Positions 1-64,000 of a stretch of DNA of 64,000 nt are shown piece by piece. The position numbers and the translations under genes were made by a program. The stretch is from a virus, in IMG/VR virus record IMGVR_UViG_3300043419_000459, positions 37,471-101,470 of that record; one strand, given 5' to 3'. Within the stretch, counting starts at the first letter, position 1. Every line of letters starts with the position of its first letter. Under the pieces are notes generated by a model that saw nothing but the letters and a program-made list of their open reading frames with translations, made no database searches and was not told the origin of the DNA.

Positions 1-461
1 ATACAATCGTAATTCAATTCCACATATTCCGGCATTTGAATTTTGTATATTTCGTATTTTGGTTTAATGTTTCCACCTAGTGCGCTGAATCTATCGTATC
101 TATTATCTTTTGAATATTTTGTAATACCCGAATAAGATACATGTCGATTTAACATTGGCATGGTCTCATCTTTTGTAATAGATGTTCTTCGTATCATCAT
201 TATCGGTAATTGTATTTTACCCTTTGAATCTCTAAATACACCTTCTCTACGAGAACCATTCCATCTTTCTGAATTGCCATATACCACAGGAATTTTTAAT
301 GCAGTTCCATTATCATCCAAAGTGGGTAATGCAGTATCTTCCAAATATGACATCATAGCATAGTCGATATCAAACAAAGAAATACTTTGTTTTAAATCTC
401 CTTTTGTAGATTTTATTTCGTTTGCTCTATTATTATTTTGTCTTAGTGGATTTGTAGACAT
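1..461 (-). CDS. Tail terminator / sheath stabiliser (T4 gp15-like), partial, runs off the window start
   Basis: Not in ORF track. Manual translation from ATG at 461: MSTNPLRQNN...IPVVYGNSERW...GKIQLPIMMIRRTSI...MPEYVELNYDC, open to base 1. Motifs and position after two neck genes fit gp15. Confidence 0.7.
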   Translation of the reverse strand, partial: MSTNPLRQNNNRANEIKSTKGDLKQSISLFDIDYAMMSYLEDTALPTLDDNGTALKIPVVYGNSERWNGSRREGVFRDSKGKIQLPIMMIRRTSITKDETMPMLNRHVSYSGITKYSKDNRYDRFSALGGNIKPKYEIYKIQMPEYVELNYDC

Positions 462-462
462 A

Positions 463-930
463 TTATTTTATTCTTTCTTCTATGTTTAAATTAGATTTAC
501 TTACCATAAATGTAGAACATACGATACTCCAATTTCTATCACTATTTTCACCAGGTAAACCACCCACAAATTGAATTTCATTTGTATTATCTATTTCATA
601 ATAAGAGTTATCAAAATAGATTACATCACCAATTTCCGGATATATATTTCGTTCTTCACACAATAATCTATCAAATTTGAAAGTTATATTTTGTGTATTA
701 TCAGGACCAAATCCTTCATATTGAACATTTTCTGGCTCTTTATCTATCAATACAAATAATTCAACACCGGGATACCAAGTTTTGTTAGTGGATTCACCAT
801 AAATATTTACTTTGGTTTCATTTAAATTTACTTTAAATAATACGCAAGTATTTTCGATTACTTTGTCTACTAATTCTCTTGCAATACTTCTGAAGAGTTG
901 CAAGTCTCTCCCTAACATAAACTTTGGCAT
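463..930 (-). CDS. Neck / head-completion protein (T4 gp14-like)
   Basis: NIYGE, FG, PEIGDVIYF..YYEI motifs typical of gp14-like proteins; synteny between gp13-like and gp15-like genes. Confidence 0.7.
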   Translation of the reverse strand: MPKFMLGRDLQLFRSIARELVDKVIENTCVLFKVNLNETKVNIYGESTNKTWYPGVELFVLIDKEPENVQYEGFGPDNTQNITFKFDRLLCEERNIYPEIGDVIYFDNSYYEIDNTNEIQFVGGLPGENSDRNWSIVCSTFMVSKSNLNIEERIK

Positions 931-931
931 A

Positions 932-2143
932 TTATCCTACATATATTTTAAGTGGAACTTTTCTTAGCATTTCTTGTTGGTGAGTTGATTCATGTGCTTT
1001 ATTTTCCATCACCTTTATTCTACTCATCTCTTCCAAGTTTTCCCTCAATTGCGTAATAAGTGCGTCTTTCTCTACTTGTGCTTCTGCTCTCAATGCCCCA
1101 CCATCCAAAGTCACCTCACCATCTGGAATTGGAATTGAATTATATTTTTCTCTAATTGCACCCAATAATTCTTTTGCAAGTGCAAGGGTGTATTTTCTAA
1201 TCCATTGTTTACCTACTTCATTTATATTTGAATATTGAATAAAATCGTATGGAATGTCGGAATAGTCGGAAAGTGAATCGGATTGAACGGTTTGAGAATC
1301 GTGTTCAAATTCATCTCTATTCATATATTCAAAATATACCTTCTTAAACGTACTGTCTGTTGGAACTGGAAATATTTCCAATTTATTATCTACGATATTA
1401 AATGTATGTGCCGATTTTCTGATGTGGTCATTGAATTCAATCTGTTGCATTCTCAATACATCTTCATAAAGTGGCATCATTAAGAATTGTGCTGCAGGTG
1501 AATAGTTACCAAATCCCAATTCGGAAATTAAATTTAAAGTTCCCTGTGCACCAACTGAATACGGGTCAAAGAATCTTGTAATAGCGGGTATTGCTTCGTG
1601 ATATACTCTTGTTACATCAATTGTTGATGTTGCATAGTCTAATGAAGATGATATTGTATTTCCGGTTTTAACATCAATTCCCTGATTTATTAAATCGTAT
1701 ATTTGAACCGATGCCGTCAAATTAACATATGCTTTTTTAATTGCAGTAGAACCACCGACACCTGCCAAAGTTCCATATTGTTGAGACATACGAACAGTTG
1801 TTGGTAAAAATGAACCATCTACAAGCGTTTGTGAATAGTTTGCAACTTTACCTTTTGGTTGTCCTCTGAGGATATCTAAATTATTTCTAAGATTGAATTG
1901 GTTAACTTGTGCAGAATATTCTGATACCGATTCTTCAAAACATGCCCAAATTTGTTGATTATCTAATTCAATATTAACAATGGGATATCCCAATCTTTTT
2001 GCTACCCAAACTGAAGTTTTAGGTGCGTCATTTTTAAAATCAACATCATTATCATATATTCCAAATGGAGTTGCGGTTGCCGTTACTACCGAAGATGAAA
2101 ATTCTGCTGCCGTTGCACCTGACCAATATGTATTTACAGACAT
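932..2143 (-). CDS. Neck protein / head-tail adaptor (T4 gp13-like)
   Basis: RLGYPIVNIEL..QI motif at N-terminus; W.RKY.LA.AK..LG..R.KY..IP..G.VTLDG at C-terminus. Confidence 0.85.
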   Translation of the reverse strand: MSVNTYWSGATAAEFSSSVVTATATPFGIYDNDVDFKNDAPKTSVWVAKRLGYPIVNIELDNQQIWACFEESVSEYSAQVNQFNLRNNLDILRGQPKGKVANYSQTLVDGSFLPTTVRMSQQYGTLAGVGGSTAIKKAYVNLTASVQIYDLINQGIDVKTGNTISSSLDYATSTIDVTRVYHEAIPAITRFFDPYSVGAQGTLNLISELGFGNYSPAAQFLMMPLYEDVLRMQQIEFNDHIRKSAHTFNIVDNKLEIFPVPTDSTFKKVYFEYMNRDEFEHDSQTVQSDSLSDYSDIPYDFIQYSNINEVGKQWIRKYTLALAKELLGAIREKYNSIPIPDGEVTLDGGALRAEAQVEKDALITQLRENLEEMSRIKVMENKAHESTHQQEMLRKVPLKIYVG

Positions 2144-2168
2144 TACTTAAAGTTTATAGTTTTACTAC

Positions 2169-2177
2169 TATAAATAT
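2169..2177 (-). promoter_or_regulatory. Putative phage late promoter ATATTTATA
   Basis: Recurrent intergenic 9-mer, here 25 nt upstream of the neck gene. Confidence 0.55.
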
Positions 2178-2195
2178 AAGAATAAAAAAAGAATC

Positions 2196-3419
2196 TTATC
2201 TAACTTGGTTTATTGTTACAATGATAGATGGTGATGCAGGAATATTTCCTGTTGCTGCAATATATTCATAAGTTGTATCACTCCTTTGTGATTGATATGC
2301 TATTTCAAAATAATCACCCACATTTGTCGTAGATTCCCATAAATTTAATGCTACTACTTTTTTAGTGTTTGAAGGAATTGTAACATATGTTGCACTATTT
2401 GGTATATTCACACCATTTCTTTTTAACCAAACTGCTAAATCGGCGGATTGTGAACCTTGAACTATTTGAATACTAAATTGAATATTATATAAAGCAGGTC
2501 TATCACAAACTATATGAGAACCACTTTGAATTGTAATTGCATTTACACCCAAAGTGTTATTAAATGTAAATGAACCACTTTGATTTGCACTTCCACTTTG
2601 AGTTTGTGTTGAATAAAATCCACCAGCTGCAAAAATAGCTGGTAATGCTGATGCATATGTTGTATGAAATAACTCACCCGTTGTTTGGTCATATGATACT
2701 AATGCTGAACCCGTATTTTGATAAAATAAACTACTACTTTCAATATAAAATGCTCCACTAATTTTATTTGTTCCTCTGAATGTAGTTGAACCACTTACAT
2801 CTAATGTTCCACTCATTATAGTATTTCCTAATAAAATATTGTTTCCGATTTGAGTTGTTGAACCACTTACTAAAAATGAACCCGTAATAGTTTGATTTCC
2901 TATGAATGTATTAGAACCGGTTGTTGCAAAATCTCCGTAGTTTTTAATTTGTGCAGATGAACTTAGAATACTTCTACCAGTTGTTTCGTAACTACCACTA
3001 ACAAAACCAAATGCAGTTATTTGTGCAGATGAACTTACTACACCATTAGTTGCATTTATTTGTCCATTGATACCACCAATTACATTAAGTGAACCGGTAA
3101 TATAAACCGAACCAGTAAATGTGTGAGTATCTCCTTCATCTAATCCAAAATTAGTAGATGCAGTAAAGTGATTTACCGATGATGTTGTTACTATGAATTG
3201 ATTTGCAATAATATCACCATCAATATTTAAATTTCCAAATATAATTTGCCCACCATCAAATATGTTTGAACCAGTTGTTGCAAATTGTCCCGCCGATATA
3301 TATCCCATCATACCATCCTCCTGCTTTATAACAACTTCATCAGTAGATTCTAATGTATAAATTTTTGTATATTCTTTTGCAGTTTCTTCTCTATGATATT
3401 GTTTTTCCGGATATGCCAT
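2196..3419 (-). CDS. Virion structural/decoration protein with TGS/SGS-rich repeats and a beta-rich (C1q/BclA-like) C-terminal domain
   Basis: Repeated FATTGSN/ITGS/VSSSAQI units; C-terminal YNIQFSIQ...W.KRNG..IPNS...PS.IVT.NQV; lies between capsid and neck genes. Confidence 0.6.
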   Translation of the reverse strand: MAYPEKQYHREETAKEYTKIYTLESTDEVVIKQEDGMMGYISAGQFATTGSNIFDGGQIIFGNLNIDGDIIANQFIVTTSSVNHFTASTNFGLDEGDTHTFTGSVYITGSLNVIGGINGQINATNGVVSSSAQITAFGFVSGSYETTGRSILSSSAQIKNYGDFATTGSNTFIGNQTITGSFLVSGSTTQIGNNILLGNTIMSGTLDVSGSTTFRGTNKISGAFYIESSSLFYQNTGSALVSYDQTTGELFHTTYASALPAIFAAGGFYSTQTQSGSANQSGSFTFNNTLGVNAITIQSGSHIVCDRPALYNIQFSIQIVQGSQSADLAVWLKRNGVNIPNSATYVTIPSNTKKVVALNLWESTTNVGDYFEIAYQSQRSDTTYEYIAATGNIPASPSIIVTINQVR

Positions 3420-3433
3420 TTGATGTAATTTCT

Positions 3434-3442
3434 AATAAATAT
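3434..3442 (-). promoter_or_regulatory. Putative late promoter variant ATATTTATT
   Basis: Immediately after the capsid terminator and 14 nt upstream of the ATG at 3419. Confidence 0.5.
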
Positions 3443-3449
3443 ACAAAAT

Positions 3450-3482
3450 AAAAAAGGGAAAGTATTTCTACTTTCCCTTTTT
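3450..3482 (-). terminator. Rho-independent terminator downstream of the major capsid gene
   Basis: Perfect inverted repeat AAAAAGGGAAAGTA-GAAA-TACTTTCCCTTTTT(T) on the minus strand, with GNRA loop and U-tract. Confidence 0.9.
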
Positions 3483-3522
3483 CTATATTTTTAGTTTTTA
3501 ACTACTAAAATCTACTCAAAGA

Positions 3523-5136
3523 TTATAAAGTGTTTAAACCATCAACGATAATCTTACCGTAGAACTCTGGTCTTACGATTTTCTTAGCGTATCTAGTCAT
3601 AACACCTCTTCTTGGAGTGAAGTTAGTTGGGTCATAAACTAATGGAGTCATAATCAATGGTACATATGGTGCGTAAACTGCTCCTGTTTCGAAGAAGTTA
3701 GAACCTTTGAAGCCCATTAAGATAACGTTCTCTGTCATATATGGGTTTTTATAAACGTCATATCTGTTAGAGATTGAACCGATGTTAGTTACACCTGCTG
3801 CAAAAGATAAAGCGTCTTTACCTGGGTTAGCAGAGAAACCATTCATTGATTCTAAAATAGTTGCAACGTTTGGAGATACTACTACGAAGTTAGCACCACC
3901 TCTCATTGTTAACTGATGAATCTTGTTAGAAACTTTTTGTAATTTAATACCCAAAGTTTGATACCAAGTACTCTTTGTATAAGCTGATGCTGCCGCTGCT
4001 GATGAATCAATTGAGAATCCGTTTCCGTTCCAATCGTATCCTACTTTAGAAGACCAGTATTCAGTTGTGAAAGCATTTTGTTGTAACATTTCTAAGATTT
4101 CTAAGTCGATTTCTAAAGAGATGTACTCAGACAACATTTGAGTTAACTCAGCTTCAGCGTCTACACTATGGTATGCGTTTAAGTCTTGAGCTAATTCTGG
4201 AGTCCAAATTGCTTTTAATTTTCTTGTCTTAGCAACAATTGGTTCAGATTTCAATTCTAATTCGATTTCTGGAATTGCTAAGTCAGAACCTCTATCTTCA
4301 AAATCACCTCTTGAGATATCAGTTGGTTGTGCGTGGTATGCTAAAGATACACCAACATTCGCTAAGTTTGATAAACCTGTTGCAGCTACTACGAACTCAA
4401 CATTTGAACCATTCTTAGTTGTGTATTGAGGGAAATATCCAGTTACAGAACCAGTCAATAAAGTTGGTTCGAAAGCTCTTACACCATTGAAATCAGCGTC
4501 AGCTGGTAATGCAACTACAACTTTCTTCAAAGTGTTACCTGCAAAAGATGCAGAAACTGAACCTGAAGATAAATCGTAATCAATATCTGCTAAAGATGCA
4601 GAAGCAAAAGTTGCAGTAATTGCTGCAGTTTTGTTATTGATTGTGTATCCAAATCTACCTGCACCATATAAACCACCTTCTGCTACTTGAGTAGAACCTA
4701 ATTTGTTACCTGCTGGAGATAAAGAATCTTTACCAAATTCACCACCATTACCGAATAATGAATTGTTTTGGAAAGACGGATTACCTGCTACATCGGTACC
4801 ATATTTAAAGTCCATATAGAAGATAAGACCTGAAGGTAGGTTCATTGGTTGTACAGAAACGAATTCTTTAGAAGCAATGCTTCCGAATACTCTTCTTACC
4901 AATGGTAACGCTACACCAGCCCACTCTTCAGAACCTGCAGATGTACCTGTTCTTGTAGCTTCATCTAATAATTGTTTTGCTTGGTTTTCTAACATTACTG
5001 CCATACCATGCTTTGCTGTTTCAGAACCTGCGTTCTCTAACAAGCCTGTTTTTTCCCACTTAGCTTTCAAACCTCTTGTTTGCTCAAGCATTACTGATTG
5101 AGGGTTTGCGCCAGTCATAATTTGTTTTAAGTCCAT
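3523..5136 (-). CDS. gp23: Major capsid protein (T4 gp23-like)
   Basis: PLVRR, VQPM..PSGLIF, AKTRKLKA.WT.ELAQDL.AYH..DAEAEL...L..EI..EI, YAPYVPL, F.P..G.MTRY motifs. Confidence 0.97.
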   Translation of the reverse strand: MDLKQIMTGANPQSVMLEQTRGLKAKWEKTGLLENAGSETAKHGMAVMLENQAKQLLDEATRTGTSAGSEEWAGVALPLVRRVFGSIASKEFVSVQPMNLPSGLIFYMDFKYGTDVAGNPSFQNNSLFGNGGEFGKDSLSPAGNKLGSTQVAEGGLYGAGRFGYTINNKTAAITATFASASLADIDYDLSSGSVSASFAGNTLKKVVVALPADADFNGVRAFEPTLLTGSVTGYFPQYTTKNGSNVEFVVAATGLSNLANVGVSLAYHAQPTDISRGDFEDRGSDLAIPEIELELKSEPIVAKTRKLKAIWTPELAQDLNAYHSVDAEAELTQMLSEYISLEIDLEILEMLQQNAFTTEYWSSKVGYDWNGNGFSIDSSAAAASAYTKSTWYQTLGIKLQKVSNKIHQLTMRGGANFVVVSPNVATILESMNGFSANPGKDALSFAAGVTNIGSISNRYDVYKNPYMTENVILMGFKGSNFFETGAVYAPYVPLIMTPLVYDPTNFTPRRGVMTRYAKKIVRPEFYGKIIVDGLNTL

Positions 5137-5159
5137 TTTTAATGAATTTATTTGTTAAT

Positions 5160-6371
5160 TTATTTAATAATACCTGCTAATTTCTTAAATCTGTCGGAGA
5201 AATTTGTAGATTCAGCAATTACTTGCTTAGCTGCTGCAGGCTTAGTTGATTTTGTTACTTTGCTTGCAATACCTTCAGAAATAGATTTTTTAGTAGATTT
5301 GTTAGATGTGTATTTGAAATTCTCTGCTAATGTAGAGTATACCAATTTCACTTCTCTAACTGAATTTGTTCTATCTAAAGTTTCAATCACTTTCACTTTT
5401 TGTTCGTTAGTCATGTTGTGTGCTCTAAATAATTTGTTTGCGAATAATAACTTAGCGTTTAATAAGTTTACTTCGTTGATAGTTTTTTGAAGAGATTTGA
5501 TAGTTTTGTAAGCTTCGTTAAGTTCTTTTTCTTTTTCTTCCTTATCTTCTTCTTCTTTAACTACATCTTCATCATCTTTCATGTCCTTTTCCATTTCACG
5601 AAGAATTTCTTCTAAGTCGATTACATCGTCTTTTTTCTCATCATCAGCTTCTTCGTTAGTAGCTTCTTTTTCCTTATCGGTTTCGTCAGCTTCTTCGTTT
5701 TTAGCTTCTTTTTCATCATCACCATCTTCAGCTTCATACATAGATGATTCTTCTTCGTCAGAATCTTCACCTTCTAATTGAGCTTCTAATTCTCTGATGA
5801 TTGCTTCTAAGTCCATATCATCTTTCGACTCTTCGTCATCAGAATCCATATCCATAGAATCTTCAGAATCCATATCCATGTCATCCATGTCCATTTCTTC
5901 GTCATCTCCCATTTCTTCTTCAGAATCTTCTCCTTCTAATTCTGCCAATCTAGCTTTCAATTCTGCAATTTCTGCATCTTTGTCATCTTTTTTGTCAGCA
6001 AAAGGATTTTCTTCTTCAGAAATGTCTGCTACTTTCTTATAGTCAGTACCAGCTTGTTCAGGTTTACCACTATCTTGCTTTACACCAACTGATAAATCAG
6101 TCATTGCATCTAAGTTTGGTTGTGCACCTGGAGTCTCAGCGTATCCTGCGTCTACTTTAGACCCGATACCTGTTGAATCTAACTCTTCATTTTTCATTTC
6201 ATCATCTTTAACTTCTTGTTCTTCTGCTTCTGCTCTCATTTTTTGAGACAAAATAGATTGAAGTCTAGGAGTGAAAGCTTCTTCAAGAGCGATTTTTGCG
6301 TTTGCTAAAGCTGTTTCTTTAACTGCTTTGGCATCAGCGATTGCTTCTTTCAATAATTTTGAATTTGCCAT
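5160..6371 (-). CDS. Prohead scaffold/core protein (T4 gp22-like)
   Basis: Highly acidic coiled-coil protein directly upstream of the major capsid gene; C-terminal RFKKLAGI. Confidence 0.8.
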   Translation of the reverse strand: MANSKLLKEAIADAKAVKETALANAKIALEEAFTPRLQSILSQKMRAEAEEQEVKDDEMKNEELDSTGIGSKVDAGYAETPGAQPNLDAMTDLSVGVKQDSGKPEQAGTDYKKVADISEEENPFADKKDDKDAEIAELKARLAELEGEDSEEEMGDDEEMDMDDMDMDSEDSMDMDSDDEESKDDMDLEAIIRELEAQLEGEDSDEEESSMYEAEDGDDEKEAKNEEADETDKEKEATNEEADDEKKDDVIDLEEILREMEKDMKDDEDVVKEEEDKEEKEKELNEAYKTIKSLQKTINEVNLLNAKLLFANKLFRAHNMTNEQKVKVIETLDRTNSVREVKLVYSTLAENFKYTSNKSTKKSISEGIASKVTKSTKPAAAKQVIAESTNFSDRFKKLAGIIK

Positions 6372-6525
6372 CTTTTTTCCTTAAATTTTGTTGTGAAGTT
6401 ATTCTTGTAGGGAACTCCAATGTAATTATGTTGATTGTTCGGTCACACCTTATAGAGAAGGGTATTCATTAATCAACTATGTCTTATAATCTCATAATAA
6501 AAATGAGATATTTGATAATATATAT
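6372..6525 (-). promoter_or_regulatory. Long, putatively structured 5' leader and promoter of the scaffold-capsid operon
   Basis: Largest intergenic gap in the window (6372-6555); promoter-like ATATATATT at 6517-6525; hairpins at 6489-6509, 6430-6477 and 6395-6418; AAGGA before the ATG. Confidence 0.5.
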
Positions 6526-6539
6526 CTAAATTTTTTAGA

Positions 6540-6555
6540 AAACTAAAGAAAACTA
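6540..6555. repeat. AAACTAAAGAAAACTA operator-like repeat (copy 1)
   Basis: Identical 16-mer at 49831-49846; both copies are intergenic and next to promoter motifs. Confidence 0.6.
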
Positions 6556-6732
6556 CTAAAATAGTTTGTTTTTTCTTATAGTTTCTTCTTTTTGTAAACG
6601 TTTTCTTACCGAAGGCTTAGTAAAATTTTTTCTATCCCTAAGTTCTTCTATTTGTTTTGTGGCCTGAACTTTCTTTTTATATTCCTTTAATGCCCACTCT
6701 ATGTTTCCGTTTTTAACACTAACTATTAACAT
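6556..6732 (-). CDS. rpsU: Phage-encoded 30S ribosomal protein bS21 (58 aa)
   Basis: Not in ORF track. Manual translation MLIVSVKNGNIEWALKEYKKKVQATKQIEELRDRKNFTKPSVRKRLQKEETIRKNKLF*; the NI..ALK.YK.K...ELR.R..F.KPS..KR pattern is the S21 signature. Confidence 0.9.
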   Translation of the reverse strand: MLIVSVKNGNIEWALKEYKKKVQATKQIEELRDRKNFTKPSVRKRLQKEETIRKNKLF

Positions 6733-6736
6733 TCTT

Positions 6737-7108
6737 CTATTGTAAATTAACCAATTTGTATTTTGTTGAGTATAGTAAAGTTACAATCGTATCTATATCG
6801 TTTTGTAACCAACTCATTTGTAATTTTTCTTCTTGTCTTAATTTTGTAACTGCTACAATCAATTTATCAAAATATGCAATTACATTTTTAATATCATTAT
6901 TTGTATCCAAACCACTAACAGGTTGTAATTTAATTAAACCATATTGTCCTTGATATGCTTCAACTAATCCGTCCAATATTCCACCAATTGAATCGTAATA
7001 ATTTCCCAATGCCAAATGTGCAGATAGTGCACCTATACCTTTAACTCCTAAATGAAATGAATGCGCCTGCGTTCTACTATGTAATAATAATGATGCTAAT
7101 TGTTCCAT
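6737..7108 (-). CDS. Dps/ferritin-like four-helix-bundle protein
   Basis: H..H....H.AL..YYD....D.LVE.YQG.YG and N..D.I..L.....YKL patterns of phage Dps-like proteins. Confidence 0.6.
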   Translation of the reverse strand: MEQLASLLLHSRTQAHSFHLGVKGIGALSAHLALGNYYDSIGGILDGLVEAYQGQYGLIKLQPVSGLDTNNDIKNVIAYFDKLIVAVTKLRQEEKLQMSWLQNDIDTIVTLLYSTKYKLVNLQ

Positions 7109-7537
7109 TTATTTGCAAGTTTTACATTCTTGTAATCCCAATCTTTGTTTCATTACTTCTTCGGATAAATCCGCTATCTCAAAGTATCTACCCAATACGT
7201 GACCCATATCTTCATAAAGTGCTTCCAATCTTTGTTGTTGAGATTGAGCTTCTACTGCTTCTTTTTCGAATGCGGTTTGTAATTTCTTTAACTCACTCAT
7301 ATTTCTTTTAATAGTCACTCTATCAAACCAATCACCACCTTCTCTCAAAGTATATTCTTGTGCAGCGTCTGCGATTCCACCCAATGTTTCTGCGATTTGC
7401 ATAATATCGGATTTTCTACTCATACCTTCTCTATGTTGGTTATAAGTTGAAATAATTTCTAAAAAGTGTTTTTTCAATTCCGTTGGTAATTGTTCAAACT
7501 CTTCGGTTTCTTTTAATAAATCTCTTAACTTTAACAT
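7109..7537 (-). CDS. Hypothetical head-module protein
   Basis: 142-aa helical ORF, tightly packed; N-terminal MLKLRDLLKE. Confidence 0.6.
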   Translation of the reverse strand: MLKLRDLLKETEEFEQLPTELKKHFLEIISTYNQHREGMSRKSDIMQIAETLGGIADAAQEYTLREGGDWFDRVTIKRNMSELKKLQTAFEKEAVEAQSQQQRLEALYEDMGHVLGRYFEIADLSEEVMKQRLGLQECKTCK

Positions 7538-7540
7538 ATA

Positions 7541-7792
7541 CTATCTCTTTACGATTTTATTCTTTTTTAATTTTTGAACTGCAATTGATAATTCTTGTGG
7601 TGTCATTCCCAATGCATCTACTAATTTTGCAATCACCAATTGTTCTTTTTTTCTGGATAAGTTATATGATTTAATAACTTGCAATGCTCTATCTAAAAAT
7701 CTTTCAACTTTAGCCGGTATTGCAGTATCCATATCTTCTATGGATTCTTTTTTTATTTCTTTAACAGGTATCAAATTTATTAACTTTGCCAT
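7541..7792 (-). CDS. Hypothetical head-module protein
   Basis: 83-aa ORF in operon packing; N-terminal MAKLINLI. Confidence 0.55.
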   Translation of the reverse strand: MAKLINLIPVKEIKKESIEDMDTAIPAKVERFLDRALQVIKSYNLSRKKEQLVIAKLVDALGMTPQELSIAVQKLKKNKIVKR

Positions 7793-7805
7793 TTTATTTT
7801 ATTTT

Positions 7806-8660
7806 TTATACTCCACAAGGGTCAACTGAGATTATTTCACCTCTACTACCACTTACTTCAAATTTAATTGAACCATCTCCATCTAATCTATACCAACCAT
7901 CGATTGCAGGATTCCATGCATCTGAATTTTGATATAATCTATTACCAACTTCTATTGCCGAACCACTTGCAATATATCGGTCTACTGTATAGTTACTAGC
8001 ACATATATTAGTTTGAAGTAGTTCGTATGCTACGTTTATCATAGTATGATTACCATTTGTAATATCAAAACTCCAATTTCTTGAATTAAGTACAAAAAGT
8101 GAATCTCTTCCTATTTCGCCGGGTGTCGAATTAGTTCCACCATGAATTTCTACATATCCATCTTCCACACTACCACTAGCTAATTCTAAAAGAATGTTAT
8201 CAACTGTGGTTTGAGTAAAAGCACAATTGGAAACTATTACTTCATTTCCATCAAATCCTATTGGTTGTGTTCTAGATATTATTAATTCGGTTAATTGGGT
8301 ATTACCACTAAAATCAATTGTAGTTAATAAAGGTAAGTTAGTTATATCTACCGAACCTGTTAAATTGCAATCATCAAAATCTATAAATTCCAACGATGTA
8401 CAATCTGATAAATCAGGGAATCCTGCTGAAAAATTACTATCACTAACACGAAGTGTTTGTAATGAGGTACATCCACTTACATTAATAGATGTTAAACTAT
8501 CGGTACCAGTTCCGGGTATATCGTTACGGTCTACATCAATAAGAGTAAGTGATGACATTCCAGAAAAATCAACAGATGTTAAACTATTGTAATCTGCTTG
8601 AAAACTTTGTATATTTGTTAGGTTTTGTAAACCTGTAAATGAAGTTATTGTTGCTCCCAT
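7806..8660 (-). CDS. Leucine-rich-repeat protein
   Basis: LxxLxxL-type repeats (LTSVDFSGMSSLTLID, LTSINVSGCTSLQTL, LSDCTSLEFID, ITNLPLLTTIDFSGN). Confidence 0.75.
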   Translation of the reverse strand: MGATITSFTGLQNLTNIQSFQADYNSLTSVDFSGMSSLTLIDVDRNDIPGTGTDSLTSINVSGCTSLQTLRVSDSNFSAGFPDLSDCTSLEFIDFDDCNLTGSVDITNLPLLTTIDFSGNTQLTELIISRTQPIGFDGNEVIVSNCAFTQTTVDNILLELASGSVEDGYVEIHGGTNSTPGEIGRDSLFVLNSRNWSFDITNGNHTMINVAYELLQTNICASNYTVDRYIASGSAIEVGNRLYQNSDAWNPAIDGWYRLDGDGSIKFEVSGSRGEIISVDPCGV

Positions 8661-8672
8661 AATATTTTATTT

Positions 8673-9149
8673 TTAATCGTCGCCGTTGAATTCTAAATAG
8701 GTTACTAAACTTATATCATCGAAACATAATCTAACCGTATATTCTGTATCTGTATCTGGATAATTGTGATTTATTTCAACTTGGTTTACACCATCTACTT
8801 CACCAGTTTCAGTTTCACCATCACCCCAAACTATTGTGTAGTTAGTTGGTGCAGATGTGTTAATCCAAAATGTACAATCATTTCCATCGGTTGTGTTGTT
8901 TACAAATTCAATACAACCGGATGGTAATTCACTTTGTTCTTGTTGGATAATTCCCCCACCACCATTACTTGCTGCTACTGCCATAGCTTCAGCCTGTGTC
9001 CTAGCTGCTTCTTGTATTAAATGTATTGCAATTCTTTGTTCTGCAATTTCATTTAGATATATTCTATATTGTCTTTCAACCTCATATTGTGGGACTTTAT
9101 TCATTTCTGGCAAAGTAGAAAACTGATGCCAACTCATTTCATTAACCAT
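8673..9149 (-). CDS. Hypothetical protein with PKD-like C-terminal domain
   Basis: YTIVWGDG...H.Y....YTV motif typical of PKD-like domains. Confidence 0.6.
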   Translation of the reverse strand: MVNEMSWHQFSTLPEMNKVPQYEVERQYRIYLNEIAEQRIAIHLIQEAARTQAEAMAVAASNGGGGIIQQEQSELPSGCIEFVNNTTDGNDCTFWINTSAPTNYTIVWGDGETETGEVDGVNQVEINHNYPDTDTEYTVRLCFDDISLVTYLEFNGDD

Positions 9150-9156
9150 CTCTATA

Positions 9157-9747
9157 TTAGTTTAATTCTATTATAATTTCTCTCATTAAATCTTGTGACT
9201 TACACCACTTACCACATTCCTCTGCTACTTTTGCCCATTGTTTTGATTCGTTCATAGGAGCCATAAATGCACCATGTGTTGATGGGTTGGATACAAAGTC
9301 CCAACCAACCAATTCGAAGTCTTCCTGAACCATTAATGTACCATCATTGAGTTCTTTTACTGAACCCAATCCTCTACTACTAATACCCAAACGAATATTG
9401 TTTTTCAATAATTCTTTTAATATATTTCCAGATGGAGTTGAAAGTATTTCTACCACACCACATACATCATCCCCTTCCCAATAGATTTCTCTAATGTTAT
9501 GAGATACATTTTTTAAATTGATTACGGGAGAATCTGGATGGTCTAACTCACCAAGAGCTCTTCTTTCCTTAATAAGTTGTTCGTATTTCTTACACTCTCT
9601 TTCTAAGATTTCTTTTGGATATCTTCTATGATTTTGATTTGGAGCACCTGCTCTTTGTAGGATTCCCTTAACTAAATAAGTTCCGTTTTCTTCTTGTTGA
9701 AGTTTTGCTTCAAACAGATGGGTTTCTATTAATAATCCTTTATTCAT
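9157..9747 (-). CDS. gp21: Prohead core protease (T4 gp21-like)
   Basis: NQN.R.YP, RALGELDHP, TPSG.I, GISSRG.GS, DFVSNPS..GA motifs. Confidence 0.95.
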   Translation of the reverse strand: MNKGLLIETHLFEAKLQQEENGTYLVKGILQRAGAPNQNHRRYPKEILERECKKYEQLIKERRALGELDHPDSPVINLKNVSHNIREIYWEGDDVCGVVEILSTPSGNILKELLKNNIRLGISSRGLGSVKELNDGTLMVQEDFELVGWDFVSNPSTHGAFMAPMNESKQWAKVAEECGKWCKSQDLMREIIIELN

Positions 9748-10139
9748 TATTTTAAATCCTTTTTAACTTTTTCAATTGCCGAACCACTCATTGGTGTCCA
9801 AGATTTGATAAGTATGGTCTTTAATTGATTTTTCAATTCAGTTTCATCTAGCTCACCATTTGTACTATCCACCATTTTAATTATCTGCGTCTTAATATAC
9901 CCCATATTAACAATATCCTCTGCGGTATTATTGTCAATTCCTTTTTTCGGGTCAATCATTTTAGATATATCTTCAATTACATTTTTATTATCTGCAATCG
10001 AATCTAAAATACTTTTAACCTGTTTTTTATAATTTGGTTTTCCTTGGAAATATTTCATTCCTTTTTGTGCCAAATCTACGATATAATAAAAGATAATCTT
10101 ACCAATGAGTATAGAACCAATTGTGGTCATTACACCCAA
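9747..10139 (-). CDS. Hypothetical protein with hydrophobic N-terminus; probably the -1 frameshift extension of 10154..10462
   Basis: Weak TTG start; its frame stays open upstream (GTA GAT GAG AAT CTT ATA TTG) into the A10 slippery run. Confidence 0.6.
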   Translation of the reverse strand: MGVMTTIGSILIGKIIFYYIVDLAQKGMKYFQGKPNYKKQVKSILDSIADNKNVIEDISKMIDPKKGIDNNTAEDIVNMGYIKTQIIKMVDSTNGELDETELKNQLKTILIKSWTPMSGSAIEKVKKDLK

Positions 10140-10167
10140 TATAAGATTCTCATCTACTTTTTTTTTT
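10095..10167 (-). other. Putative -1 programmed ribosomal frameshift signal
   Basis: A_AAA_AAG heptamer (10163-10157) in frame immediately before TAG; 8-nt spacer; stem-loop at 10148-10095. Confidence 0.7.
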
Positions 10168-10462
10168 CTTCGTTTTTAGCTCTTAATGCTGCTAAATCGG
10201 AACCTTCTATTTCACCATCCTTATCGACATCAATTTTCTTTTGGCCGGCAGTTAGTTCTGCTTCGTTATATCCCCTCAATCTACCTTCTGATTTTGCTTT
10301 CGATGCTTTATCTACCGCATTAAAAAATGCTTTCTTTTCATCATCAGACATATCTCCCAATGATTTACCGGTTTTATCTAACATATGTTTAAACAATTGT
10401 TGATAATCATTTTCTTCTTTTACAACTTGTCTAATAAGTTCTTTTAATTCTGTATGTTTCAT
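10154..10462 (-). CDS. Small putative internal head protein with DxDxDG (EF-hand-like) motif
   Basis: KKIDVDKDGEIEGSDLAALR motif; N-terminal LKELIRQVVKE. Confidence 0.65.
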   Translation of the reverse strand: MKHTELKELIRQVVKEENDYQQLFKHMLDKTGKSLGDMSDDEKKAFFNAVDKASKAKSEGRLRGYNEAELTAGQKKIDVDKDGEIEGSDLAALRAKNEEKKK

Positions 10463-11058
10463 TATTCTGATATTTGTCTGATTTTTTGGTCTAATTTAAT
10501 TAGTCTTTCTTTTATACTATAAATATGACCATTTGTCCTTTTCCAATAAGATTTATTATCAACACCACTTTCATTTTTTATTTTACCATACCAATTAAGA
10601 AATCTTTCCATTTCTTTCAATTGTTTGTTGATATTGGATATACCTCTACCAATTTTAGCCTGTGCGGTTGATTCCTCATTTTTCAAATCCAACCAACGAT
10701 TTTCACTTACTACACTATATCCCGTTAAATCAGCTTGTCTTTTACCTTTTTTCTTTTCGTTTTCAGGTTTACCAAATGCAGCTGGTGTGTTGTATCCTTG
10801 TACATTTCCGGTTACATTCATTTCATCAATCATTTTTTCTCTAACAATTTGACGAATTTTCTCTTTAAGTTGTTTAATTTGTTCTTCCTTTTTATCAGGT
10901 AATCCTTTATGAGAAGTAGATGCAAAATCTTTAACATCTTTGTCAGACATATCCGCTGCTACTTTTGCAACTTCCGGTGATGGGTTTTCCATATCACCTT
11001 TTTGAGCGGCGTGAACCATACCCATAAATCTTTGTTGTGCTTTTGATACTGCTGGCAT
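10462..11058 (-). CDS. Hypothetical head-module protein (DUF3008-like N-terminus)
   Basis: MPAVSKAQQRFMGMVHA...DFASTSHKGLP module common in T4-like phages. Confidence 0.6.
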   Translation of the reverse strand: MPAVSKAQQRFMGMVHAAQKGDMENPSPEVAKVAADMSDKDVKDFASTSHKGLPDKKEEQIKQLKEKIRQIVREKMIDEMNVTGNVQGYNTPAAFGKPENEKKKGKRQADLTGYSVVSENRWLDLKNEESTAQAKIGRGISNINKQLKEMERFLNWYGKIKNESGVDNKSYWKRTNGHIYSIKERLIKLDQKIRQISE

Positions 11059-11069
11059 TTTAGATAAAT

Positions 11070-11297
11070 TTAAGCTAATACATAAACAGAACCACCATTA
11101 GTTACTGAAATACTTTTAACATAGCAAGGAAATACTTCTCCCGCTGCTAAATGTGCTAATGAAATCGTTGTATTACCTTCCAATGTAATTGTACCAGTCA
11201 CACCATTTACAGGTAAAACACCCCAAACTCTATCTATTAAAGAGGCAGAGCCAGATGTTACTAATTTTGCGTTATATGCTCTATAATTTGCACTCAT
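11070..11297 (-). CDS. Small beta-rich hypothetical protein, possibly structural
   Basis: 75-aa ORF in operon packing. Confidence 0.5.
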   Translation of the reverse strand: MSANYRAYNAKLVTSGSASLIDRVWGVLPVNGVTGTITLEGNTTISLAHLAAGEVFPCYVKSISVTNGGSVYVLA

Positions 11298-11301
11298 AAT
11301 T

Positions 11302-12177
11302 TTATTTTTTTATCGATTCTTTTAACTCTTTTAACAACTCATATGTCATCATCATTGCTGATAAGTGTTGTTCTTTGATTTTTTTAACCGATTTTATTTT
11401 TTTAATATTTGAAATCGTTTCTGCTAATTTAATTTTAGTTACCTTATCGTTAATGTTAGAACCAACTTCTTTTAATGAATTTACTAATTTGGTTACTTCT
11501 TCATTAACATATTGATTTAATTTACCAGTATTATTGATATTGTTAATATATTCTCTCAATAATCCTTTTTGGTCTTCAGTTAAATTTTTGTATTTAGTAT
11601 TAAAAGATTCTACTAATAATTTGTATGATACTGCTCTTAAATCTTCATCTTGCTTTCTATATTCTTCTAAAACCGCATCTTTTACTTTTACTTCTTTATT
11701 TTGAATAGAAGAATTGATAATATTTTCGGCAATAGTGAATCTAGACGATACTATATCAGTTGGGTCAAATTGTTCATTAGATGTAACCGTTTCAAATATC
11801 TTATAGATAGATGCAAGAGTTTTGTAATTTGATATTGGAGATTTAATAAACTCATCTAAATTGTAAGTTTCCTTAATTTCTTTAATAAGATTATACTTTT
11901 CTTTTGTAAGTTTTTTCTCATCAATTTTTTTACGAGCTTCTAATATCGTATTGATAAATTGTTCAGCTTTTGATTCCGAATTATATTTTTCGTTAATCAA
12001 ATATTGATATAACTTTAATTCTTTAGATAACTCTTTTTTAGAGTTAAAATGTTCTTTTAAAATCTTTTCCGCAATTGATTTGTTAGCAGACATGATTTCG
12101 GAAGTAATTTGTCTTACTAATAATTCAAATATAAATCCAGTATTTTTAAACTTCGAATGTTTTATTTTTTTCATCAA
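11302..12177 (-). CDS. Hypothetical helical head-assembly protein
   Basis: KHSKFKNTG..FELL.RQ N-terminus; directly downstream of portal with its own promoter motif. Confidence 0.6.
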   Translation of the reverse strand: MMKKIKHSKFKNTGFIFELLVRQITSEIMSANKSIAEKILKEHFNSKKELSKELKLYQYLINEKYNSESKAEQFINTILEARKKIDEKKLTKEKYNLIKEIKETYNLDEFIKSPISNYKTLASIYKIFETVTSNEQFDPTDIVSSRFTIAENIINSSIQNKEVKVKDAVLEEYRKQDEDLRAVSYKLLVESFNTKYKNLTEDQKGLLREYINNINNTGKLNQYVNEEVTKLVNSLKEVGSNINDKVTKIKLAETISNIKKIKSVKKIKEQHLSAMMMTYELLKELKESIKK

Positions 12178-12195
12178 TTTGTCTAATTTGTCAGA

Positions 12196-12204
12196 TATAA
12201 ATAT
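12196..12204 (-). promoter_or_regulatory. Putative late promoter ATATTTATA
   Basis: Recurrent motif, 18 nt upstream of the start at 12177. Confidence 0.55.
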
Positions 12205-12221
12205 GTTTTTATATTACTTTA

Positions 12222-13967
12222 TTACTCTTTTGTTAAATCTTCGGTTAAAATAGTCTTTTTATTACCATTCATATCTTTAAATATTTCTAAATATGAATTT
12301 TTTCTTGGTTTATATTTTACCGAACCTTCTTTTGCCTTTAAAGTTTTAATACCCAATGGGTCTCTACCCTCTGGGTGGTCATCTTTACCATATCTAACAG
12401 GGTCTTTTGGTCTACCTACATTGCCATCTTCTTCCAATTCCGTTTTTAATCTATTTAATTCTTCTTCTACATTTGTGGGGCCGTCTGTTCCGGTTTCTTT
12501 TGCAGGGTCAACACCTTGTGTTTCAATTGATGTTAAACGGAATTGTTGTTTTGTATCATCTAATACTGCAAGTGTTAATTCATCTTGCTCATCTTTCGCC
12601 ATTTTCATTACCGTCTCATACATCCATTCTTTAGAAAACATTTTTGTTTGTTGCATTTGTTGAATCAATGCTACTTTTGAAGTATACAATTCAACTTGCT
12701 CTTGCTCATATATTTTAGATGGAATGGTCAATTCTATTGTAAAATTAGTTAAATTATCATCATCTATACCTTGTGCGTATAAATGAACAATTGCAATTTT
12801 AGTTAATTCCGAAATTAAAACTCTTTGAATTCTTTCAATTGTTTTTGCAAATCTAACATCCATTGAAGCAAGAGTTGCTTTACCATTCGTTTCTTCTTCA
12901 TATCCTAAATATGCTTTTGGAATTTTTAAAGCTGACATCAATTTACCCTTTAAGTAGTTAATATCATCAATCATATTATATTCCAATCCCTTTAAGGTAT
13001 CAATTGAAGTACCATTATCATTACCACGTACAGGCATATAGTAATCTTCAATTAAATTTTGTACATTATACTTTAAATTATATTCACCGGTTCTCTCATC
13101 AACGAAAGGAACTTTTTTCGATGCGTTGATAATTTTCTGCATGTAATTGTCTACCTCATTTGGTGGAATATTGCCTACATCAATTTTAAATATTCTTTTT
13201 TCAGGAGCTCTCATTACTCTATGAATCAACATAGCATCCTCCATCAACATTAATTGTTTCCAAACTCGTCTCGCACCTTCAATCATAGATTTACCATATG
13301 GTAAAAAGTTTGAATCCGAATTTAAACGAAAATGCGCCATTTCATAGTTTTCAAATTCTTTTTTTGGACTCTGACCATATCCACCTAATGGGTTTTGATA
13401 TGGTGCGTATATAAACTTAACTCTTTGTGGGTTTTCTGGGTCAAATCCCTCTACTCTGTTAACTTCATATGTAGACAGTGCCATCACATTAACAATACCA
13501 ATTTTTTCTGCCATTTCCAATTGTAAAAAGAAATCACCATATTTTACTAAATTTCTTGTCCAAGGCCATAAGTTAAATTCAATGTTCATTATATCATAGA
13601 ACAAATTTTCTAATATTTGTTTTACATTGTCATCCGGATGATGAATTTTTAAAACATTTCCTTGTTCATTTCTGGCAGTACATTCGTCTGCATATACATC
13701 CAATGCCGATGATAATATGGGGTCAGTATCCATTGAATCGTAGTCTCTAAACAAGTCAATTCTAACTTGTTGATATGCCATCGATGATTCCAATTGACCA
13801 GTTCCGTAGTTTGTTACTTTTAACTTTAAAAATCTATCAACTAAATTTGTTGTCATATTTTGATACTCATCTGTATCAATAACTTTAACACCACTCTCTG
13901 TTTTACGAACAATGGTATTAGTTGAAAATAATTTTTGTAACCTACTAAATACTGATTTATCTGCCAT
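12222..13967 (-). CDS. gp20: Portal protein (T4 gp20-like)
   Basis: QL.LMEDA.LI.R..RAPE.RIF.IDVGN.P, EDY..P.R, T.IDTL.G, DI.Y...KL..AL.IP motifs. Confidence 0.95.
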   Translation of the reverse strand: MADKSVFSRLQKLFSTNTIVRKTESGVKVIDTDEYQNMTTNLVDRFLKLKVTNYGTGQLESSMAYQQVRIDLFRDYDSMDTDPILSSALDVYADECTARNEQGNVLKIHHPDDNVKQILENLFYDIMNIEFNLWPWTRNLVKYGDFFLQLEMAEKIGIVNVMALSTYEVNRVEGFDPENPQRVKFIYAPYQNPLGGYGQSPKKEFENYEMAHFRLNSDSNFLPYGKSMIEGARRVWKQLMLMEDAMLIHRVMRAPEKRIFKIDVGNIPPNEVDNYMQKIINASKKVPFVDERTGEYNLKYNVQNLIEDYYMPVRGNDNGTSIDTLKGLEYNMIDDINYLKGKLMSALKIPKAYLGYEEETNGKATLASMDVRFAKTIERIQRVLISELTKIAIVHLYAQGIDDDNLTNFTIELTIPSKIYEQEQVELYTSKVALIQQMQQTKMFSKEWMYETVMKMAKDEQDELTLAVLDDTKQQFRLTSIETQGVDPAKETGTDGPTNVEEELNRLKTELEEDGNVGRPKDPVRYGKDDHPEGRDPLGIKTLKAKEGSVKYKPRKNSYLEIFKDMNGNKKTILTEDLTKE

Positions 13968-13988
13968 TTTTGTATAATTCTATTTTTC

Positions 13989-14020
13989 TAAATATAAGGA
14001 AAATATTTGGTTTTTCCAAA
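13989..14020 (-). promoter_or_regulatory. Bacteroidota-type promoter TTTG-N20-TATATTTA upstream of portal
   Basis: Matches the -33 TTTG / -7 TAnnTTTG consensus with one mismatch; same spacing at 39491 and 54839. Confidence 0.65.
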
Positions 14021-14022
14021 TT

Positions 14023-15066
14023 TTACCACTTTCTACAACTCCAATATCTTGCCTTATGTCTTGGTCCTGGATTATCACAGTTATGTCTTGCTCTAAAATT
14101 TCTTCTTCTACCAGGATTATTTTTTTTAATTTTTACTCCCTTTTGGCCAAAGTTTACTTTTACAACATTACCAGATGGATTTTTTACATATACTTTGAAT
14201 TTCTTAACATCACCGGCCATTGGTTTACCTAACTTAACATCTCTTCCTTGATATTCTGCTTCATGCATACAAGGACAAGTTACTTCATTTAAATCTTTTG
14301 CGTATGCTCTCATAAAAGAAATAAAATCTTCCATATCCTCATCTTCTACATCATATTCTTCGGGTTCAACTAGCCCATAATTTATGTCATCATCACTATC
14401 AATATCTTCATTTATAGGAACACAATTTGGTACCATCTTACCATTTTTCATTTTACCACCAACTTCTTTATATCCATCCCAACATTCGTGTAATGCATTT
14501 AGTTCTCCTAAACTTTCATTGCAAGTTTTCCAACCACCACCCTTTCCTTTATAATTTTTTGCTGCCCATCCATTTGCATAAGCTGATGGATAAACATCAA
14601 ATTTTCTTTTTGCAGCTGCTTTTGATGCCGCCCACTTACCCGGGTCTGTCGGACAATTCTTTTCTAAAAATAAATTTAGTTTTTCTTCTATCTTCATAGT
14701 TTCATTTTTTTTCTTTCCTTGACAATGTGCTTTTTGAGAGAAACCTTTTGGATTATTACAATCTATACTATTTTTATATTTTTCACTCCACTCTTCGTTT
14801 TTTGGTTTAGTAGAAACATATATCGGTGTTTTACCTTGTCCACTACTACTTTTACCACCCCTACCAGCATCATTTTGTGCAGCTCTCTTTCTACGAGTTG
14901 CACTCTCTTTTTCTTTTTTACTCATTCCGGCAGCTTTTGCAGCAGGAACACATTTTGCATAACCTTTTTTTTCTCCCGAAGTTCCACATGGTGGGTGTTT
15001 ACCATCGACCTTTTTGCCAATGTTTACCCATTTTTCTTTAAACCATTTATTTAAATCTTCGTTCAT
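14023..15066 (-). CDS. Basic multi-module protein, putative internal head polyprotein
   Basis: String of small Cys/Trp/Lys-rich modules (WFKEKWV, IDCNNPKGFSQKAHC, VYPSAYANGW, CWDGY..VPNCVP, VNFG..FRARHNC..RYWSC) joined by xNE/LxE linkers. Confidence 0.65.
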   Translation of the reverse strand: MNEDLNKWFKEKWVNIGKKVDGKHPPCGTSGEKKGYAKCVPAAKAAGMSKKEKESATRRKRAAQNDAGRGGKSSSGQGKTPIYVSTKPKNEEWSEKYKNSIDCNNPKGFSQKAHCQGKKKNETMKIEEKLNLFLEKNCPTDPGKWAASKAAAKRKFDVYPSAYANGWAAKNYKGKGGGWKTCNESLGELNALHECWDGYKEVGGKMKNGKMVPNCVPINEDIDSDDDINYGLVEPEEYDVEDEDMEDFISFMRAYAKDLNEVTCPCMHEAEYQGRDVKLGKPMAGDVKKFKVYVKNPSGNVVKVNFGQKGVKIKKNNPGRRRNFRARHNCDNPGPRHKARYWSCRKW

Positions 15067-15083
15067 CTATAAGAGTTTCAACA

Positions 15084-15092
15084 TATAAATAT
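15084..15092 (-). promoter_or_regulatory. Putative late promoter ATATTTATA
   Basis: Recurrent motif, 17 nt upstream of the ATG at 15066. Confidence 0.55.
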
Positions 15093-15099
15093 AAAAAAA

Positions 15100-16707
15100 T
15101 TATTTAAGTAACCAAGTTAAGTTTTCAGTTTGACCTCTACCTAAATCCATCTCATATGGGTTTTTGGATAAATGACCAGTTGAGATAATTCCCTCATACT
15201 TATTTATCTGTGCTGAGTTTAGCATACTTTTTGTCAAATCTATTCCTTCTTGCTTTAACCTCAACGCAGTATTACGAACCCAAAGTCCAATGCCCAATGC
15301 CATAATAAGGTCATCATTATATCCCTTCATTGCTTCTGCTCTACCACTCTGCCAAATAAATGTAAACATCTCATCTATTAATCTACTTGAACGAATTAGA
15401 ATATCTTTGTCATTTATATATGTATCTAATGCTGAAATGATTAGGGGGCGAGTTTTACTGGTTGTTGAAAATCCCGCAACCATTTGTTTTTCGTCTCTAT
15501 AATATTTGTTAGACATTTGTCTTTCGGTATCAATATATTTCAAATCATTACTCATATAAAATAGATTTTGATATCCTCTATTAATGATTTGTTGAATACA
15601 TGCCCAACCCACATTTGAGTTCTCCACTACTAAAAGTGCATTATTATATTCCGTTGCCAATGCAGTTAAGAAGTTTCCAAAATCTTTTGTGTCAATTTTA
15701 CCTCTATATTCCGCAACTTGTGAACTATCTTCGATGTCTATCACTTGTGCAGTAGAATAGTCGGCTCCGTCTCCACGTGCAACGTCCGCACAAACCATAT
15801 ATGCTCTATTATAATTTGGATGTTCCCATACCCAAAGATTGTTATCAAATCCTCTTTTTTGAACGGGTTCCATTACATATGTATCTTTATACCAAGTCAA
15901 TAGTGCGGGTTCAAATACAGTATCACCTGAACCAACGAAGTCACAATCACATTCTTGTGCTGCACCTTTAACTCCTAAAATTCTTGTTTGTTCATCTCTC
16001 CAGGCCTGGTTTCTTTCTGGGTGAACCGTCCAATGTAGATTGATACAATTAAATCCATTCTGCCCACTCTCACCATCTACCCACATTTTATGAAACCAGT
16101 TACCGATACCATTTGGTGTAGATAATACGATTGCAGCACCACCCGTTGATAATGTAGATTGTGCCGATAACCAAATTTCATCGATATCTCTAATGAATGC
16201 GGCCTCATCCACAACTAACAATGATAAGGCTTCCGAACGACCAGCGTCGGGAGAACTTGCAATTGCTTTTACTTGCGAACCATTCTTCAATTTAAGGGAA
16301 AGTTTATTATCTTCTGCAGCTGCAGTTCCACCATCTCTTAACCAAATAGGAAGTAAGTCGTGCATTACTCTTACCTTCTCTACCAGATTCTTTGCTACGG
16401 TCACTTTCGTTGCGATTACCAACGCATTAAAGTCCTGATTGAATATCATCTTCCATAAAATAAATCCTGCAGATAAGGTCGATAGACCCAATTGACGAGA
16501 TTTAAGAATGATGTTAAAACGATTTTCTTTAAAATCCGTTAAACAATCTTCCTGAAAAGGATAAAGGTGAAAGGGTATTTTTCCTCTCACCGGATGCTGA
16601 ATGACACAATACTTTTTCATAAAGTAGATTGGGTCTAACGCACACTTGCGATATTCTTCAGCGATTATCTCTTTTAAGGTTTTCTTAGGTTGCCCTTGAA
16701 CTCCCAT
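15100..16707 (-). CDS. terL: Terminase large subunit (T4 gp17-like)
   Basis: KSRQLGLS Walker A, VVDEAAF Walker B, STPNG motif, nuclease DVARG.G.DYS and DD.IMA motifs. Confidence 0.96.
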   Translation of the reverse strand: MGVQGQPKKTLKEIIAEEYRKCALDPIYFMKKYCVIQHPVRGKIPFHLYPFQEDCLTDFKENRFNIILKSRQLGLSTLSAGFILWKMIFNQDFNALVIATKVTVAKNLVEKVRVMHDLLPIWLRDGGTAAAEDNKLSLKLKNGSQVKAIASSPDAGRSEALSLLVVDEAAFIRDIDEIWLSAQSTLSTGGAAIVLSTPNGIGNWFHKMWVDGESGQNGFNCINLHWTVHPERNQAWRDEQTRILGVKGAAQECDCDFVGSGDTVFEPALLTWYKDTYVMEPVQKRGFDNNLWVWEHPNYNRAYMVCADVARGDGADYSTAQVIDIEDSSQVAEYRGKIDTKDFGNFLTALATEYNNALLVVENSNVGWACIQQIINRGYQNLFYMSNDLKYIDTERQMSNKYYRDEKQMVAGFSTTSKTRPLIISALDTYINDKDILIRSSRLIDEMFTFIWQSGRAEAMKGYNDDLIMALGIGLWVRNTALRLKQEGIDLTKSMLNSAQINKYEGIISTGHLSKNPYEMDLGRGQTENLTWLLK

Positions 16708-17354
16708 TATTTTTTGAATTTAATCTTCCAATAAACACCACCACCTATGTATGGAGATAATGTTCCATTGGTTCCATCGGATACTCTATTAGAAACACCA
16801 ACACCTAAATTATAGATTTTGTCTTTTTTTGTTTTTATAAGCAATCCCGCACCTACATTTGAAACCACATCTGCCTTATTAAATCCACCAGTCAAACCAT
16901 AATATACTTGTGTTTTTGGTAATTCTTTAACAATCATAGTTTCTTTAATAGTTCTTTGTTTAACATTTGCATTAAAAGTTCTACCCAATATTTTATTTTG
17001 TGTAATTGTATCCAAAAGAGCAATGGTTCCTAATGAATCGGGTAAAACCAATGTATCTTTATATAATACTTTTGAATAATAATCTTTTAGTAAAGCCTGT
17101 GTATCTACTATTGTAGGGATTACAACTTGCTTTTCAACTATCGTTTCGTGATAAATGTCTTGACCCTTTTTGGTTATTACTTTTGTTTTTACAACATCAA
17201 TAGTATCGATATCGTGTTTAATAACTTCATATGCCTTACCTTCTATATAAACTTTTTTACCAGGCATAACTCCACCCGGATTAAACCATTCTAATAATAT
17301 AAAAATGATTAATGCAACAATTGCAATGTTTTTTAAATTTAATAATTTTTTCAT
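16707..17354 (-). CDS. Membrane-anchored protein, possibly spanin-like lysis/envelope protein
   Basis: N-terminal TM (IAIVALIIFILL); T/V/D-rich extended middle; amphipathic beta-strands ending GGGVYWKIKF. Confidence 0.5.
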   Translation of the reverse strand: MKKLLNLKNIAIVALIIFILLEWFNPGGVMPGKKVYIEGKAYEVIKHDIDTIDVVKTKVITKKGQDIYHETIVEKQVVIPTIVDTQALLKDYYSKVLYKDTLVLPDSLGTIALLDTITQNKILGRTFNANVKQRTIKETMIVKELPKTQVYYGLTGGFNKADVVSNVGAGLLIKTKKDKIYNLGVGVSNRVSDGTNGTLSPYIGGGVYWKIKFKK

Positions 17355-17359
17355 AATTT

Positions 17360-18028
17360 TTATTTTTTAACTAATTCTGGATGATTTAATTCAACGAATT
17401 TTTCTTCTAATAACCTTTTTCTTTCTATTAATAATTCAATGGCGTTATATGCACCATCAATATCTTTTTGTAAATCTTTTTTTACTTTTTCAACATCTAC
17501 ATCCCATGTCCATTTTTCTACTTTGCCATCTTCGGTAACCATTTCTATTTGTTGTTTAACACCTCTCAAAGCTTCTTCCAATTGTGATTTTAAATCTCTA
17601 ACATAATCCAATTTATTTCTAGTTACTTTATAATCTTCATAAAAAGCAAAAGTTCCATCATCTCGTAATCTTTGTTCCATTTTTCTCAAACAAGTTACAC
17701 ACAAGCCGGTTTTACTGATTATTTTTTTATCTGCGTAACTATATTCTTTTGTGTCACATTGGTCATCTTTACATGTAGTTAGTTTTTTTAAATATTCTCT
17801 AACATCATCCATTTGAGTAACTTTGGATTTGAATCCCTTAAATTGCTCCCACTCTTGTCCATCACTATCTACCCATTTTTCTCCAACTTCTCTTTTTCGT
17901 TCACTCTCTTTTTCATAACCAAACACTCTTTGTGTATTGTCTTGTCTACCAAATACAGTGTCTATAATTAATTTTCGAGATTTATGCATCCCTTTACTTT
18001 TCTCATCCCAACTTTTTCTTTTTGCCAT
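17360..18028 (-). CDS. Hypothetical protein with putative Zn-finger and coiled coil
   Basis: CKDDQC...CVTC motif. Confidence 0.55.
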   Translation of the reverse strand: MAKRKSWDEKSKGMHKSRKLIIDTVFGRQDNTQRVFGYEKESERKREVGEKWVDSDGQEWEQFKGFKSKVTQMDDVREYLKKLTTCKDDQCDTKEYSYADKKIISKTGLCVTCLRKMEQRLRDDGTFAFYEDYKVTRNKLDYVRDLKSQLEEALRGVKQQIEMVTEDGKVEKWTWDVDVEKVKKDLQKDIDGAYNAIELLIERKRLLEEKFVELNHPELVKK

Positions 18029-18074
18029 ATTTCTATACTTTTATAACCAATTGTTTATACTATATATATCAAAA

Positions 18075-21000
18075 TTATTCATAAAAAATACCCAATATTT
18101 GATTTAAGGGTGCAAATGAACCGGTTAGTTTATATGTTTTTCCATTATAAAAAAACACCAATCCTTCGGTTGCAACTATTTTATCTATACCACCCAACGT
18201 ATTTAATCTAGATAGTTCTTGTTTTAATTTTTGAATTTTAGATGTGTCTCCACCATTTCTAACTTGTGATGCAACTGAATTTAATTTTTCTTTCATAGAC
18301 CTAATTGCTTTATCAGGATGAATAGTTAATACTGAACTTACAAATTCTAAAACATCTGCACCTACTCCCAAAAATAATTCTTCAAATGGTCTAATATTGT
18401 CTTTTTGTTGCTTTATAACATTTATTTTATCTTGTGTAATTGCCCATTTTTGTAAGTCCGGATTTGAAATAGTATTTAATCTAAATGTTTTATCTCCAAA
18501 TGCCCATCTTCTAATCAATGATTCTTTTGTAAGTTTGTCAACTTTTATTGGACTATTTGATGTAATCCACCAATCCCACCAACTTTGATGATAATCCGCA
18601 ACATTATCGGAATCTTTTAATCCAAATTCACTCTGTAATCTATTTAACTTAGATAGATATTTACCTTGCTTAGAACTTAAATTATCATTTTTAGGTATAC
18701 TTGTAATCGGAGGGCCTTGTATTGTGTATTTGGATTGAATATCTGCATTTACTTGTTTAATCATTCCTGCTAATATATTTTCAGCACCATCCACCTGCCC
18801 CACTGCAACACCGCTTTCGTTATACTGAATACAATTATGAAAAACCAATAAAGCCTGACCATATGGAATTACATTTACTGATGTTGGCCATATTACTTCA
18901 ATATTCATAAAATTTTTACCTTCTCCAAAAATCTTTTCTCTTTGTTTTTGAGATAAAGATGATATTGCTGCTGATAAATCTTTCATTGCGTAGTTGTATG
19001 CATCTGTTAATCCACCTCTTCCGGCAAATTTAGATGCAACACCTTCAATTCCCAATGCATTTGCTCCTGCATTTTGTAAGTGTCCTTTGTTTCTTGCCGC
19101 AATTAATCTACCATTTTTCCAACTTATTGCTAAAGCTTGTCCATCTGTTTTTTCTCTAACTACTCCCAGTTCTCCATTAAGTGCTTTTGTAATTATATTT
19201 TTTAAATCACCAAAAGTCAAATCCATATCATCAAATGGATGAGACATATGTCCGTATGCACCACCTTCTAATAATAAATTTTCATTTAAGTTGGGTTGAA
19301 TATTTAACTCCTTTTCCATTTGGGTTATTTCATCATACCCCATATTACGAAGTGCTCTTGCAACTGCGTTTGGATTTGCTGGCATATTTGCTCTACCAAA
19401 AAGATATACATTTATTCTTTTTCTAAAGGTTGCATTTCTATATAATTTTATGATATTCATAAAATGGACATCTTTATTACCCATTTCATCTATTTTTCTA
19501 AATGTAGTTGCCTGTTTACCATTTATAGTTGGCATCCCATAAGAGTCTTTTCCAATGTCTTTAATCGTAACTTTTTTGTTTTTAAATTTACCCATTAAAA
19601 CTTCATCACCTTTATCAACATCAACACTAACATCTTCATTATAAATTTGTTTGTTGATTCTACCATACTCCCTCATTAAGATTCCCGCAACAGCATGTGC
19701 TTGGTTTTCAATTGGAGAACCATCTGCACCATCTTTCATTGGGTTTCTAACCAATCCCATCTCATCTTGTTTCCTATGAACCATCTCATGTGCAATAGTT
19801 CTTAAAATATCCGCAGTCAATCTATTTTCCGTTGCTACATATATTTCTTTTGTAATTGGGTCAAATCCACCTAATGAAGATTTTACATTACCATATTCTT
19901 TACCAGCTACTAAACTTATCTTTGGATTTTCTTTTAATTTTAATCTTTTGGTTGCAAATTCTACAAAGTGTTGAATTGATTGTTGTTTTGATTCGGAAAT
20001 ATTTTCTTTTATCAAATCCGCTGCATCACTCTTTGGTTTATTCTTTTTATAACTTTCTATTGATTTGAGAAGTTGTTCGTCTGATAATTTATAGGTTTTC
20101 ATCTTTTCGATTACTTTTCCAATAAATTTAGAAGCAAATTTACTATTATTATTTGGCTCATTTCCTTCTTTAAGAATCTCTAATAAACCCAATGTTGCAG
20201 TTGATAAACCTGCACCAACTCCTGCAGCTTGTCCTGCACCCATTCCCATTGCTTCAAGAGATGCATGTTTTGCAATATCTTTAGCAAGATGAACGCCGAA
20301 TCCGGCTGCTCCGTGTGTAAACGCACCGGCTCCACCGGCTGCTGCGGCTGCTCCGACACTAGATGCACCTGCCCCCGCTGCAGCCGCTTTAATTGCTCCA
20401 ACACCTGCACCACCCAATGCCATAGAACCCAATATTAATCCCATATCAATTGCAAAATGGGTCATATCTTTTTTTTGTTTTTTGCTTTCTTTCCAAGAAG
20501 CTTCAAACAATTGTTTTTCTTCATCTGATGCGTATTGTGATACTTTTGGTCTATGTTCTCCCACCTTATTACCAGTTGGTTTACCATGTGAATCTACTTC
20601 ATCGGTTTCAACATATTCGTATTCTGGATTACCACCACGACCAACTTCTGCAAATTCACTCCAATGTCTACGTTTTCCATCTTTATCTTTTACACTACCA
20701 ATTTTACCAGTAGTTGCAATTGATGTCAAACCATCCATAGTTCCTCCAACCATTTCTTTTTTATGTACGAACCAATTTTTTAAACCTTTGCCGAAGTTTT
20801 TAACACCATTAACTACATTGTCAATCATACCCTTTCTTTCGGGTGATTGAGGATTATTATGGGAATCTATGATATCATTATCTTCCGGAGACATTTCTTT
20901 TCTAGCTTTGTCTAATGCCTCTTTAGTTTGTGCAATTTTTTTATCTTCAGGGGACATTTCTGCAGATGATTTTAATTCTGTTCCGCTCAATTTTTGTTCC

Positions 21001-22061
21001 GGTGGTATTTGTTGTGTTTCCTCTCCGGATTTATTTTGTGTAGATTTTCCTTTTGCAGTATCTATTTTACCCTGTGTGGTTGCTCCTTTATTAACTGGTT
21101 GACCAGGTTGAGATGGTTTGGGTTCATTTACAGGTGCATCCGATGGGCCCTTTGCCATCTTTTTTTGTTTTTCTGCTTCCGCTTCTGCGGGTGTCAATGC
21201 TCTTATATCATCACCATCCGATTTATGAGTTGCTGGTTGGTCTTTGCTTTTTGCATAATATCCACCACCCAAATGTACCAACCCCATCTTTTTTGCATTA
21301 GATTCTTCTGCAAAATATTGTTTAGTAAATTCTTGAAATAATTCTTCCGTAACTACTTGATTTAACAATTCTGCAATTGGGTCATATGGGTTTAATTCAT
21401 ATGCACTAACCAATTCCGTTACCGAACCGCTTGGTGCACCATTTATGTATCCTCCAGGTAAATTCAATCCAACTCCTATTCCTCCTGGAAATCCTTCATT
21501 TAATTTGGTTGTTATCATTTTGAAAATATCTTTATCGAATTTTGGATATGCTTTAAGAAAGAACTTTTTAGCTTTTTCTTTATCATTACTTCCCAGTCCA
21601 TTTCTTACATCGGTACCACTAATTGGATTTGCTTCTGCAGGGATTGGATATGTATAACCAATTTCATCATAACCATATCCGGCTTTACCTCTATATGGTT
21701 TGAAATATTTACCTTGTAATCTCGATGCATCCTTTTCACCTACTGCAGCAATATATGCAATAGTTTGGCCATCATATTGTTTTAATATTTCAACAGGTCT
21801 ATATGGATTGTTTACTTTTACAAATTTAGAAGAAGGAACTCCAAACATTTTGGTTGCAATTTCTTTCTTTTCTTTAAATGAAAAAGGAGACTTATCGGAT
21901 GATGTATCGTTTGATGTTGCAATATAAACATTTGCAGAACCAAATTTATCTACTAATCTTTGATATGCATCGTGGTGTCCTCTATGGAATGGTTGAAATC
22001 TACCAGCGTATACAACAACTTCACCTTCTATAATTGGTTTATTTACTTCGTTTAAATTCAT
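18075..22061 (-). CDS. Multidomain protein: cytidylyltransferase-like + Gly/Ala hydrophobic segment + zincin (HExxH) + ligase-like nucleotidyltransferase domain
   Basis: GRFQPFHRGH and ISGTDVR; TIAHEMVH...E; EGGAYGHMSHPFD...EKTDG...EG.VF...YKLTG. Confidence 0.75.
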   Translation of the reverse strand: MNLNEVNKPIIEGEVVVYAGRFQPFHRGHHDAYQRLVDKFGSANVYIATSNDTSSDKSPFSFKEKKEIATKMFGVPSSKFVKVNNPYRPVEILKQYDGQTIAYIAAVGEKDASRLQGKYFKPYRGKAGYGYDEIGYTYPIPAEANPISGTDVRNGLGSNDKEKAKKFFLKAYPKFDKDIFKMITTKLNEGFPGGIGVGLNLPGGYINGAPSGSVTELVSAYELNPYDPIAELLNQVVTEELFQEFTKQYFAEESNAKKMGLVHLGGGYYAKSKDQPATHKSDGDDIRALTPAEAEAEKQKKMAKGPSDAPVNEPKPSQPGQPVNKGATTQGKIDTAKGKSTQNKSGEETQQIPPEQKLSGTELKSSAEMSPEDKKIAQTKEALDKARKEMSPEDNDIIDSHNNPQSPERKGMIDNVVNGVKNFGKGLKNWFVHKKEMVGGTMDGLTSIATTGKIGSVKDKDGKRRHWSEFAEVGRGGNPEYEYVETDEVDSHGKPTGNKVGEHRPKVSQYASDEEKQLFEASWKESKKQKKDMTHFAIDMGLILGSMALGGAGVGAIKAAAAGAGASSVGAAAAAGGAGAFTHGAAGFGVHLAKDIAKHASLEAMGMGAGQAAGVGAGLSTATLGLLEILKEGNEPNNNSKFASKFIGKVIEKMKTYKLSDEQLLKSIESYKKNKPKSDAADLIKENISESKQQSIQHFVEFATKRLKLKENPKISLVAGKEYGNVKSSLGGFDPITKEIYVATENRLTADILRTIAHEMVHRKQDEMGLVRNPMKDGADGSPIENQAHAVAGILMREYGRINKQIYNEDVSVDVDKGDEVLMGKFKNKKVTIKDIGKDSYGMPTINGKQATTFRKIDEMGNKDVHFMNIIKLYRNATFRKRINVYLFGRANMPANPNAVARALRNMGYDEITQMEKELNIQPNLNENLLLEGGAYGHMSHPFDDMDLTFGDLKNIITKALNGELGVVREKTDGQALAISWKNGRLIAARNKGHLQNAGANALGIEGVASKFAGRGGLTDAYNYAMKDLSAAISSLSQKQREKIFGEGKNFMNIEVIWPTSVNVIPYGQALLVFHNCIQYNESGVAVGQVDGAENILAGMIKQVNADIQSKYTIQGPPITSIPKNDNLSSKQGKYLSKLNRLQSEFGLKDSDNVADYHQSWWDWWITSNSPIKVDKLTKESLIRRWAFGDKTFRLNTISNPDLQKWAITQDKINVIKQQKDNIRPFEELFLGVGADVLEFVSSVLTIHPDKAIRSMKEKLNSVASQVRNGGDTSKIQKLKQELSRLNTLGGIDKIVATEGLVFFYNGKTYKLTGSFAPLNQILGIFYE

Positions 22062-22064
22062 ATG

Positions 22065-22073
22065 TATAAATAT
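22065..22073 (-). promoter_or_regulatory. Putative late promoter ATATTTATA
   Basis: Recurrent motif just upstream of the polyprotein gene. Confidence 0.5.
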
Positions 22074-22074
22074 C

Positions 22075-23496
22075 TTAAATTAAACTCTTTTTACTATCTG
22101 AGAGGAAATTTAGGATTATTGTCATTTCTTTATTCGTAAAATCATTATTCCAACTATTTACGGCGTATTCTAAAAACAAATTTTGATTATATATACATAT
22201 ATCTTTAACATCATTTAAAAATTGGTCTTTTTCTTCTTTAGATTTTTTTGAAAATTTTTCAATTTCAATTTTAATCATTTCTAATCGTTTCATATCATCC
22301 AATTCCATATCATAACTTTCGTCAATATATGGATGAAAGGTTTTATATCCAAATCTTTCTCTAATATGTTTTAATGATTTTGAAGGGCCTGCCAATATAA
22401 ATGGTTGACAATGTCCAACTGGTTTCCATATTTTTTCTGACAAATATCCGCTTGGAAAATTTACATCTTCTTGAAAGAAAACGGATTCGGTAACTATACT
22501 GACATATGTGTTTAAATATATGTCTTTATTTTCAAATCCAAATCCTGCAATTTTTGTTAAATCTTCTATGTCTAATAATGAAGAAGTTTCTGTAATTAAT
22601 TTCAAAAACTCCTCATCATTATCATACATTAAAAATTCATTTTTATTTAATTGATATGAAAATTTATTGTCCCATGAAACTAAACTATTTTCAAATCCTA
22701 ATTTCTTTAATTGACTTAATAAAAGTAATCTATGTAATTTCCAATGTCTATTTAGTAATAAAAAATCTTTTCTTTCGTTTCCAATACTTTGTAGAAATTC
22801 TTCGGATGTTACTATCGATGTTGGTTTTTGCTTCACTATACCAAATTGTGGTTCATATGAATCTTCACCCCAATATGAAAAATTTGGATTATTTATTGTA
22901 TTATAAAATTCTTGAGCTTTACCAATCATATTATAACTATAATCAATTACTTTATAATTTGCTCCTAATTTTTCTAAATTTTCTTTTAACTTAAAATCTG
23001 CAAATACAAAATAAACTTTTTCGTCATCTATATTATTTTCTCTTGTAAATTTTATTAGTTTTTCAAAATTTTCAACTCTAAATGCAGTACCACCATCTAT
23101 AACATAATTAATAAGTAATTTTCCATTTCCACTAACTATCTCATCTAATGCAACTTTTGAAATATTTTCTAAAGAAAATTCATTATAAAAATTATCATTT
23201 CCAAAAAAATTTTCTAAACTTGCAAATGGTTCTATCGGATAAAACCATTCATAATTTATATTATTCTTTCTATCTTCCTTTATTTCATAAATTGATTTTT
23301 TATGAACAAAGTTATTATACATATTACTATTATATAATACCCAACTATTATTCCATCTTTTTGCAAAATATTCCAATGAATCGGAAAAAAAGAAATCAGA
23401 AGCTTGATGTATTGTACTTAAAAATTTTGGATTCATGCAATTGGGTTGTTCACCATTATATGTCATTACATCATATCCAAATATTACTTTTCTCAT
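22075..23496 (-). CDS. Putative GT-B glycosyltransferase (GT10-like C-terminal motif), paralogue 1
   Basis: FL.LNR..K.HR; IVTES.F...YLSEKIWKP...PFILAG...GYKTF.PYIDESYD. Confidence 0.55.
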   Translation of the reverse strand: MRKVIFGYDVMTYNGEQPNCMNPKFLSTIHQASDFFFSDSLEYFAKRWNNSWVLYNSNMYNNFVHKKSIYEIKEDRKNNINYEWFYPIEPFASLENFFGNDNFYNEFSLENISKVALDEIVSGNGKLLINYVIDGGTAFRVENFEKLIKFTRENNIDDEKVYFVFADFKLKENLEKLGANYKVIDYSYNMIGKAQEFYNTINNPNFSYWGEDSYEPQFGIVKQKPTSIVTSEEFLQSIGNERKDFLLLNRHWKLHRLLLLSQLKKLGFENSLVSWDNKFSYQLNKNEFLMYDNDEEFLKLITETSSLLDIEDLTKIAGFGFENKDIYLNTYVSIVTESVFFQEDVNFPSGYLSEKIWKPVGHCQPFILAGPSKSLKHIRERFGYKTFHPYIDESYDMELDDMKRLEMIKIEIEKFSKKSKEEKDQFLNDVKDICIYNQNLFLEYAVNSWNNDFTNKEMTIILNFLSDSKKSLI

Positions 23497-23622
23497 TTAA
23501 AAATTTTTATATATAAACGGGTCTCTTTTTTTAAGTTCTTCTAACTTTTTTTTGAGTTTTTTTTTCATTCTATAATTTTCGTACCATTTTACAAAAATAG
23601 AAATGATTGGTAATTTTTTCAT
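23497..23622 (-). CDS. 41-aa basic peptide
   Basis: Not in ORF track. MKKLPIISIFVKWYENYRMKKKLKKKLEELKKRDPFIYKNF*; fills the intergenic gap, with its stop abutting the next ATG. Confidence 0.6.
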   Translation of the reverse strand: MKKLPIISIFVKWYENYRMKKKLKKKLEELKKRDPFIYKNF

Positions 23623-23627
23623 AATAA

Positions 23628-24170
23628 TTAATTTTTATAATACAATTCAGGCCATTCAACTATAATATGAACACCACCTTCATTATATGCATTGGTGTAT
23701 ACATCATAAATATCTTCTGATTTTTTTAATTCCCACACTTTTGTAAATTGTAATATAGATTTGAATTCTTTAGTATAGTCGTTTCTATGTTGAATTCCTG
23801 GGTCTAATGGGTCTCTACTACCAACACCAACTCTTATAATCACATTGACTTTTTTATCAGTCATATGTTCAAATTTATCCAAATGATTAATTAATTGATT
23901 TGCAGCTGAGACTAAAAAGTCCCATCTTGGGTAAAATGAAATTACACTCTTACCCATCATTGCCAATCCCAAACTCATTCCCATTTGTGTTTCTTCCATA
24001 ACAGGAACTTCAATCATTTTTTCCTTTGGTACATTTGTTAAAGTTGTACTCATTGGATTTCCCGCATAAACTATTTGTTGGCCAATAAAGATTGTATCTT
24101 CTTTTTCAGCAAGAAATGTCATTGCTTTAGTTAGTTCATCTTTATATGGTGACATTTGTGGTGTACTCAT
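23628..24170 (-). CDS. TPP-dependent enzyme beta subunit (E1-beta/transketolase pyrimidine-binding domain), short form
   Basis: E.PV.E....G...GLA, DFL..A.NQL.N, G.QH motifs. Confidence 0.8.
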   Translation of the reverse strand: MSTPQMSPYKDELTKAMTFLAEKEDTIFIGQQIVYAGNPMSTTLTNVPKEKMIEVPVMEETQMGMSLGLAMMGKSVISFYPRWDFLVSAANQLINHLDKFEHMTDKKVNVIIRVGVGSRDPLDPGIQHRNDYTKEFKSILQFTKVWELKKSEDIYDVYTNAYNEGGVHIIVEWPELYYKN

Positions 24171-25162
24171 TATGGTCTTGAATTTGGATTATATAAATGT
24201 TTATTTGCTTTATACCACTCAATTGTTTCTTTAAGAGCTTCTTTTAAATTTCTCTTTGGTTTCCATCCTAAATCATTAATCTTTTTAGAAGATAATAATC
24301 TAATAGGAATCATTGGTGCTTTATTATTCACATATTCGATTGGATTTGTATTGTTATCCAATTCTTTAATCGTTGCAAGTGTTTCGTTTACTGTAAACCC
24401 TTCACCATAACACACATTAAAGATGTCATATGTATCATTATTTTCTGCTACAAATATAAACCCATCAGCCATATCTTCAACGTGTAGTAAATCTCTTACT
24501 TCCGTACCATCACCCCAAACTGGGATTGGATTTAAACCATCTGCTACTTTACGAATATTTGCAGGGGTAACATGACATTTTTCAAAATCAAATTTATCAT
24601 TAGGGCCGAATGCGTTTGAAGGTCTAACAATTAAACACTGCATTGGATTGTGAATTTGATTAGAGAAAAAATCACATAACATTTCACCATATCTCTTCAT
24701 GCCACCAACTGCTTTATAAACTGGTAACATTGGGGTAGCATGAACATTAATATCTTCGGTACAAAACTCACTTCCCATATCAGGATAAGTTGTATTAGAT
24801 GATATGAATAAAAACTTTCTAACTTTGTTTTTCCAACTTTGTTCCATTAAGTTTACATTCATTTCCACATTTGGAGTAACGTGTAATAGTGGATTAAATT
24901 TGGTATCCAATGCATTTGATGTATTAGCTGCACAATGAAATACAACGTCTACATCTTTACTAATTAATTCACAAAACTCTGCGGTTTGTAAATCACCTTT
25001 AATATGTTCTACTTCCGATGTTCCTTCAAAATCGTTTCTTAAATCTCTACTAAATGATGTTGAACGTAAATTTCTATATCCTTTTTCGTATAGTAATCTT
25101 AATAAATGTGAACCGATAAATCCACTTGCACCTGTAACTAAAATTTTGTCTGTTTTTTTCAT
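24170..25162 (-). CDS. NAD(P)-dependent nucleotide-sugar epimerase/reductase (GDP-fucose synthase-like SDR)
   Basis: TGASGFIG, RPSNAFGP.D.F, VWGDG...RD..H..D; start taken as MKKTDK (25162) to avoid overlap. Confidence 0.85.
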   Translation of the reverse strand: MKKTDKILVTGASGFIGSHLLRLLYEKGYRNLRSTSFSRDLRNDFEGTSEVEHIKGDLQTAEFCELISKDVDVVFHCAANTSNALDTKFNPLLHVTPNVEMNVNLMEQSWKNKVRKFLFISSNTTYPDMGSEFCTEDINVHATPMLPVYKAVGGMKRYGEMLCDFFSNQIHNPMQCLIVRPSNAFGPNDKFDFEKCHVTPANIRKVADGLNPIPVWGDGTEVRDLLHVEDMADGFIFVAENNDTYDIFNVCYGEGFTVNETLATIKELDNNTNPIEYVNNKAPMIPIRLLSSKKINDLGWKPKRNLKEALKETIEWYKANKHLYNPNSRP

Positions 25163-25167
25163 ATAAT

Positions 25168-26205
25168 TTATTTTAAAATATCCCAATTAAATACCACATC
25201 TTCAACAAATTTTTTGGTTAATATGGATGATGTGTGACCATACCAACTTCTTTCTAAATATTTCTTTTGTTCATCTAAATTCATACCATTCATTTCTCTC
25301 CATAATACTTTTGGTAAATCACCTTGCATATTATAGTCAAAATTTCTAATACTCCATTCAATTAAACCACCAAACAAATGTAATGAATTTTCTTCAAAAT
25401 ACCAAAAATATTTTTTAAAATCAATTTGGTCTGCATATGATTTAACATACGAATTATCAAATTCTAATTCTTTTTGTTCCCACGTATCACAAATATCTTT
25501 ATTTTCTATAATACATTCGTATATTGATTTTTCTTTTGAGGTATGATAATATGGTGGTGTTTTTCCTTCACTCAAATATTTTTTACTAAAATTATTACTC
25601 ATATTGAAGAACTTAATTTTAGTTATACCATTTACTTCTAAAAAATTTAAAAGCATTGTAATATATTCAAACCATTCAAAGTATCTCTCTGTATAAGTCA
25701 TTACACCATCTAACCATTGAAATACTACTGGGTCTACATTGATTGGATTGTTTGTTGGATTATATCCACCGGTTAGGTGAAAGTATCCATGTTCATATGG
25801 TGAAGTCTTATCTTTACCCGTAATTAAATAATCGGTAGTGTGAGCCCAGCTTTCGTTGTTTCTTTCGTATCTAATTTTTGGATTTATTGGATGATATTTT
25901 TCAGGTGTAATAAAAAAAGAATTTCTTATTAATGTTGTAAATTGTGCAATAACAATTATATCATCCGGAGATACACCACTTTTCAATAAATCATTTACTT
26001 TATATATTATAGAACGAACAATACTTTTATTATCATGTGTTATTGCACCATAATTATGCAAAGTATGAGTATCTTTTAGATATTCTTGTAACCAATTTGC
26101 CCAAGTCCAATCTTCAACTGGGTCGTTTTCCCATCTTCTTTCATCACCAACATTAATTCTAAAATTATTGGTGAATGAACATCCAGATACTACTATGTGT
26201 TTCAT
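25168..26205 (-). CDS. SGNH-hydrolase-like protein, paralogue 1
   Basis: N-terminal GCSFT, W..W, QFT...R, C-terminal GH. Confidence 0.5.
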   Translation of the reverse strand: MKHIVVSGCSFTNNFRINVGDERRWENDPVEDWTWANWLQEYLKDTHTLHNYGAITHDNKSIVRSIIYKVNDLLKSGVSPDDIIVIAQFTTLIRNSFFITPEKYHPINPKIRYERNNESWAHTTDYLITGKDKTSPYEHGYFHLTGGYNPTNNPINVDPVVFQWLDGVMTYTERYFEWFEYITMLLNFLEVNGITKIKFFNMSNNFSKKYLSEGKTPPYYHTSKEKSIYECIIENKDICDTWEQKELEFDNSYVKSYADQIDFKKYFWYFEENSLHLFGGLIEWSIRNFDYNMQGDLPKVLWREMNGMNLDEQKKYLERSWYGHTSSILTKKFVEDVVFNWDILK

Positions 26206-27201
26206 TTAAATTAATTTTTTTAATTTTTTTATTGATTTTAATTTTTCTTCTTCTATTTGCATCTGAATTTTTATTTCTTCCTTCAATGCTTCCAATCTTT
26301 TTGTATCTTCTTCAATTTGCTTTTGTAGTTCTTTTTCTTTCTCTTTTCTGATTTTTTGTATCTTACTTTCTATGTCTGTTCTATTTTCTTCTATAATTTT
26401 ATTATTAGTATATTCAATATCCTTTTCAATTTCCATTTTTAATTTATGCAAATTGTTTCTATAATTTTTTAATTGTATTTCAAATACACTATTATATTTT
26501 AATTCTTTTATTTTTTCATATAAAAAATCAGACCACAATGTATGGCCTCTTTTATTTGGATGGTCATTTCCTTTTGTTTTGGTATACCCACCAAATGATT
26601 CTTTTAAAAAATTTTCTCTATCATTATGAATAGATTCGACTACACATTTATCCCATCCAAAAAAATGTATATGCTTATATCCAAAATACTCCAAATAAGT
26701 GTATAATGCATTTATATAATTTTTAGTAGTATTTTTTTGATATGTTTCATTTAAAAAATGTAAAATATAATTTTCTAGTAAAGGTTGATTGTTGGATTTC
26801 AATTCTTCTTTTTCAATTAAACGCGATTCCGATAATTCACCATCAACATACATATTTTGAACACTTTTACCATTAAATCTTTCAATTATCACTTTATCAT
26901 CGTATGCATGAAATGAATTTGGAACTACATGATACCATTGATATTTATCATGTGATATTGGTAATTCTTTTCTTAAATAATGAGTCCATTGTATTATCAA
27001 TATATCATTTTTTGTTAATGTATTGGAATTTATTAATTCAAAAACTTTTCTGAATATGTAATCATTGGACATACCACATGCACCGAAATTAAAATACTCT
27101 AATTCTAATTTTTCAGCAAGAAGGTGTGGATAACATTCAAATGATTGTCTTTTTAATCCCTGTCCTTCTGTAAATGAACATCCAATAGTAAATAGTTTCA
27201 T
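26206..27201 (-). CDS. SGNH-hydrolase-like protein with C-terminal coiled coil, paralogue 2
   Basis: GCSFTEG, G.SND.I, QWT...R, DHPN..GH. Confidence 0.6.
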   Translation of the reverse strand: MKLFTIGCSFTEGQGLKRQSFECYPHLLAEKLELEYFNFGACGMSNDYIFRKVFELINSNTLTKNDILIIQWTHYLRKELPISHDKYQWYHVVPNSFHAYDDKVIIERFNGKSVQNMYVDGELSESRLIEKEELKSNNQPLLENYILHFLNETYQKNTTKNYINALYTYLEYFGYKHIHFFGWDKCVVESIHNDRENFLKESFGGYTKTKGNDHPNKRGHTLWSDFLYEKIKELKYNSVFEIQLKNYRNNLHKLKMEIEKDIEYTNNKIIEENRTDIESKIQKIRKEKEKELQKQIEEDTKRLEALKEEIKIQMQIEEEKLKSIKKLKKLI

Positions 27202-28202
27202 TACAATCTACTTTTATATTCCAATATTGATTTTTTAATTCCTTCTTTCAAACTGGTTTGTGGTAAAATATCATATTGTTTTTGTTTTTTAGAACCTAAA
27301 CATCTGATTGGGTCTCCGTTTGTTTTTGTTTCATCCCAAACAATATTTTTAGTTTTACCTGTTATTTCCGTATAACATTCTACAATGGTTTCAATTGTTT
27401 CTTTAATTGTTACTGCTTCTGCACATCCAAAGTTAATAATATCACTAACTTCTTTTTTAACCACATCAATGGATGCCTGTGCAACATCGTCTCCAAATAC
27501 AAAATCTCTACGAGAAGAACCATTACCCCAACATACCATATCATCACCTTCTACATTGAATAATTTCCAAATATTAGAAGATATTACAGTCGCATCTTGT
27601 GCAAAATTATCATTGATACCATAAATGTTTGAAGGTCTTATAACCGTCCAATTCTTCCAACCATATTGAACTCTTAATGCGTCTAATGTTAACTCACCCA
27701 TTCTTTTTGTCCAACCTGGATGCCAATCTAAACGAGATGGAGTTGATGCCCAAGTTTCTTCTTGTGACCAAATATCTTCTTCATTCATTATTTCCGAAGG
27801 TTTGTAAACACCAACCGATGAAAGATATACAAACCAATCTACTTTTGCATCAAAAGATGCCTTAATCATATTGGTATTAAACATCAACATAGGAAATAAG
27901 TAATCGGCGGGTTGTGTTGATGAACGGGCCGGTGAACCTTTCACACCCGCAATATGTAAAACTATATCTATTTTTTCTTCTTTAAATAAATTTTCACAAT
28001 GAGAAAGATATGTTAAATCCGTTTTAACCAATACCAATCTATCTCCACCATACATTGATTGTAAAAATTTTAAATTGTCTCCAATATTTAAATCAACCGC
28101 ATAAACCATATATGCACCCTCATCTAAACATTTTTTAACTGCCGGTAGTCCAACTAATCCGTTTGCTCCGGTTACAATAACTTTTTTTCCTGTAAATTCC
28201 AT
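27201..28202 (-). CDS. NAD(P)-dependent nucleotide-sugar epimerase/reductase (GDP-fucose synthase-like SDR)
   Basis: TGANGLVG, RPSNIYG..DNF, WGNG...RDFVF. Confidence 0.85.
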   Translation of the reverse strand: MEFTGKKVIVTGANGLVGLPAVKKCLDEGAYMVYAVDLNIGDNLKFLQSMYGGDRLVLVKTDLTYLSHCENLFKEEKIDIVLHIAGVKGSPARSSTQPADYLFPMLMFNTNMIKASFDAKVDWFVYLSSVGVYKPSEIMNEEDIWSQEETWASTPSRLDWHPGWTKRMGELTLDALRVQYGWKNWTVIRPSNIYGINDNFAQDATVISSNIWKLFNVEGDDMVCWGNGSSRRDFVFGDDVAQASIDVVKKEVSDIINFGCAEAVTIKETIETIVECYTEITGKTKNIVWDETKTNGDPIRCLGSKKQKQYDILPQTSLKEGIKKSILEYKSRL

Positions 28203-29602
28203 GTTGTTTGTTTTTCGTAATCTAATTTAATTTTTTCGAATATTTCTTCAAAGCATTCATAACTTTCAAATGAATACATATGTTTTTGATTGTGTAATAA
28301 TATATCTTTTATAGAATAATACCATTCATGTATTTCTTCAATTGATTTATTTTTTAATTTTTCAATTTCTTTTTCTATCTTTGATATTCTAGCTTTCGGG
28401 TCTATTTCCAAATCGTAACTCTCATTTATAAATGGTTCAAATGTTTTAAATCCTAATCTTTTTAATTCTCTTAATGTTCCATAATCACCTAATACTACAA
28501 ATGGTTGTAGATTTGAAAGTGGTTTAAATATTTTTTCTGATAGGAATACGTTTCTACCAAAGAAAGTTTCGGTTACTAAATTTACATATGTTTCCGAATA
28601 CCAATCTTTTTTATTATTGGTTGCACCGAAATTAGTTTTTTCTAATTGAGAGAGTTTATGTGTGTCTAATTCATATGGTAAAATTGATTCTATTTTTTTT
28701 ATATATTCTTGATTTGGTTTTTCTATCAGTTTTGATATATGTGAATGTAGAATATTTTTATCAATTTTTTGTATAAATGAAAACTTACCATCAATTAGTA
28801 AATTATATTTTATTGCAAAATACGCCATAGATGCTCTGTGTTCTTTCGTCATAGTTTTATTATTACATAAAAACTTATGTGGTCTTATTTTATTTTCATT
28901 TAAATCCGTTTCTTCAACCAATTCACACATATATCCTAAATTACCAATCGTTGGAAATGATTTCATCATATCGGCATATCCTTTAATAAAGAGGTGGCCG
29001 TTATATATTTTTACTTTACTTTCGGTATGTTTTTCATAATACTCCTGGAAATTACTTCCCCCTAAAAAAATTATATTAGAACCATCTATTCCCAATTTAT
29101 TCATTTGTAATTCAAATTGACGAATATTGTAATCATCATATAATGGGTCGTGCATTAAACTAATTAGTATTTTTACTTTACCAGTTTTGATGTATTCTAT
29201 TAAATCAGCAGGTATTATATCTCTCAAATACCATTTATGTGTTTCACCATTTAATTCAAATCCATTGTGATTATTTAATGCACCCAATGTATCTTTGATT
29301 TCTAATGGATATATGTAAATAAAATCATTATCATTACTTATTTGATTTAATGATATTATATTATTTGGAAAATTTCTATTGAAATAATTTATTAATTCGG
29401 AATGGTCAAATTTTATTCCCTTTTCACCCTCACCATATTGTAGTATTTTATAAAAATCAATATTAAGATTATTTTTATAAATGTGTTGTATAAAGTTTTT
29501 GATTGCCGGGTGTATACCATTTCCAAATGGTTTTCTTTCACCATTTTGAATAAACCAGTCGGTATATATTATTTTAAATTTTGAACCGTTCATTTCTTCC
29601 AT
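28172..29602 (-). CDS. Putative GT-B glycosyltransferase (GT10-like motif), paralogue 2
   Basis: FLCNN...KEHR; LVTETFF..FLSEKIFKP...QPFVVLG...GFKTF.PFINESYD. Confidence 0.55.
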   Translation of the reverse strand: MEEMNGSKFKIIYTDWFIQNGERKPFGNGIHPAIKNFIQHIYKNNLNIDFYKILQYGEGEKGIKFDHSELINYFNRNFPNNIISLNQISNDNDFIYIYPLEIKDTLGALNNHNGFELNGETHKWYLRDIIPADLIEYIKTGKVKILISLMHDPLYDDYNIRQFELQMNKLGIDGSNIIFLGGSNFQEYYEKHTESKVKIYNGHLFIKGYADMMKSFPTIGNLGYMCELVEETDLNENKIRPHKFLCNNKTMTKEHRASMAYFAIKYNLLIDGKFSFIQKIDKNILHSHISKLIEKPNQEYIKKIESILPYELDTHKLSQLEKTNFGATNNKKDWYSETYVNLVTETFFGRNVFLSEKIFKPLSNLQPFVVLGDYGTLRELKRLGFKTFEPFINESYDLEIDPKARISKIEKEIEKLKNKSIEEIHEWYYSIKDILLHNQKHMYSFESYECFEEIFEKIKLDYEKQTTWNLQEKKLL

Positions 29603-29606
29603 AACC

Positions 29607-30599
29607 TTATTTTCTAATTATTTTTTTAGAATTGTCTCTTACATAATAATTATCGTGAAAAAAAATATCAAATAATTTTTCGTTTTTTATATAATCGTTT
29701 GTGCACATTAAATCGAAAAGATGGTCTGCGTATTCATATGATGTAGTTTTTTCATCAAAATTAGTTTCTAACATTTCTATTACAAATTGTTTAATACCAT
29801 TTATTATTTTCGTTTTTTCTTCAAAATATTGAATCGATGAATCTATATTTTCATTTATAAATCTATCATCAATTATGTCTACATAAGACCCAACTTTATC
29901 GGTAAAAATGGATTCAAAGAATATTATATTTTTTTGAAAATTTGTTTTGTAAAAATCATATAAACCTTTTACATCTTTTAAATTTTTATTTCCTTTGTAA
30001 TTGATATATCTGCCTTTTAATTGTAAATCAAAGGCTTTTTGAATATTATATTGAGTTGTACCCTGATATCCACTATCTATCATTACTACTTTCTTTTTAT
30101 CTCCGATTATGTTTTTAATATATTTACCATAATTTAATCTAACTCTTTGTGCATTGGTTAAAATATCACCAATATATTTGTTTAAATTTGGAATCTCTAA
30201 TGTAGTATCTATTTGATAATTTTCATTCGATTTAATACCAAATCTATCATTTAATAAATTTGATATTTTACCGGAATACCTATGCAATTCAAATGTTCTA
30301 TATACATCACTTTCTTCAAAAATAGATACAATGGTTGAAAGTTTTCTTGAAGTTTTAAAATAAACACTATCCGATAAATTGTATTTATTTTTAAAAATCT
30401 CGTATATTTCTTTTAAAAAATATCCTTCTCTAGAATTAAATAAAATTAATTCATCGGATTCTATTTCAGATTTCAACCAAATAAAAAAATTAAATAATAA
30501 GGGGCCTAAAAAAATATAACCCAATTCTTCGAATGATTTTGGGTTTTGTAAATCTTTATTTTTTAGTAATAATTTAGTATAATGGTCTATTGAATTCAT
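29607..30599 (-). CDS. Putative glycan phosphoribosyltransferase (ribofuranosyltransferase gPRT-like domain)
   Basis: GP...F..W, F.SREG, SR, IDSGYQGTTQ (PRTase-like loop). Confidence 0.5.
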   Translation of the reverse strand: MNSIDHYTKLLLKNKDLQNPKSFEELGYIFLGPLLFNFFIWLKSEIESDELILFNSREGYFLKEIYEIFKNKYNLSDSVYFKTSRKLSTIVSIFEESDVYRTFELHRYSGKISNLLNDRFGIKSNENYQIDTTLEIPNLNKYIGDILTNAQRVRLNYGKYIKNIIGDKKKVVMIDSGYQGTTQYNIQKAFDLQLKGRYINYKGNKNLKDVKGLYDFYKTNFQKNIIFFESIFTDKVGSYVDIIDDRFINENIDSSIQYFEEKTKIINGIKQFVIEMLETNFDEKTTSYEYADHLFDLMCTNDYIKNEKLFDIFFHDNYYVRDNSKKIIRK

Positions 30600-31036
30600 T
30601 AAATAACAAATACTTTAAAACATGGTACACCCATCTCAACCCACATATCGATTATGTTTTGTTCATCATCGTATGCACAAAATACATTTTCTTTTATTTC
30701 GGTTTCGTATATTTTTCTTTTGAATAGTGGTGCTTTTAAAAAATTATCTTCCCAACTTCTCATATATAATTTATCGTATTTTACATTATATTTTTCTAAC
30801 CACAATTCGGTTGCTTTTCTAGTTGATTCCGGCCTTCCTGTTAATATGATAACTTCAAAATTATTTTCCTTATATGTTTTTGCCAAATCTATCATTGGTA
30901 AATTTGGTTTATCGGATATAATATTTTTAAATTCGTGCACAAAATCCCAATCAATTTTTCCATTTTCTTTTTTTGCCAATTCAAATCTTTCATTTGCATT
31001 TGACAATGTATTATCTATGTCTATTATTACTTTCAT
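30599..31036 (-). CDS. HAD-superfamily phosphatase (T4 PseT/PNK phosphatase-like)
   Basis: DIDNTL, LTGR, LYMR, K, YDD motifs. Confidence 0.85.
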   Translation of the reverse strand: MKVIIDIDNTLSNANERFELAKKENGKIDWDFVHEFKNIISDKPNLPMIDLAKTYKENNFEVIILTGRPESTRKATELWLEKYNVKYDKLYMRSWEDNFLKAPLFKRKIYETEIKENVFCAYDDEQNIIDMWVEMGVPCFKVFVI

Positions 31037-32238
31037 AAATCTCTTAATCCTTGTTTTTCATAACTAACAGGTATTTTAATTCCCGTATTACATCCATTAC
31101 AATTGTCACAAAATGTAATATATCCCAAATCAGTATAACCTAAATCAAATTTTAATAATTCTTCTTTTGAAATCGTATGGATGTCTAAATAATCATTTTC
31201 ATTTAGTGGAAATAGTTTCGTTCTAACGGCCGATGTGTTTAGGTGGCAATAGTAAAATTTACCATCATTCAATCCTCTAAATGGTGCAGTACATTTGTCA
31301 AAGTGATTTATTAATTCATCGGTTGTTCTACCCACCTTTATTCTCAAATCACCAAAATCATACCATTCAATTTCATTTCTAACATAGTGGTTAATATTGT
31401 TTTCTTTGTATGCATCTAATACTTTAACTACTTTCTTTTTTATATTTTCTAATTTGTCAGTATAATCACTTACACTTAAAATAATGGGATTTGTTTTTAG
31501 AACGTCAATCATACTTTGTTTTGGTAAAATTGTACCATTTGTAGTAATGATTAACTTATCAATTCTATCAATATAGTTATCAATTATATGTCTAACAACA
31601 CCTTCTATGTTTGGATATAAGAATGGTTCACCACCAACTAAATGGAAAACGCTTACATAATCTACTACACCAAAAAAAGAATCTATGTCGTAAATTATCG
31701 TATCCAATTCTCTATGTATTGGTGCCTCAAAATGTGGCATAAACATATTACAATGAGAACAATTCAATGTACACTTTTCGGTAACTAACACATCCGTTTG
31801 ATAAATGTGAACTTTATTTTTATGTTTGTATGGCCATATAGAAACTATATGTTTATACCAAGTCCATTTTATATTTTTTTCTTCTAAAAAAGATTTATAT
31901 TTTTGTTTAAATACATCACTCGTAATTATCACTTGTGTATTTTTATCAAATTCAAAATCATCTATGTGAATTAATTTTAAATCTTTTCTATTTGTCTTAA
32001 TATATTTTGATTGATGATATGCTGAACTAATTTCATTTATATTATTTATCGTTTCTGTATTTTTTATATCATGGTCTACTATGTATTTTATTTTTAATAC
32101 ACCCTCACCCATTAAATGGTCAATACTTCTAATAAATTGTATACACTCTTTACTTGCACCAAATAAAACATATTCAGTTTTTAAGTTCCAATCTTTGACA
32201 AACTTATCAAAATTATGCAATTCTTCATTATATAACAT
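31033..32238 (-). CDS. Radical SAM enzyme with N-terminal Rossmann-like domain
   Basis: CTLNCSHC, GGEPFL, TTNGT; C-terminal Cys cluster (C..YYC..CDNCNGC). Confidence 0.85.
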   Translation of the reverse strand: MLYNEELHNFDKFVKDWNLKTEYVLFGASKECIQFIRSIDHLMGEGVLKIKYIVDHDIKNTETINNINEISSAYHQSKYIKTNRKDLKLIHIDDFEFDKNTQVIITSDVFKQKYKSFLEEKNIKWTWYKHIVSIWPYKHKNKVHIYQTDVLVTEKCTLNCSHCNMFMPHFEAPIHRELDTIIYDIDSFFGVVDYVSVFHLVGGEPFLYPNIEGVVRHIIDNYIDRIDKLIITTNGTILPKQSMIDVLKTNPIILSVSDYTDKLENIKKKVVKVLDAYKENNINHYVRNEIEWYDFGDLRIKVGRTTDELINHFDKCTAPFRGLNDGKFYYCHLNTSAVRTKLFPLNENDYLDIHTISKEELLKFDLGYTDLGYITFCDNCNGCNTGIKIPVSYEKQGLRDL

Positions 32239-32239
32239 A

Positions 32240-32878
32240 CTAAAATACTACCCACTTACCACTTCCGTAATGCGGGAATTTTGATTTATAAGTGTAATGA
32301 ATCACATCGGATGGAATTTCTCTTTTTTTATTCCAAGTTGCTTCGGTTGGTGTGTAAGTTGAAACATTATTATCTTCTACAACAAATACAATCGGTAAAT
32401 CAAAGTTTCTAGCGTATTTATGGACTTCATAGAATATACCACTTTCAAATGACATATCACCTATGAATACAAATACTTTTTCATCACTACCTCTTTCTTT
32501 TATTCCCATTGCAACTCCCAATGCAATTGATAGAGTACCTCCCACAATGGCAGAAGCATAGAATTTTGAGTCGATATCACAGAGAGTTATAGATTTACCA
32601 TCCAATATTAAACCCTCCGCATAATCTGCTGAAATACCTTTTAATAACCAATGGTAATGAGAACGCCACGTACTAAATACCCAATCGGTTTCTTTAACTC
32701 TTTTGAATATTTCAATCAGCTGTTCTTCATTTCCATTTGATAGATGTATAGGGCCTCTAATCTTACCACTCTCCCATAGATTAACAATATTTTGTTCAAA
32801 TCTAATTAGTTTTTCCGGTGTCCATCCAATTTCTATTTGATTTCTTACTATTGGATATTGCTCTAAATTTTGTATCAT
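32240..32878 (-). CDS. TPP-dependent enzyme alpha subunit (PDH E1-alpha-like), short form
   Basis: GPIHLS.GNE, TWRSH, IVGG...A.G, GD...E...VVEDNN TPP-binding motif. Confidence 0.85.
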   Translation of the reverse strand: MIQNLEQYPIVRNQIEIGWTPEKLIRFEQNIVNLWESGKIRGPIHLSNGNEEQLIEIFKRVKETDWVFSTWRSHYHWLLKGISADYAEGLILDGKSITLCDIDSKFYASAIVGGTLSIALGVAMGIKERGSDEKVFVFIGDMSFESGIFYEVHKYARNFDLPIVFVVEDNNVSTYTPTEATWNKKREIPSDVIHYTYKSKFPHYGSGKWVVF

Positions 32879-33414
32879 TATCTGTCTCTTTTTTGTAATA
32901 TTGGTTTATCGGTTGGCCATTCCATTTGATATTCTGGGTCATTCCACTTAACAACTCCCTGCTCATCTGCATCTACATAACCATCTTTGTAGAATAAGTT
33001 ATAGTGAAACATACAATCGGTTAATGCGTAATGCCCGTTTGCAAATCCTGGCGGAATTAAAACTTGGTTTCTCAATCTCTCACTTATAATATAACTTTCC
33101 CATTCACCATATGTGTTGGATGTTGGTCTTACATCTAAAACAACTAAGTAGATATCACCAACAGCCGCCTGTACCAACTTCCATGTCTTTTTATCCCAAT
33201 GTAATCCTCTCAGCACACCTTTGTATGAACGAGAAAATCTACCATGTATTTCACACCCGTCGCTCACATAATTCATTACAGGATGTTCTTTTGAATGAAA
33301 GGTTGTAAATATTTCACCTCTATATTCTCTAAACACAGATGGTTGAAATTGTGGTACTTCTATACCAAATTTTTTTGATGGAGTAATTTGAAACTCATCC
33401 CATTTACTACTCAT
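32878..33414 (-). CDS. rmlC: dTDP-4-dehydrorhamnose 3,5-epimerase family (cupin)
   Basis: RG..F, S.KGVLRGLH, V.LD.R..S.TYG.W, IPPGFANGH, WNDP...WP...LQ.RD. Confidence 0.85.
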   Translation of the reverse strand: MSSKWDEFQITPSKKFGIEVPQFQPSVFREYRGEIFTTFHSKEHPVMNYVSDGCEIHGRFSRSYKGVLRGLHWDKKTWKLVQAAVGDIYLVVLDVRPTSNTYGEWESYIISERLRNQVLIPPGFANGHYALTDCMFHYNLFYKDGYVDADEQGVVKWNDPEYQMEWPTDKPILQKRDR

Positions 33415-33415
33415 A

Positions 33416-34387
33416 TTATGTTTGATTTGCGTAACCTAAAGGAAAACCATTTCTAAATTCTGCACCCATTTTTGGAACTATCATTTGATATGCTTGAATT
33501 AATTCTTCTATTCCTCTATCCAAATCCCACTCAGGTTTCCAACCAGTTGATTCTATTTTTTCATTGGATACTATATAGTTTCTTTTATCTGGGTCTTCAT
33601 AATAATCATCATATACTACTGCGAAATCTTTTACATGAGTTTGTATTTTTTCTAATAACTCTTGCTTTGAAAGATTTGCGTCACTCAATCCAATGTTGAA
33701 AATTTCATTTTTATATTTGTCATAATTTTGTAACATAAATAAAAATGCAGCGGCAACGTCTCTAATATGAATAAAATTTCTTTTAAATGTTTTTTCAAAT
33801 ACCACAATATATTTGTCAGTAATTGCTTTGTATGTGAAATCATTTACCAGTAAATCCGTTCTCATTCTATTGGACACACCAAACACCGTTGCTAATCTAA
33901 ATGTAATTGCGTCTGTACAATTTCTTAAAAAGTTTTCTGCATCACATTTTGTTTGTCCATAAACTGATATTGGTGTGAGTGGGGATTCTTCCGTGCATTC
34001 CAATTGACCTATACCCAATCCATATCCACTATTTGTATTTGGATATAAAATCTTTTTTCCTTTACCATTTGTAAATCTAACAATATTTACGATTTGGTCA
34101 AAATTAATTTCTTTTGCTAGTTTTGGGTCTGCTGCACATGCAGGAAATCCTACTATTGCTGCAAGTGGTATTATTACATCGACCTCATTGCAAAGTTTTT
34201 CTAATAATCTTTCATTACGAACATCTCCATGAATAAATTTAAATTTAGGATTATGCGTATACGATAATAAAGATGTTTGATTAAATATTAGTTTATCTAA
34301 TACAATAACCTCATATCCAACATTTAACATTGTTTCAGTAATTACCGAACCCAAATAACCGGCACCACCTGTGATGAGTATTTTCAT
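33416..34387 (-). CDS. NAD-dependent nucleotide-sugar epimerase/dehydratase (SDR)
   Basis: TGGAGYLG, LAAIVG.PAC, YGQTK catalytic motif, RLATVFG.S.RMR.DLLVN. Confidence 0.9.
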   Translation of the reverse strand: MKILITGGAGYLGSVITETMLNVGYEVIVLDKLIFNQTSLLSYTHNPKFKFIHGDVRNERLLEKLCNEVDVIIPLAAIVGFPACAADPKLAKEINFDQIVNIVRFTNGKGKKILYPNTNSGYGLGIGQLECTEESPLTPISVYGQTKCDAENFLRNCTDAITFRLATVFGVSNRMRTDLLVNDFTYKAITDKYIVVFEKTFKRNFIHIRDVAAAFLFMLQNYDKYKNEIFNIGLSDANLSKQELLEKIQTHVKDFAVVYDDYYEDPDKRNYIVSNEKIESTGWKPEWDLDRGIEELIQAYQMIVPKMGAEFRNGFPLGYANQT

Positions 34388-34396
34388 AACTTTTGT

Positions 34397-35146
34397 TTAA
34401 AAATAAATATTATCTTCTATATAAATTTGTGGATAATTACCACTAAATGTCATATCCCAAATTTTGTATTTAGTATGATTTTCAAAATCACAAAAAAATG
34501 CAAAATTATCTTTTAGTTCAAAATCATCTTTTAACTTCCTTACATTATCAAACATTTCAATTGTGTATAATTTTTTATAATTTTCAAAAATATCATTAAC
34601 TTTACTTATGTCTATTTTTTTATTTAATAAAAATGATAATTGATAATCGAAATCACCAATGTGTCTGTGTTCTTCTGGAGACATCATAGAACCACATCCG
34701 AACCAATAAAATGTATTTTCATATTTATGTCTCTCACATTTTTTGTAATATATGGTATCTATATATTTACCATTTAAGTAACAATAAATTTCTTTTTCCG
34801 TTTCATCGCAAATCATTAGTATTTCTTGAAAATTATCTATCGTATCTTCTTCAATTTTGTGTGATATGCTTTTATATTGGTTTTCACCATTTTCATCTAT
34901 TATCCACCAACTATATACTATATGTAAAAAACCATCTAAATCTTTATATATACTTAATCCGGAATGCATTCCATTTCTTGCAAAAATATAATACTCTTTA
35001 TCGTTTTCAAATTCTTTATGATTAATTTTTACATTTACATATAATGTAAAATCATCGGACATATATCCATCTATTTTTTTAGAAACGGAATATCTGTCCT
35101 CAGGTAATATACAAAATATATTATCTTTATTTATTCTTAAACTCAT
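34397..35146 (-). CDS. LamG/concanavalin-A-like domain protein
   Basis: DFT..V, YLNG, D.T.SGN pattern resembling the LamG inserts of the adjacent GT7s; start taken at the ATGA overlap (35146). Confidence 0.5.
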   Translation of the reverse strand: MSLRINKDNIFCILPEDRYSVSKKIDGYMSDDFTLYVNVKINHKEFENDKEYYIFARNGMHSGLSIYKDLDGFLHIVYSWWIIDENGENQYKSISHKIEEDTIDNFQEILMICDETEKEIYCYLNGKYIDTIYYKKCERHKYENTFYWFGCGSMMSPEEHRHIGDFDYQLSFLLNKKIDISKVNDIFENYKKLYTIEMFDNVRKLKDDFELKDNFAFFCDFENHTKYKIWDMTFSGNYPQIYIEDNIYF

Positions 35147-36552
35147 ATTTTTATAGTTGAACAAAAGTTATAAAATTCTTCTAATTCTGGGAAAGTGGAC
35201 ACAAAATCCGTTCCTCTTCTCTTATCATGTTCTGAAAAATATTTATAAAAATTATATCTATTTTTCATTTGTTGTTGTGTATCTTGTGGTGCTACCATCC
35301 AATCATAAATTCTTTTTACTTTTTGAACTTCAACATCTGCGTATCCTATATGAGTGTGGTCAAATGAAGGTGATGCATAATATGTTATCAATTTGGTTTG
35401 ATTTAAAATATTATTTGAAAAGTTATATGGTAAAATTTGAACCGTTTGGTGTTGAGGGTGTCTTAAATAAGATGAATCCAAAAATACGGCCGAATTCCAA
35501 TATCTATCTGTTGATGCATATTCGGTTTTTAAACCGTATACATTGTGAATTAGTTTATCATAATTAAATACCGACAATGCGTTGTATGTTGCCATAAATG
35601 TAACTACAACTCTAGGACATAATGTTAATATTTTATTTACATTATTCCAAAAACGATTAAATTCTAATCCAGTTCTAATATATTCGGCTTGCTTACCCCA
35701 AGTATCGGTTGAAGTAAATATTACAATTTCTTTAACTCTACCTTCATCTTCAATTCTTCTTATTTTTTCAATAAACTTATCAACTAAATTGTCAGGTACA
35801 CCCAAATTTGAATTGATTGCTAGTTTTAATTCTCTATTTGGATTTGGATGTTCTATTATATAATCCAAAACTCCCCAAGTATCTTTTGACATTAAAGGTT
35901 CACCGCCGGTAATTCTAAATGTATGCAAATCTCTATACAATTCAGGCCACCATTTCCAAAATGCTTCTACATATGGATTATGTTCTCTATGTGGTATTGG
36001 ATTCTTATCTTCGGTTTTTAACCAATCGGTGGAATTAAAACTATCTAAAGTTGGATATGCACCAAATTTATCAATTTCTTCCATCCACTTAGAACTATAT
36101 GCGGGCCCACAATATGAACATTTAAAATTACAAGCATTACTAAATGCAACTTCTACATATTTTGGATTATAATCTTCTCTCCAATCTGAATTGAAAATTT
36201 CTTCTTTAAATGGATATGACCAACTTTCACCTGATTTAAATATTCTATCACTAAATCTATCGGAATTATCTTCCACATTCCAACAATAATCACACTCTTC
36301 AGGCCTTGCACCCTGTAACATTTCCTTTCTGCGTAATTTTTTGTATCTACTATTGTGTAGTGCAGATGGATTCCTAGCTATTTCTGTTTGGGAAATTTTA
36401 TGAGTTTTTGGGTGATGACAACTATGATTATGTCCACTTTGTAATTGCAAAGTTACTTGTGTCCATTTGGCCAAACACATTCCCTTACCAATCGAATCTA
36501 ATTCTTCTTTGACATTTAGATAAATTGGATTTTCAAATTTTTTATCACTCAT
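35143..36552 (-). CDS. Radical SAM enzyme with N-terminal twitch/SPASM-like domain
   Basis: C...W...SCHH...C.YCW; CNFKCSYC; TGGEPL. Confidence 0.85.
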   Translation of the reverse strand: MSDKKFENPIYLNVKEELDSIGKGMCLAKWTQVTLQLQSGHNHSCHHPKTHKISQTEIARNPSALHNSRYKKLRRKEMLQGARPEECDYCWNVEDNSDRFSDRIFKSGESWSYPFKEEIFNSDWREDYNPKYVEVAFSNACNFKCSYCGPAYSSKWMEEIDKFGAYPTLDSFNSTDWLKTEDKNPIPHREHNPYVEAFWKWWPELYRDLHTFRITGGEPLMSKDTWGVLDYIIEHPNPNRELKLAINSNLGVPDNLVDKFIEKIRRIEDEGRVKEIVIFTSTDTWGKQAEYIRTGLEFNRFWNNVNKILTLCPRVVVTFMATYNALSVFNYDKLIHNVYGLKTEYASTDRYWNSAVFLDSSYLRHPQHQTVQILPYNFSNNILNQTKLITYYASPSFDHTHIGYADVEVQKVKRIYDWMVAPQDTQQQMKNRYNFYKYFSEHDKRRGTDFVSTFPELEEFYNFCSTIKI

Positions 36553-37963
36553 AACTTTTTGTTTTTACATTAATCATTTTGTGTCTGTTATAAATAGTAT
36601 CAATTGATAAAAGTTCGTAATTCATATTATTTATACCATCATTCTTATAATCAATTTCACCTTGTTGCATTTTTAAAATATATCTTCTTTCATTTCTCGC
36701 AGTAGTTTCACCCTTTGCCCACTTATCTATACCACCTTCATTTATCAATCCTTCCGTTTGGTGAGGTAAACATCTAAATTTACCATCTCTTCGAAATGGT
36801 AATATGGTGTGTGGTATTTCTATTTTTTCTTTTTTTAATTCTACATTTTCAAAATCACCAAATTCTAAATTCATAGTAAAAATATCTAATACTAAATTAT
36901 CTTCAGGAGTTTCTTTATGTATGTTTTTAATTTCTTTTGGAGTTAAACACCTATCCCACATTTGTATACTTGCAACACCACCTTTGAAAAAAGACTCAAC
37001 AGGTGATTTTGAATATCCCACATAAAATGGTTCCATACCATATCTTTTAAGTGGTTCTGTATATGATAGTGGTGATTGTGTTCCTGTTCCTAATCTTGCA
37101 TCACTTTCTCTACCATTTAAGTAGAAATGTATTTTTTGGTTTTCCGCATCTACTGCCATTGTAATCCAACTCCATTGATTTTCATATCTTTTAATCCATT
37201 GATATAAATGTCCTTTCATTCTATCCCAAAGTTGCATTGTATATGCTCTACTATTATTAAAAGATAATCCCCAATCGTATCCTGGTTTTCTAAATATTGG
37301 GTATTCCATAAATTGTCTATTAGTATCACCGATTAACCAAATAGGAACTTTTTCAATTTGTTGTTCTGCTTTTACTAAAATCGAAACAGTATGAGATTCC
37401 GATATACAACTCTTTTGCTCTCTTGATGGTCTGAATTGAATTTTTGAATCTATACCATTAAAATATGCAACATATTTTTCTTCATTAAAATCTAATTTGG
37501 TTTTTTCAGCATATCCTTCCATTACACATCTCCAAAATAAATCATCATCTTCCATACCCCAATCCCAATAATCATTTGAGTAACCATTGGTTTTTTCTAC
37601 TTGTTCCTTTGAAAATATAACAGCACCACCAAAGTATTCTTCATACTTTAATTGATAATCGGATTGAGAAATACGAACTGCAATATGTTGTGGGTTTCCT
37701 TCCGGAAATGAATAATCACAACTATCATCTTCCGGTACCATATCAATATCATGCCATACAATGTAATCACATCCGTCATTGAATGCATGTTTAGCGGCAA
37801 TATTCTTCATTAAACCTCTATTGAAAAGTTTATCGTCACATTGGTGTGCTAAATAAATTGTATGTTCAATTCCTTTTTCTTCTAAGAATTTACTAACATG
37901 GGGAACAAATATATTCATATGTTCCTCTCTATTTCTATATGGTACGCATACTCCTAATTTCAT
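36545..37963 (-). CDS. GT7 (beta-1,4-galactosyltransferase-like) with inserted LamG-like domain
   Basis: VPYRNR, FNRG, HDID, YFGG, NGYSNDYWDWGMEDDD. Confidence 0.85.
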   Translation of the reverse strand: MKLGVCVPYRNREEHMNIFVPHVSKFLEEKGIEHTIYLAHQCDDKLFNRGLMKNIAAKHAFNDGCDYIVWHDIDMVPEDDSCDYSFPEGNPQHIAVRISQSDYQLKYEEYFGGAVIFSKEQVEKTNGYSNDYWDWGMEDDDLFWRCVMEGYAEKTKLDFNEEKYVAYFNGIDSKIQFRPSREQKSCISESHTVSILVKAEQQIEKVPIWLIGDTNRQFMEYPIFRKPGYDWGLSFNNSRAYTMQLWDRMKGHLYQWIKRYENQWSWITMAVDAENQKIHFYLNGRESDARLGTGTQSPLSYTEPLKRYGMEPFYVGYSKSPVESFFKGGVASIQMWDRCLTPKEIKNIHKETPEDNLVLDIFTMNLEFGDFENVELKKEKIEIPHTILPFRRDGKFRCLPHQTEGLINEGGIDKWAKGETTARNERRYILKMQQGEIDYKNDGINNMNYELLSIDTIYNRHKMINVKTKSYE

Positions 37964-39258
37964 TATATACCTACATTTAAGTGTATTATATTATTTTCTT
38001 CAATTTTTCCGTATAAAGTATAATCTAAACAGGTTGTTAAACCATCTTCAATATCATCTCTATATCCGGTTTGAACTTCATTATTATATCTCAATTGATT
38101 CCATCTACTATTATCATCACGCCATCTACCACCATTGAATCCGCAATCATCATGTTCTAATTTTAATATTTTACTTTCCCGTCTATATGGTGTATAAGAA
38201 TAATAATTTTTAAATGGTTTAAATTTGTCTAAATATACATTAAAAAATTCTCCATGATTATCATTACCCGATTTATCATTTAGAGTATAATTTTCTATGT
38301 TATAATTATAGTAATCTATTTTTACATCTCCATTTTGTTCTACGAACATTTCGTTTATACTTCCTTTAAAAAAACTTTCTAATTTAGAATCCGACCCAAT
38401 AATAATTGAATTTGTATCCGAATAATTATGTATATAATTTAAAAGTTTAATATTATATACATTTTCGTTTACTGAAAATTCTATTGATTTTTCTTTTTTA
38501 TTGTATTTAATTTTTATTTTGTTATGAGATTTTACCACTATATCCGAATGTGCGTCGTAATATATTCCATCTTTGTCAAAAATTTGTAAATAAAATCTAT
38601 TAAAAGAATTATAAAATAATTTTAAATCATATCCAGCTATTGTTAGTATTGGAAATATATCAAATTGTTTATTTACATCATATACAACTCTATCTAAATT
38701 TATATCAATTTCTATATTAAAATTTCTATTATAATTTATAATATTTGGAACAATTGCATATGCATTTACACCATTAAAAATCGGTAATGATTCTTTACTT
38801 ATATCTTCAATTATATGTTTTGCAAATGGTATATTATTTTTTATACACCTATAACGTAAATCATCATCTTCAAACCCCCATCCCCAATATAAATTAGAAA
38901 AACCATTTATTTTTTCAAATAGATTAGTAGGAAATAAAGTCATCCCACCGAAGTAGGATTCAAATGGAATATTATCGGTTGCTAAATGAACCGGTACTTT
39001 TGAATACGAATAATCAACATCAACCGGTATCATATCAATATCGTGAATTACTATATAATCACAATTTTCTTTTTGTGCTTCTATGAATCCAATATTGCAT
39101 AGCATTCCACGATTAAATAATTTAGCGTCATCTTGTTCAACAATTATAATTTTAAAATCTATGTTTTTAGATTTTAAATATTCAGTTATACTTTCTTGAA
39201 ATTGAATAAGATGTTCATAACGATTTCTATATGGAACGATTACACCAAGTTTATGCAT
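37963..39258 (-). CDS. GT7 (beta-1,4-galactosyltransferase-like) with inserted LamG-like domain
   Basis: VPYRNR, FNRG, HDID, YFGG, NGFSNLYWGWGFEDDD. Confidence 0.85.
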   Translation of the reverse strand: MHKLGVIVPYRNRYEHLIQFQESITEYLKSKNIDFKIIIVEQDDAKLFNRGMLCNIGFIEAQKENCDYIVIHDIDMIPVDVDYSYSKVPVHLATDNIPFESYFGGMTLFPTNLFEKINGFSNLYWGWGFEDDDLRYRCIKNNIPFAKHIIEDISKESLPIFNGVNAYAIVPNIINYNRNFNIEIDINLDRVVYDVNKQFDIFPILTIAGYDLKLFYNSFNRFYLQIFDKDGIYYDAHSDIVVKSHNKIKIKYNKKEKSIEFSVNENVYNIKLLNYIHNYSDTNSIIIGSDSKLESFFKGSINEMFVEQNGDVKIDYYNYNIENYTLNDKSGNDNHGEFFNVYLDKFKPFKNYYSYTPYRRESKILKLEHDDCGFNGGRWRDDNSRWNQLRYNNEVQTGYRDDIEDGLTTCLDYTLYGKIEENNIIHLNVGI

Positions 39259-39475
39259 TTGGGGTTTCTTCTTCTTTTGGAACTAATTTATGAAATTCTG
39301 ATAAATACCATTGAATTCTTGGGCCCCATTCTTCTTTATCGATATCTTCAAACCAAATAGTAAGTGCGTCCACCGAATTAGCAATCTTTTCCAATGCTTT
39401 TACTTTTCTTTGTTCTAATAAAAATAATTCATCTTGATTATTTGCCGGAGTTTCTGTTTTTGTTGCTTTTGCCAT
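39251..39475 (-). CDS. Hypothetical protein
   Basis: 74-aa ORF with its own upstream promoter. Confidence 0.55.
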   Translation of the reverse strand: MAKATKTETPANNQDELFLLEQRKVKALEKIANSVDALTIWFEDIDKEEWGPRIQWYLSEFHKLVPKEEETPNA

Positions 39476-39490
39476 AATAACTTATTTTTT

Positions 39491-39522
39491 TAAATATACA
39501 ATTTTTTACTGATATTACCAAA
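39491..39522 (-). promoter_or_regulatory. Bacteroidota-type promoter TTTG-N20-TATATTTA inside the glycan cluster
   Basis: Same architecture as 13989-14020 and 54839-54870. Confidence 0.65.
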
Positions 39523-40371
39523 TTATATTGATATTATTATTTTCAATAATTTATCCCATTGTTCGTACCAATACCACTCACATTGTTCAAACATAAACTC
39601 AGAATTAGTTACATCAATTTGGAAATTATTTCTTCTTATTGCCTCATACATTTTTTGATATTCATCTGAATACGAATAATCTTTCTTAATATCTGCTACT
39701 GCTTTAATTCTTTCTACACAAGTACTATCCCATTTAACATGATGTACCTGTACGTTATATTCATCAACAGGTGCAATTAACGGATGGTTCCAACCTTGCC
39801 ATCTCCATGTTGTTTGTCCATTTATTTTTGCATAATGTTGACCAGATGTTATTTCAATATGACCTTTCATTACGCAAACTTTATTTGGACATGCTCCTGA
39901 TAAAGGATATCTAAAAAATCCAGCTAAAGGGAATTGTTTAAGTATATCTTGCTTATCGTTTATTTCAGGAAAGGTTCCATCAATTCCAATTCTATCAATA
40001 AATCCACCTCTAACTAATTCCCAACCATTCTCTTCACAATCTTCTATTATTTTATCAATAGGTTTTGAATACATATGAAACTCATCATCATCCGCAACTA
40101 CCCACCAATCATTAGGATGTAACATTTTAGTTTCATTATATAATTGAGTAACATATTCCCAATTAAATTTTTCTTTTGTTTCTCTTCTTACAATTTTAGC
40201 TTTAGGAAATTTAGAAACAATCTCTTGTACCAAATCATATGTAGAAAAATTTTCCCATTCATAAACTATTACATAAATTTCATCAACAATTTCAGTATAA
40301 TGAGATAACATATGAGGTAGAGTGTTTGTTCTACTTCCTGTTACTGTAACTAATCTTATTTTTTTATTCAT
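39523..40371 (-). CDS. GT-A fold glycosyltransferase (GT2/GT92-like)
   Basis: L.H.L.HY...VD, WVVADDDEF (DxD), GQH, HH.KW. Confidence 0.7.
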   Translation of the reverse strand: MNKKIRLVTVTGSRTNTLPHMLSHYTEIVDEIYVIVYEWENFSTYDLVQEIVSKFPKAKIVRRETKEKFNWEYVTQLYNETKMLHPNDWWVVADDDEFHMYSKPIDKIIEDCEENGWELVRGGFIDRIGIDGTFPEINDKQDILKQFPLAGFFRYPLSGACPNKVCVMKGHIEITSGQHYAKINGQTTWRWQGWNHPLIAPVDEYNVQVHHVKWDSTCVERIKAVADIKKDYSYSDEYQKMYEAIRRNNFQIDVTNSEFMFEQCEWYWYEQWDKLLKIIISI

Positions 40372-40377
40372 ATTTTT

Positions 40378-41136
40378 TTAAAGCTTTCTTGTTAACATTG
40401 CTAAACCAGTACTTGAAGAATTTACATCTAACATACGAAAATTTTTTAAATTTACCAAATTCCAATCACTATTTTTTTCTAAATCTTTTAAATATTTCGC
40501 CGGGCCATCAAATGCAACAAAGTCTTTCTTTGAATTTTCAGTAACTAAAAATGTATCATGATAAAATTGGTCTGTGTCGTGAATTGTTATAATTGCATTT
40601 TCTGACATAATAGTTGAATATAATTCAAAATCTTTTTTAACTCCATCATATGAATGGTCTCCGTCAATATGCAGATAATCAATTTTAATATTCTGTCTTA
40701 CAAAATAGTCGTAAAAGGCTCTTTCGGATGTTTCTAAAATAACTTGTGGTTGAAAATGTTGTCTTAAAAAACTATTCTCCTCAGTCCAATCGGTAAATCC
40801 ACCAACACCATTTGCCGCATCTATTATTATAGTCGTACCTATATCACCCCATTCGTTTTGTCCATTACCCTTAAATATTCCCTGTGAGTGTAAATCCATT
40901 CTTGCTTGTGTCATAAGTCTAGGAATAAATCCTCCTCCTGACCCAATACAAACGCATACCTTTGCTCTAATAAATTGAATGAAAGAGTATATCAAAAGAC
41001 CATCGCCCAAATGTAAATCAGTTGCACCATGCGCCCATCTATATTTTACAGGCTCCAAAATCATTTCATTATTCTCATCGAATGTATGATTATTTGTTAA
41101 ATATTGTTTTATATATTCTTTATTAAATAAGTCCAT
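40378..41136 (-). CDS. Class I SAM-dependent methyltransferase (Methyltransf_24-like)
   Basis: IGSGGG, IDYLHIDGDHSYDGV..D, I..HD. Confidence 0.85.
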   Translation of the reverse strand: MDLFNKEYIKQYLTNNHTFDENNEMILEPVKYRWAHGATDLHLGDGLLIYSFIQFIRAKVCVCIGSGGGFIPRLMTQARMDLHSQGIFKGNGQNEWGDIGTTIIIDAANGVGGFTDWTEENSFLRQHFQPQVILETSERAFYDYFVRQNIKIDYLHIDGDHSYDGVKKDFELYSTIMSENAIITIHDTDQFYHDTFLVTENSKKDFVAFDGPAKYLKDLEKNSDWNLVNLKNFRMLDVNSSSTGLAMLTRKL

Positions 41137-41908
41137 TTGGAATTAATATTTTTGGTTTTATAAATTCATGTAAAAAATCATAAGACTGCTTTCCATTAAA
41201 ATGAAAATTATTTTTAGGATATTCGTTTTTTATAGAATATATCCACTCCAACATACCACCACCAAATGGAGTTTTAATAACGTCCGTAAATATAAATTTG
41301 TTATAATTTATTTTATTTAACAATACAGGAACACTATCGGTATCTTTGTATATATCTTGCATTCTTTCTATTTTTTCTAAAACATTTTCACGCAATCCAT
41401 AGTAATCACCACTCATATTCATCAAATTTTTTATTTGTTGAATTGTTGTTGATAATGTAAATAAATTACCAATTGTAATCATACTATATGGAATATTTTC
41501 TGAATCTAAAAATTGTTGAGTAAACAATATATTTTCTAAAGTATCGATTACAGCACCATATACCGAATAATAGTTTTCATAAAAATTTTTATTCTTTCCT
41601 TCTAAATTACTTCCATTTGGCCAATATCTTACAAAAGTTGGATGTTCTTCCAATCCAATCGGATAATCCCACCTATCTATCGTACTCCATTGAATGATAA
41701 TGTAATCCCAATTTTGCTCCATAGATTTTTTTGTAACCATTCTTTTTATCAATTCATTACTTGCACCTGGTAAACTTATATTACACACATATAAATTATC
41801 TACAAATTCTTCGTGCATCCAATCTGCCCAACTATTTTCTTTTATGTCATTTTCATTATTCGTATGATGTGAAAAAGAACATCCAACTACTAATATACTT
41901 TTTTTCAT
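41123..41908 (-). CDS. SGNH-hydrolase-like protein, paralogue 3
   Basis: GCSFS, SW, PGASN..I, QWS...R, C-terminal HF. Confidence 0.5.
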   Translation of the reverse strand: MKKSILVVGCSFSHHTNNENDIKENSWADWMHEEFVDNLYVCNISLPGASNELIKRMVTKKSMEQNWDYIIIQWSTIDRWDYPIGLEEHPTFVRYWPNGSNLEGKNKNFYENYYSVYGAVIDTLENILFTQQFLDSENIPYSMITIGNLFTLSTTIQQIKNLMNMSGDYYGLRENVLEKIERMQDIYKDTDSVPVLLNKINYNKFIFTDVIKTPFGGGMLEWIYSIKNEYPKNNFHFNGKQSYDFLHEFIKPKILIPNGLI

Positions 41909-43269
41909 TATTCAAAAATAAACTTTTTTACATCAACCATACCATCCGTAAATTTAGAAAGTATTTTTTGCTTTGTATCAATTAATTTGTATTTGTTTTT
42001 CTTATAGTATTCTTCGATATCAAATTCTCCCGAATTAATTTTGTCTATTAATTCTTTTAATTTTTTAGTTATAATTTCACCTTGCTCATATGGACTTTCT
42101 ATTTTATAGTAAGAATTATCTAATCCGAATAAGTCTAAAGAATTATAACAATCCAATTCTTCTAACATTTCATAAAATCTATTTGCTCCATATATTATAA
42201 AAAACTTTTCAGTCAATATTGGATAATAAGACTTTTCTGAAAAATATGAAAACATTGTATGAAACAAAATATGCGTTTCACCTACCACATCTATATAACT
42301 TTTTTTATATTCTTTATGTTCTAAATAGTGTCTTAAATGAGACCAAAAATCTTTACCCAATGTATCAGATAATTTTTTTGAATAATATTCATATCCTCTA
42401 TAATCTATATTTTTAAAATAATCATATAACCACTTACTTTGCATTAAACAATTATCGGTAGAATATACAAATCCTTTATTTTTTCTTTCTTCATATTCAT
42501 CATACATCAATTTATTTAATGTACAATAACCATAATCCACTATATCCAAATCATATAATTTATTTATTACATTCATTCTATGTGGTCTGGGTTTTAAAGT
42601 TAAATGTGAGTATATTTTTTCTGCGTTTGAAATTTCTTCGATTGGAAATAAATTATGAATACTTTTAACATTATTATCTCTAAACATTTCATTTACCTGA
42701 AAACTCATTAAATCTCCAACTATGTGAAATACATTAAAAGTTTTTGAAAAAATAAAATTATCATCACCATTAAATAATTCGTAATCTGTAATTTTTATAC
42801 AATCAAACCCGTAGTTGTATTTTATTAAAAAATAATTTAAACTTTCATATTCATTTGGTTCAAAGAATGCAAAATTAAAAATTACTTTTACATTTCTTTC
42901 TTTATATCGATTTATCAATCTATTGAACTCCGATATACCATATTGTTTAAACACAAAATCAAAATACCTTTCAAATATCCACCTATCATAAATAACAATA
43001 GAATCTTCAGGAGGATTCATATAAAAATCAAATTCTAAATCAGTTAATCTTGTTGTTGGATTTGCTTGTAATGCAGAATTCGGCATAGATGATATATGAA
43101 GTTGTATTAATTCAATTTTATCATTTACATTTATTTCTAATTCTATAATATATGGTTTGGTTTCCCTTATATCATAATATTTTAAATTATCAAATTTTTT
43201 TAAAATTTTTATATTATTTTCAGAAAACAATGCGTAAAATAAACCCTCTTGTCCTACAAATTTTTTCAT
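41908..43269 (-). CDS. Putative GT-B glycosyltransferase (GT10-like motif), divergent paralogue 3
   Basis: KPRPHR; YIDVVGET...FSEKSYYP....FIIYG. Confidence 0.5.
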   Translation of the reverse strand: MKKFVGQEGLFYALFSENNIKILKKFDNLKYYDIRETKPYIIELEINVNDKIELIQLHISSMPNSALQANPTTRLTDLEFDFYMNPPEDSIVIYDRWIFERYFDFVFKQYGISEFNRLINRYKERNVKVIFNFAFFEPNEYESLNYFLIKYNYGFDCIKITDYELFNGDDNFIFSKTFNVFHIVGDLMSFQVNEMFRDNNVKSIHNLFPIEEISNAEKIYSHLTLKPRPHRMNVINKLYDLDIVDYGYCTLNKLMYDEYEERKNKGFVYSTDNCLMQSKWLYDYFKNIDYRGYEYYSKKLSDTLGKDFWSHLRHYLEHKEYKKSYIDVVGETHILFHTMFSYFSEKSYYPILTEKFFIIYGANRFYEMLEELDCYNSLDLFGLDNSYYKIESPYEQGEIITKKLKELIDKINSGEFDIEEYYKKNKYKLIDTKQKILSKFTDGMVDVKKFIFE

Positions 43270-44240
43270 ATTATTTCTTTTATTTTTTTAACCCATTTTT
43301 GTTTATTGGTATATTTTGTAAGACCTTTTCTTAATTTGCAAAATTCTAAATTTACTTTTGTAAAATCTTCTTCCAATATTTGCAAATATATTTTATTGAA
43401 TTCTTTTTTAGTTTTTGCTCTATATTTGTAATCAATATGTTTCATCCAATCTGTATGTATAATTGGAACTTTACCATTATCAACTGCATCAAAAATTGCA
43501 TAACCAAATGGTTCTTTTGTATAACATCCATGAAATATTTGAAAATTACTTTCAAAAAATTTATTATGGAATGTATAATTAAATTCCATAAACCTATGAT
43601 AATCCGAATTTGTATTTGAACCTTCTAACATTCGTTTATAATCATATTTGTTTGAAAATATAATTGATGGTATGTAATCTAAATAATGTGCGTTTTTTCT
43701 TGTTTCACATCTAGCAGCGTATCCAATTTTATTAGTTATAATTCCTGTAAATGGTTTATTTTGTTTCCATTCATAGTAGTTTGTAATGGTTTTTGTTTTT
43801 GGATATTCTTTATGTATTGTATCATCTTCATAACCTATCCAAACTATATTGTCCGAATTATCTAATATTTGTTTTTGCCAATCCCAATCTACTTTTGTCA
43901 TTATATTTTCATAATCAGAATTTAATCCTAACATATCAGGAATAAAAGCATGAACAAATGTAAGATAAGTTTTGTGTAAATAATTTTTAATTATAGGATT
44001 TGGTTTGTAAGAATGGTGTAAGAAAATAATTTTATCACATTCTTGTAATATTCTATCAACTTCTTTTTCATTTTCGTAAGTGTAGATTGCACCGATTTCT
44101 TTAACCAATGGCCTGCCATCAATTATTATTTTGTAATCTTCTTTTACTAATGGCAAAATATTTTCTATAAAGTTATTGCACCATAAATCCGCACCACCAA
44201 TAACATTTTTTCCGTAACCTGTTGTAATGAATACTATCAT
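43266..44240 (-). CDS. GT-B glycosyltransferase (GT4-like)
   Basis: N-terminal GGAD; AR...RKN; EPFGY...DA...G..PI. Confidence 0.7.
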   Translation of the reverse strand: MIVFITTGYGKNVIGGADLWCNNFIENILPLVKEDYKIIIDGRPLVKEIGAIYTYENEKEVDRILQECDKIIFLHHSYKPNPIIKNYLHKTYLTFVHAFIPDMLGLNSDYENIMTKVDWDWQKQILDNSDNIVWIGYEDDTIHKEYPKTKTITNYYEWKQNKPFTGIITNKIGYAARCETRKNAHYLDYIPSIIFSNKYDYKRMLEGSNTNSDYHRFMEFNYTFHNKFFESNFQIFHGCYTKEPFGYAIFDAVDNGKVPIIHTDWMKHIDYKYRAKTKKEFNKIYLQILEEDFTKVNLEFCKLRKGLTKYTNKQKWVKKIKEII

Positions 44241-47200
44241 ATATCATTTAATTTTGGAACTCTTTCCGGTCTAGTTGAATCTAAATACTCACCTTTATAA
44301 TTTTCTGTTTTATAATTTCCATTTACATCATATAATGGCGATTTTAATATTTCTTTGTCATTCCTTTCAGCAATAACCATCCAATCTATTTTGACATTTG
44401 ATTCTACATTTTCAGAAATAACATAAACACTTCCACTTTCAACATAACCTTTTACTCTATCAAATGTTTGATTATTTTGTAAAAACAATTGTGGATTTTT
44501 TGTTAAAACATCAAATGTACCAATTGTCATATTGGATGCAGAATCTATACTCATACTACCTTCTCCATTTTCTAATTCTATCGTACCTCTATAAATCAAA
44601 TCTGCTCTCGGTGACTCCGTTGAAGTATGATATAACCATTTGTTCTCATTAAGTGGGTGTTGAATTTTAAATTGTTTGCTATTGGCACTAAATCCACCTA
44701 AAATATTTAATGAACCTATAATCTGTGATTTACCTTTAATTATAAAAAAGTTTGATGATTCTCCTGAAGTACCTTCGGGTACCGAAGCATTTAAATAATT
44801 TCTAACCCCTTGATAAACCTGTAAACCACCGGGAGAAAAGACAGAATAACCATTTTGTACTCTACCATATTTAACAAAAATATCACTAGCCGGTCTGTTT
44901 GCATAGATAACACTATCGAAATTCCCACCATCTACTTGTAAATACCAAAATTGTTGCAATTCTACTCTATACCACACAGCCGTACCCGGTGTATTAATTC
45001 CACCACCACCTTGTGCTGATATCGTTGCTCCATATACTTGTTCATTATCGATATTTTCTAATTGTGTACCTCCCGAAGTATATGATTGTCTAAATTCTCG
45101 GTATGCAACCAACGCTGTCTTTGTACCATATGTCATGTTTTGGTTGGTCTGATTTTCGGCATCCGTTTGAGTTGGATATTGTCTAACTCTTAAAGTACAA
45201 TTCCAATATCCATAAACGGTATGAGTTTCACCAAAGGCAGGAAGTGCTGCGTAACCAAATATTGTGTTTGATATAACTGGGAAGTCTTCAGCCTCTACAA
45301 ATATTTCTTCTTCAGCATATTGTAATCCAATAATACCACAACTGGTTCCATAATTATAACTACATCCATTTGGTAATGTAAATCCAGTATCTACTTCCGC
45401 AGTAGATGGTGAATCCGTTCCATATACTATGTCTAAGTTTTGACCAGAATTAGACCAATTTAAAGATGCTGTATCGGATACGGTAATTGCAGATATATTT
45501 GATGATGCATCAATTCTAACTCTATCCAATGTATCGGTACCGGTTGCCTGTGTAATTGATATTCTCTGTGCATTGGATGCTAATCGTAATGTATACGCAC
45601 CAACTGTTTTATAAAAACCAGTACCATCCATAGTCCAACCCGCAACTTGACCCGTATCAAAAACTGCGTTTTTACCGGAAAAAGCCAATGATGCAATATT
45701 TCCGGCTACAATACTATTTGCAGCAATTTGATTTGTAGTAATGGATTGACCATCTATATATGTACTAACATTATTTGGTAGAATTTTATTTAAAGTTGCA
45801 AATGCACCTAATCCACTAACTTGTGCGGTAGTGACACCATTTGCAGTTGCCAATGTACCCAATCCGCTAACTTGTGTATTTGAAATGGTAACACCTGCAC
45901 TTAATGTTAAAGATGTTGCCGTTATGTTTCCACTAATTGATGCGTTTGTAGCAGTCAGTACACCCGATGGACTTACCCTAAAAGGTGCGGATGAAAATGT
46001 TGCATTACCCAAATAAATTCCATTAGTATCTGCTTTAAAAATACTATCGCCACTACCTATTGAAATCGTACCACCTTGTAATGCTCCAGTGAATGTACCC
46101 GCAGCTGCCGAAAGATTTCCGGCAAAAGTACCGCCAGCTGCGGAAAGTGTTCCTTTAAATACCGCATCTCCATTAGAATCCACATAAAACGTTTTAGTAG
46201 CAATTCTTCCATTATCTAAATCTATAATACTACCAGCAGTTGTATATGGTGTCCCTGCCGAATAATTTGTAGAAATAATTTTACCAGTAGATATGTTACT
46301 ACCATTGATTAATGTTGTTCCTGCTACACCGAATGATAAAGCATTTGTTCCATCTGTGACATTATTGGCTGCTGTAAATGATACCAATCCACTAAATCCA
46401 ATTGCTTGAGTCGGTGTACCAAATGTTGGAGTACCCGTTCCGCCACCGGCAGTAGTTTCTACAACAGTATAAGTTGCGTACCAATATTTATTTGTATTTC
46501 CACTTGCATATGTTGGTGCTCCCGTACCCCAATTGTTAGTTAAATCGGTGAATGTACCATTACTAAATGTAAAAGAAGTTGCGGATGGTGATGTTGGTGC
46601 CGAAGTTGCGGTTAATTGATAATGAACCATACCAGTTGCAGTTCGTTTACCATCTGCTCCCGTTGCACCATTGGCACCGGCTGCACCAGTTATTGCTTTT
46701 GATATTGTAAATTTAATTGTAGATGTTCCAGAGGTTCCTTCCGAATCAACATATTGAATTGTTACAACGCCCGTATTATCATTTGATGATACACCCGTTA
46801 CGTCTATCGTAGATGTCGATGGTGTTGTACTTACAACCGTTACACCGGTTACATTTGTTATTTTAAATTCCGATGTAGTTAACGTTCCTTGATTATATGT
46901 TAAAGTAGATGACCCTTCAAATGCAGTTAAAACTGGGTCAACAATTGTACCCGTTAAAGTTCCTGCACTATTCGCATTTACAGTTTGTGAATTTGGTGTT
47001 ACAGAAAATGTAATTGTAGGTGGTGCTTTTTTAACTTTAGATAAACTCAATGTGTCGGTTAAAATTCTACTAACACCTTCAGAATCAATTACTACTGCCG
47101 TAATTATTATAGTAGTCGAATTAACACCATCTGCCAATGTTCTTCCATTTAATGTAACAATTCCTGTTGTGTAATCGGTTACAATGGATGAAATATTAGA

Positions 47201-49753
47201 AGAGGTTGCTGTTAATGATGACAAAGATTTTGAAGTAGTTGTACCATCATATGTTTCTCTTACACTTATTGTTACATTTGCAAAAGAATCGATTTGCGCG
47301 CCTGTTGATTTTGCAGTTACACTTTGGTCTTTTGGTGTCGATGTAATTGATAATACAGGAGCAGCTTTTTTATTTTTTGTGTAAGTAACATTTTTAATAA
47401 GACTTGTGGTATCACCTGCTCCATCTTTATAATCAATTGTTATATCCAACGAACCACTATCTGCCGATAAATTAGTTATACTATATACATTTGAAGTTGG
47501 GTTACTATTATTTCCACCATTTGGAGTACACCCAATTCCACTTACATTTGTTATAGAAAATGTGTTATTTGCTCTATTTCCATCATTATCATCATCAAAT
47601 GTAATTGTTTCGTTTCCAACCTTTACATTAACAGAACCCGATGTAAACAAAAACGAACCACTTGCAACAAATCCATTAGAAAGGGCCGGTAAAGATGCAT
47701 TATCGTTTGTAAGGGTCGCAGATAATCCGTCTAATATTTTTACAGGACTTATTTTAATTGAGTCGGAGAATTCATTTCCAAATTGGTCAGAACCAGAAAT
47801 ATAATAAATTGTTTCATTTGTCAAATATGGATATGATGAACCTGCTAATGTATAGGTATCAACACCATTGGTTGGATTTGTACTTACAAACGTCAATGCT
47901 GGTTTACCACTTCCTGAATTTACAATTAATGGTGTAGTTGCCGATGCTAAATTTTTTCTTTTAGCTTCAATTGTAATAACTTGTCCAACCGGATTAAGAG
48001 ATAAGTCGGTTGCTTTATAAATAAACTGATTTGTATTCGCAGTTACAAAAACGCCCGGTGCGTTATCACCATCTTCGAATCTATAAATTGTTTCATATTC
48101 TTCAAATCCTTCACAAGATGCAGTATATACAATAGAACCAACCAACACATTTGAAACACTACCACTAAAACTACTTATATTCAATAGTGCACCATTATCA
48201 TTTTGAGATACAAATGCACCAGGATAAGTACCTGCGTAAGAGGATGGTTCGATATAGTTACCACCAATGTCAAATGCAGATGAAGCGTATGTTATAGAAC
48301 CTGTAAAATTTGTTTTTTGTGTTCTAAATCTTACAGACTGATTTGCAGGATTTGCAAAAGACCCAGTTGAAAATCTAAATGCGGTTCTGTCCGATTCGAA
48401 TGTTAATAATTTTGTAATCGTATTTGAACCTCCTGTAAAGTTTGCACTTTGTGTTACGAACACCGGAACGTAGTTATTATTTACATCATAAAATTCAAAC
48501 TTAAAATTAAAATCTTCATTACCAATAACCGTAGGCATTGAGGTAATAAATGAAATCTCATCCGGTGAGAACGCCGTATCTTGTGATAATTTTAAACTAA
48601 CATTTCCAACATGCCATTCTCCTTGTGATTGTGAAAAATACAAAGTAGCATTTGGGTAATCTCTATCTATTTTAAATGGTATAGTTGTATCTAATAAATT
48701 TCTAGTTGGATTTAATCCAGATAGTGTTCCAATACTACTACTAAATGTTGTTGATTGTGAAACATATGATAAATAAATACCCAAATCGGATTTAGTTGAT
48801 GAAGAATAAAAAGCATCTAAATTTATTTCATATGTATTTAAACTTTTTATGTCTAAAGATGATGTATATGTTAAATTACCACTACCATTAAGTTTTATAC
48901 CATTATCTATTTTGTCCGATAATAATTTAACATCCAATGAACCGGTGTTCCAATAATTCTTTAAAGTTTCTGATGTAAATGTTCCTGTATTTCCAACAAC
49001 ACTTCCAGACAATCCAAAAGTAGTTAATAATTCTTTTGACTCAACTAATATATCTTGTATTAAACTAAAATCAGATATATCACCCAATGAAGTTCTAAAT
49101 ACTTTTACTCTTTTTACATCACCTGCAAATGTTTCTAAATTAGATACTTTAATATTTGCAAATGATTGATTTAATCCACTATTTACTTTTAAACCATTTT
49201 CTATTCTATAAATTGGTTCTAATAATTCGGTAATACTAACCGTAGGTCTTCTATAAAATCTAATCTTAGTAGTATTAGCCAACGATGGGTTTACATCTAT
49301 TTGCTTTTGCCACTTTACATTGTATTTGTTTTCCCAATCTAATGGAACAGGAAGTGTAACACCATTCGTGTCCTGATATTCACTAAGTTCACCTAATATA
49401 GTAAGTGTGCACACACCATATGCGGTATCTGGATAAATATATACCGCAACCACCTTAGAAACACCTTCATAATATTCTGTTTGAAATTCAACTCCATCTA
49501 TTGAACCCGTCATTAAACCCTCACCTGGCTCGTGATAAATAATATTACCAGCGGAATCTTTTAATTCAATTTGTATTTTGGTATCAGGAACCAAATATTC
49601 GGAACCCGCAATTAGAAATGCATTTTTTCCACCTGTAAATGTATCGGGTAATTCTGTTATTTTAAAATATTTACTATCCGATTGAGTATCGTTTACTAAT
49701 ACTGCAAACTTTTCTAAATTCTTTGCAAATAATGTTTTCTTTATAACAGCCAT
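44237..49753 (-). CDS. Large tail-fibre/baseplate-associated receptor-binding protein
   Basis: 1838 aa, Thr/Ser/Gly-rich; Ig-like repeats; short GXX collagen-like run; beta-helix-like region; C-terminal KQFKIQHP..L.H...ESP...YRG module typical of fibre ends. Confidence 0.7.
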   Translation of the reverse strand: MAVIKKTLFAKNLEKFAVLVNDTQSDSKYFKITELPDTFTGGKNAFLIAGSEYLVPDTKIQIELKDSAGNIIYHEPGEGLMTGSIDGVEFQTEYYEGVSKVVAVYIYPDTAYGVCTLTILGELSEYQDTNGVTLPVPLDWENKYNVKWQKQIDVNPSLANTTKIRFYRRPTVSITELLEPIYRIENGLKVNSGLNQSFANIKVSNLETFAGDVKRVKVFRTSLGDISDFSLIQDILVESKELLTTFGLSGSVVGNTGTFTSETLKNYWNTGSLDVKLLSDKIDNGIKLNGSGNLTYTSSLDIKSLNTYEINLDAFYSSSTKSDLGIYLSYVSQSTTFSSSIGTLSGLNPTRNLLDTTIPFKIDRDYPNATLYFSQSQGEWHVGNVSLKLSQDTAFSPDEISFITSMPTVIGNEDFNFKFEFYDVNNNYVPVFVTQSANFTGGSNTITKLLTFESDRTAFRFSTGSFANPANQSVRFRTQKTNFTGSITYASSAFDIGGNYIEPSSYAGTYPGAFVSQNDNGALLNISSFSGSVSNVLVGSIVYTASCEGFEEYETIYRFEDGDNAPGVFVTANTNQFIYKATDLSLNPVGQVITIEAKRKNLASATTPLIVNSGSGKPALTFVSTNPTNGVDTYTLAGSSYPYLTNETIYYISGSDQFGNEFSDSIKISPVKILDGLSATLTNDNASLPALSNGFVASGSFLFTSGSVNVKVGNETITFDDDNDGNRANNTFSITNVSGIGCTPNGGNNSNPTSNVYSITNLSADSGSLDITIDYKDGAGDTTSLIKNVTYTKNKKAAPVLSITSTPKDQSVTAKSTGAQIDSFANVTISVRETYDGTTTSKSLSSLTATSSNISSIVTDYTTGIVTLNGRTLADGVNSTTIIITAVVIDSEGVSRILTDTLSLSKVKKAPPTITFSVTPNSQTVNANSAGTLTGTIVDPVLTAFEGSSTLTYNQGTLTTSEFKITNVTGVTVVSTTPSTSTIDVTGVSSNDNTGVVTIQYVDSEGTSGTSTIKFTISKAITGAAGANGATGADGKRTATGMVHYQLTATSAPTSPSATSFTFSNGTFTDLTNNWGTGAPTYASGNTNKYWYATYTVVETTAGGGTGTPTFGTPTQAIGFSGLVSFTAANNVTDGTNALSFGVAGTTLINGSNISTGKIISTNYSAGTPYTTAGSIIDLDNGRIATKTFYVDSNGDAVFKGTLSAAGGTFAGNLSAAAGTFTGALQGGTISIGSGDSIFKADTNGIYLGNATFSSAPFRVSPSGVLTATNASISGNITATSLTLSAGVTISNTQVSGLGTLATANGVTTAQVSGLGAFATLNKILPNNVSTYIDGQSITTNQIAANSIVAGNIASLAFSGKNAVFDTGQVAGWTMDGTGFYKTVGAYTLRLASNAQRISITQATGTDTLDRVRIDASSNISAITVSDTASLNWSNSGQNLDIVYGTDSPSTAEVDTGFTLPNGCSYNYGTSCGIIGLQYAEEEIFVEAEDFPVISNTIFGYAALPAFGETHTVYGYWNCTLRVRQYPTQTDAENQTNQNMTYGTKTALVAYREFRQSYTSGGTQLENIDNEQVYGATISAQGGGGINTPGTAVWYRVELQQFWYLQVDGGNFDSVIYANRPASDIFVKYGRVQNGYSVFSPGGLQVYQGVRNYLNASVPEGTSGESSNFFIIKGKSQIIGSLNILGGFSANSKQFKIQHPLNENKWLYHTSTESPRADLIYRGTIELENGEGSMSIDSASNMTIGTFDVLTKNPQLFLQNNQTFDRVKGYVESGSVYVISENVESNVKIDWMVIAERNDKEILKSPLYDVNGNYKTENYKGEYLDSTRPERVPKLNDI

Positions 49754-49765
49754 TTAATCTTTTTA

Positions 49766-49774
49766 AATAAATAT
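49766..49774 (-). promoter_or_regulatory. Putative late promoter variant ATATTTATT for the tail-fibre/glycan operon
   Basis: 12 nt upstream of the ATG at 49753. Confidence 0.5.
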
Positions 49775-49795
49775 CTCTAAAAAAAGAATTATATC

Positions 49796-49804
49796 ATATT
49801 TATA
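49796..49804 (+). promoter_or_regulatory. Putative promoter ATATTTATA on the plus strand for the RHH gene
   Basis: Motif orientation flips with the strand of the downstream gene. Confidence 0.55.
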
Positions 49805-49805
49805 T

Positions 49806-49850
49806 AAAGAAAACTAATAAACTCTTTAATAAACTAAAGAAAACTAAATA
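49806..49850. repeat. Array of AAACTA direct repeats at 10-bp multiples (operator-like, copy 2)
   Basis: AAACTAATAA at 49811, AAACTAAAGA at 49831, AAACTAAATA at 49841; includes the 16-mer identical to 6540-6555. Confidence 0.6.
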
Positions 49851-49854
49851 AGTT

Positions 49855-50031
49855 ATGAAATACGCAATGTTACAAATTAAAAAAGAAACCCATGAACTTC
49901 TCAAAGAATATTGTGAAGAACACGGGTTCAAAATGGGTAGTCTTGTTGAAAATCTAATTAAGAAACATGTTGGTGTCTCAAAACCACAATCCAGTGTGTT
50001 GAAGGCTGATAAGGTCGTTCTTAGAAGTTAG
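49855..50031 (+). CDS. Ribbon-helix-helix DNA-binding protein (58 aa)
   Basis: Not in ORF track. MKYAMLQIKKETHELLKEYCEEHGFKMGSLVENLIKKHV...; beta-strand, helix, G-turn, helix pattern; the only credible plus-strand gene. Confidence 0.75.
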   Translation: MKYAMLQIKKETHELLKEYCEEHGFKMGSLVENLIKKHVGVSKPQSSVLKADKVVLRS

Positions 50032-50741
50032 ACTATCCCAGAATAAAAAGATACTATATTATATTTTATATTTTGATTTACTTTTTCAACTTCATGAAAT
50101 AAATTTAAATCACTATCCAATACTACAAAATTAGGAAATGTAGGATTTATTTTTATTTTATCATTATTCTTATTATACAAAATTAGGTGGCCACCATTTT
50201 CGTCATTCCAATCGTTGTTTAGAAAATATAAAAACACACAAATCCTATCAGCAGGTTTCCCATCATCGTGTAATTTTATTTCACAATCTTTATCATAAAA
50301 TTGTAATTTAACATTTTTCATATAAGATTTATAACTCTTATCTGAATAATATTTTTTAACAAAGTTTTCCTGAAAGTTGGATATAATTTCACCATTAATT
50401 AAATTATCTATTTCTTCATCCATAGAAGTTCCAAAAACCCAAGTTGGATAGAAGTCAGAATCCTGTATTTTTTTAATCATATATTCGTGCGACATTTGAT
50501 AGATAAAATCTGCAACATTTAAATCTCCATCTCTTTTTAAGAAATTTTCATAAACTATTTCTTCCATATAAGATAGATTTTTAAATTTATACCAATAATC
50601 ATATCTTGAAAATCGTTTGATATTTTTATTGTCTATTTTTGATTTTATATCTTTGAATTTTTCAAAATTAATTAAATCAGTATAGTTTTCTAAACTATCT
50701 AACAAATATCCCTGCTCTCTAAATGTTTTGATATCTATCAT
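50028..50741 (-). CDS. 2OG-Fe(II) oxygenase (prolyl-hydroxylase-like)
   Basis: H.D (LHDD), LYFLN..W....GG.L, FHEV. Confidence 0.8.
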   Translation of the reverse strand: MIDIKTFREQGYLLDSLENYTDLINFEKFKDIKSKIDNKNIKRFSRYDYWYKFKNLSYMEEIVYENFLKRDGDLNVADFIYQMSHEYMIKKIQDSDFYPTWVFGTSMDEEIDNLINGEIISNFQENFVKKYYSDKSYKSYMKNVKLQFYDKDCEIKLHDDGKPADRICVFLYFLNNDWNDENGGHLILYNKNNDKIKINPTFPNFVVLDSDLNLFHEVEKVNQNIKYNIVSFYSGIV

Positions 50742-50752
50742 AAAAATAAATA

Positions 50753-53700
50753 TTAGAAGTCAATCTTACTAAATCCGTTTTCTTTTTTAATCTCAATCAA
50801 CCCGTCTACGATATCTCTCATTTGTTCTAAGTGAGAAATCATCCATATAAAATCAAATTGTGTTTTAAGATATTGCATCATCATAAATAGGGATGATAAG
50901 TTGTCTGCGTCTAATGTTCCAAATCCCTCATCTACTACTAAGAAGTTTGGACGAGGTAAATTACATACATTGATAAGTGCAACTCTAATAGCAAGTCCAC
51001 TAACAAATTTCTCCATACCACTGCACATTTCTAATGGCCATTCCTGGTCTTCATAAACAATTTTTGCATTGATAGATTTACCATCCATTTCCATTGTAAT
51101 ACCAAAATCTACAACCTGTCCTAAAATATTATTAATCTCACTTTCAATTACAGGTAAAGCCTTTGTAATCAATTCATATGGGATACCATCTCTCTTAACC
51201 GAATCTAAATAATAGGTGTATAATCGGTTCTTTTCCTCCAATTCCTTAACATTACTCATCTTCTCTTTAATACCATCTATATAAGTCTGTAATGATGAAA
51301 TAGACCCATTTGTATTGGAAATATCTTTACTCAATTTCTTAATTTGGATATTTAATACATCCACTTCACCTTCTATGAATTTAATCTGACCTTCTAACTT
51401 TTTATTGGATTGAATTGTATCTTCGTTTTCATAATATGTTTCAATATCTTCTTCTATTTTATCCAATTGTGTTTCTAACAACTCACCTTTAGTTTCTAAA
51501 CCTTTTAATTCTGCTTGTGCCTTTTCTATTAAGATTTTACCCTGGGTGTATTTCTTTTTTAATTCTTGTAATTCGTTATATTGTTCTTCAACCCCTTCCA
51601 TAGTATCCAATGTTTGTTGAATACCTACACAATCAATTAATGCATGTTTAACAACACTTGTCAATTCAGGTAATGCATCTTTTGCTCTCATTGCATCCTT
51701 AACAAACTCATTATCACAACAAAATTTACAATTTGGGTCGTACTCATGTTTATCCAAATATTTAATTTTTTCCTCTGCAGAATTTAAATGCAATTTTGCA
51801 GTATCATAAACTTTAGTAGACTCTGTTAAACTTTTTTGTTCCCTTTGATAATTTGAATATGCTGTTTCTACATCAACATCACCAAACATCTTCTTATCAT
51901 CTATTGATTGTGAAATTTCTGCAACTTTTTCTTCTAAAATTTCAATATTGTTTTCCTTTGTTCCAATTAGATTTGTATTGTTTTGAATATCATCAATCAA
52001 TCTTCTTTTCTTTGACTCTAAAGTTGGTAAGTCTAAATTATTACCAATAGGAACTATTTGTCTACTTTTTTCTAAGATATGTGTACTCTGTGCATCTCTC
52101 TCATTTGTTAATTCATCCAATTCCTCTTGTAATTGTTTCAATTCACCTTTCTTATCTTTTAACTCATTTGATTTATCGGCAAGTTCAGTTGTAAAGTCCG
52201 TTTTCTTAAAGTTTTTGATTAATACTGAAACTTCTTTGATATCTTCAACCGCAGTATCGTATAACTTGTCAAAAACATTCAATCCCATAAATTGGGCAAG
52301 TAAGTCTTTTCTCTCACTTTGGGATTTATCAATGAATATAGAGTTATTACCCTGTAAAGACAATGCAGTCAATACGAAATCTTCATATTTGCCAACATAT
52401 TGTTCAATTACTGAATTTGTATCTCTTCTCTCTGTTCCGTTTAATGAAACATTTTCACCACCATCTTCATACCAGAAATTAACATCTACTTTTACATTTT
52501 TACCTTTGTTAATTGTCTTTGCAGTTCTTTCTATATGATAATCCATTCCATCGATTTGGAAATGTAAATAACATCTAAAGTCAGTCTTACGATTGTTTAG
52601 AATATTTGCAGCTTTGAATGCTCTACTACTTTTATCATATAAACAAAATGAAATAGCATCGAATATAGAAGATTTACCTTGTGCATTTGGTGCAAACAAT
52701 CCCATCAACCCCCCCAATTTAGAGAAATCAATTTTATTATCTTCACCATAACTAAACATATTAGAAAACTCAAATCTAACCGGTTTCCACATAATGTTTC
52801 TTAAAGTATCTTCATGTACAATTCTACTATTTACATCTCTATTAATCTTCTCCAACTCTGCCAAATCTTTCTTATCAACAAATGGCATCATTCTTTCTAC
52901 ATACTCATTGATTAAAGAGTTTTGATAATTGATATCAGAAATATCTTCAAAGTCTAATTTATTTTGTCTATCTCCTGTTTTCTTTTTTGATAATGAGTCC
53001 GTTCTAATAATTGTAAAGTCCTCAACACCATATTTCATTTTGATTTCTGCAATTACTTTTTTAGTATCGGCAGTATCGGTGTTTGATAATCTTACTCTTA
53101 AACGAGGATGTTTTGGCATATCATTTACAACTGGAACTTTACCATTGTCGATATCCATTGTATAATAACCATAATCATTTGGAATATCAATTTCTTCATA
53201 AGTCATTGTATCTAAATCCCATGCTAAAAATCCATGTCTACCCAATGTTTCACCAAAATTTTGTTGAACCAATGAACCGGCATAAACTACCTTACAACCT
53301 TTCGGACTAATCATTTCTTGACGCTTATGAATATCACCCAATAAGGCTAAATCAAAACCATCAAATATATCCGTTGTAAAATGTCTACTACTTACTACAT
53401 AACCAATATCAGTTTGAGAATTATCAACAGGTCCGTGGAATAACGCAATCTTTTTATTACCAAATAGTTTATCAGCGGTAATCCAATTGTCCTTATTATC
53501 CAAAATTGAAAATACTGAAAAATCAACACCACCAATTGAATAAACCTGTGTATCTTTTAAGTAATAAAAGTTTTCTAATTCTAATGCATCTACAATAGGA
53601 GTAAGAACATCCATTCTATCCATATTGTTCATATTACAATCGTGATTTCCGGTAATAAGAATTGTAGGACAAGTTTTAGCACACTCTTTGAATAACCAAC

Positions 53701-53896
53701 TTATTTCGTTCACTAATTCTGGACTCATTTCCAACTTCGCATGTGCAATATCACCTGCTAAATATATAATTGCGTCTTCGGTTCCTCTTTTACGGATTTC
53801 CTCAAACATCAATTCAAATACCTTTCTATACTCTTTGTGTCTTTTCACATTACGGATATGAACATCCGCAATATGATAAATCTTCTTTAAACTCAT
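50753..53896 (-). CDS. Fused Mre11/SbcD nuclease - Rad50/SbcC ATPase (T4 gp47+gp46 equivalent)
   Basis: DVH, GD, GNHD, HG, GDIH phosphoesterase motifs; NAQGKSS Walker A, CKFC hook, SGME signature, VVDEG Walker B, ISH. Confidence 0.92.
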   Translation of the reverse strand: MSLKKIYHIADVHIRNVKRHKEYRKVFELMFEEIRKRGTEDAIIYLAGDIAHAKLEMSPELVNEISWLFKECAKTCPTILITGNHDCNMNNMDRMDVLTPIVDALELENFYYLKDTQVYSIGGVDFSVFSILDNKDNWITADKLFGNKKIALFHGPVDNSQTDIGYVVSSRHFTTDIFDGFDLALLGDIHKRQEMISPKGCKVVYAGSLVQQNFGETLGRHGFLAWDLDTMTYEEIDIPNDYGYYTMDIDNGKVPVVNDMPKHPRLRVRLSNTDTADTKKVIAEIKMKYGVEDFTIIRTDSLSKKKTGDRQNKLDFEDISDINYQNSLINEYVERMMPFVDKKDLAELEKINRDVNSRIVHEDTLRNIMWKPVRFEFSNMFSYGEDNKIDFSKLGGLMGLFAPNAQGKSSIFDAISFCLYDKSSRAFKAANILNNRKTDFRCYLHFQIDGMDYHIERTAKTINKGKNVKVDVNFWYEDGGENVSLNGTERRDTNSVIEQYVGKYEDFVLTALSLQGNNSIFIDKSQSERKDLLAQFMGLNVFDKLYDTAVEDIKEVSVLIKNFKKTDFTTELADKSNELKDKKGELKQLQEELDELTNERDAQSTHILEKSRQIVPIGNNLDLPTLESKKRRLIDDIQNNTNLIGTKENNIEILEEKVAEISQSIDDKKMFGDVDVETAYSNYQREQKSLTESTKVYDTAKLHLNSAEEKIKYLDKHEYDPNCKFCCDNEFVKDAMRAKDALPELTSVVKHALIDCVGIQQTLDTMEGVEEQYNELQELKKKYTQGKILIEKAQAELKGLETKGELLETQLDKIEEDIETYYENEDTIQSNKKLEGQIKFIEGEVDVLNIQIKKLSKDISNTNGSISSLQTYIDGIKEKMSNVKELEEKNRLYTYYLDSVKRDGIPYELITKALPVIESEINNILGQVVDFGITMEMDGKSINAKIVYEDQEWPLEMCSGMEKFVSGLAIRVALINVCNLPRPNFLVVDEGFGTLDADNLSSLFMMMQYLKTQFDFIWMISHLEQMRDIVDGLIEIKKENGFSKIDF

Positions 53897-54834
53897 AATG
53901 AATTTATTTTATTTAACAATAGTTCTTCCGATGAAAACTCTTTGGTTTTTTTTAATTCCTCATAAAACTTTTCATAACCAATTTCGGAAGCATCTTTATC
54001 TTTCATATACATCATCTTCACATGAATACCTTGCTTTCTAAAATACTCAGCAGCTTTAAGTGCTTCGTTGATAGCATCATTATCCAATGAAATAATAATG
54101 TCAGTAATTCCACTCATAAAGATTTTTTCCACCAATGTTCTTGATGGAAACTTACCCAATAATGGAATTGCATTTCTTTTAATAGTAATTGCATCAAATA
54201 CACCCTCACAAAGTATAATCGGTTCATTCCAATTTACTTGGGAGTCAAAACATATTACATTTTTGCTGATTGGAGGATTTTTGTATTTCATTTTGTTGTC
54301 CGGATAATACGAACGAGAAACAAAGTAATTTAATGACCCATCGGAATTGTATGATGGTATAATTACTCTTTGTCCATATAATCCTTCTTTACAATATCCT
54401 ATATTATATTTGACTATATCTTTTTCCGTAATACCTCTTTGAGTAAGGTAGTGAATTGCGTGTTTATATTCTGGATTAAACCCCTTCGGAGTCTCACTAA
54501 GCGATATAAATTCTTTTGGTAAGGAAATGAATACCTTCGTATCTTTATCCTCTAATTGTGGATTATAATTGCTATCTCCGTAGATTTCTCTAATAATTGA
54601 AATAGTCTTTCTATCAACATCTAACTTTTTTAATAATGAGGTCATTTTTTTACCACCACTATTGCAAGTCCAACAATGCCACTTTTGAGTTTCAGTATTA
54701 ACTTGTAATTTTGGTTTGTGGTGATTACAAAAAGGACAGTAAAATGCCAACTCATTCCCCTTTAGAGTGAGATGACTACCTAACGCACCGGTTAGAGTAG
54801 ATACGACTATATTCTTATCATTTTGCTTCAACAC
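53893..54834 (-). CDS. DNA primase (Zn-ribbon + TOPRIM)
   Basis: CPFC..H...CWTC; IIP; KYKNP; EGVFDA; DND; KD. Confidence 0.9.
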   Translation of the reverse strand: MLKQNDKNIVVSTLTGALGSHLTLKGNELAFYCPFCNHHKPKLQVNTETQKWHCWTCNSGGKKMTSLLKKLDVDRKTISIIREIYGDSNYNPQLEDKDTKVFISLPKEFISLSETPKGFNPEYKHAIHYLTQRGITEKDIVKYNIGYCKEGLYGQRVIIPSYNSDGSLNYFVSRSYYPDNKMKYKNPPISKNVICFDSQVNWNEPIILCEGVFDAITIKRNAIPLLGKFPSRTLVEKIFMSGITDIIISLDNDAINEALKAAEYFRKQGIHVKMMYMKDKDASEIGYEKFYEELKKTKEFSSEELLLNKINSL

Positions 54835-54838
54835 CCCC

Positions 54839-54870
54839 TAAATATACGACAAATATTTGATATTTCCAAA
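54839..54870 (-). promoter_or_regulatory. Bacteroidota-type promoter TTTG-N20-TATATTTA upstream of primase
   Basis: Same architecture as the other two copies. Confidence 0.65.
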
Positions 54871-54874
54871 TATT

Positions 54875-55300
54875 TTATGGTCTATTTTCCTCTAAAAACC
54901 ACTCTTCTGGGATGAATTTGTCCGAATACTTAAATCCGTTCTTTTCACACCACATTCCGTAGGTAGTTTTAGAGTTTTTGCTGATTTTGTTCTTTGAATT
55001 CGAAAATACGAAACGAATGTCCAAATTGGGGTTTTGTTCTTTTACTAATTGGTGTTTCTTACGGTCTGCAGCAACAAATCTTCCCTTTGTTTCTACTCTA
55101 ATCCCATTAGGTAGTTTGAAATCTGGATGATAATTGTGAGTTGATGCTGGTATGATATACTCAACCTTTTCAGTTTCATATTCAACCGGAATACCTTTAC
55201 TTTCTATTTGAATTGAAATGGATTCCTCTAAACCGGACTTAAATCCATACTTTTTAGCAACCCACTTTGGATTGTTCTTTTTTGTAACTTTTTTGGCCAT
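54875..55300 (-). CDS. Holliday junction resolvase, T7 endonuclease I-like
   Basis: SGLE, Y.PDF.LPNGI.VETKG.F...DR.KH, DIRFVF, SKTTY..WCEK.GF. Confidence 0.92.
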   Translation of the reverse strand: MAKKVTKKNNPKWVAKKYGFKSGLEESISIQIESKGIPVEYETEKVEYIIPASTHNYHPDFKLPNGIRVETKGRFVAADRKKHQLVKEQNPNLDIRFVFSNSKNKISKNSKTTYGMWCEKNGFKYSDKFIPEEWFLEENRP

Positions 55301-55308
55301 TAAGTTTG

Positions 55309-55518
55309 TTATTTTTTTACAGAATCGGAGTATTTAGCGAAATTCTTTTCACCACCTCTACCTGTTTTAAATTTGTCAGCGGTTAACACTTGGTCATCCA
55401 CTTTTTTCAAATCGTTTGTAGTATATGGAGTTTTTGCTGCTACACCCGCATCAAATCCTAATTTATCAACACCCAATGCTGCTTGTTGTGATTTGTATAA
55501 ATCTAATATTTTAGACAT
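55309..55518 (-). CDS. Hypothetical protein
   Basis: 69-aa ORF preceded by the ATATTTATA motif. Confidence 0.55.
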   Translation of the reverse strand: MSKILDLYKSQQAALGVDKLGFDAGVAAKTPYTTNDLKKVDDQVLTADKFKTGRGGEKNFAKYSDSVKK

Positions 55519-55534
55519 AATAATTGTTTTTACT

Positions 55535-55543
55535 TATAAATAT
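55535..55543 (-). promoter_or_regulatory. Putative late promoter ATATTTATA
   Basis: Recurrent motif, 16 nt upstream of the ATG at 55518. Confidence 0.55.
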
Positions 55544-55546
55544 ATG

Positions 55547-56722
55547 TTATGTGTCAAAACGAATAATAAAATTTACTGGAATATCTGGTTCGGACTTAAT
55601 TGGTTGTGGTAATTTTGCAACCGCAACTAAATCACAATTATCATCATATAATCCAATCGTTGTAATAAATGGAGATAAAAATGAACCAGTTGAATCCACC
55701 GAACCACTTAAATCATAATGTTCAAATCCACCTGATATAGATGATGTGTATTGAGATGGTATTCTATAATCTAATATATTACCATTTTCTAATATAGATT
55801 TTTTCTTAATATATTTGACACCTGGATTAGTTGTTACCTTATATAGTTTACCATCGGTACCAGAAATACTTTCAATTTGTTTACCAACTTCTACAACGGC
55901 CGTTGGATTTTGTGAAACATTGAATTCATCTTCGTTTACTATTAAAAGATATTCGTGTTCATATATAGTTTCAGTTGATTTGTAATTTAAATTAAAGCTA
56001 GATGTATTAAAATTATTATTTTCAGTTAACACTATTAGTCCCTGTGTATAAAATACATTACCTAATCTATTGATAACATTATCTAAAAATGGAATTTCAT
56101 ATACTTCCAATATATCATTTTCAAAATCTATTTTTATCAATTGTAATGTATATTCGATAGTTTTATATTCAACTTTTAATATACTAGTTTCCAAATTTAA
56201 TTCAAGTATTTTGAAAGAAAGCACGACATCAGATAAATCTTGAAATGATATTTTTTCATCATTAAAATTTATAACTTCCAATTCGAGATTAGCCCCTATA
56301 CCTGTTAAGTTACCAAATCCATCATCAAAATAAGAATTTACACCATCTTCCAAAATAACAGAACCCCTTTTTATACTTTCACCCACACACTTTTCTGGAA
56401 TGGATATAACAATCGCGCTACCACTTAAATATCTTTCTTTTGCTTTGGTAAATATTGTAAATTCATTTGTTTTTATACCATACCTTTCAATGGGATTATC
56501 CTCTCTACCATTATAAAATGTAGATTTTACTTGACTATATAAAGAATGTTTATTATAAGTAGAACCACTCAAATGACCGACATTTATATCAATCATTTGT
56601 GTGTCGGTATAATTCCCTTCTTGTGCAACTAAAACCGAAACATTGGCTGATACTTCATCCCATTCTTTATATGCCTTAAAAGGCCTTACACTAATATCCG
56701 ACTTTGGTATTCTTTTTAACAT
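55547..56722 (-). CDS. Baseplate / tail-collar-like structural protein
   Basis: C-terminal ITTIGLYDD..DLVAVAKL..PI motif shared with 56796..58025. Confidence 0.65.
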   Translation of the reverse strand: MLKRIPKSDISVRPFKAYKEWDEVSANVSVLVAQEGNYTDTQMIDINVGHLSGSTYNKHSLYSQVKSTFYNGREDNPIERYGIKTNEFTIFTKAKERYLSGSAIVISIPEKCVGESIKRGSVILEDGVNSYFDDGFGNLTGIGANLELEVINFNDEKISFQDLSDVVLSFKILELNLETSILKVEYKTIEYTLQLIKIDFENDILEVYEIPFLDNVINRLGNVFYTQGLIVLTENNNFNTSSFNLNYKSTETIYEHEYLLIVNEDEFNVSQNPTAVVEVGKQIESISGTDGKLYKVTTNPGVKYIKKKSILENGNILDYRIPSQYTSSISGGFEHYDLSGSVDSTGSFLSPFITTIGLYDDNCDLVAVAKLPQPIKSEPDIPVNFIIRFDT

Positions 56723-56728
56723 ATCGTA

Positions 56729-56737
56729 TATAAATAT
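56729..56737 (-). promoter_or_regulatory. Putative late promoter ATATTTATA
   Basis: Directly after a terminator and before the ATG at 56722. Confidence 0.55.
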
Positions 56738-56747
56738 TCTTTTAATG

Positions 56748-56770
56748 AAAAACCCCCAAATAAAGGGGGT
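56748..56770 (-). terminator. Rho-independent terminator
   Basis: ACCCCC-TTTATTT-GGGGGT followed by TTTT on the minus strand. Confidence 0.75.
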
Positions 56771-56795
56771 CTGACATTTTTAATATATTCTCCGA

Positions 56796-58025
56796 TTAGA
56801 AGTCTAATTTAACTTTGATTGCAACCTCTTTATCAAATGATTTTTCTATTGGTTTAGAAACTTTAGCTACTGCTAGTAATTCATTTGCATCATCATAAAG
56901 ACCAACAGTTGTAATGTATACTTTAGGGTCTCTCTCAAATGATGGGTTTGCAAATGCACCAACCGAACCACTTACGAATGTTGGGTTGTTTGAGAAATTG
57001 AACTCTCTATTGTTTGCTCTTACGAAATAATGAGAGGTTGAAACATTTTCAGTTCTACGAGCTTGGAAATCTGCACCTTTTCTTAATGCATCATATAATT
57101 TTAATGAACCAGATACAGAACCTGATTGGTGATATTGACCCGCTGTTGAACCAGCTGCCGCCATTAACTTACCATCCACCGATGCAGATAATGCATTTGG
57201 ATTTAATAATATAATACCCATATCAGGATAGAATAATCCAAAACCTTGTCCATTTGATGCAGTAAATGTATTAATTGAAGAAGTAAGTGCTGAACCGATA
57301 TTTAATGAACCACTTGCTAAATAATAAACTCTACCAGCGGTTGTTACGTTTTCGTCTGTTCCACCACTATTATCAATCAATGTTACAAATTTATCACTTC
57401 CGTTTACTGAACCTGATAAATCTATTGAAATGTTTCCTGGGTCTAATCTTTCTTTGTATCTAGCTCTATTTACATTAATTGCGTAAAAAGATGTCATATT
57501 ATTTCCAGCATAATCCGTAAAATATGTATCAGACGAATCTAATAATACATTTTTTAATTGATTGTATACTGCTTTTGTAGAAAGTGTAGATGTATCGTCT
57601 TGCGTTAAAGTCGGTGCACCATTACCATTTGCATCACCATAAGATATTGAGAATTGAACTTCTGCTGCATCTGATGAGGTATCTTCGTTGTAAACATCTA
57701 AATAATATTTACCAGTTACACTATTAACTTGCAATGACGATGTGTAAAATAAATTTAAAGAACCAACATCACCACTCCATATTCCAGAAGTTACGATTTC
57801 GGTTCTATTAGTTACTTTGTCAATTGTACCAAATTTTTTGTAGATACCATTTGTAATTGTAGTGATATCCGAACTGATTTGTTCACCGGTTCCTAAAAAT
57901 TGGTTTACGATTCTAACTAATTCGTTAGTATCTATTGGAGTCCCTGCGGTATTTGCTGCACCTGCTAAGTAATTTGATATATTACTCGCTAAAAGGGTTC
58001 CTCTATTGTCTCTTATTACTGCCAT
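56796..58025 (-). CDS. Baseplate / tail-collar-like structural protein
   Basis: C-terminal ITTVGLYDD.NELLAVAK.SKPI.K. Confidence 0.65.
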   Translation of the reverse strand: MAVIRDNRGTLLASNISNYLAGAANTAGTPIDTNELVRIVNQFLGTGEQISSDITTITNGIYKKFGTIDKVTNRTEIVTSGIWSGDVGSLNLFYTSSLQVNSVTGKYYLDVYNEDTSSDAAEVQFSISYGDANGNGAPTLTQDDTSTLSTKAVYNQLKNVLLDSSDTYFTDYAGNNMTSFYAINVNRARYKERLDPGNISIDLSGSVNGSDKFVTLIDNSGGTDENVTTAGRVYYLASGSLNIGSALTSSINTFTASNGQGFGLFYPDMGIILLNPNALSASVDGKLMAAAGSTAGQYHQSGSVSGSLKLYDALRKGADFQARRTENVSTSHYFVRANNREFNFSNNPTFVSGSVGAFANPSFERDPKVYITTVGLYDDANELLAVAKVSKPIEKSFDKEVAIKVKLDF

Positions 58026-58033
58026 AGTTTATA

Positions 58034-58657
58034 TTATTGAACGTAAGTTACTGTTACTGGAATAGTTTGTGAACCACCCGTTTCGTTACCATAAACCGTA
58101 ATTGTAGTTCTGATAGTCGAAGTTAATGATGGGTTTGGAATAAATTTAAAAGTTAATCCTTTTGCAATTGCTGCGGTTGCAGATACATCGTCTCCGATAA
58201 ATACTGGAACTGAACCAATTTCCGATGTTACACCTTCACCAATAATATCACCTGCATTTTTGTTAGATAATACAATTGTATATCCTAAACTTCTATTTCC
58301 TGCAGGAGATGTAGTTGGAGATAATGCAACTTCACCACTTCTTTGATTAACTGAAATGTTAGGAACACCAAACTCAACAACCGGAATACGAGTTGTATTT
58401 TTTGGTAAAGTTACTAACTTATATTTCATTACTTGAGTCTCATCCGGATTAGCCTCCAATACAGGCATATTTTTAATTGCTGCATCGTAATAAGCTGAAC
58501 CCAATGGGTGAGCTGGTTCATAAAGTGTGTAATCAATTTCATCATCTGCTAAAGCAAATTGAGTGATGTTCAATCCTTGTCCAGCTGCTAATTTTTCTCT
58601 ACCTTTTTTTGTTAAGATAGCGTCAACTGTTAATTCGGTATTACTTAAATATCCCAT
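58034..58657 (-). CDS. Baseplate / tail-collar-like structural protein
   Basis: N-terminal AILTKKGR..LA.G...ITQFAL.D motif, as in tail-collar N-termini. Confidence 0.6.
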   Translation of the reverse strand: MGYLSNTELTVDAILTKKGREKLAAGQGLNITQFALADDEIDYTLYEPAHPLGSAYYDAAIKNMPVLEANPDETQVMKYKLVTLPKNTTRIPVVEFGVPNISVNQRSGEVALSPTTSPAGNRSLGYTIVLSNKNAGDIIGEGVTSEIGSVPVFIGDDVSATAAIAKGLTFKFIPNPSLTSTIRTTITVYGNETGGSQTIPVTVTYVQ

Positions 58658-58677
58658 AATATAATATTATCTTTTGT

Positions 58678-58686
58678 TATAAATAT
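58678..58686 (-). promoter_or_regulatory. Putative late promoter ATATTTATA
   Basis: Recurrent motif, 20 nt upstream of the ATG at 58657. Confidence 0.55.
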
Positions 58687-58705
58687 AATTATTTTAAAAT
58701 TCCGT

Positions 58706-61700
58706 TTATTCTACTTCTAAAATTGGTTCAGAAGTATTTCTACCTGTTCTATTTACTGTCAATGTATTTGGATTAGATACAAATGTTTCAACCGGAGGAG
58801 TTCCATCCAATGTGGTTGCTGCAGTATTTTTTGAACCTTTAAAGAAACTATTTTGTAGTCCTCTTGTCAAATCGGATGTATTTTTGTAATGTGTTGGTAA
58901 ATAACCATCAACAGGCTTTACCGCAATTATATTATCCTTAACAACAGGAACAACAGAACCACTAAATGGTTGTATATTTAATTTAGTTTCAGTATAAGTT
59001 TGAATATCCGAAACATATCCACCACGTGGGTCGCCTAATCCGTTAACGGAAGCAGTTATAGCAAATTTAGTTACAATTCTTTCTTTCTGCTCAGTAATTA
59101 ATTGAACCCTAATTCTTTCACTAACACGTTTATTGTCTTTGTCAAAGTAAGTTCTAATTGCATTACCATTTTGTGCATAAATACCAAACCCAATAGTTTC
59201 GTAAGTAGTTTGACCATATGTTTCAATTCCCAAATCAATTTCGGTTGTAATGGTAGATTCATCCAAACCGGCATCTATATTTACTTCTTTTTGATAAGAC
59301 TCTGCGTTTACAATGGTAGTGTCCGTATTTTCAATTAGACCACCATGTTGATAAGATGTAGCTATCAAATTCTCAGAAAGATTTGCATCAACTATACTTT
59401 GGTATTGATTATTTTCACCAATCAAATTTTCAGAAAAATCAGAATTAATTTTTACTTCATATTGTAAATTTTCACTACTTAGTATAGTCGTATCTTCATA
59501 ATGTATTGTTACATCTTTTTGATATTCATCACCTATTGGTTTTTTCTGTGCAATCTTACTTCTTTCTAAAATATGTGGTTCAATTAAAAGACCCGTAGTT
59601 GCTTTAACTCTAGCCGGTAACATTTTCTTAATATCGTCAAACATAGATTTCTCATATAGTTTGATTAAGTTGATGTATGCGTAAATGTCTCTATTGTCAA
59701 ATCTTTTGAAATAATAATTTCTTAACTCATCCAATCTTTTATAATTAGACCTATATCTGTCCGATGGGTCTCCTATGTAATTATCTAAATTTAATCCACC
59801 CAATGATTTGGCAATGTCAATATTTAACTCTTTTGTAGGAGAGAAAAATAAACCAACTCTATTAGAATCAGTGGGCGATTGGTCAAATGATTTTTTGGTT
59901 GCTCTACTTTTTGAAGATAAATCGGAAATTAATTCTTGTGATTCAAATCTAACCTTATTTGTAGAATATCTTGTAGAACCAATGTCGGGTATTTCTAAAA
60001 CAACAGTTCTATCTATTGCTTCAAATTGATACGGATATGTTGTTAAAGTAGGGAATCCTATTGCGGATGCGGAATACGATGCAGAAGGGTTTTCTGAGAA
60101 TATTAATGTCCCACTTATTATAGAACCACTTTCCAAATCATTTCTATATAAAGAAGATGAAAAGTAAATATTTGTATCAACATTCAATAAAGAAGAAGAT
60201 ACTGCTAAATTTTTTGGATATTCAAAATCTAATCTAAAAAATAAATCATCGGTAGAAGCATATACATCATTACCATTTATCATTTCAGGAAAAGAAACGT
60301 GTTCGTAGAATTTCTCTTTATTTAAAGGTGTAGACCATAAACGGAATTCGTCTAATGAACCACTATATCCATTACTACCACTACCTATATAAATGTAGTT
60401 ACCACCATCCCAGCTTGCACTAACATTCAAAATACTTGCACTTACCGATTCTTGGAATATAGTTCTTTCTTTTTCGGATTGTCTTACATTTAATTCAAAG
60501 CTAGAAGATACACTTCCACTAGTTCTACTAACTTCAACACCAAAGAAACTATCATTAAATATTGGTAGTAATGATGATGTAATTTCATGTGAACCCGAAT
60601 AATTAAATACAACTTTACCAAATTTAGAATTCGTTGAACCACTAATATTTATTCCCCAACCACTACCCGATATAATGTTGAATTGACCACTATATTCTGG
60701 TTTTATAAAAAATTCTATTGTATCTGGTTTTCTATTTCTTTCGGTATTTTTCCATTCTAATTTAATACTTCCAGAATTTTGTCCATAGAATTTTAATGCG
60801 GTTGTTATGTTATCAAATTCAAATTTACTCTTTGATGTATCGGTTACTTCTGGTCCACCAAATTCTAAAATTGAAAGGTTTGATGATGGAATACCATAAC
60901 ATGCCATCAACGCATATACACCTCTTCTTGTTCCTTTGTGTTTTAATAAGTAAGGTAAGTTATTTACAATTCTTCTCCAAACTTCGTATGTTCTTTTCTT
61001 TGCCGGATTCGTTTCTTTTATATTTCCATCGGAATCCATACCAAATACATAATTCCAAAGTTGTGAATCTGAAGCTAGATTTTTAGCATCCCAATTAAAG
61101 GATTTTAATACATCAAATAATAATTTATCTGAGATTCCATTTGCAGATTTATAACCTAGTCCTCTACTTTTTTCTATTGATTTTGTATAAAAATAAATGT
61201 TATCAAAGTGTTGACCTATCATTGAGAAGAATAATAATAAACTTTGATTTTCCGTATTATTTACAATGTATTGTGGTATATTATTTAATACATAGTTTGC
61301 ATTATTGATATCATATGATTCGGCAAATTCTATTATATCATTATACCAAACCTCAACAATTGAATCAGTAGAGTTTAATCTATCACTACCAGTATACGGC
61401 CACGACGTTGATGATGATGTGTATAAGAATTTTTCAAATCCATCAAATCCTTGTATCAATTGTTCTTTCTTAATCGTTTGTCTTTCTATTTCTTTAGCCG
61501 ATTCTAATGTAGAAGACCAAGATGCGGTTTGTGCACTTTTTATAGAATTTTCATATACTTCGATTAATTGAACTTTATATACAAAATTGTCAACTCGTTC
61601 CTTCGCAGAACTAAAATGTACAAAATTATCCCAAAGATATTCGGAATCACTCACATATTGTATGTTTAAATCATCCGTATTAACCAAAGATGAACTTAAA

Positions 61701-63337
61701 TAATCACCTATTAAATTAGAAGACGATGATACAGGCGCATTCAATATTATGTCATCCAATGATTCATATCCGGTAGACTTTCCTACAACAAAATCAACAT
61801 CTATACTAAAATTCGGCCCTTTTATTGGTGGGCAATTTATTCCATCTTGTTGAGATAATACAACCGTTTCAATCAAAGGATTGGTCAATAACTTAGTAAT
61901 CCAAAAAGTTGAATTTTCTGTTATATTTGCGGGAAGTGGTGTATACAATTTTAATATCAAAGATTCAACCTCTTTGGTAATAACCGTATTTCCCAACTCA
62001 TCCGTTGTCTTATCCGATAAAGTAAAATTATCGTCTTCCCAAGATGAAACTATTATTTGTTCATCATTACCAAAGTTTGCAAGATGTGTTAAATATTTAC
62101 TTTCTTTTTCTGGTTCTGTGAATTTTAAATTTTCAACAAAAGCATCAAATAGAGTTTTTTTAATTATATCTTCATCTAACTTTATACTTGATAATAATAA
62201 TGTCGTTTTTATCTCATATTCATTTCCAATCAATTCAACGTTACCATTCCTATTATATGGTTTAAAAATAAGAGTTACATTATCACTACCATTCCAATTT
62301 GTAAATTTAGTAGATAAGTCTCTTAAATTAATTTTAAGTTTACCATTTGCTGATAAAGATTTCACTAATGGAATTCTACTTTTATCTTTTGCAATCAAAT
62401 CAACATCTATTGATGAAACTGCAAAGGAATTCCATTCTACATCATATTCCAAATTTAAATCAGAAAATGAGGGGATATCAATGGTGTCGGGAAATGTAAT
62501 TTGTGTAATTGATGGAAAATCGTTTACACTATTAAAATTAATAAGTAATTCAATTCTATCACCTGTACCATATAAATCACTTGTTGGTACAATTATTATT
62601 TTTTTACTACCAAATACTCCTAAAAAATCCTTTTTAAAAGATACATCAACAAATCCTAATGTTGCATTTACTCTAATTGGTGTATTTGAATTTAAATAAA
62701 AATCAACAAAGTCAGTATTAGATGTACTAAATGGTATAGTAACAATGGAATCGGTATCCGAATCTTTTACATTATAATCATATTTTCCATTGGCAATTGA
62801 TATGATTGGTTTATCTACCAATATTTGTTTCTCAACAGCAACAGCCAAAGCAAATCCACCGGTTAATAATTCAGTTGCAGGTACTTCTATATACGAATCC
62901 CCCACATTCCATTTGGAAAAATCTTTTGAATTTTTTTCTGCAACTTGTCTATTTGCATAAAATATTTTTAAAATTTTGTAATTTGATGGTAATACACCTT
63001 CTATGTAAAATTTTAAAGTTGAATTGGTAAGATTTGATTTTAATATTTGTTTACCATCGGTATTATAATCTGCCAATGTTATACTATCATTTATTATAAC
63101 ACTATCAGTTGTACCTACTTCATATTTTAATTTTAATAAATCACCCAATTCATTTTGTAAGTTGGATGTAAACAAAATTTCATAATTAACCGAATAATCG
63201 GCTATAACCGGTTGACTTACCGGTTCACCTGGTTGTGATATTGGTGGCACAATTTGTATTGGTTCGATTGGGTTGAAAACGATATCTCCACCACCCCCAC
63301 CAAAATCAAAAATTATATCTTCTACTTCTTCGGCCAT
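58706..63337 (-). CDS. Large baseplate wedge-like protein with LamG-like domain
   Basis: L.K.KGT.R.V..L...YG baseplate motif; GSLDEFRLW LamG-like motif; LPARV. Confidence 0.65.
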   Translation of the reverse strand: MAEEVEDIIFDFGGGGGDIVFNPIEPIQIVPPISQPGEPVSQPVIADYSVNYEILFTSNLQNELGDLLKLKYEVGTTDSVIINDSITLADYNTDGKQILKSNLTNSTLKFYIEGVLPSNYKILKIFYANRQVAEKNSKDFSKWNVGDSYIEVPATELLTGGFALAVAVEKQILVDKPIISIANGKYDYNVKDSDTDSIVTIPFSTSNTDFVDFYLNSNTPIRVNATLGFVDVSFKKDFLGVFGSKKIIIVPTSDLYGTGDRIELLINFNSVNDFPSITQITFPDTIDIPSFSDLNLEYDVEWNSFAVSSIDVDLIAKDKSRIPLVKSLSANGKLKINLRDLSTKFTNWNGSDNVTLIFKPYNRNGNVELIGNEYEIKTTLLLSSIKLDEDIIKKTLFDAFVENLKFTEPEKESKYLTHLANFGNDEQIIVSSWEDDNFTLSDKTTDELGNTVITKEVESLILKLYTPLPANITENSTFWITKLLTNPLIETVVLSQQDGINCPPIKGPNFSIDVDFVVGKSTGYESLDDIILNAPVSSSSNLIGDYLSSSLVNTDDLNIQYVSDSEYLWDNFVHFSSAKERVDNFVYKVQLIEVYENSIKSAQTASWSSTLESAKEIERQTIKKEQLIQGFDGFEKFLYTSSSTSWPYTGSDRLNSTDSIVEVWYNDIIEFAESYDINNANYVLNNIPQYIVNNTENQSLLLFFSMIGQHFDNIYFYTKSIEKSRGLGYKSANGISDKLLFDVLKSFNWDAKNLASDSQLWNYVFGMDSDGNIKETNPAKKRTYEVWRRIVNNLPYLLKHKGTRRGVYALMACYGIPSSNLSILEFGGPEVTDTSKSKFEFDNITTALKFYGQNSGSIKLEWKNTERNRKPDTIEFFIKPEYSGQFNIISGSGWGINISGSTNSKFGKVVFNYSGSHEITSSLLPIFNDSFFGVEVSRTSGSVSSSFELNVRQSEKERTIFQESVSASILNVSASWDGGNYIYIGSGSNGYSGSLDEFRLWSTPLNKEKFYEHVSFPEMINGNDVYASTDDLFFRLDFEYPKNLAVSSSLLNVDTNIYFSSSLYRNDLESGSIISGTLIFSENPSASYSASAIGFPTLTTYPYQFEAIDRTVVLEIPDIGSTRYSTNKVRFESQELISDLSSKSRATKKSFDQSPTDSNRVGLFFSPTKELNIDIAKSLGGLNLDNYIGDPSDRYRSNYKRLDELRNYYFKRFDNRDIYAYINLIKLYEKSMFDDIKKMLPARVKATTGLLIEPHILERSKIAQKKPIGDEYQKDVTIHYEDTTILSSENLQYEVKINSDFSENLIGENNQYQSIVDANLSENLIATSYQHGGLIENTDTTIVNAESYQKEVNIDAGLDESTITTEIDLGIETYGQTTYETIGFGIYAQNGNAIRTYFDKDNKRVSERIRVQLITEQKERIVTKFAITASVNGLGDPRGGYVSDIQTYTETKLNIQPFSGSVVPVVKDNIIAVKPVDGYLPTHYKNTSDLTRGLQNSFFKGSKNTAATTLDGTPPVETFVSNPNTLTVNRTGRNTSEPILEVE

Positions 63338-63349
63338 TTATTCTTTTTT

Positions 63350-63358
63350 TATAAATAT
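63350..63358 (-). promoter_or_regulatory. Putative late promoter ATATTTATA
   Basis: Recurrent motif, 12 nt upstream of the ATG at 63337. Confidence 0.55.
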
Positions 63359-63359
63359 C

Positions 63360-64000
63360 TTATAGTATATTTTCTCTTGTATTTGAATCTCCTTCAAATC
63401 CACGTTCTTTACCCAATCCGTCACCAATTCCACCATCATAATATCCACCACCTCCACCACCATATGTACCGCCGGTTGTAGGTGGGATGTATATCGGTGT
63501 AGGTTCTACCGGTAAAACTTCAATTGGTTGTGGTTCAATCACTGGTTCTTTTATTATAGGTTCTGAATCAATTTTGTCATCAAATTCGACATTAACATTT
63601 GATGGATTATATACATTTGTTTTAATTTCTGTGAATGTAGAAAATGATTCTATATTATTTTGAATTTGTTTTTTTAATTCTGTTATTCCGAATTCGGTTG
63701 GTAATTGTTTTATTTCAACACCTCTTCTTTTCAATACCTTTGAATTCGCATCAATACAAATATTTAATATAGTTTGTATTTCGGCCAACATCGTATCATA
63801 ATCATACACATCGAAATTATCAAATCGAACTTCATCGGGTTTGCCAAAATTAGATTCATTTATTTTGTAGTATTTATTATTTAAATAATAATCAACCGAT
63901 AATTTAAAATCTTCAAATATTTTTGTCCTAAAATTATCAAACCTACTTAATCCAAAATCTTTTTTTAAAATTGTAAAAAAATCTTTACCAAATCTGGTTT
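63360..64000 (-). CDS. Hypothetical (probably structural) protein, partial; starts beyond the window end
   Basis: Frame of the 63360..63809 ORF stays open to base 64000; Pro/Gly-rich C-terminus. Confidence 0.6.
   Translation of the reverse strand, partial: TRFGKDFFTILKKDFGLSRFDNFRTKIFEDFKLSVDYYLNNKYYKINESNFGKPDEVRFDNFDVYDYDTMLAEIQTILNICIDANSKVLKRRGVEIKQLPTEFGITELKKQIQNNIESFSTFTEIKTNVYNPSNVNVEFDDKIDSEPIIKEPVIEPQPIEVLPVEPTPIYIPPTTGGTYGGGGGGYYDGGIGDGLGKERGFEGDSNTRENIL

Follow-up and report, generated by a model that had tools for sequence, protein, structure and literature searches.

A lineage-specific tripeptide tag on the outer virion proteins of large T4-related phages and its candidate role as a glycan acceptor

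Why does one tripeptide, [ST]GS, recur in the outer structural proteins of a phage that also carries a 22-kb sugar cluster next to a tail-fibre gene? This question is raised by a 64,000-nucleotide stretch of viral DNA (IMGVR_UViG_3300043419_000459:37471-101470), here referred to as the window. The initial annotation had proposed that [ST]GS is the sequon at which glycosyltransferases of the phage coat the virion. The tripeptide is indeed several times commoner than chance and confined to outward-facing parts of the particle. In the window, 53 sites were observed versus 15.3 ± 3.8 expected, and 0 of 5000 within-protein shuffles reached 53. Shuffling inside 15- or 30-residue windows gave expectations of 16.6 and 16.2, respectively, with a maximum of 33, so that the excess is not a matter of local composition; the proposed enrichment thus outlasts composition correction by within-protein and by local shuffles. 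The manual counts per protein were exact (Table 1), as was the absence of sites from portal, TerL, the products of 5160-6371 and 50753-53896 and the remaining non-structural ORFs, with two sites in the 1328-aa protein. The seven proteins flagged at the outset hold 49 sites (9.8 expected) and the other 46 proteins hold 4 (5.5 expected). Among six motif-rich proteins, the top over-represented tripeptide with real counts is SGS (34 vs 4.7). Restriction to peripheral virion proteins and recurrence in unrelated folds, both part of the original claim, were borne out. The signal continues beyond the window: fibre proteins encoded in the 37 kb of contig sequence upstream carry 38, 18 and 12 sites. With this region included, the contig holds 147 sites against 52-55 expected from whole-protein and 10-50-residue local shuffles.

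The motif-bearing proteins differ in how their sites are arranged. In the 407-aa fibre-like protein beside the capsid gene, many lie in hexapeptide-like repeats (TGSVYI/TGSLNV, ITGSFLVSGSTT), which form modules that are also present in the upstream fibres. The last 140 aa of this protein are similar to C1q/cerebellin-like domains found in other phages. The major capsid protein shares 54% identity with those of Flavobacterium phage immuto and Mel-JY01; its sites, at residues 191 and 228, both fall inside a clade-specific insertion region, and T4 gp23 has no [ST]GS site. The leucine-rich-repeat protein is an accessory gene product without a homologue in two complete relatives (G001 and G005, 202 and 245 kb), immuto, Mel-JY01 or RM378. 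Orthologues of the 391-aa baseplate-region protein in immuto and Mel-JY01 have five sites each at mostly different positions. In alignments of the 409-aa clade-specific baseplate protein, which has at least 495 relatives in IMG/VR, two sites (S238-G-S240 and G353-S354) are kept in three genomes. The sites of the wedge protein stand in non-repetitive contexts, and its orthologues in Mel-JY01, immuto and LR756508 have 11, 5 and 2 sites, respectively. Part of the [ST]GS sites coincide with known structural consensus sequences (LamG, LRR and hexapeptide-like fibre repeats): residue 101 of the leucine-rich-repeat protein belongs to the LRR consensus N-L-T-G-S-V, and one wedge site lies in a LamG-type motif, G-S-L-D-E-F-R-L-W.

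Table 1. Features of the window, with [ST]GS sites as observed versus expected
Feature	Position	Strand	[ST]GS sites	Evidence or remark
Fibre-like protein, 407 aa, possible head fibre/decoration	2196..3419	-	12 vs 1.14, P<2e-4 (within-protein shuffle)	adjoins major capsid gene
Major capsid protein, T4 gp23 family	3523..5136	-	2	Pfam Gp23 E=9.4e-76
Leucine-rich-repeat protein	7806..8660	-	4 vs 0.67, P=0.003	Pfam LRR_4
Sugar cluster: 22 soluble proteins, nucleotide-sugar synthesis and glycosyl transfer	22075..44240	-	1 in ~7,400 aa	Pfam/NCBIfam
E1-beta/transketolase-pyrimidine-like half, partner of 32240-32878	23628-24170			Transket_pyr 8e-4; NCBIfam PDH E1 beta sub-threshold
NAD-dependent sugar epimerase/dehydratase	24170..25186	-		Pfam Epimerase (matches of the three: 2e-43, 1.3e-32, 1e-34)
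Other two NAD-dependent sugar epimerases/dehydratases	27201-28202; 33416-34387			Pfam Epimerase
Second radical SAM enzyme	31033-32238			Pfam Radical_SAM
Thiamine-diphosphate E1-alpha-like half	32240..32878	-		Pfam E1_dh 3.1e-17; NCBIfam PDH E1 alpha sub-threshold
RmlC-like 3,5-epimerase	32878-33414			dTDP_sugar_isom 4.3e-32
Twitch-domain radical SAM enzyme	35143..36552	-		NCBIfam NF033640 E=2.4e-105, above cut-off; Pfam Radical_SAM
GT7 (beta-1,4-galactosyltransferase-like) with LamG/ConA-like lectin domain	36545..37963	-		GT7N 1.4e-19, GT7C 1.6e-19, Laminin_G_3 6.5e-9
Second GT7 glycosyltransferase, paralogue of 36545-37963	37963..39258	-		GT7N 4e-21, GT7C 1.3e-15
GT2-like glycosyltransferase, weak match	39523..40371	-		Pfam Glyco_tranf_2_4, 24.2 bits, under cut-off
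Fibre or distal tail protein, 1838 aa	44237..49753	-	12 vs 4.4, P=0.001
Baseplate-region protein, 391 aa	55547..56722	-	4 vs 0.34, P=4e-4
Clade-specific baseplate protein, 409 aa	56796..58025	-	5 vs 0.78, P=8e-4
Large baseplate-associated 'wedge' protein, 1543 aa	58706..63337	-	10 vs 1.79, P<2e-4

The excess marks out a single clade of large T4-related phages, whose hosts are proven or predicted Bacteroidota. The clade comprises this contig, G001, G005, immuto, Mel-JY01 and RM378. Enrichment is 3.1x in this contig (3.7x without a collagen-like fibre), 2.7 in G001, 2.9 in G005, 2.5x in immuto, 2.4-2.7x in Mel-JY01 and 2.7x in RM378, with 2-8 individually significant proteins per genome in the four clade genomes counted. 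Nine control phages, five of them from Bacteroidota hosts, range from 0.7 to 1.7x without a significant protein. The structural region of LR756508 likewise reaches only 1.7x and has no significant protein, though the gp181 glycosyltransferase family discussed below is present. Since all motif-bearing genomes form one clade, any co-occurrence of motif and enzyme counts as a single evolutionary event.

Across the clade, [ST]-[GA]-S describes the motif more closely, with Gly preferred over Ala in the middle and a last residue that is strictly Ser. SGS occurs 512 times (162 expected) and TGS 290 times (131 expected), while TGT, SGN, NGS, SGA, AGS and GGS stay at ~1.0 in the clade. With collagen-like proteins excluded, [ST]GS is enriched 2.87x and [ST]AS 2.02x, SxT and TxT remain at ~1.1, and a charged residue in the middle is rarer than expected; the controls are flat throughout. 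The sheath illustrates how such sites evolve: 150 non-redundant relatives hold 618 sites versus 158 expected, limited to residues 100-200 and 350-500, with the conserved core almost empty. In a confident model of the 753-aa sheath protein (pLDDT 86), all six sites fall within residues 101-472, and their surface mapping (two beta-hairpin tips, three loops and one helix N-cap) agrees with the exposed location that had been anticipated. Minimal sheaths of about 350 aa align to this protein over only 270-290 columns. At homologous sheath positions, SGS, SAS, SSS and TAS alternate: Gly gives way to Ala or Ser between a Ser/Thr and a Ser that persist. Between orthologues, site positions turn over and density is retained. 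Overall, the tag is real and lineage-specific, and it marks the loops and hairpin tips that fibre, baseplate, sheath-periphery and capsid-insertion proteins turn outwards.

As to its role, the likeliest reading, to which we assign a probability of roughly 40% on the basis of the sequences, is that [ST]-[GA]-S serves as acceptor or recognition site when virion proteins are modified in the cytoplasm by a phage-encoded system. O-Glycosylation is the best candidate chemistry because soluble glycosyltransferases are unusually numerous in the clade genomes. The tag would then be glycosylated in the cytoplasm, before or during assembly.

A plausible, if somewhat doubtful, alternative is that the motif carries no modification and is a structural or biophysical trait of the surface: small hydroxyl residues around Gly/Ala in peripheral hairpins, loops and fibre repeats would serve, for example, folding, solubility or low stickiness. 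It would have spread via shared fibre modules and inheritance, with the glycosyltransferases serving other targets. The position of the sites at hairpin tips and loops fits this idea, as do the hydrophobic strand residues that flank them and the LamG and LRR cases above. Moreover, repeat modules common to several fibres, such as NGVVSGSSQI and TGSNxFxGxQxI[ST]GS, hold many sites, and the motif is not cleanly tracked by any glycosyltransferase family. Yet the generic turns DGT, DGS and NGT are as frequent in controls as in the clade, and only in the clade are SGS and TGS conspicuous. Furthermore, a Gly that is replaceable by Ala or Ser between retained hydroxyl residues does not behave like a glycine turn, the third position does not admit Thr, and lineage-specific insertions of unrelated folds acquired the excess independently of one another.

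The sugar cluster is genuine, as proposed: it encodes nucleotide-sugar enzymes and glycosyltransferases in the orientation of the fibre gene, and the described 4-nt ATGA overlap (44237-44240), where the fibre gene stops and the first cluster gene begins, was confirmed. At the other end of the fibre gene, TATAAATA is found 44 nt upstream of its start, which is not significant in AT-rich DNA. A hydropathy scan found no polytopic membrane protein among the 22 cluster ORFs and, together with Pfam, no Wzx, Wzy, ligase or priming-transferase types. A lipid-carrier polysaccharide pathway (Wzx/Wzy or ABC type, for O-antigen or capsule) was therefore discarded, as its required membrane components were not found. 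Being all-soluble and overlapping the fibre stop codon, the cluster is predicted to transfer sugar to a soluble acceptor rather than via a lipid carrier. Both GT7 halves exceed the Pfam cut-offs in both GT7 enzymes (GT7N 70-75 bits, GT7C 57-70 bits). Matches to the structures of beta4GalT7 and beta4GalT1 (E=6e-32 to 4e-27) are limited to the first ~150 residues or so, and the closest solved relative of the lectin-domain enzyme is beta4GalT7 (E=5.9e-32). The GT7 enzymes have no match in 50,697 phage records, and more than one GT7-like open frame occurs in 9/9 long close relatives. For the cluster epimerases, NCBIfam gave sub-threshold matches only, of GDP-fucose synthase, GalE and RmlB types. 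The cluster recurs in G001 and G005 at roughly 30-94% identity (61-70% for the GT2-like enzyme), with synteny kept only in the close sub-clade. In immuto, Mel-JY01 and RM378, none of the 22 proteins has a homologue except for two weak epimerase matches.

Besides the cluster, a small set of glycosyltransferases extends across the clade. Nine G005 ORFs have homologues in G001, immuto, Mel-JY01 and RM378, and 4/9 are absent from the controls, namely two glycosyltransferases and two structural proteins. The clade-wide gp181 and gp180 form an adjacent GT-B pair, and the best PDB matches of gp181 are chlorovirus B736L and TreT (E>=1.6e-3). These genes adjoin DNA polymerase, nuclease and ribonucleotide-reductase-like genes in a replication and nucleotide-metabolism region. 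Such a location also fits DNA glycosylation, which T4 and many other phages perform on their own genomes. The cluster, the clade-wide enzymes or both might hence glycosylate phage DNA or remodel the host envelope, leaving virion proteins aside; we consider this rather unlikely. In its favour, immuto has other DNA-modification genes, and DNA hypermodification by viral glycosyltransferases is described as established in PMC12619734, which cites Pyle et al. 2024 for it. On the other hand, the cluster lies inside the structural block and overlaps a fibre stop codon, which fits late expression better than DNA modification, it lacks a membrane component for export of an envelope polysaccharide, and the motif would stay unexplained.

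Does the adjacent cluster account for the motif? In the strict form of the original proposal, its glycosyltransferases recognise [ST]GS and initiate the glycan on virion proteins. The orientation and overlap, the all-soluble composition and the GT7 paralogues with a lectin-like domain speak for this. In addition, enrichment in cluster-bearing genomes exceeds that in the others slightly for [ST]GS and distinctly for [ST]AS (2.2-2.5 vs 1.4-1.6). However, the whole cluster is absent from immuto, Mel-JY01 and RM378, where enrichment is still 2.5-2.7x compared to 2.7-3.7x in its presence. The individual values (3.7, 2.7 and 2.9 with the cluster; 2.5, 2.7 and 2.7 without) do not co-vary with it. As relatives without the cluster keep the density, an outcome that the initial annotation had itself named as refuting, the link between motif and cluster could not be upheld, and the motif is independent of the 22-kb cluster. 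Moreover, GT7 enzymes typically extend sugars instead of initiating on protein, and the substrate of beta4GalT7 is Xyl-O-Ser. The strict form is therefore improbable. Immuto, Mel-JY01 and RM378 carry other glycosyltransferases, so glycosylation in general stays compatible with the data. Among the cluster GT7s, gp181 and the TibC-type cassette described next, no family tracks the motif independently of phylogeny.

This cassette lies among fibre genes upstream of the window. Its TibC-type protein O-glycosyltransferase homologue (G000:C1:22337-23467) matches PDB 4RAP (TibC) over residues 19-368 of 376 (E=1.4e-52) and Pfam TibC_1st with 33.2 bits (cut-off 27), with the N-terminal beta-barrel domain included in the homology. 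Of the functional residues named for TibC in PMC4358343 (Asp-110, Thr-226, Lys-230, Arg-286 and Trp-305), the catalytic base Asp-110, Thr-226, Lys-230 and Trp-305 are conserved. The sugar-binding Arg-286 aligns with Val, so that the donor sugar may differ. The iron-finger residues Cys-339, 342, 358 and 370 all align with Cys. Directly upstream lies the gene for a 976-aa proline-free collagen-like fibre, and a GT4 enzyme adjoins as well; the neighbours are phage fibres, with no autotransporter beta-helix partner nearby. The presence of this homologue suggests that protein glycosylation is within the predicted repertoire of the phage. G001, G005, immuto and RM378 lack the cassette and yet keep the [ST]GS excess, so the TibC-type enzyme did not shape the motif; the cassette travels with the collagen-like fibre, not with [ST]GS.

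Under the acceptor-site reading, the initiating enzyme, if any, would belong to the small clade-wide set (immuto gp181, gp180 and gp178 families), expected in the genome half outside this contig. The lineage-specific islands, i. e. the 22-kb cluster with its GT7 paralogues and the upstream GT4 and TibC-like cassette with its collagen-like fibre, would add or extend sugars. Conceivably, virion glycosylation is modular, although this fuller version is to be taken as speculative and on the unlikely side. A clade-wide glycosyltransferase set would read the [ST]-[GA]-S sequon on exposed hairpin tips, and swappable islands would elaborate the glycan or serve special fibres. If true, this would be the first defined bacteriophage O-glycosylation sequon, and the particle exterior of large aquatic phages from an abundant clade would be coated by way of it.

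A tag of another kind, such as an acceptor for phosphorylation or acylation or an assembly-chaperone docking site, would profit from identical specificity and surface arguments, as the data do not point to a chemistry. A phylogenetic profile of the five clade genomes minus the controls retained no kinase or other modifying enzyme, only glycosyltransferases, and we give this idea little chance. That the excess merely reflects composition, or a signal in the DNA itself (such as a polar oligonucleotide or recombination hotspot) translated as SGS, is hardly credible: motif codons are biased to AGT-GGT-TCN, but SG/GS dipeptides outside the motif share this bias (AGT 72%, GGT 92%), a 2.7-2.8x excess persists under local shuffles, and same-strand non-structural genes have no excess.

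How would an [ST]-[GA]-S sequon compare with known systems? Virion proteins are cytoplasmic. Bacteroidota O-glycosylation, in contrast, is periplasmic, acts on exported proteins and requires Asp. Its sequon D-[ST]-[AILVMT] resembles the phage motif in being a Ser-containing three-residue signal with a small or hydrophobic residue next; in the phage, A, I, L, V or T follows the last Ser at ~65% of sites. As the initial annotation held, the two differ, because Gly/Ala instead of Asp precedes the last Ser; hence, the motif was rejected as a substrate of the general host system. In mycobacteriophages, Freeman et al. reportedly found in 2023 that phage-encoded glycosyltransferases beside structural genes modify the virion proteins of the phage in the cytoplasm, with glycans said to be carried C-terminally by capsid and tail-tube subunits. 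The candidate sites here, in contrast, are an internal tripeptide that recurs in fibre, baseplate and peripheral sheath regions, and the predicted enzymes come from other families. The GT4-type pair GtfA-GtfB of Gram-positive cocci, which glycosylates serine-rich-repeat adhesins, consists of adjacent GT-B paralogues that act in the cytoplasm on Ser-x-Ser repeats (SAS, SES, SVS) of a surface fibre. The clade-wide gp181/gp180 pair has a similar arrangement, an analogy only, as there is no specific sequence relationship. The 'moraphages' are large aquatic phages (>200 kb) with predicted Flavobacteriia hosts, a capsid related to that of Rhodothermus phage RM378 and four core glycosyltransferase families; a virion motif is not mentioned in that paper (PMC12619734). 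The phage studied here shares with them an aquatic, large, glycosyltransferase-bearing character and an RM378-related capsid, a likeness by features that does not by itself place the contig in their lineage. Finally, the bacterial autotransporter heptosyltransferases (BAHT family) of E. coli (TibC-TibA, Aah-AIDA-I), which use ADP-heptose as donor, are soluble and cytoplasmic and attach single sugars to many serines in inter-strand loops of a repetitive surface adhesin (PMC4358343, PMC8151025). The phage homologue differs in having no autotransporter, in its GT4 and collagen-like neighbours and in the replaced Arg-286. Around the modified serines of TibA (N-S-G-G-A-V, T-S-A-A-V), small residues follow the Ser and a strand comes next, in likeness to the phage motif.

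The tripeptide [ST]GS (Ser/Thr-Gly-Ser) is present in the window in clear excess, with 53 sites observed versus 15.3 expected after composition correction, a number reached by 0 of 5000 within-protein shuffles. The per-protein counts that the initial annotation had made by hand were each exact on recount. The seven proteins flagged there hold 49 sites versus 9.8 expected, and the remaining 46 hold 4 versus 5.5. Six window proteins are individually significant in within-protein shuffles, and in these six SGS (34 versus 4.7 expected) is by far the top over-represented tripeptide with real counts. The observation is confirmed as stronger and broader than first described: fibre proteins upstream of the window carry 38, 18, 12, 7, 6, 5 and 4 sites, and the contig total is 147. 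Global or local amino acid composition can be rejected as a cause, since whole-protein and 10-50-residue window shuffles together keep the excess at 2.7-3.5 times; when shuffles are confined to the 10-50-residue windows, the contig still shows 2.7-2.8 times and the window about 3.2 times, and Ser/Gly-rich patches therefore offer no explanation. A DNA-level signal is likewise rejected: the preferred codons of the motif, AGT-GGT-TCN, reflect an ordinary codon-pair bias (elsewhere in these proteins, Ser-Gly and Gly-Ser pairs use AGT in 72% and GGT in 92%), and the motif does not occur in non-structural genes that share its strand.

The window has a GC content of about 30%, carries all of its large ORFs on the minus strand, and encodes a T4 gp23-family capsid protein, a T4-like portal and a T4-type large terminase. 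It is the 64-kb right-hand part of one virus contig, which measures 101,470 bp and has an estimated completeness of 54%; the complete close relatives in IMG/VR, here G001 and G005, measure 202 and 245 kb. Judged by the capsid protein, the nearest isolates are Flavobacterium phage immuto and Microcystis phage Mel-JY01 (both about 54% identity), and other relatives are the uncultured 484-kb phage LR756508 (54%) and Rhodothermus phage RM378 (39%). Mel-JY01 (PP395634) has 34% GC and closest relatives that infect Flavobacteria, an odd fit with its recorded Microcystis host. The clade is frequent in aquatic metagenomes: IMG/VR contains at least 495 relatives of one baseplate protein, and the protein library 12,170 relatives of the sheath. 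It probably overlaps with a described lineage of large aquatic phages that has four core families of glycosyltransferases (PMC12619734).

Whole genomes were compared using a single ORF caller and an identical own-composition expectation for all. The ratio of observed to expected [ST]GS sites is 3.1 for this contig (147/47.2), 2.9 for G005 (176/60.1), 2.7 for G001 (175/63.9) and RM378 (53/19.8), 2.5 for immuto (117/46.8) and 2.4 for Mel-JY01 (134/55.4), with eight proteins significant at P<1e-3 on this contig, seven in Mel-JY01, six in immuto and two in RM378. Nine control phages (T4, S-PM2, T5, SPO1, crAss001, Bacteroides B40-8, Flavobacterium phage 11b, Cellulophaga phi38:1 and Tenacibaculum PTm1) range from 0.7 to 1.7 with zero significant proteins. 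Among 80 close IMG/VR relatives, the 10 kb on each side of one baseplate gene contain 1540 sites versus 297 expected. Hence, the excess is a property of one phage clade, and the flat controls rule against a general trait of phage fibres or of Bacteroidota phages.

A generic preference for glycine turns is also rejected, because clade and controls do not differ in the turn tripeptides DGT, DGS and NGT, only in [ST][GA]S. Across all x-G-y tripeptides in six clade genomes, SGS reaches 512 versus 162 expected (z=27) and TGS 290 versus 131, whereas TGT, SGN, NGS, SGD, SGA, AGS and GGS all stay at about 1.0; the controls give 1.08 for SGS and 1.09 for TGS. SGT is no member of the motif, as its excess is due to two collagen-like proteins and falls to 1.11 once these are left out. 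Without the same two proteins, [ST]-G-S stands at 2.87 times and [ST]-A-S at 2.02 times in the clade, S-x-T and T-x-T are about 1.1 for x = G, and charged middle residues are depleted, while this comparison is flat in the controls. In an alignment of 54 sheath proteins, SGS gives way at homologous positions to SAS, SSS, TAS or TSS, so that the flanking hydroxyls are kept and the glycine is exchanged. The motif is usually preceded by V, I, F or L and followed by L, V, I, A, S or T. With Ser or Thr, a small residue and then strictly Ser, it thus resembles the recognition site of an enzyme, not a glycine turn.

Individual sites are mobile among orthologues. Sheath alignments show 6 sites here, 7 in immuto, 4 in Mel-JY01, 1 in RM378 and 0 in T4, with almost none co-aligned, and in the wedge and the 409-aa baseplate protein a minority of sites is common to orthologues. 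In 150 diverse sheath relatives (34-70% identity) drawn from a search of 1.8 billion representative proteins, 618 sites are found versus 158 expected; they cluster at query residues 100-200 and 350-500 and leave the conserved C-terminal core almost empty. An AlphaFold model of the sheath (pLDDT 86, pTM 0.87), which matches T4 and other sheath structures, places the six sites at two beta-hairpin tips, three loops and one helix N-cap. All six lie within residues 101-472, and of the 753-aa protein only 270-290 columns are covered by minimal sheaths of about 350 aa, which suggests that the sites fall in extra outer domains, here about residues 90-470. The model of the 409-aa baseplate protein (pLDDT 50 with 36 close homologues) was too poor for use.

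The initial annotation had proposed that the motif is the acceptor for the adjacent 22-kb sugar and glycosyltransferase cluster. This assignment fails on covariation: immuto, Mel-JY01 and RM378 lack the cluster and keep an excess of 2.5-2.7 times, and the motif is therefore independent of it. The sole difference concerns [ST]-A-S, at 2.2-2.5 with the cluster versus 1.4-1.6 without. Beyond weak epimerase matches, the cluster proteins have no homologue in these three phages, and a GT7 query against 50,697 isolate phage records gave no match. Synteny of the cluster is kept in G001 and G005, and several GT7-like genes occur in all nine long close relatives. The features concerned are collected in the table.

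Features of the window and of the upstream contig region (w, window coordinates; c, contig coordinates)
Feature	Coordinates	Strand	Remark
22-kb sugar cluster	w 22075-44240	minus	
Three NAD-dependent sugar epimerases/dehydratases and RmlC-like epimerase			in 22-kb cluster
Split thiamine-diphosphate E1/transketolase-like enzyme	w 23628-24170 and 32240-32878		halves 8 kb apart
Two adjacent paralogues with weak DUF6071 matches	w 25168-27201		in 22-kb cluster
Two radical SAM enzymes	w 31033-32238 and 35143-36552		one of twitch-domain type, E=2.4e-105
Two eukaryote-like GT7 (beta-1,4-galactosyltransferase-like) paralogues	w 36545-39258		one fused to LamG lectin-like domain
HAD phosphatase; methyltransferase			in 22-kb cluster
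Weak GT2-like protein; several proteins without matches			in 22-kb cluster
1328-aa protein	w 18075-22061		
2OG-Fe(II) oxygenase	w 50028-50741		
T7-type endonuclease I	w 54875-55300		Pfam Phage_endo_I, E=1.9e-56
TibC-like protein, 376 aa	c 22337-23467	minus	PDB 4RAP, E=1.4e-52, almost full length
GT4-type protein, 318 aa	c 23457-24413	minus	directly upstream of TibC-like gene
Collagen-like fibre, 976 aa, proline-free	c 24440-27370	minus	about 447 residues of Gly-X-Y repeat

The split E1-like enzyme and the two radical SAM enzymes suggest an unusual branched or modified sugar as the product of the cluster. NCBIfam did not name this sugar, as the epimerase/dehydratase matches all fell far below equivalog cut-offs, and PHROGs was uninformative for the cluster and the motif-rich proteins alike. 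Among solved structures, beta4GalT7 comes closest to the GT7 enzymes (E=5.9e-32). The cluster encodes no polytopic membrane protein; it therefore does not represent a lipid-carrier polysaccharide pathway, and the acceptor of its transferases must be soluble. The ATGA overlap, by which the start of the first cluster gene lies on the stop codon of the fibre gene and which had been read as a sign of late co-expression, is real; matches to the T4-type late promoter TATAAATA (3 on the coding strand versus 11 on the other) are uninformative. G005 has a further copy related to the DUF6071-like pair in the sugar module of its replication region. A 2OG-Fe(II) oxygenase gene, flanked by the Mre11-Rad50-like gene and the gene for the 1838-aa fibre, encodes a product that could act on a virion protein or sugar by hydroxylation. 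The 1328-aa protein, previously called a polyprotein, is more likely a multidomain NAD-salvage-type enzyme with an N-terminal cytidylyltransferase-like domain; it is homologous to Mel-JY01, and at the matching position immuto has a 2.7-kb gene annotated as NMN adenylyltransferase (NadR), with no sequence match.

Three further glycosyltransferase families are named here after immuto proteins. The gp181-family GT-B enzyme occurs in exactly the seven phage records of the capsid-defined clade, as well as in G001 and G005, and its domain PF00534 is found in 0 of 10 control phages. A second GT-B gene of the gp180 family adjoins it in G001, G005, immuto and Mel-JY01, but not in RM378 or LR756508, and the small GT2 of the gp178 family is present in the same four genomes, weak in RM378 and absent from LR756508 and the controls. 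When 208 ORFs of G005 were compared with all other genomes, nine had homologues in G001, immuto, Mel-JY01 and RM378, and the four of these without control homologues comprise two clade-wide glycosyltransferases and two structural proteins. This result is suggestive. The clade-wide glycosyltransferase genes sit amid replication and nucleotide-metabolism genes, so that DNA glycosylation fits too. Furthermore, the motif-bearing genomes compared all belong to one clade, and no glycosyltransferase family follows the motif beyond what shared descent would give. Of the natural contrasts found, LR756508 is the most informative, with the gp181 family present, gp180 and gp178 missing and no significant motif excess: in the 120 kb of its 484 kb that were sampled (80-200 kb), it has capsid, wedge and baseplate orthologues, a structural-region ratio of 1.7 times, no significant protein and 2 sites in the wedge orthologue. 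This contig has none of the three families, whose genes presumably lie in the missing half of the genome. In Mel-JY01 (PP395634, 83441-84932), an in-frame TGA splits the gp181-family copy.

Another candidate writer, a TibC-like enzyme, is encoded outside the window between the most motif-rich fibre genes. TibC is a cytoplasmic E. coli enzyme that transfers heptose onto many serines in loops of the TibA adhesin beta-helix (PMC4358343; PMC8151025). The phage protein matches the TibC N-terminal domain family above cut-off and, like TibC, keeps the catalytic Asp-110, Thr-226, Lys-230 and Trp-305 and the four iron-finger cysteines (residues from PMC4358343), but has lost Arg-286. With the GT4-type gene it forms a cassette about 13-15 kb upstream of the window start; in Mel-JY01 both parts are fused into one 1227-aa protein. 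G001, G005, immuto, RM378, LR756508 and all of the control phages lack the cassette. Hence, it did not shape the motif, and the TibC-like enzyme is rejected as its writer, being missing from two complete close relatives with full excess. Directly upstream of the cassette here, and adjoining it in Mel-JY01, is a collagen-like fibre gene, which occurs in 2/2 genomes with the cassette and 0/13 without. Its repeat reads (G-[T/V]-[S/N])n, with mostly Thr or Val as X and mostly Ser or Asn as Y, and its C-terminus is an endosialidase-chaperone (Peptidase_S74) domain. Among the papers in the library searched, none was found that describes a phage TibC homologue or the [ST]GS motif.

Taken together, [ST]-[GA]-S is best read as an enzyme-recognition tag on the particle surface. 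The original glycosylation proposal is partly supported, and its assignment to the adjacent cluster is not. Within this reading, glycosylation would be the most plausible chemistry, given a clade rich in soluble glycosyltransferases. Nearly as likely, the motif is an unmodified surface feature. To our knowledge, phage-particle glycosylation is known from very few systems, and we know of no acceptor sequon defined for tailed phages. A sharply defined motif with enzyme-like specificity here marks the exposed surface of a whole clade, and a sugar coat on such tags could influence host recognition, particle stability, grazing, aggregation or escape from host defences. With three cultured members (immuto, RM378 and Mel-JY01), the question is directly testable. 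The practical upshot is a correction: the motif is real, and its assignment to the 22-kb cluster beside it should be dropped. As a separate observation, the T7-type endonuclease I, a Holliday junction resolvase, is encoded within this T4-related genome.

Follow-up and report, generated by a model that had tools for sequence, protein, structure and literature searches.

Record IMGVR_UViG_3300043419_000459 is a virus contig of 101 kb from IMG/VR, with an estimated completeness of 54%, and its source is a T4-like freshwater phage. In the stretch of 64,000 nucleotides analysed here (the window, positions 37,471 to 101,470 of the record), a frame encoding 102 aa (ORF1) ends in the head module on ten adenines and a stop codon, and a second frame (ORF2) is open across the same run in the -1 register. 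How, then, would the second protein be made? An earlier note on this DNA had proposed a programmed -1 frameshift at the run, and the question can be addressed by asking what relatives of the phage keep at this junction. We consider it probable that the locus carries a conserved, programmed -1 recoding signal, mainly ribosomal and with some transcriptional slippage, that would dose a cargo releasable by a protease. The features on which this reading is built are the following.

13967-12222, minus strand: portal gene of the head module.
10462-10154, minus strand: ORF1, leader module, 102 aa, ending GAA GAA AAA AAA AAG TAG.
10178-10176, minus strand: TAA that shuts the -1 frame upstream, confining the shift to the 19-nt overlap of the ORF1 and ORF2 frames, A10 run included.
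10167-10158, minus strand: A10 slippery run, with the in-frame heptamers A_AAA_AAA and A_AAA_AAG.
10163-10157, minus strand: heptamer A_AAA_AAG, in frame, on lysine codons, at the end of the A10 run.
10154..10156, minus strand: zero-frame stop TAG, abutting the slippery codons.
10148-10095, minus strand: core of the stem-loop 3′ of the run, beginning 8 nt past A_AAA_AAG, with weaker outer pairs to about 10085-10158.
9747..10157, minus strand: ORF2 after the shift, 136 codons from GTA (10157-10155) to AAA (9752-9750), stop at 9749-9747.
10149..10157, minus strand: candidate cleavage site of the prohead protease, V-D-E, read as soon as the frame has shifted.
10077..10145, minus strand: hydrophobic helix of 23 residues with an invariant Gly-Lys (from hydropathy and the model).
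9747-9157, minus strand: prohead protease, Peptidase_S77, of the T4 gp21 type (Pfam PF03420, E = 2.6e-30).

The gene order is portal, three proteins of 291, 75 and 198 aa, ORF1, ORF2 and the protease, the ATG of which overlaps the ORF2 stop (TAATG). Past the upstream TAA, the -1 frame has 142 open codons up to the stop at 9749-9747, and its translation runs K-R-R-K-K-K-V-D-E-N-L-I-L-G-V-M and then on to that stop. The predicted products are, consequently, a protein of 102 aa when the frame is kept and one of 238 aa (102 + 136) after a -1 shift on A_AAA_AAG. No tRNA genes were found in the window, and neither a terminator nor a promoter was found at the ORF1/ORF2 junction. In all these respects (the coordinates of ORF1, its A10 ending, the in-frame A_AAA_AAG, the continuation of the -1 frame into ORF2, the sizes of the two predicted products and the hydrophobic segment of the longer one), the earlier note had described the locus accurately.

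The run alone is not improbable from base composition. It is the only A/T run of at least 10 in the 64-kb window, and dinucleotide shuffles give about 10 matches in one comparison and about 6 in another. Runs of 8 and of 9 are likewise scarce in the window (8 observed vs 23 shuffled, and 1 vs 8.4, respectively), and those of 5-7 match the shuffled number or slightly exceed it. AAAAAAGTAR also occurs at four other places in the window, all of them ordinary in-frame coding. The main weight of the evidence beyond chance is the conservation of the junction in relatives.

This conservation was examined in 64 distinct junction sequences from IMG/VR relatives, drawn from about 60 IMG datasets and reaching down to about 47% identity in ORF2. 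The ORF2 frame is -1 relative to ORF1 at 62 of the 64, and at 61 of them a run of A10-12 is followed directly by a zero-frame stop, with A9 in one more; among the 62 junctions in the -1 frame, the run is A10 in 41, A11 in 19, and A12 and A9 in one each. The zero frame ends in xAA AAA AAA AAG TA[AG] at 51 junctions, AAA AGG TA[AG] at 5, AAA AAA TA[AG] at 4, and AAA AAC TAA and AAA AAG AAT TAA at one each. An in-frame A_AAA_AAA or A_AAA_AAG is present in 62 of 62; A_AAA_AAA is universal, and A_AAA_AAG itself is not (5 junctions end in AAA AGG and one in AAA AAC). Run length and preceding codon change together, and the frame relation is thus kept.

The stop is the codon right after the slippery codons in 61 of these 62 junctions and lies one codon later in the remaining one (L151). 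The first codon after the shift is always xTA (GTA, CTA, ATA or TTA, that is, Val, Leu or Ile), and the zero-frame stop is preserved through the replacements among these three residues because the overlapping -1-frame codon always has this form. In many relatives, the -1 frame opens just 2 nt inside the A run, so that the shift must fall within it. From the run onward, the peptide K-K-K-[V/L/I]-x-E-N-L is conserved, and near the junction the conserved positions of the ORF2 frame are the second ones of its codons (dN/dS was too noisy on so short a region and was not used). Slippery site, stop and the hairpin described below, on whose presence in related phages the earlier note had made its proposal depend, are all three kept. 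In addition, 20-odd distinct relatives have no ORF2; in these, an ORF1 of 97-103 aa is directly followed by the protease, and the longest run is A7.

Some relatives depart from the common arrangement. In L099 and L100, ORF1 is 200 aa long, and ORF2 is a separate gene with its own ATG, in an ATGA overlap, the A10 run being in frame. L060 and L082 carry a 70-residue insert in ORF1, with the -1 relation across A11-TAG still present. In L007 and L117, a 46-nt deletion in ORF1 has placed ORF2 in the +1 frame across A11. In the database protein P0127, residues 1-90 of ORF1 are joined to the C-terminal part of ORF2 by an in-frame deletion. Among cultured phages, tblastn gave no match to ORF1 or ORF2. 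Judged by the protease, Microcystis phage Mel-JY01 and Flavobacterium phage immuto come nearest. The two share the 291-aa gene, and in Mel-JY01 there is a further match to the 198-aa protein and a marginal one (E = 0.2) to the 75-aa protein; ORF1 and ORF2 are absent from both phages.

Two readings would dispense with recoding altogether. ORF1 and ORF2 could be ordinary genes, the latter starting by itself or after re-initiation, in which case the run would just encode lysines. In fact, the window has a TTG (10139) and an ATG (10130) placed 18 and 27 nt past the run, public gene callers annotate ORF2 as a protein of 103-134 aa, and L099/L100 do have it as a separate gene. However, the first ATG, GTG or TTG of the ORF2 frame comes, in most relatives, as late as 75-87 nt past the run, beyond the conserved helix (one relative has none across 150 nt). 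The peptide is, moreover, conserved right from the run, the -1 relation is nearly invariant, and the run vanishes where ORF2 is absent. ORF2 is thus predicted to have no usable conserved start of its own, the public gene calls cut it at arbitrary internal starts (an annotation corrected here), and independent expression as the general explanation is very improbable. The other reading takes the frame break for an assembly error in the homopolymer or for a recent inactivating indel, so that the true gene would be a single ORF of 238 aa or ORF2 would be decaying. Homopolymers are error-prone, and among the 241 ORF2-like database proteins, nearly all of them truncated gene calls of 103-134 aa, there is one in-frame fusion, of 242 aa, on a Logan contig with one A more (P0013). 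But this is the sole fusion among the 241; the same frame break is shared by about 60 distinct sequences, collected from about 60 datasets, in which run lengths and flanks vary around a constant -1 relation, and ORF2 has remained an open, conserved frame (mean column identity 66%). A10 is also present in near-identical contigs of other samples, which excludes the particular error, an A11 and a single ORF, that the earlier note had named as fatal to its proposal; error or decay in general is scarcely credible, even less so than two independent genes. We therefore consider recoding at the run very likely, and established as far as sequence alone allows.

Whether the ribosome or the RNA polymerase slips is a separate matter, to which the structure downstream of the run is relevant. 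The 91-nt hairpin stretch, outer pairs included, folds at -23.7 kcal/mol (z = -3.8), and 0 of 200 shuffles fold as well; folding thus confirms the arms at 10148-10095, 8 nt after the heptamer, that had been drawn in the earlier note. The 85 nt after the run reach -22.2 kcal/mol, whereas 82 windows of 85 nt tiled along this 14-kb strand average -10.4, the best of them reaching -17.9; no other 85-nt fold in the 14-kb head module is as stable as the hairpin. Every relative also forms a long stem-loop just past the run (median z = -2.75 for 49 relatives plus the window), and in a 30-sequence alignment the common structure pairs 84.6% of cells vs 40-60% when the partners are slid, a value that is biased upward, as the structure was compiled from the folds of these same sequences. 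Its covariation is 0.196, vs 0.03-0.10 in the slid controls, and RNAalifold retained the outer helix only.

The clearest pair joins the first base of a Leu codon (in E-N-L) with the third base of a Lys codon (in G-K-I), where both changes are synonymous: CTT-type codons go with AAG and TTN with AAA in 46 concordant sequences, vs 6 discordant ones. On a tree from the rest of ORF2, these reduce to 7 independent contrasts, with 3-4 compensatory and 0 opposite (sign test p = 0.125), and the compensatory covariation in the hairpin is therefore suggestive. Additionally, the hairpin arms encode conserved residues, so that protein and RNA constraints are entangled, and a subgroup with V-V-x-E-G has a different fold after the run. 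In L099/L100, with an ORF2 that begins at an ATG of its own, the hairpin signal has been lost (z about 0). Altogether, the evidence from RNA structure is supportive but not conclusive.

The main competitor of ribosomal frameshifting, which the earlier note had rightly left standing beside it, is transcriptional slippage as the main or sole route: the polymerase would add one A on A10-12, and the hairpin would have another purpose or none. No relative has fewer than 9-10 A in its run, and 10-11 is usual, when a ribosomal site needs only seven, and the depletion of A/T runs of at least 8, with those of 5-7 spared, matches the threshold reported for polymerase slippage (PMC6211511). The +1-frame ORF2 of L007/L117 could be rescued only by flexible polymerase slippage, and some slippage is hard to avoid on A10; rare database variants with one A more (P0013) or fewer (P0018, a JGI contig) are also in keeping with it, although these are singletons and possibly sequencing errors. 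By contrast, the conserved structure sits 3′ of the run, at a spacing typical of ribosomal stimulators, whereas the one well-studied stimulator of slippage is a 5′ hairpin, and no conserved 5′ hairpin is found in the 60 nt upstream of the run (z = +0.84 in the window, median -1.1). Moreover, slippage by the polymerase has no use for the adjacent stop, and yet this is strictly kept. Three features, namely the position and spacing of the 3′ hairpin, this stop, and the disappearance of the hairpin from the lineage whose ORF2 starts by itself, make us lean towards a mainly ribosomal route; slippage as the main or sole route is rather unlikely, while far from negligible.

What mainly ribosomal recoding would provide to the phage may be considered from the two proteins. 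ORF1 consists of two long helices, an invariant EF-hand-like loop (D-x-D-x-D-G-x-I-x-x-x-D) and then a helix, with an L-K-E motif at residues 6-8; its mean column identity is 86% over 18 relatives, and its AF2 model has a pLDDT of 75 and a pTM of 0.48. For ORF2, the AF2 model is confident and all-helical (pLDDT 86.9, pTM 0.80). The first ORF2 helix is long and has a hydropathy of the membrane type, its 19-residue Kyte-Doolittle mean being about 2.0 or more in 22 of 22 relatives scored. When the fused protein was aligned together with its two halves, the result was misaligned, and the halves were modelled separately. Neither protein matched a PHROG family; in Pfam, ORF2 gave no match and ORF1 only sub-threshold ones to Dockerin and EF-hand, and Foldseek searches against the PDB returned no solved fold for either model. 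BFVD contains one uncharacterised relative of ORF2, of 204 aa.

The ORF1 module itself is widespread. A full HMMER search found it in 593 clusters, as a unit of about 95 residues that stands, with few exceptions, at the N-terminus of its protein (100-947 aa). In the tails that follow it, VNE occurs 203 times vs 8 expected (25-fold), mostly as E-S-V-N-E, and from the module to the first [V/I/L]-x-E the median distance is 8 residues (of 94 proteins, 46 have VNE there, 12 have VDE and 7 have INE). The long members of the family are strings of modules of 50-95 residues split by [V/I]-N-E, and 10 of these long members showed no Pfam domain. Judged by these patterns, ORF1 is the N-terminal leader module of a large head polyprotein family in which (ES)VNE joins one module to the next. 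In its order of leader, KKKK, VDE and cargo, the shifted product follows the layout of this family, and a [V/L/I]-x-E stands right after the shift site in every relative.

It is known that T4 gp21 cuts after L/I-x-E, and that the internal proteins of T4 are loaded via N-terminal leaders of 10-19 residues that gp21 removes (PMC9026906). V-D-E is hence a candidate cleavage site for the prohead protease, with Val at P3 in the window and not the Leu/Ile of T4. The resemblance to T4 IPI-III and Alt extends to genes that lie beside a Peptidase_S77, to leaders or linkers that end in hydrophobic-x-Glu, and to one leader for diverse cargoes. The differences are a folded leader of about 95 residues here instead of 10-19, V/I-N-E instead of L/I-x-E, and a cargo attached by frameshift, which has no T4 counterpart. 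The standalone ORF2 of L099 has a 10-residue leader that ends in L-I-E and is closely like the N-terminus of another head protein of the same locus. These patterns point to a leader-linked cargo that the prohead protease would cut off, a more specific role than the tethering of proheads or action at ejection suggested in the earlier note.

Recoding in phages is known almost exclusively from tail chaperones and capsid extensions, with a few enzymes besides (PMC5009743, PMC10885494), and comparable signals are known elsewhere. For instance, cassettes of the dnaX/IS3 family combine A_AAA_AAG, a 3′ stem-loop and two products that share their N-terminus (PMC5009743). The present locus shares with E. 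coli dnaX and the IS3 family (IS911, IS150) the A_AAA_AAG on lysine codons, the 3′ stem-loop and the common N-terminus, but it has no conserved upstream Shine-Dalgarno-like stimulator, a run of 10-12 A's and not 7, a zero-frame stop that abuts the site, and a phage head module as its context; the shifted product is the longer one here and the shorter in dnaX. Thermus thermophilus dnaX, Shigella spa13/mxiA and the IS elements that use slippage are similar in their runs of at least 9 A and trans-frame products (PMC5009743, PMC6211511), and differ from the case described here, where there is no 5′ hairpin and where a 3′ hairpin and the adjacent stop are conserved.

As to phage systems, the lambda G/GT tail chaperone likewise has a conserved -1 shift in a morphogenesis operon, which sets a ratio of short to extended protein (PMC5009743). 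By contrast, the present site lies between portal and prohead protease and not between tail tube and tape measure genes, with different proteins and a different slippery sequence, and the pair was for its position not assigned to the tail assembly chaperones. In T7/T3 10A-10B, Lactobacillus phage A2 and Listeria A118/PSA, part of the product of a head gene likewise receives a C-terminal extension through a frameshift, as would happen here, but the present extension is a protein with a hydrophobic helix after a likely protease site and not a surface domain. An extension of the major capsid protein, of the T7 10B type, was also rejected, as ORF1, a helical module of 102 aa, matches no capsid protein. 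The signal thus works like the dnaX/IS3-type cassettes and is outside both well-known classes of phage frameshift. The retroviral and totiviral Gag-Pol proteins, where a -1 shift joins a packaging module to a low-ratio cargo that a protease frees (PMC5009743), would be alike in strategy, although the phage has a DNA genome and unrelated proteins, and packaging and cleavage are here predicted.

From the signal, its conservation, the missing independent start and the family layout, we infer the following course, from the slip and its rate to packaging and cleavage. Most ribosomes would end at TAG and produce the 102-aa ORF1 protein, and a fraction would slip back by one base on the A run, most likely by tandem re-pairing of lysine tRNAs on A_AAA_AAG, and go on through ORF2 to the 238-aa fusion. 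The adjacent stop codon and the hairpin, with a strong stem 8 nt downstream, would aid the slip, and RNA polymerase slippage on A10 probably raises the yield of the fusion. Because ORF1 is a leader module of a head polyprotein family, the fusion is expected to carry the ORF2 cargo (the hydrophobic helix and the helical domain) into the prohead, at a fixed low ratio, where the neighbouring gp21-type protease would cut at V-D-E, just past the shift site, and free it. The freed cargo with its membrane-type helix might have its effect within the capsid, on the membrane while the phage assembles, or in the next host. As for its origin, the shift site may stem from a leader-cargo gene that was once in frame and lost one base in its poly-lysine linker. 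That a leader of about 95 residues, common to hundreds of head polyproteins, targets the cargo and that a -1 shift at a lysine-rich linker doses it is a conjecture that we put forward tentatively, and the Gag-Pol-like dosing of a protease-released head cargo is likewise no better than an even guess, and somewhat below it.

In the literature searched, there is no report of a head-targeting leader to which a frameshift attaches an internal or cargo protein. The relatives provide about 60 natural variants of the cassette, which differ in run length (9-12), last codon (AAG, AGG, AAA or AAC), hairpin sequence and the presence of ORF2, and one lineage has swapped the shift for a start codon and a short leader. 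These variants constitute a comparative series with which ribosomal and polymerase slippage could be separated, in hosts that may lack the use of Shine-Dalgarno sequences. If the proposed function is true, this would be a tailed phage with a Gag-Pol-like strategy.

A/T homopolymers of at least 8 nt are strongly depleted across the whole window in comparison with dinucleotide shuffles, as there are 8 A/T runs of length 8 against 23 in the shuffled sequences, 1 of length 9 against 8.4, and 1 of at least 10 against about 6. No depletion is observed over the same window for A/T runs of 5-7, and the threshold of at least 8 coincides with that reported for RNA polymerase slippage (PMC6211511). The features of the head module considered here are as follows, all on the minus strand:

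10462-11058 (-), 198-aa protein with DUF3008 at its N-terminus
10157-10462 (-), ORF1 module, the N-terminal leader of a protein family whose members include the database proteins P0121-P0270
10077-10145 (-), hydrophobic helix of ORF2, with an invariant Gly-Lys inside
9745-9749 (-), TAATG, in which the stop codon of ORF2 overlaps the start codon of the protease
9724-9747 (-), L-I-E at protease residues 6-8
7806-8660 (-), leucine-rich-repeat protein of 284 aa, within the head module and downstream of the protease

In some relatives, namely L027 and L079, the run at the junction of ORF1 and ORF2 is preceded, some 80 nt upstream, by a second long run, an A9 that lies in frame within ORF1 (Q-K-K-I-D). 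The relatives L007 and L117 (IMGVR_UViG_3300008113_002210) have lost 46 nt from the C-terminal part of ORF1, which puts ORF2 into the +1 frame on the far side of an A11 run. Either the genome is defective, or only flexible slippage could express ORF2 there. In the window, the invariant Gly-Lys falls on the 3′ arm of the hairpin, with AAG ATT pairing with AAT CTT. A constraint on the RNA may explain the presence of a charged residue that is odd in a hydrophobic helix.

The family with the ORF1 module as its N-terminal leader comprises 593 clusters at 50% identity, with proteins of 100-947 aa in which further modules are separated by E-S-V-N-E; no Pfam domains were found in any of the ten long members scanned. 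In L099 (3001-4049), and likewise in L100, ORF2 is a separate gene with its own 10-residue leader, similar to a T4 CTS and ending in L-I-E, while ORF1 bears a different extension of 100 residues and the neighbouring 198-aa protein has grown into a 578-aa E-S-V-N-E polyprotein. DNA-level matches to cyanophages in the region of the 198-aa protein are confined to its DUF3008 N-terminus; one of the matching proteins is annotated as “virion protein” and the rest as hypothetical.

The N-terminal L-I-E of the window protease parallels the candidate autocleavage site of T4 gp21, L-I-E-9 (PMC9026906). Where relatives lack ORF2, ORF1 is joined to the protease in much the same way as ORF2 is in the window, with stop and start codons meeting in TAATG or TAATATG. 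Should translation of the protease be coupled to that of the gene before it, the dose of protease could also depend on the frameshift rate.
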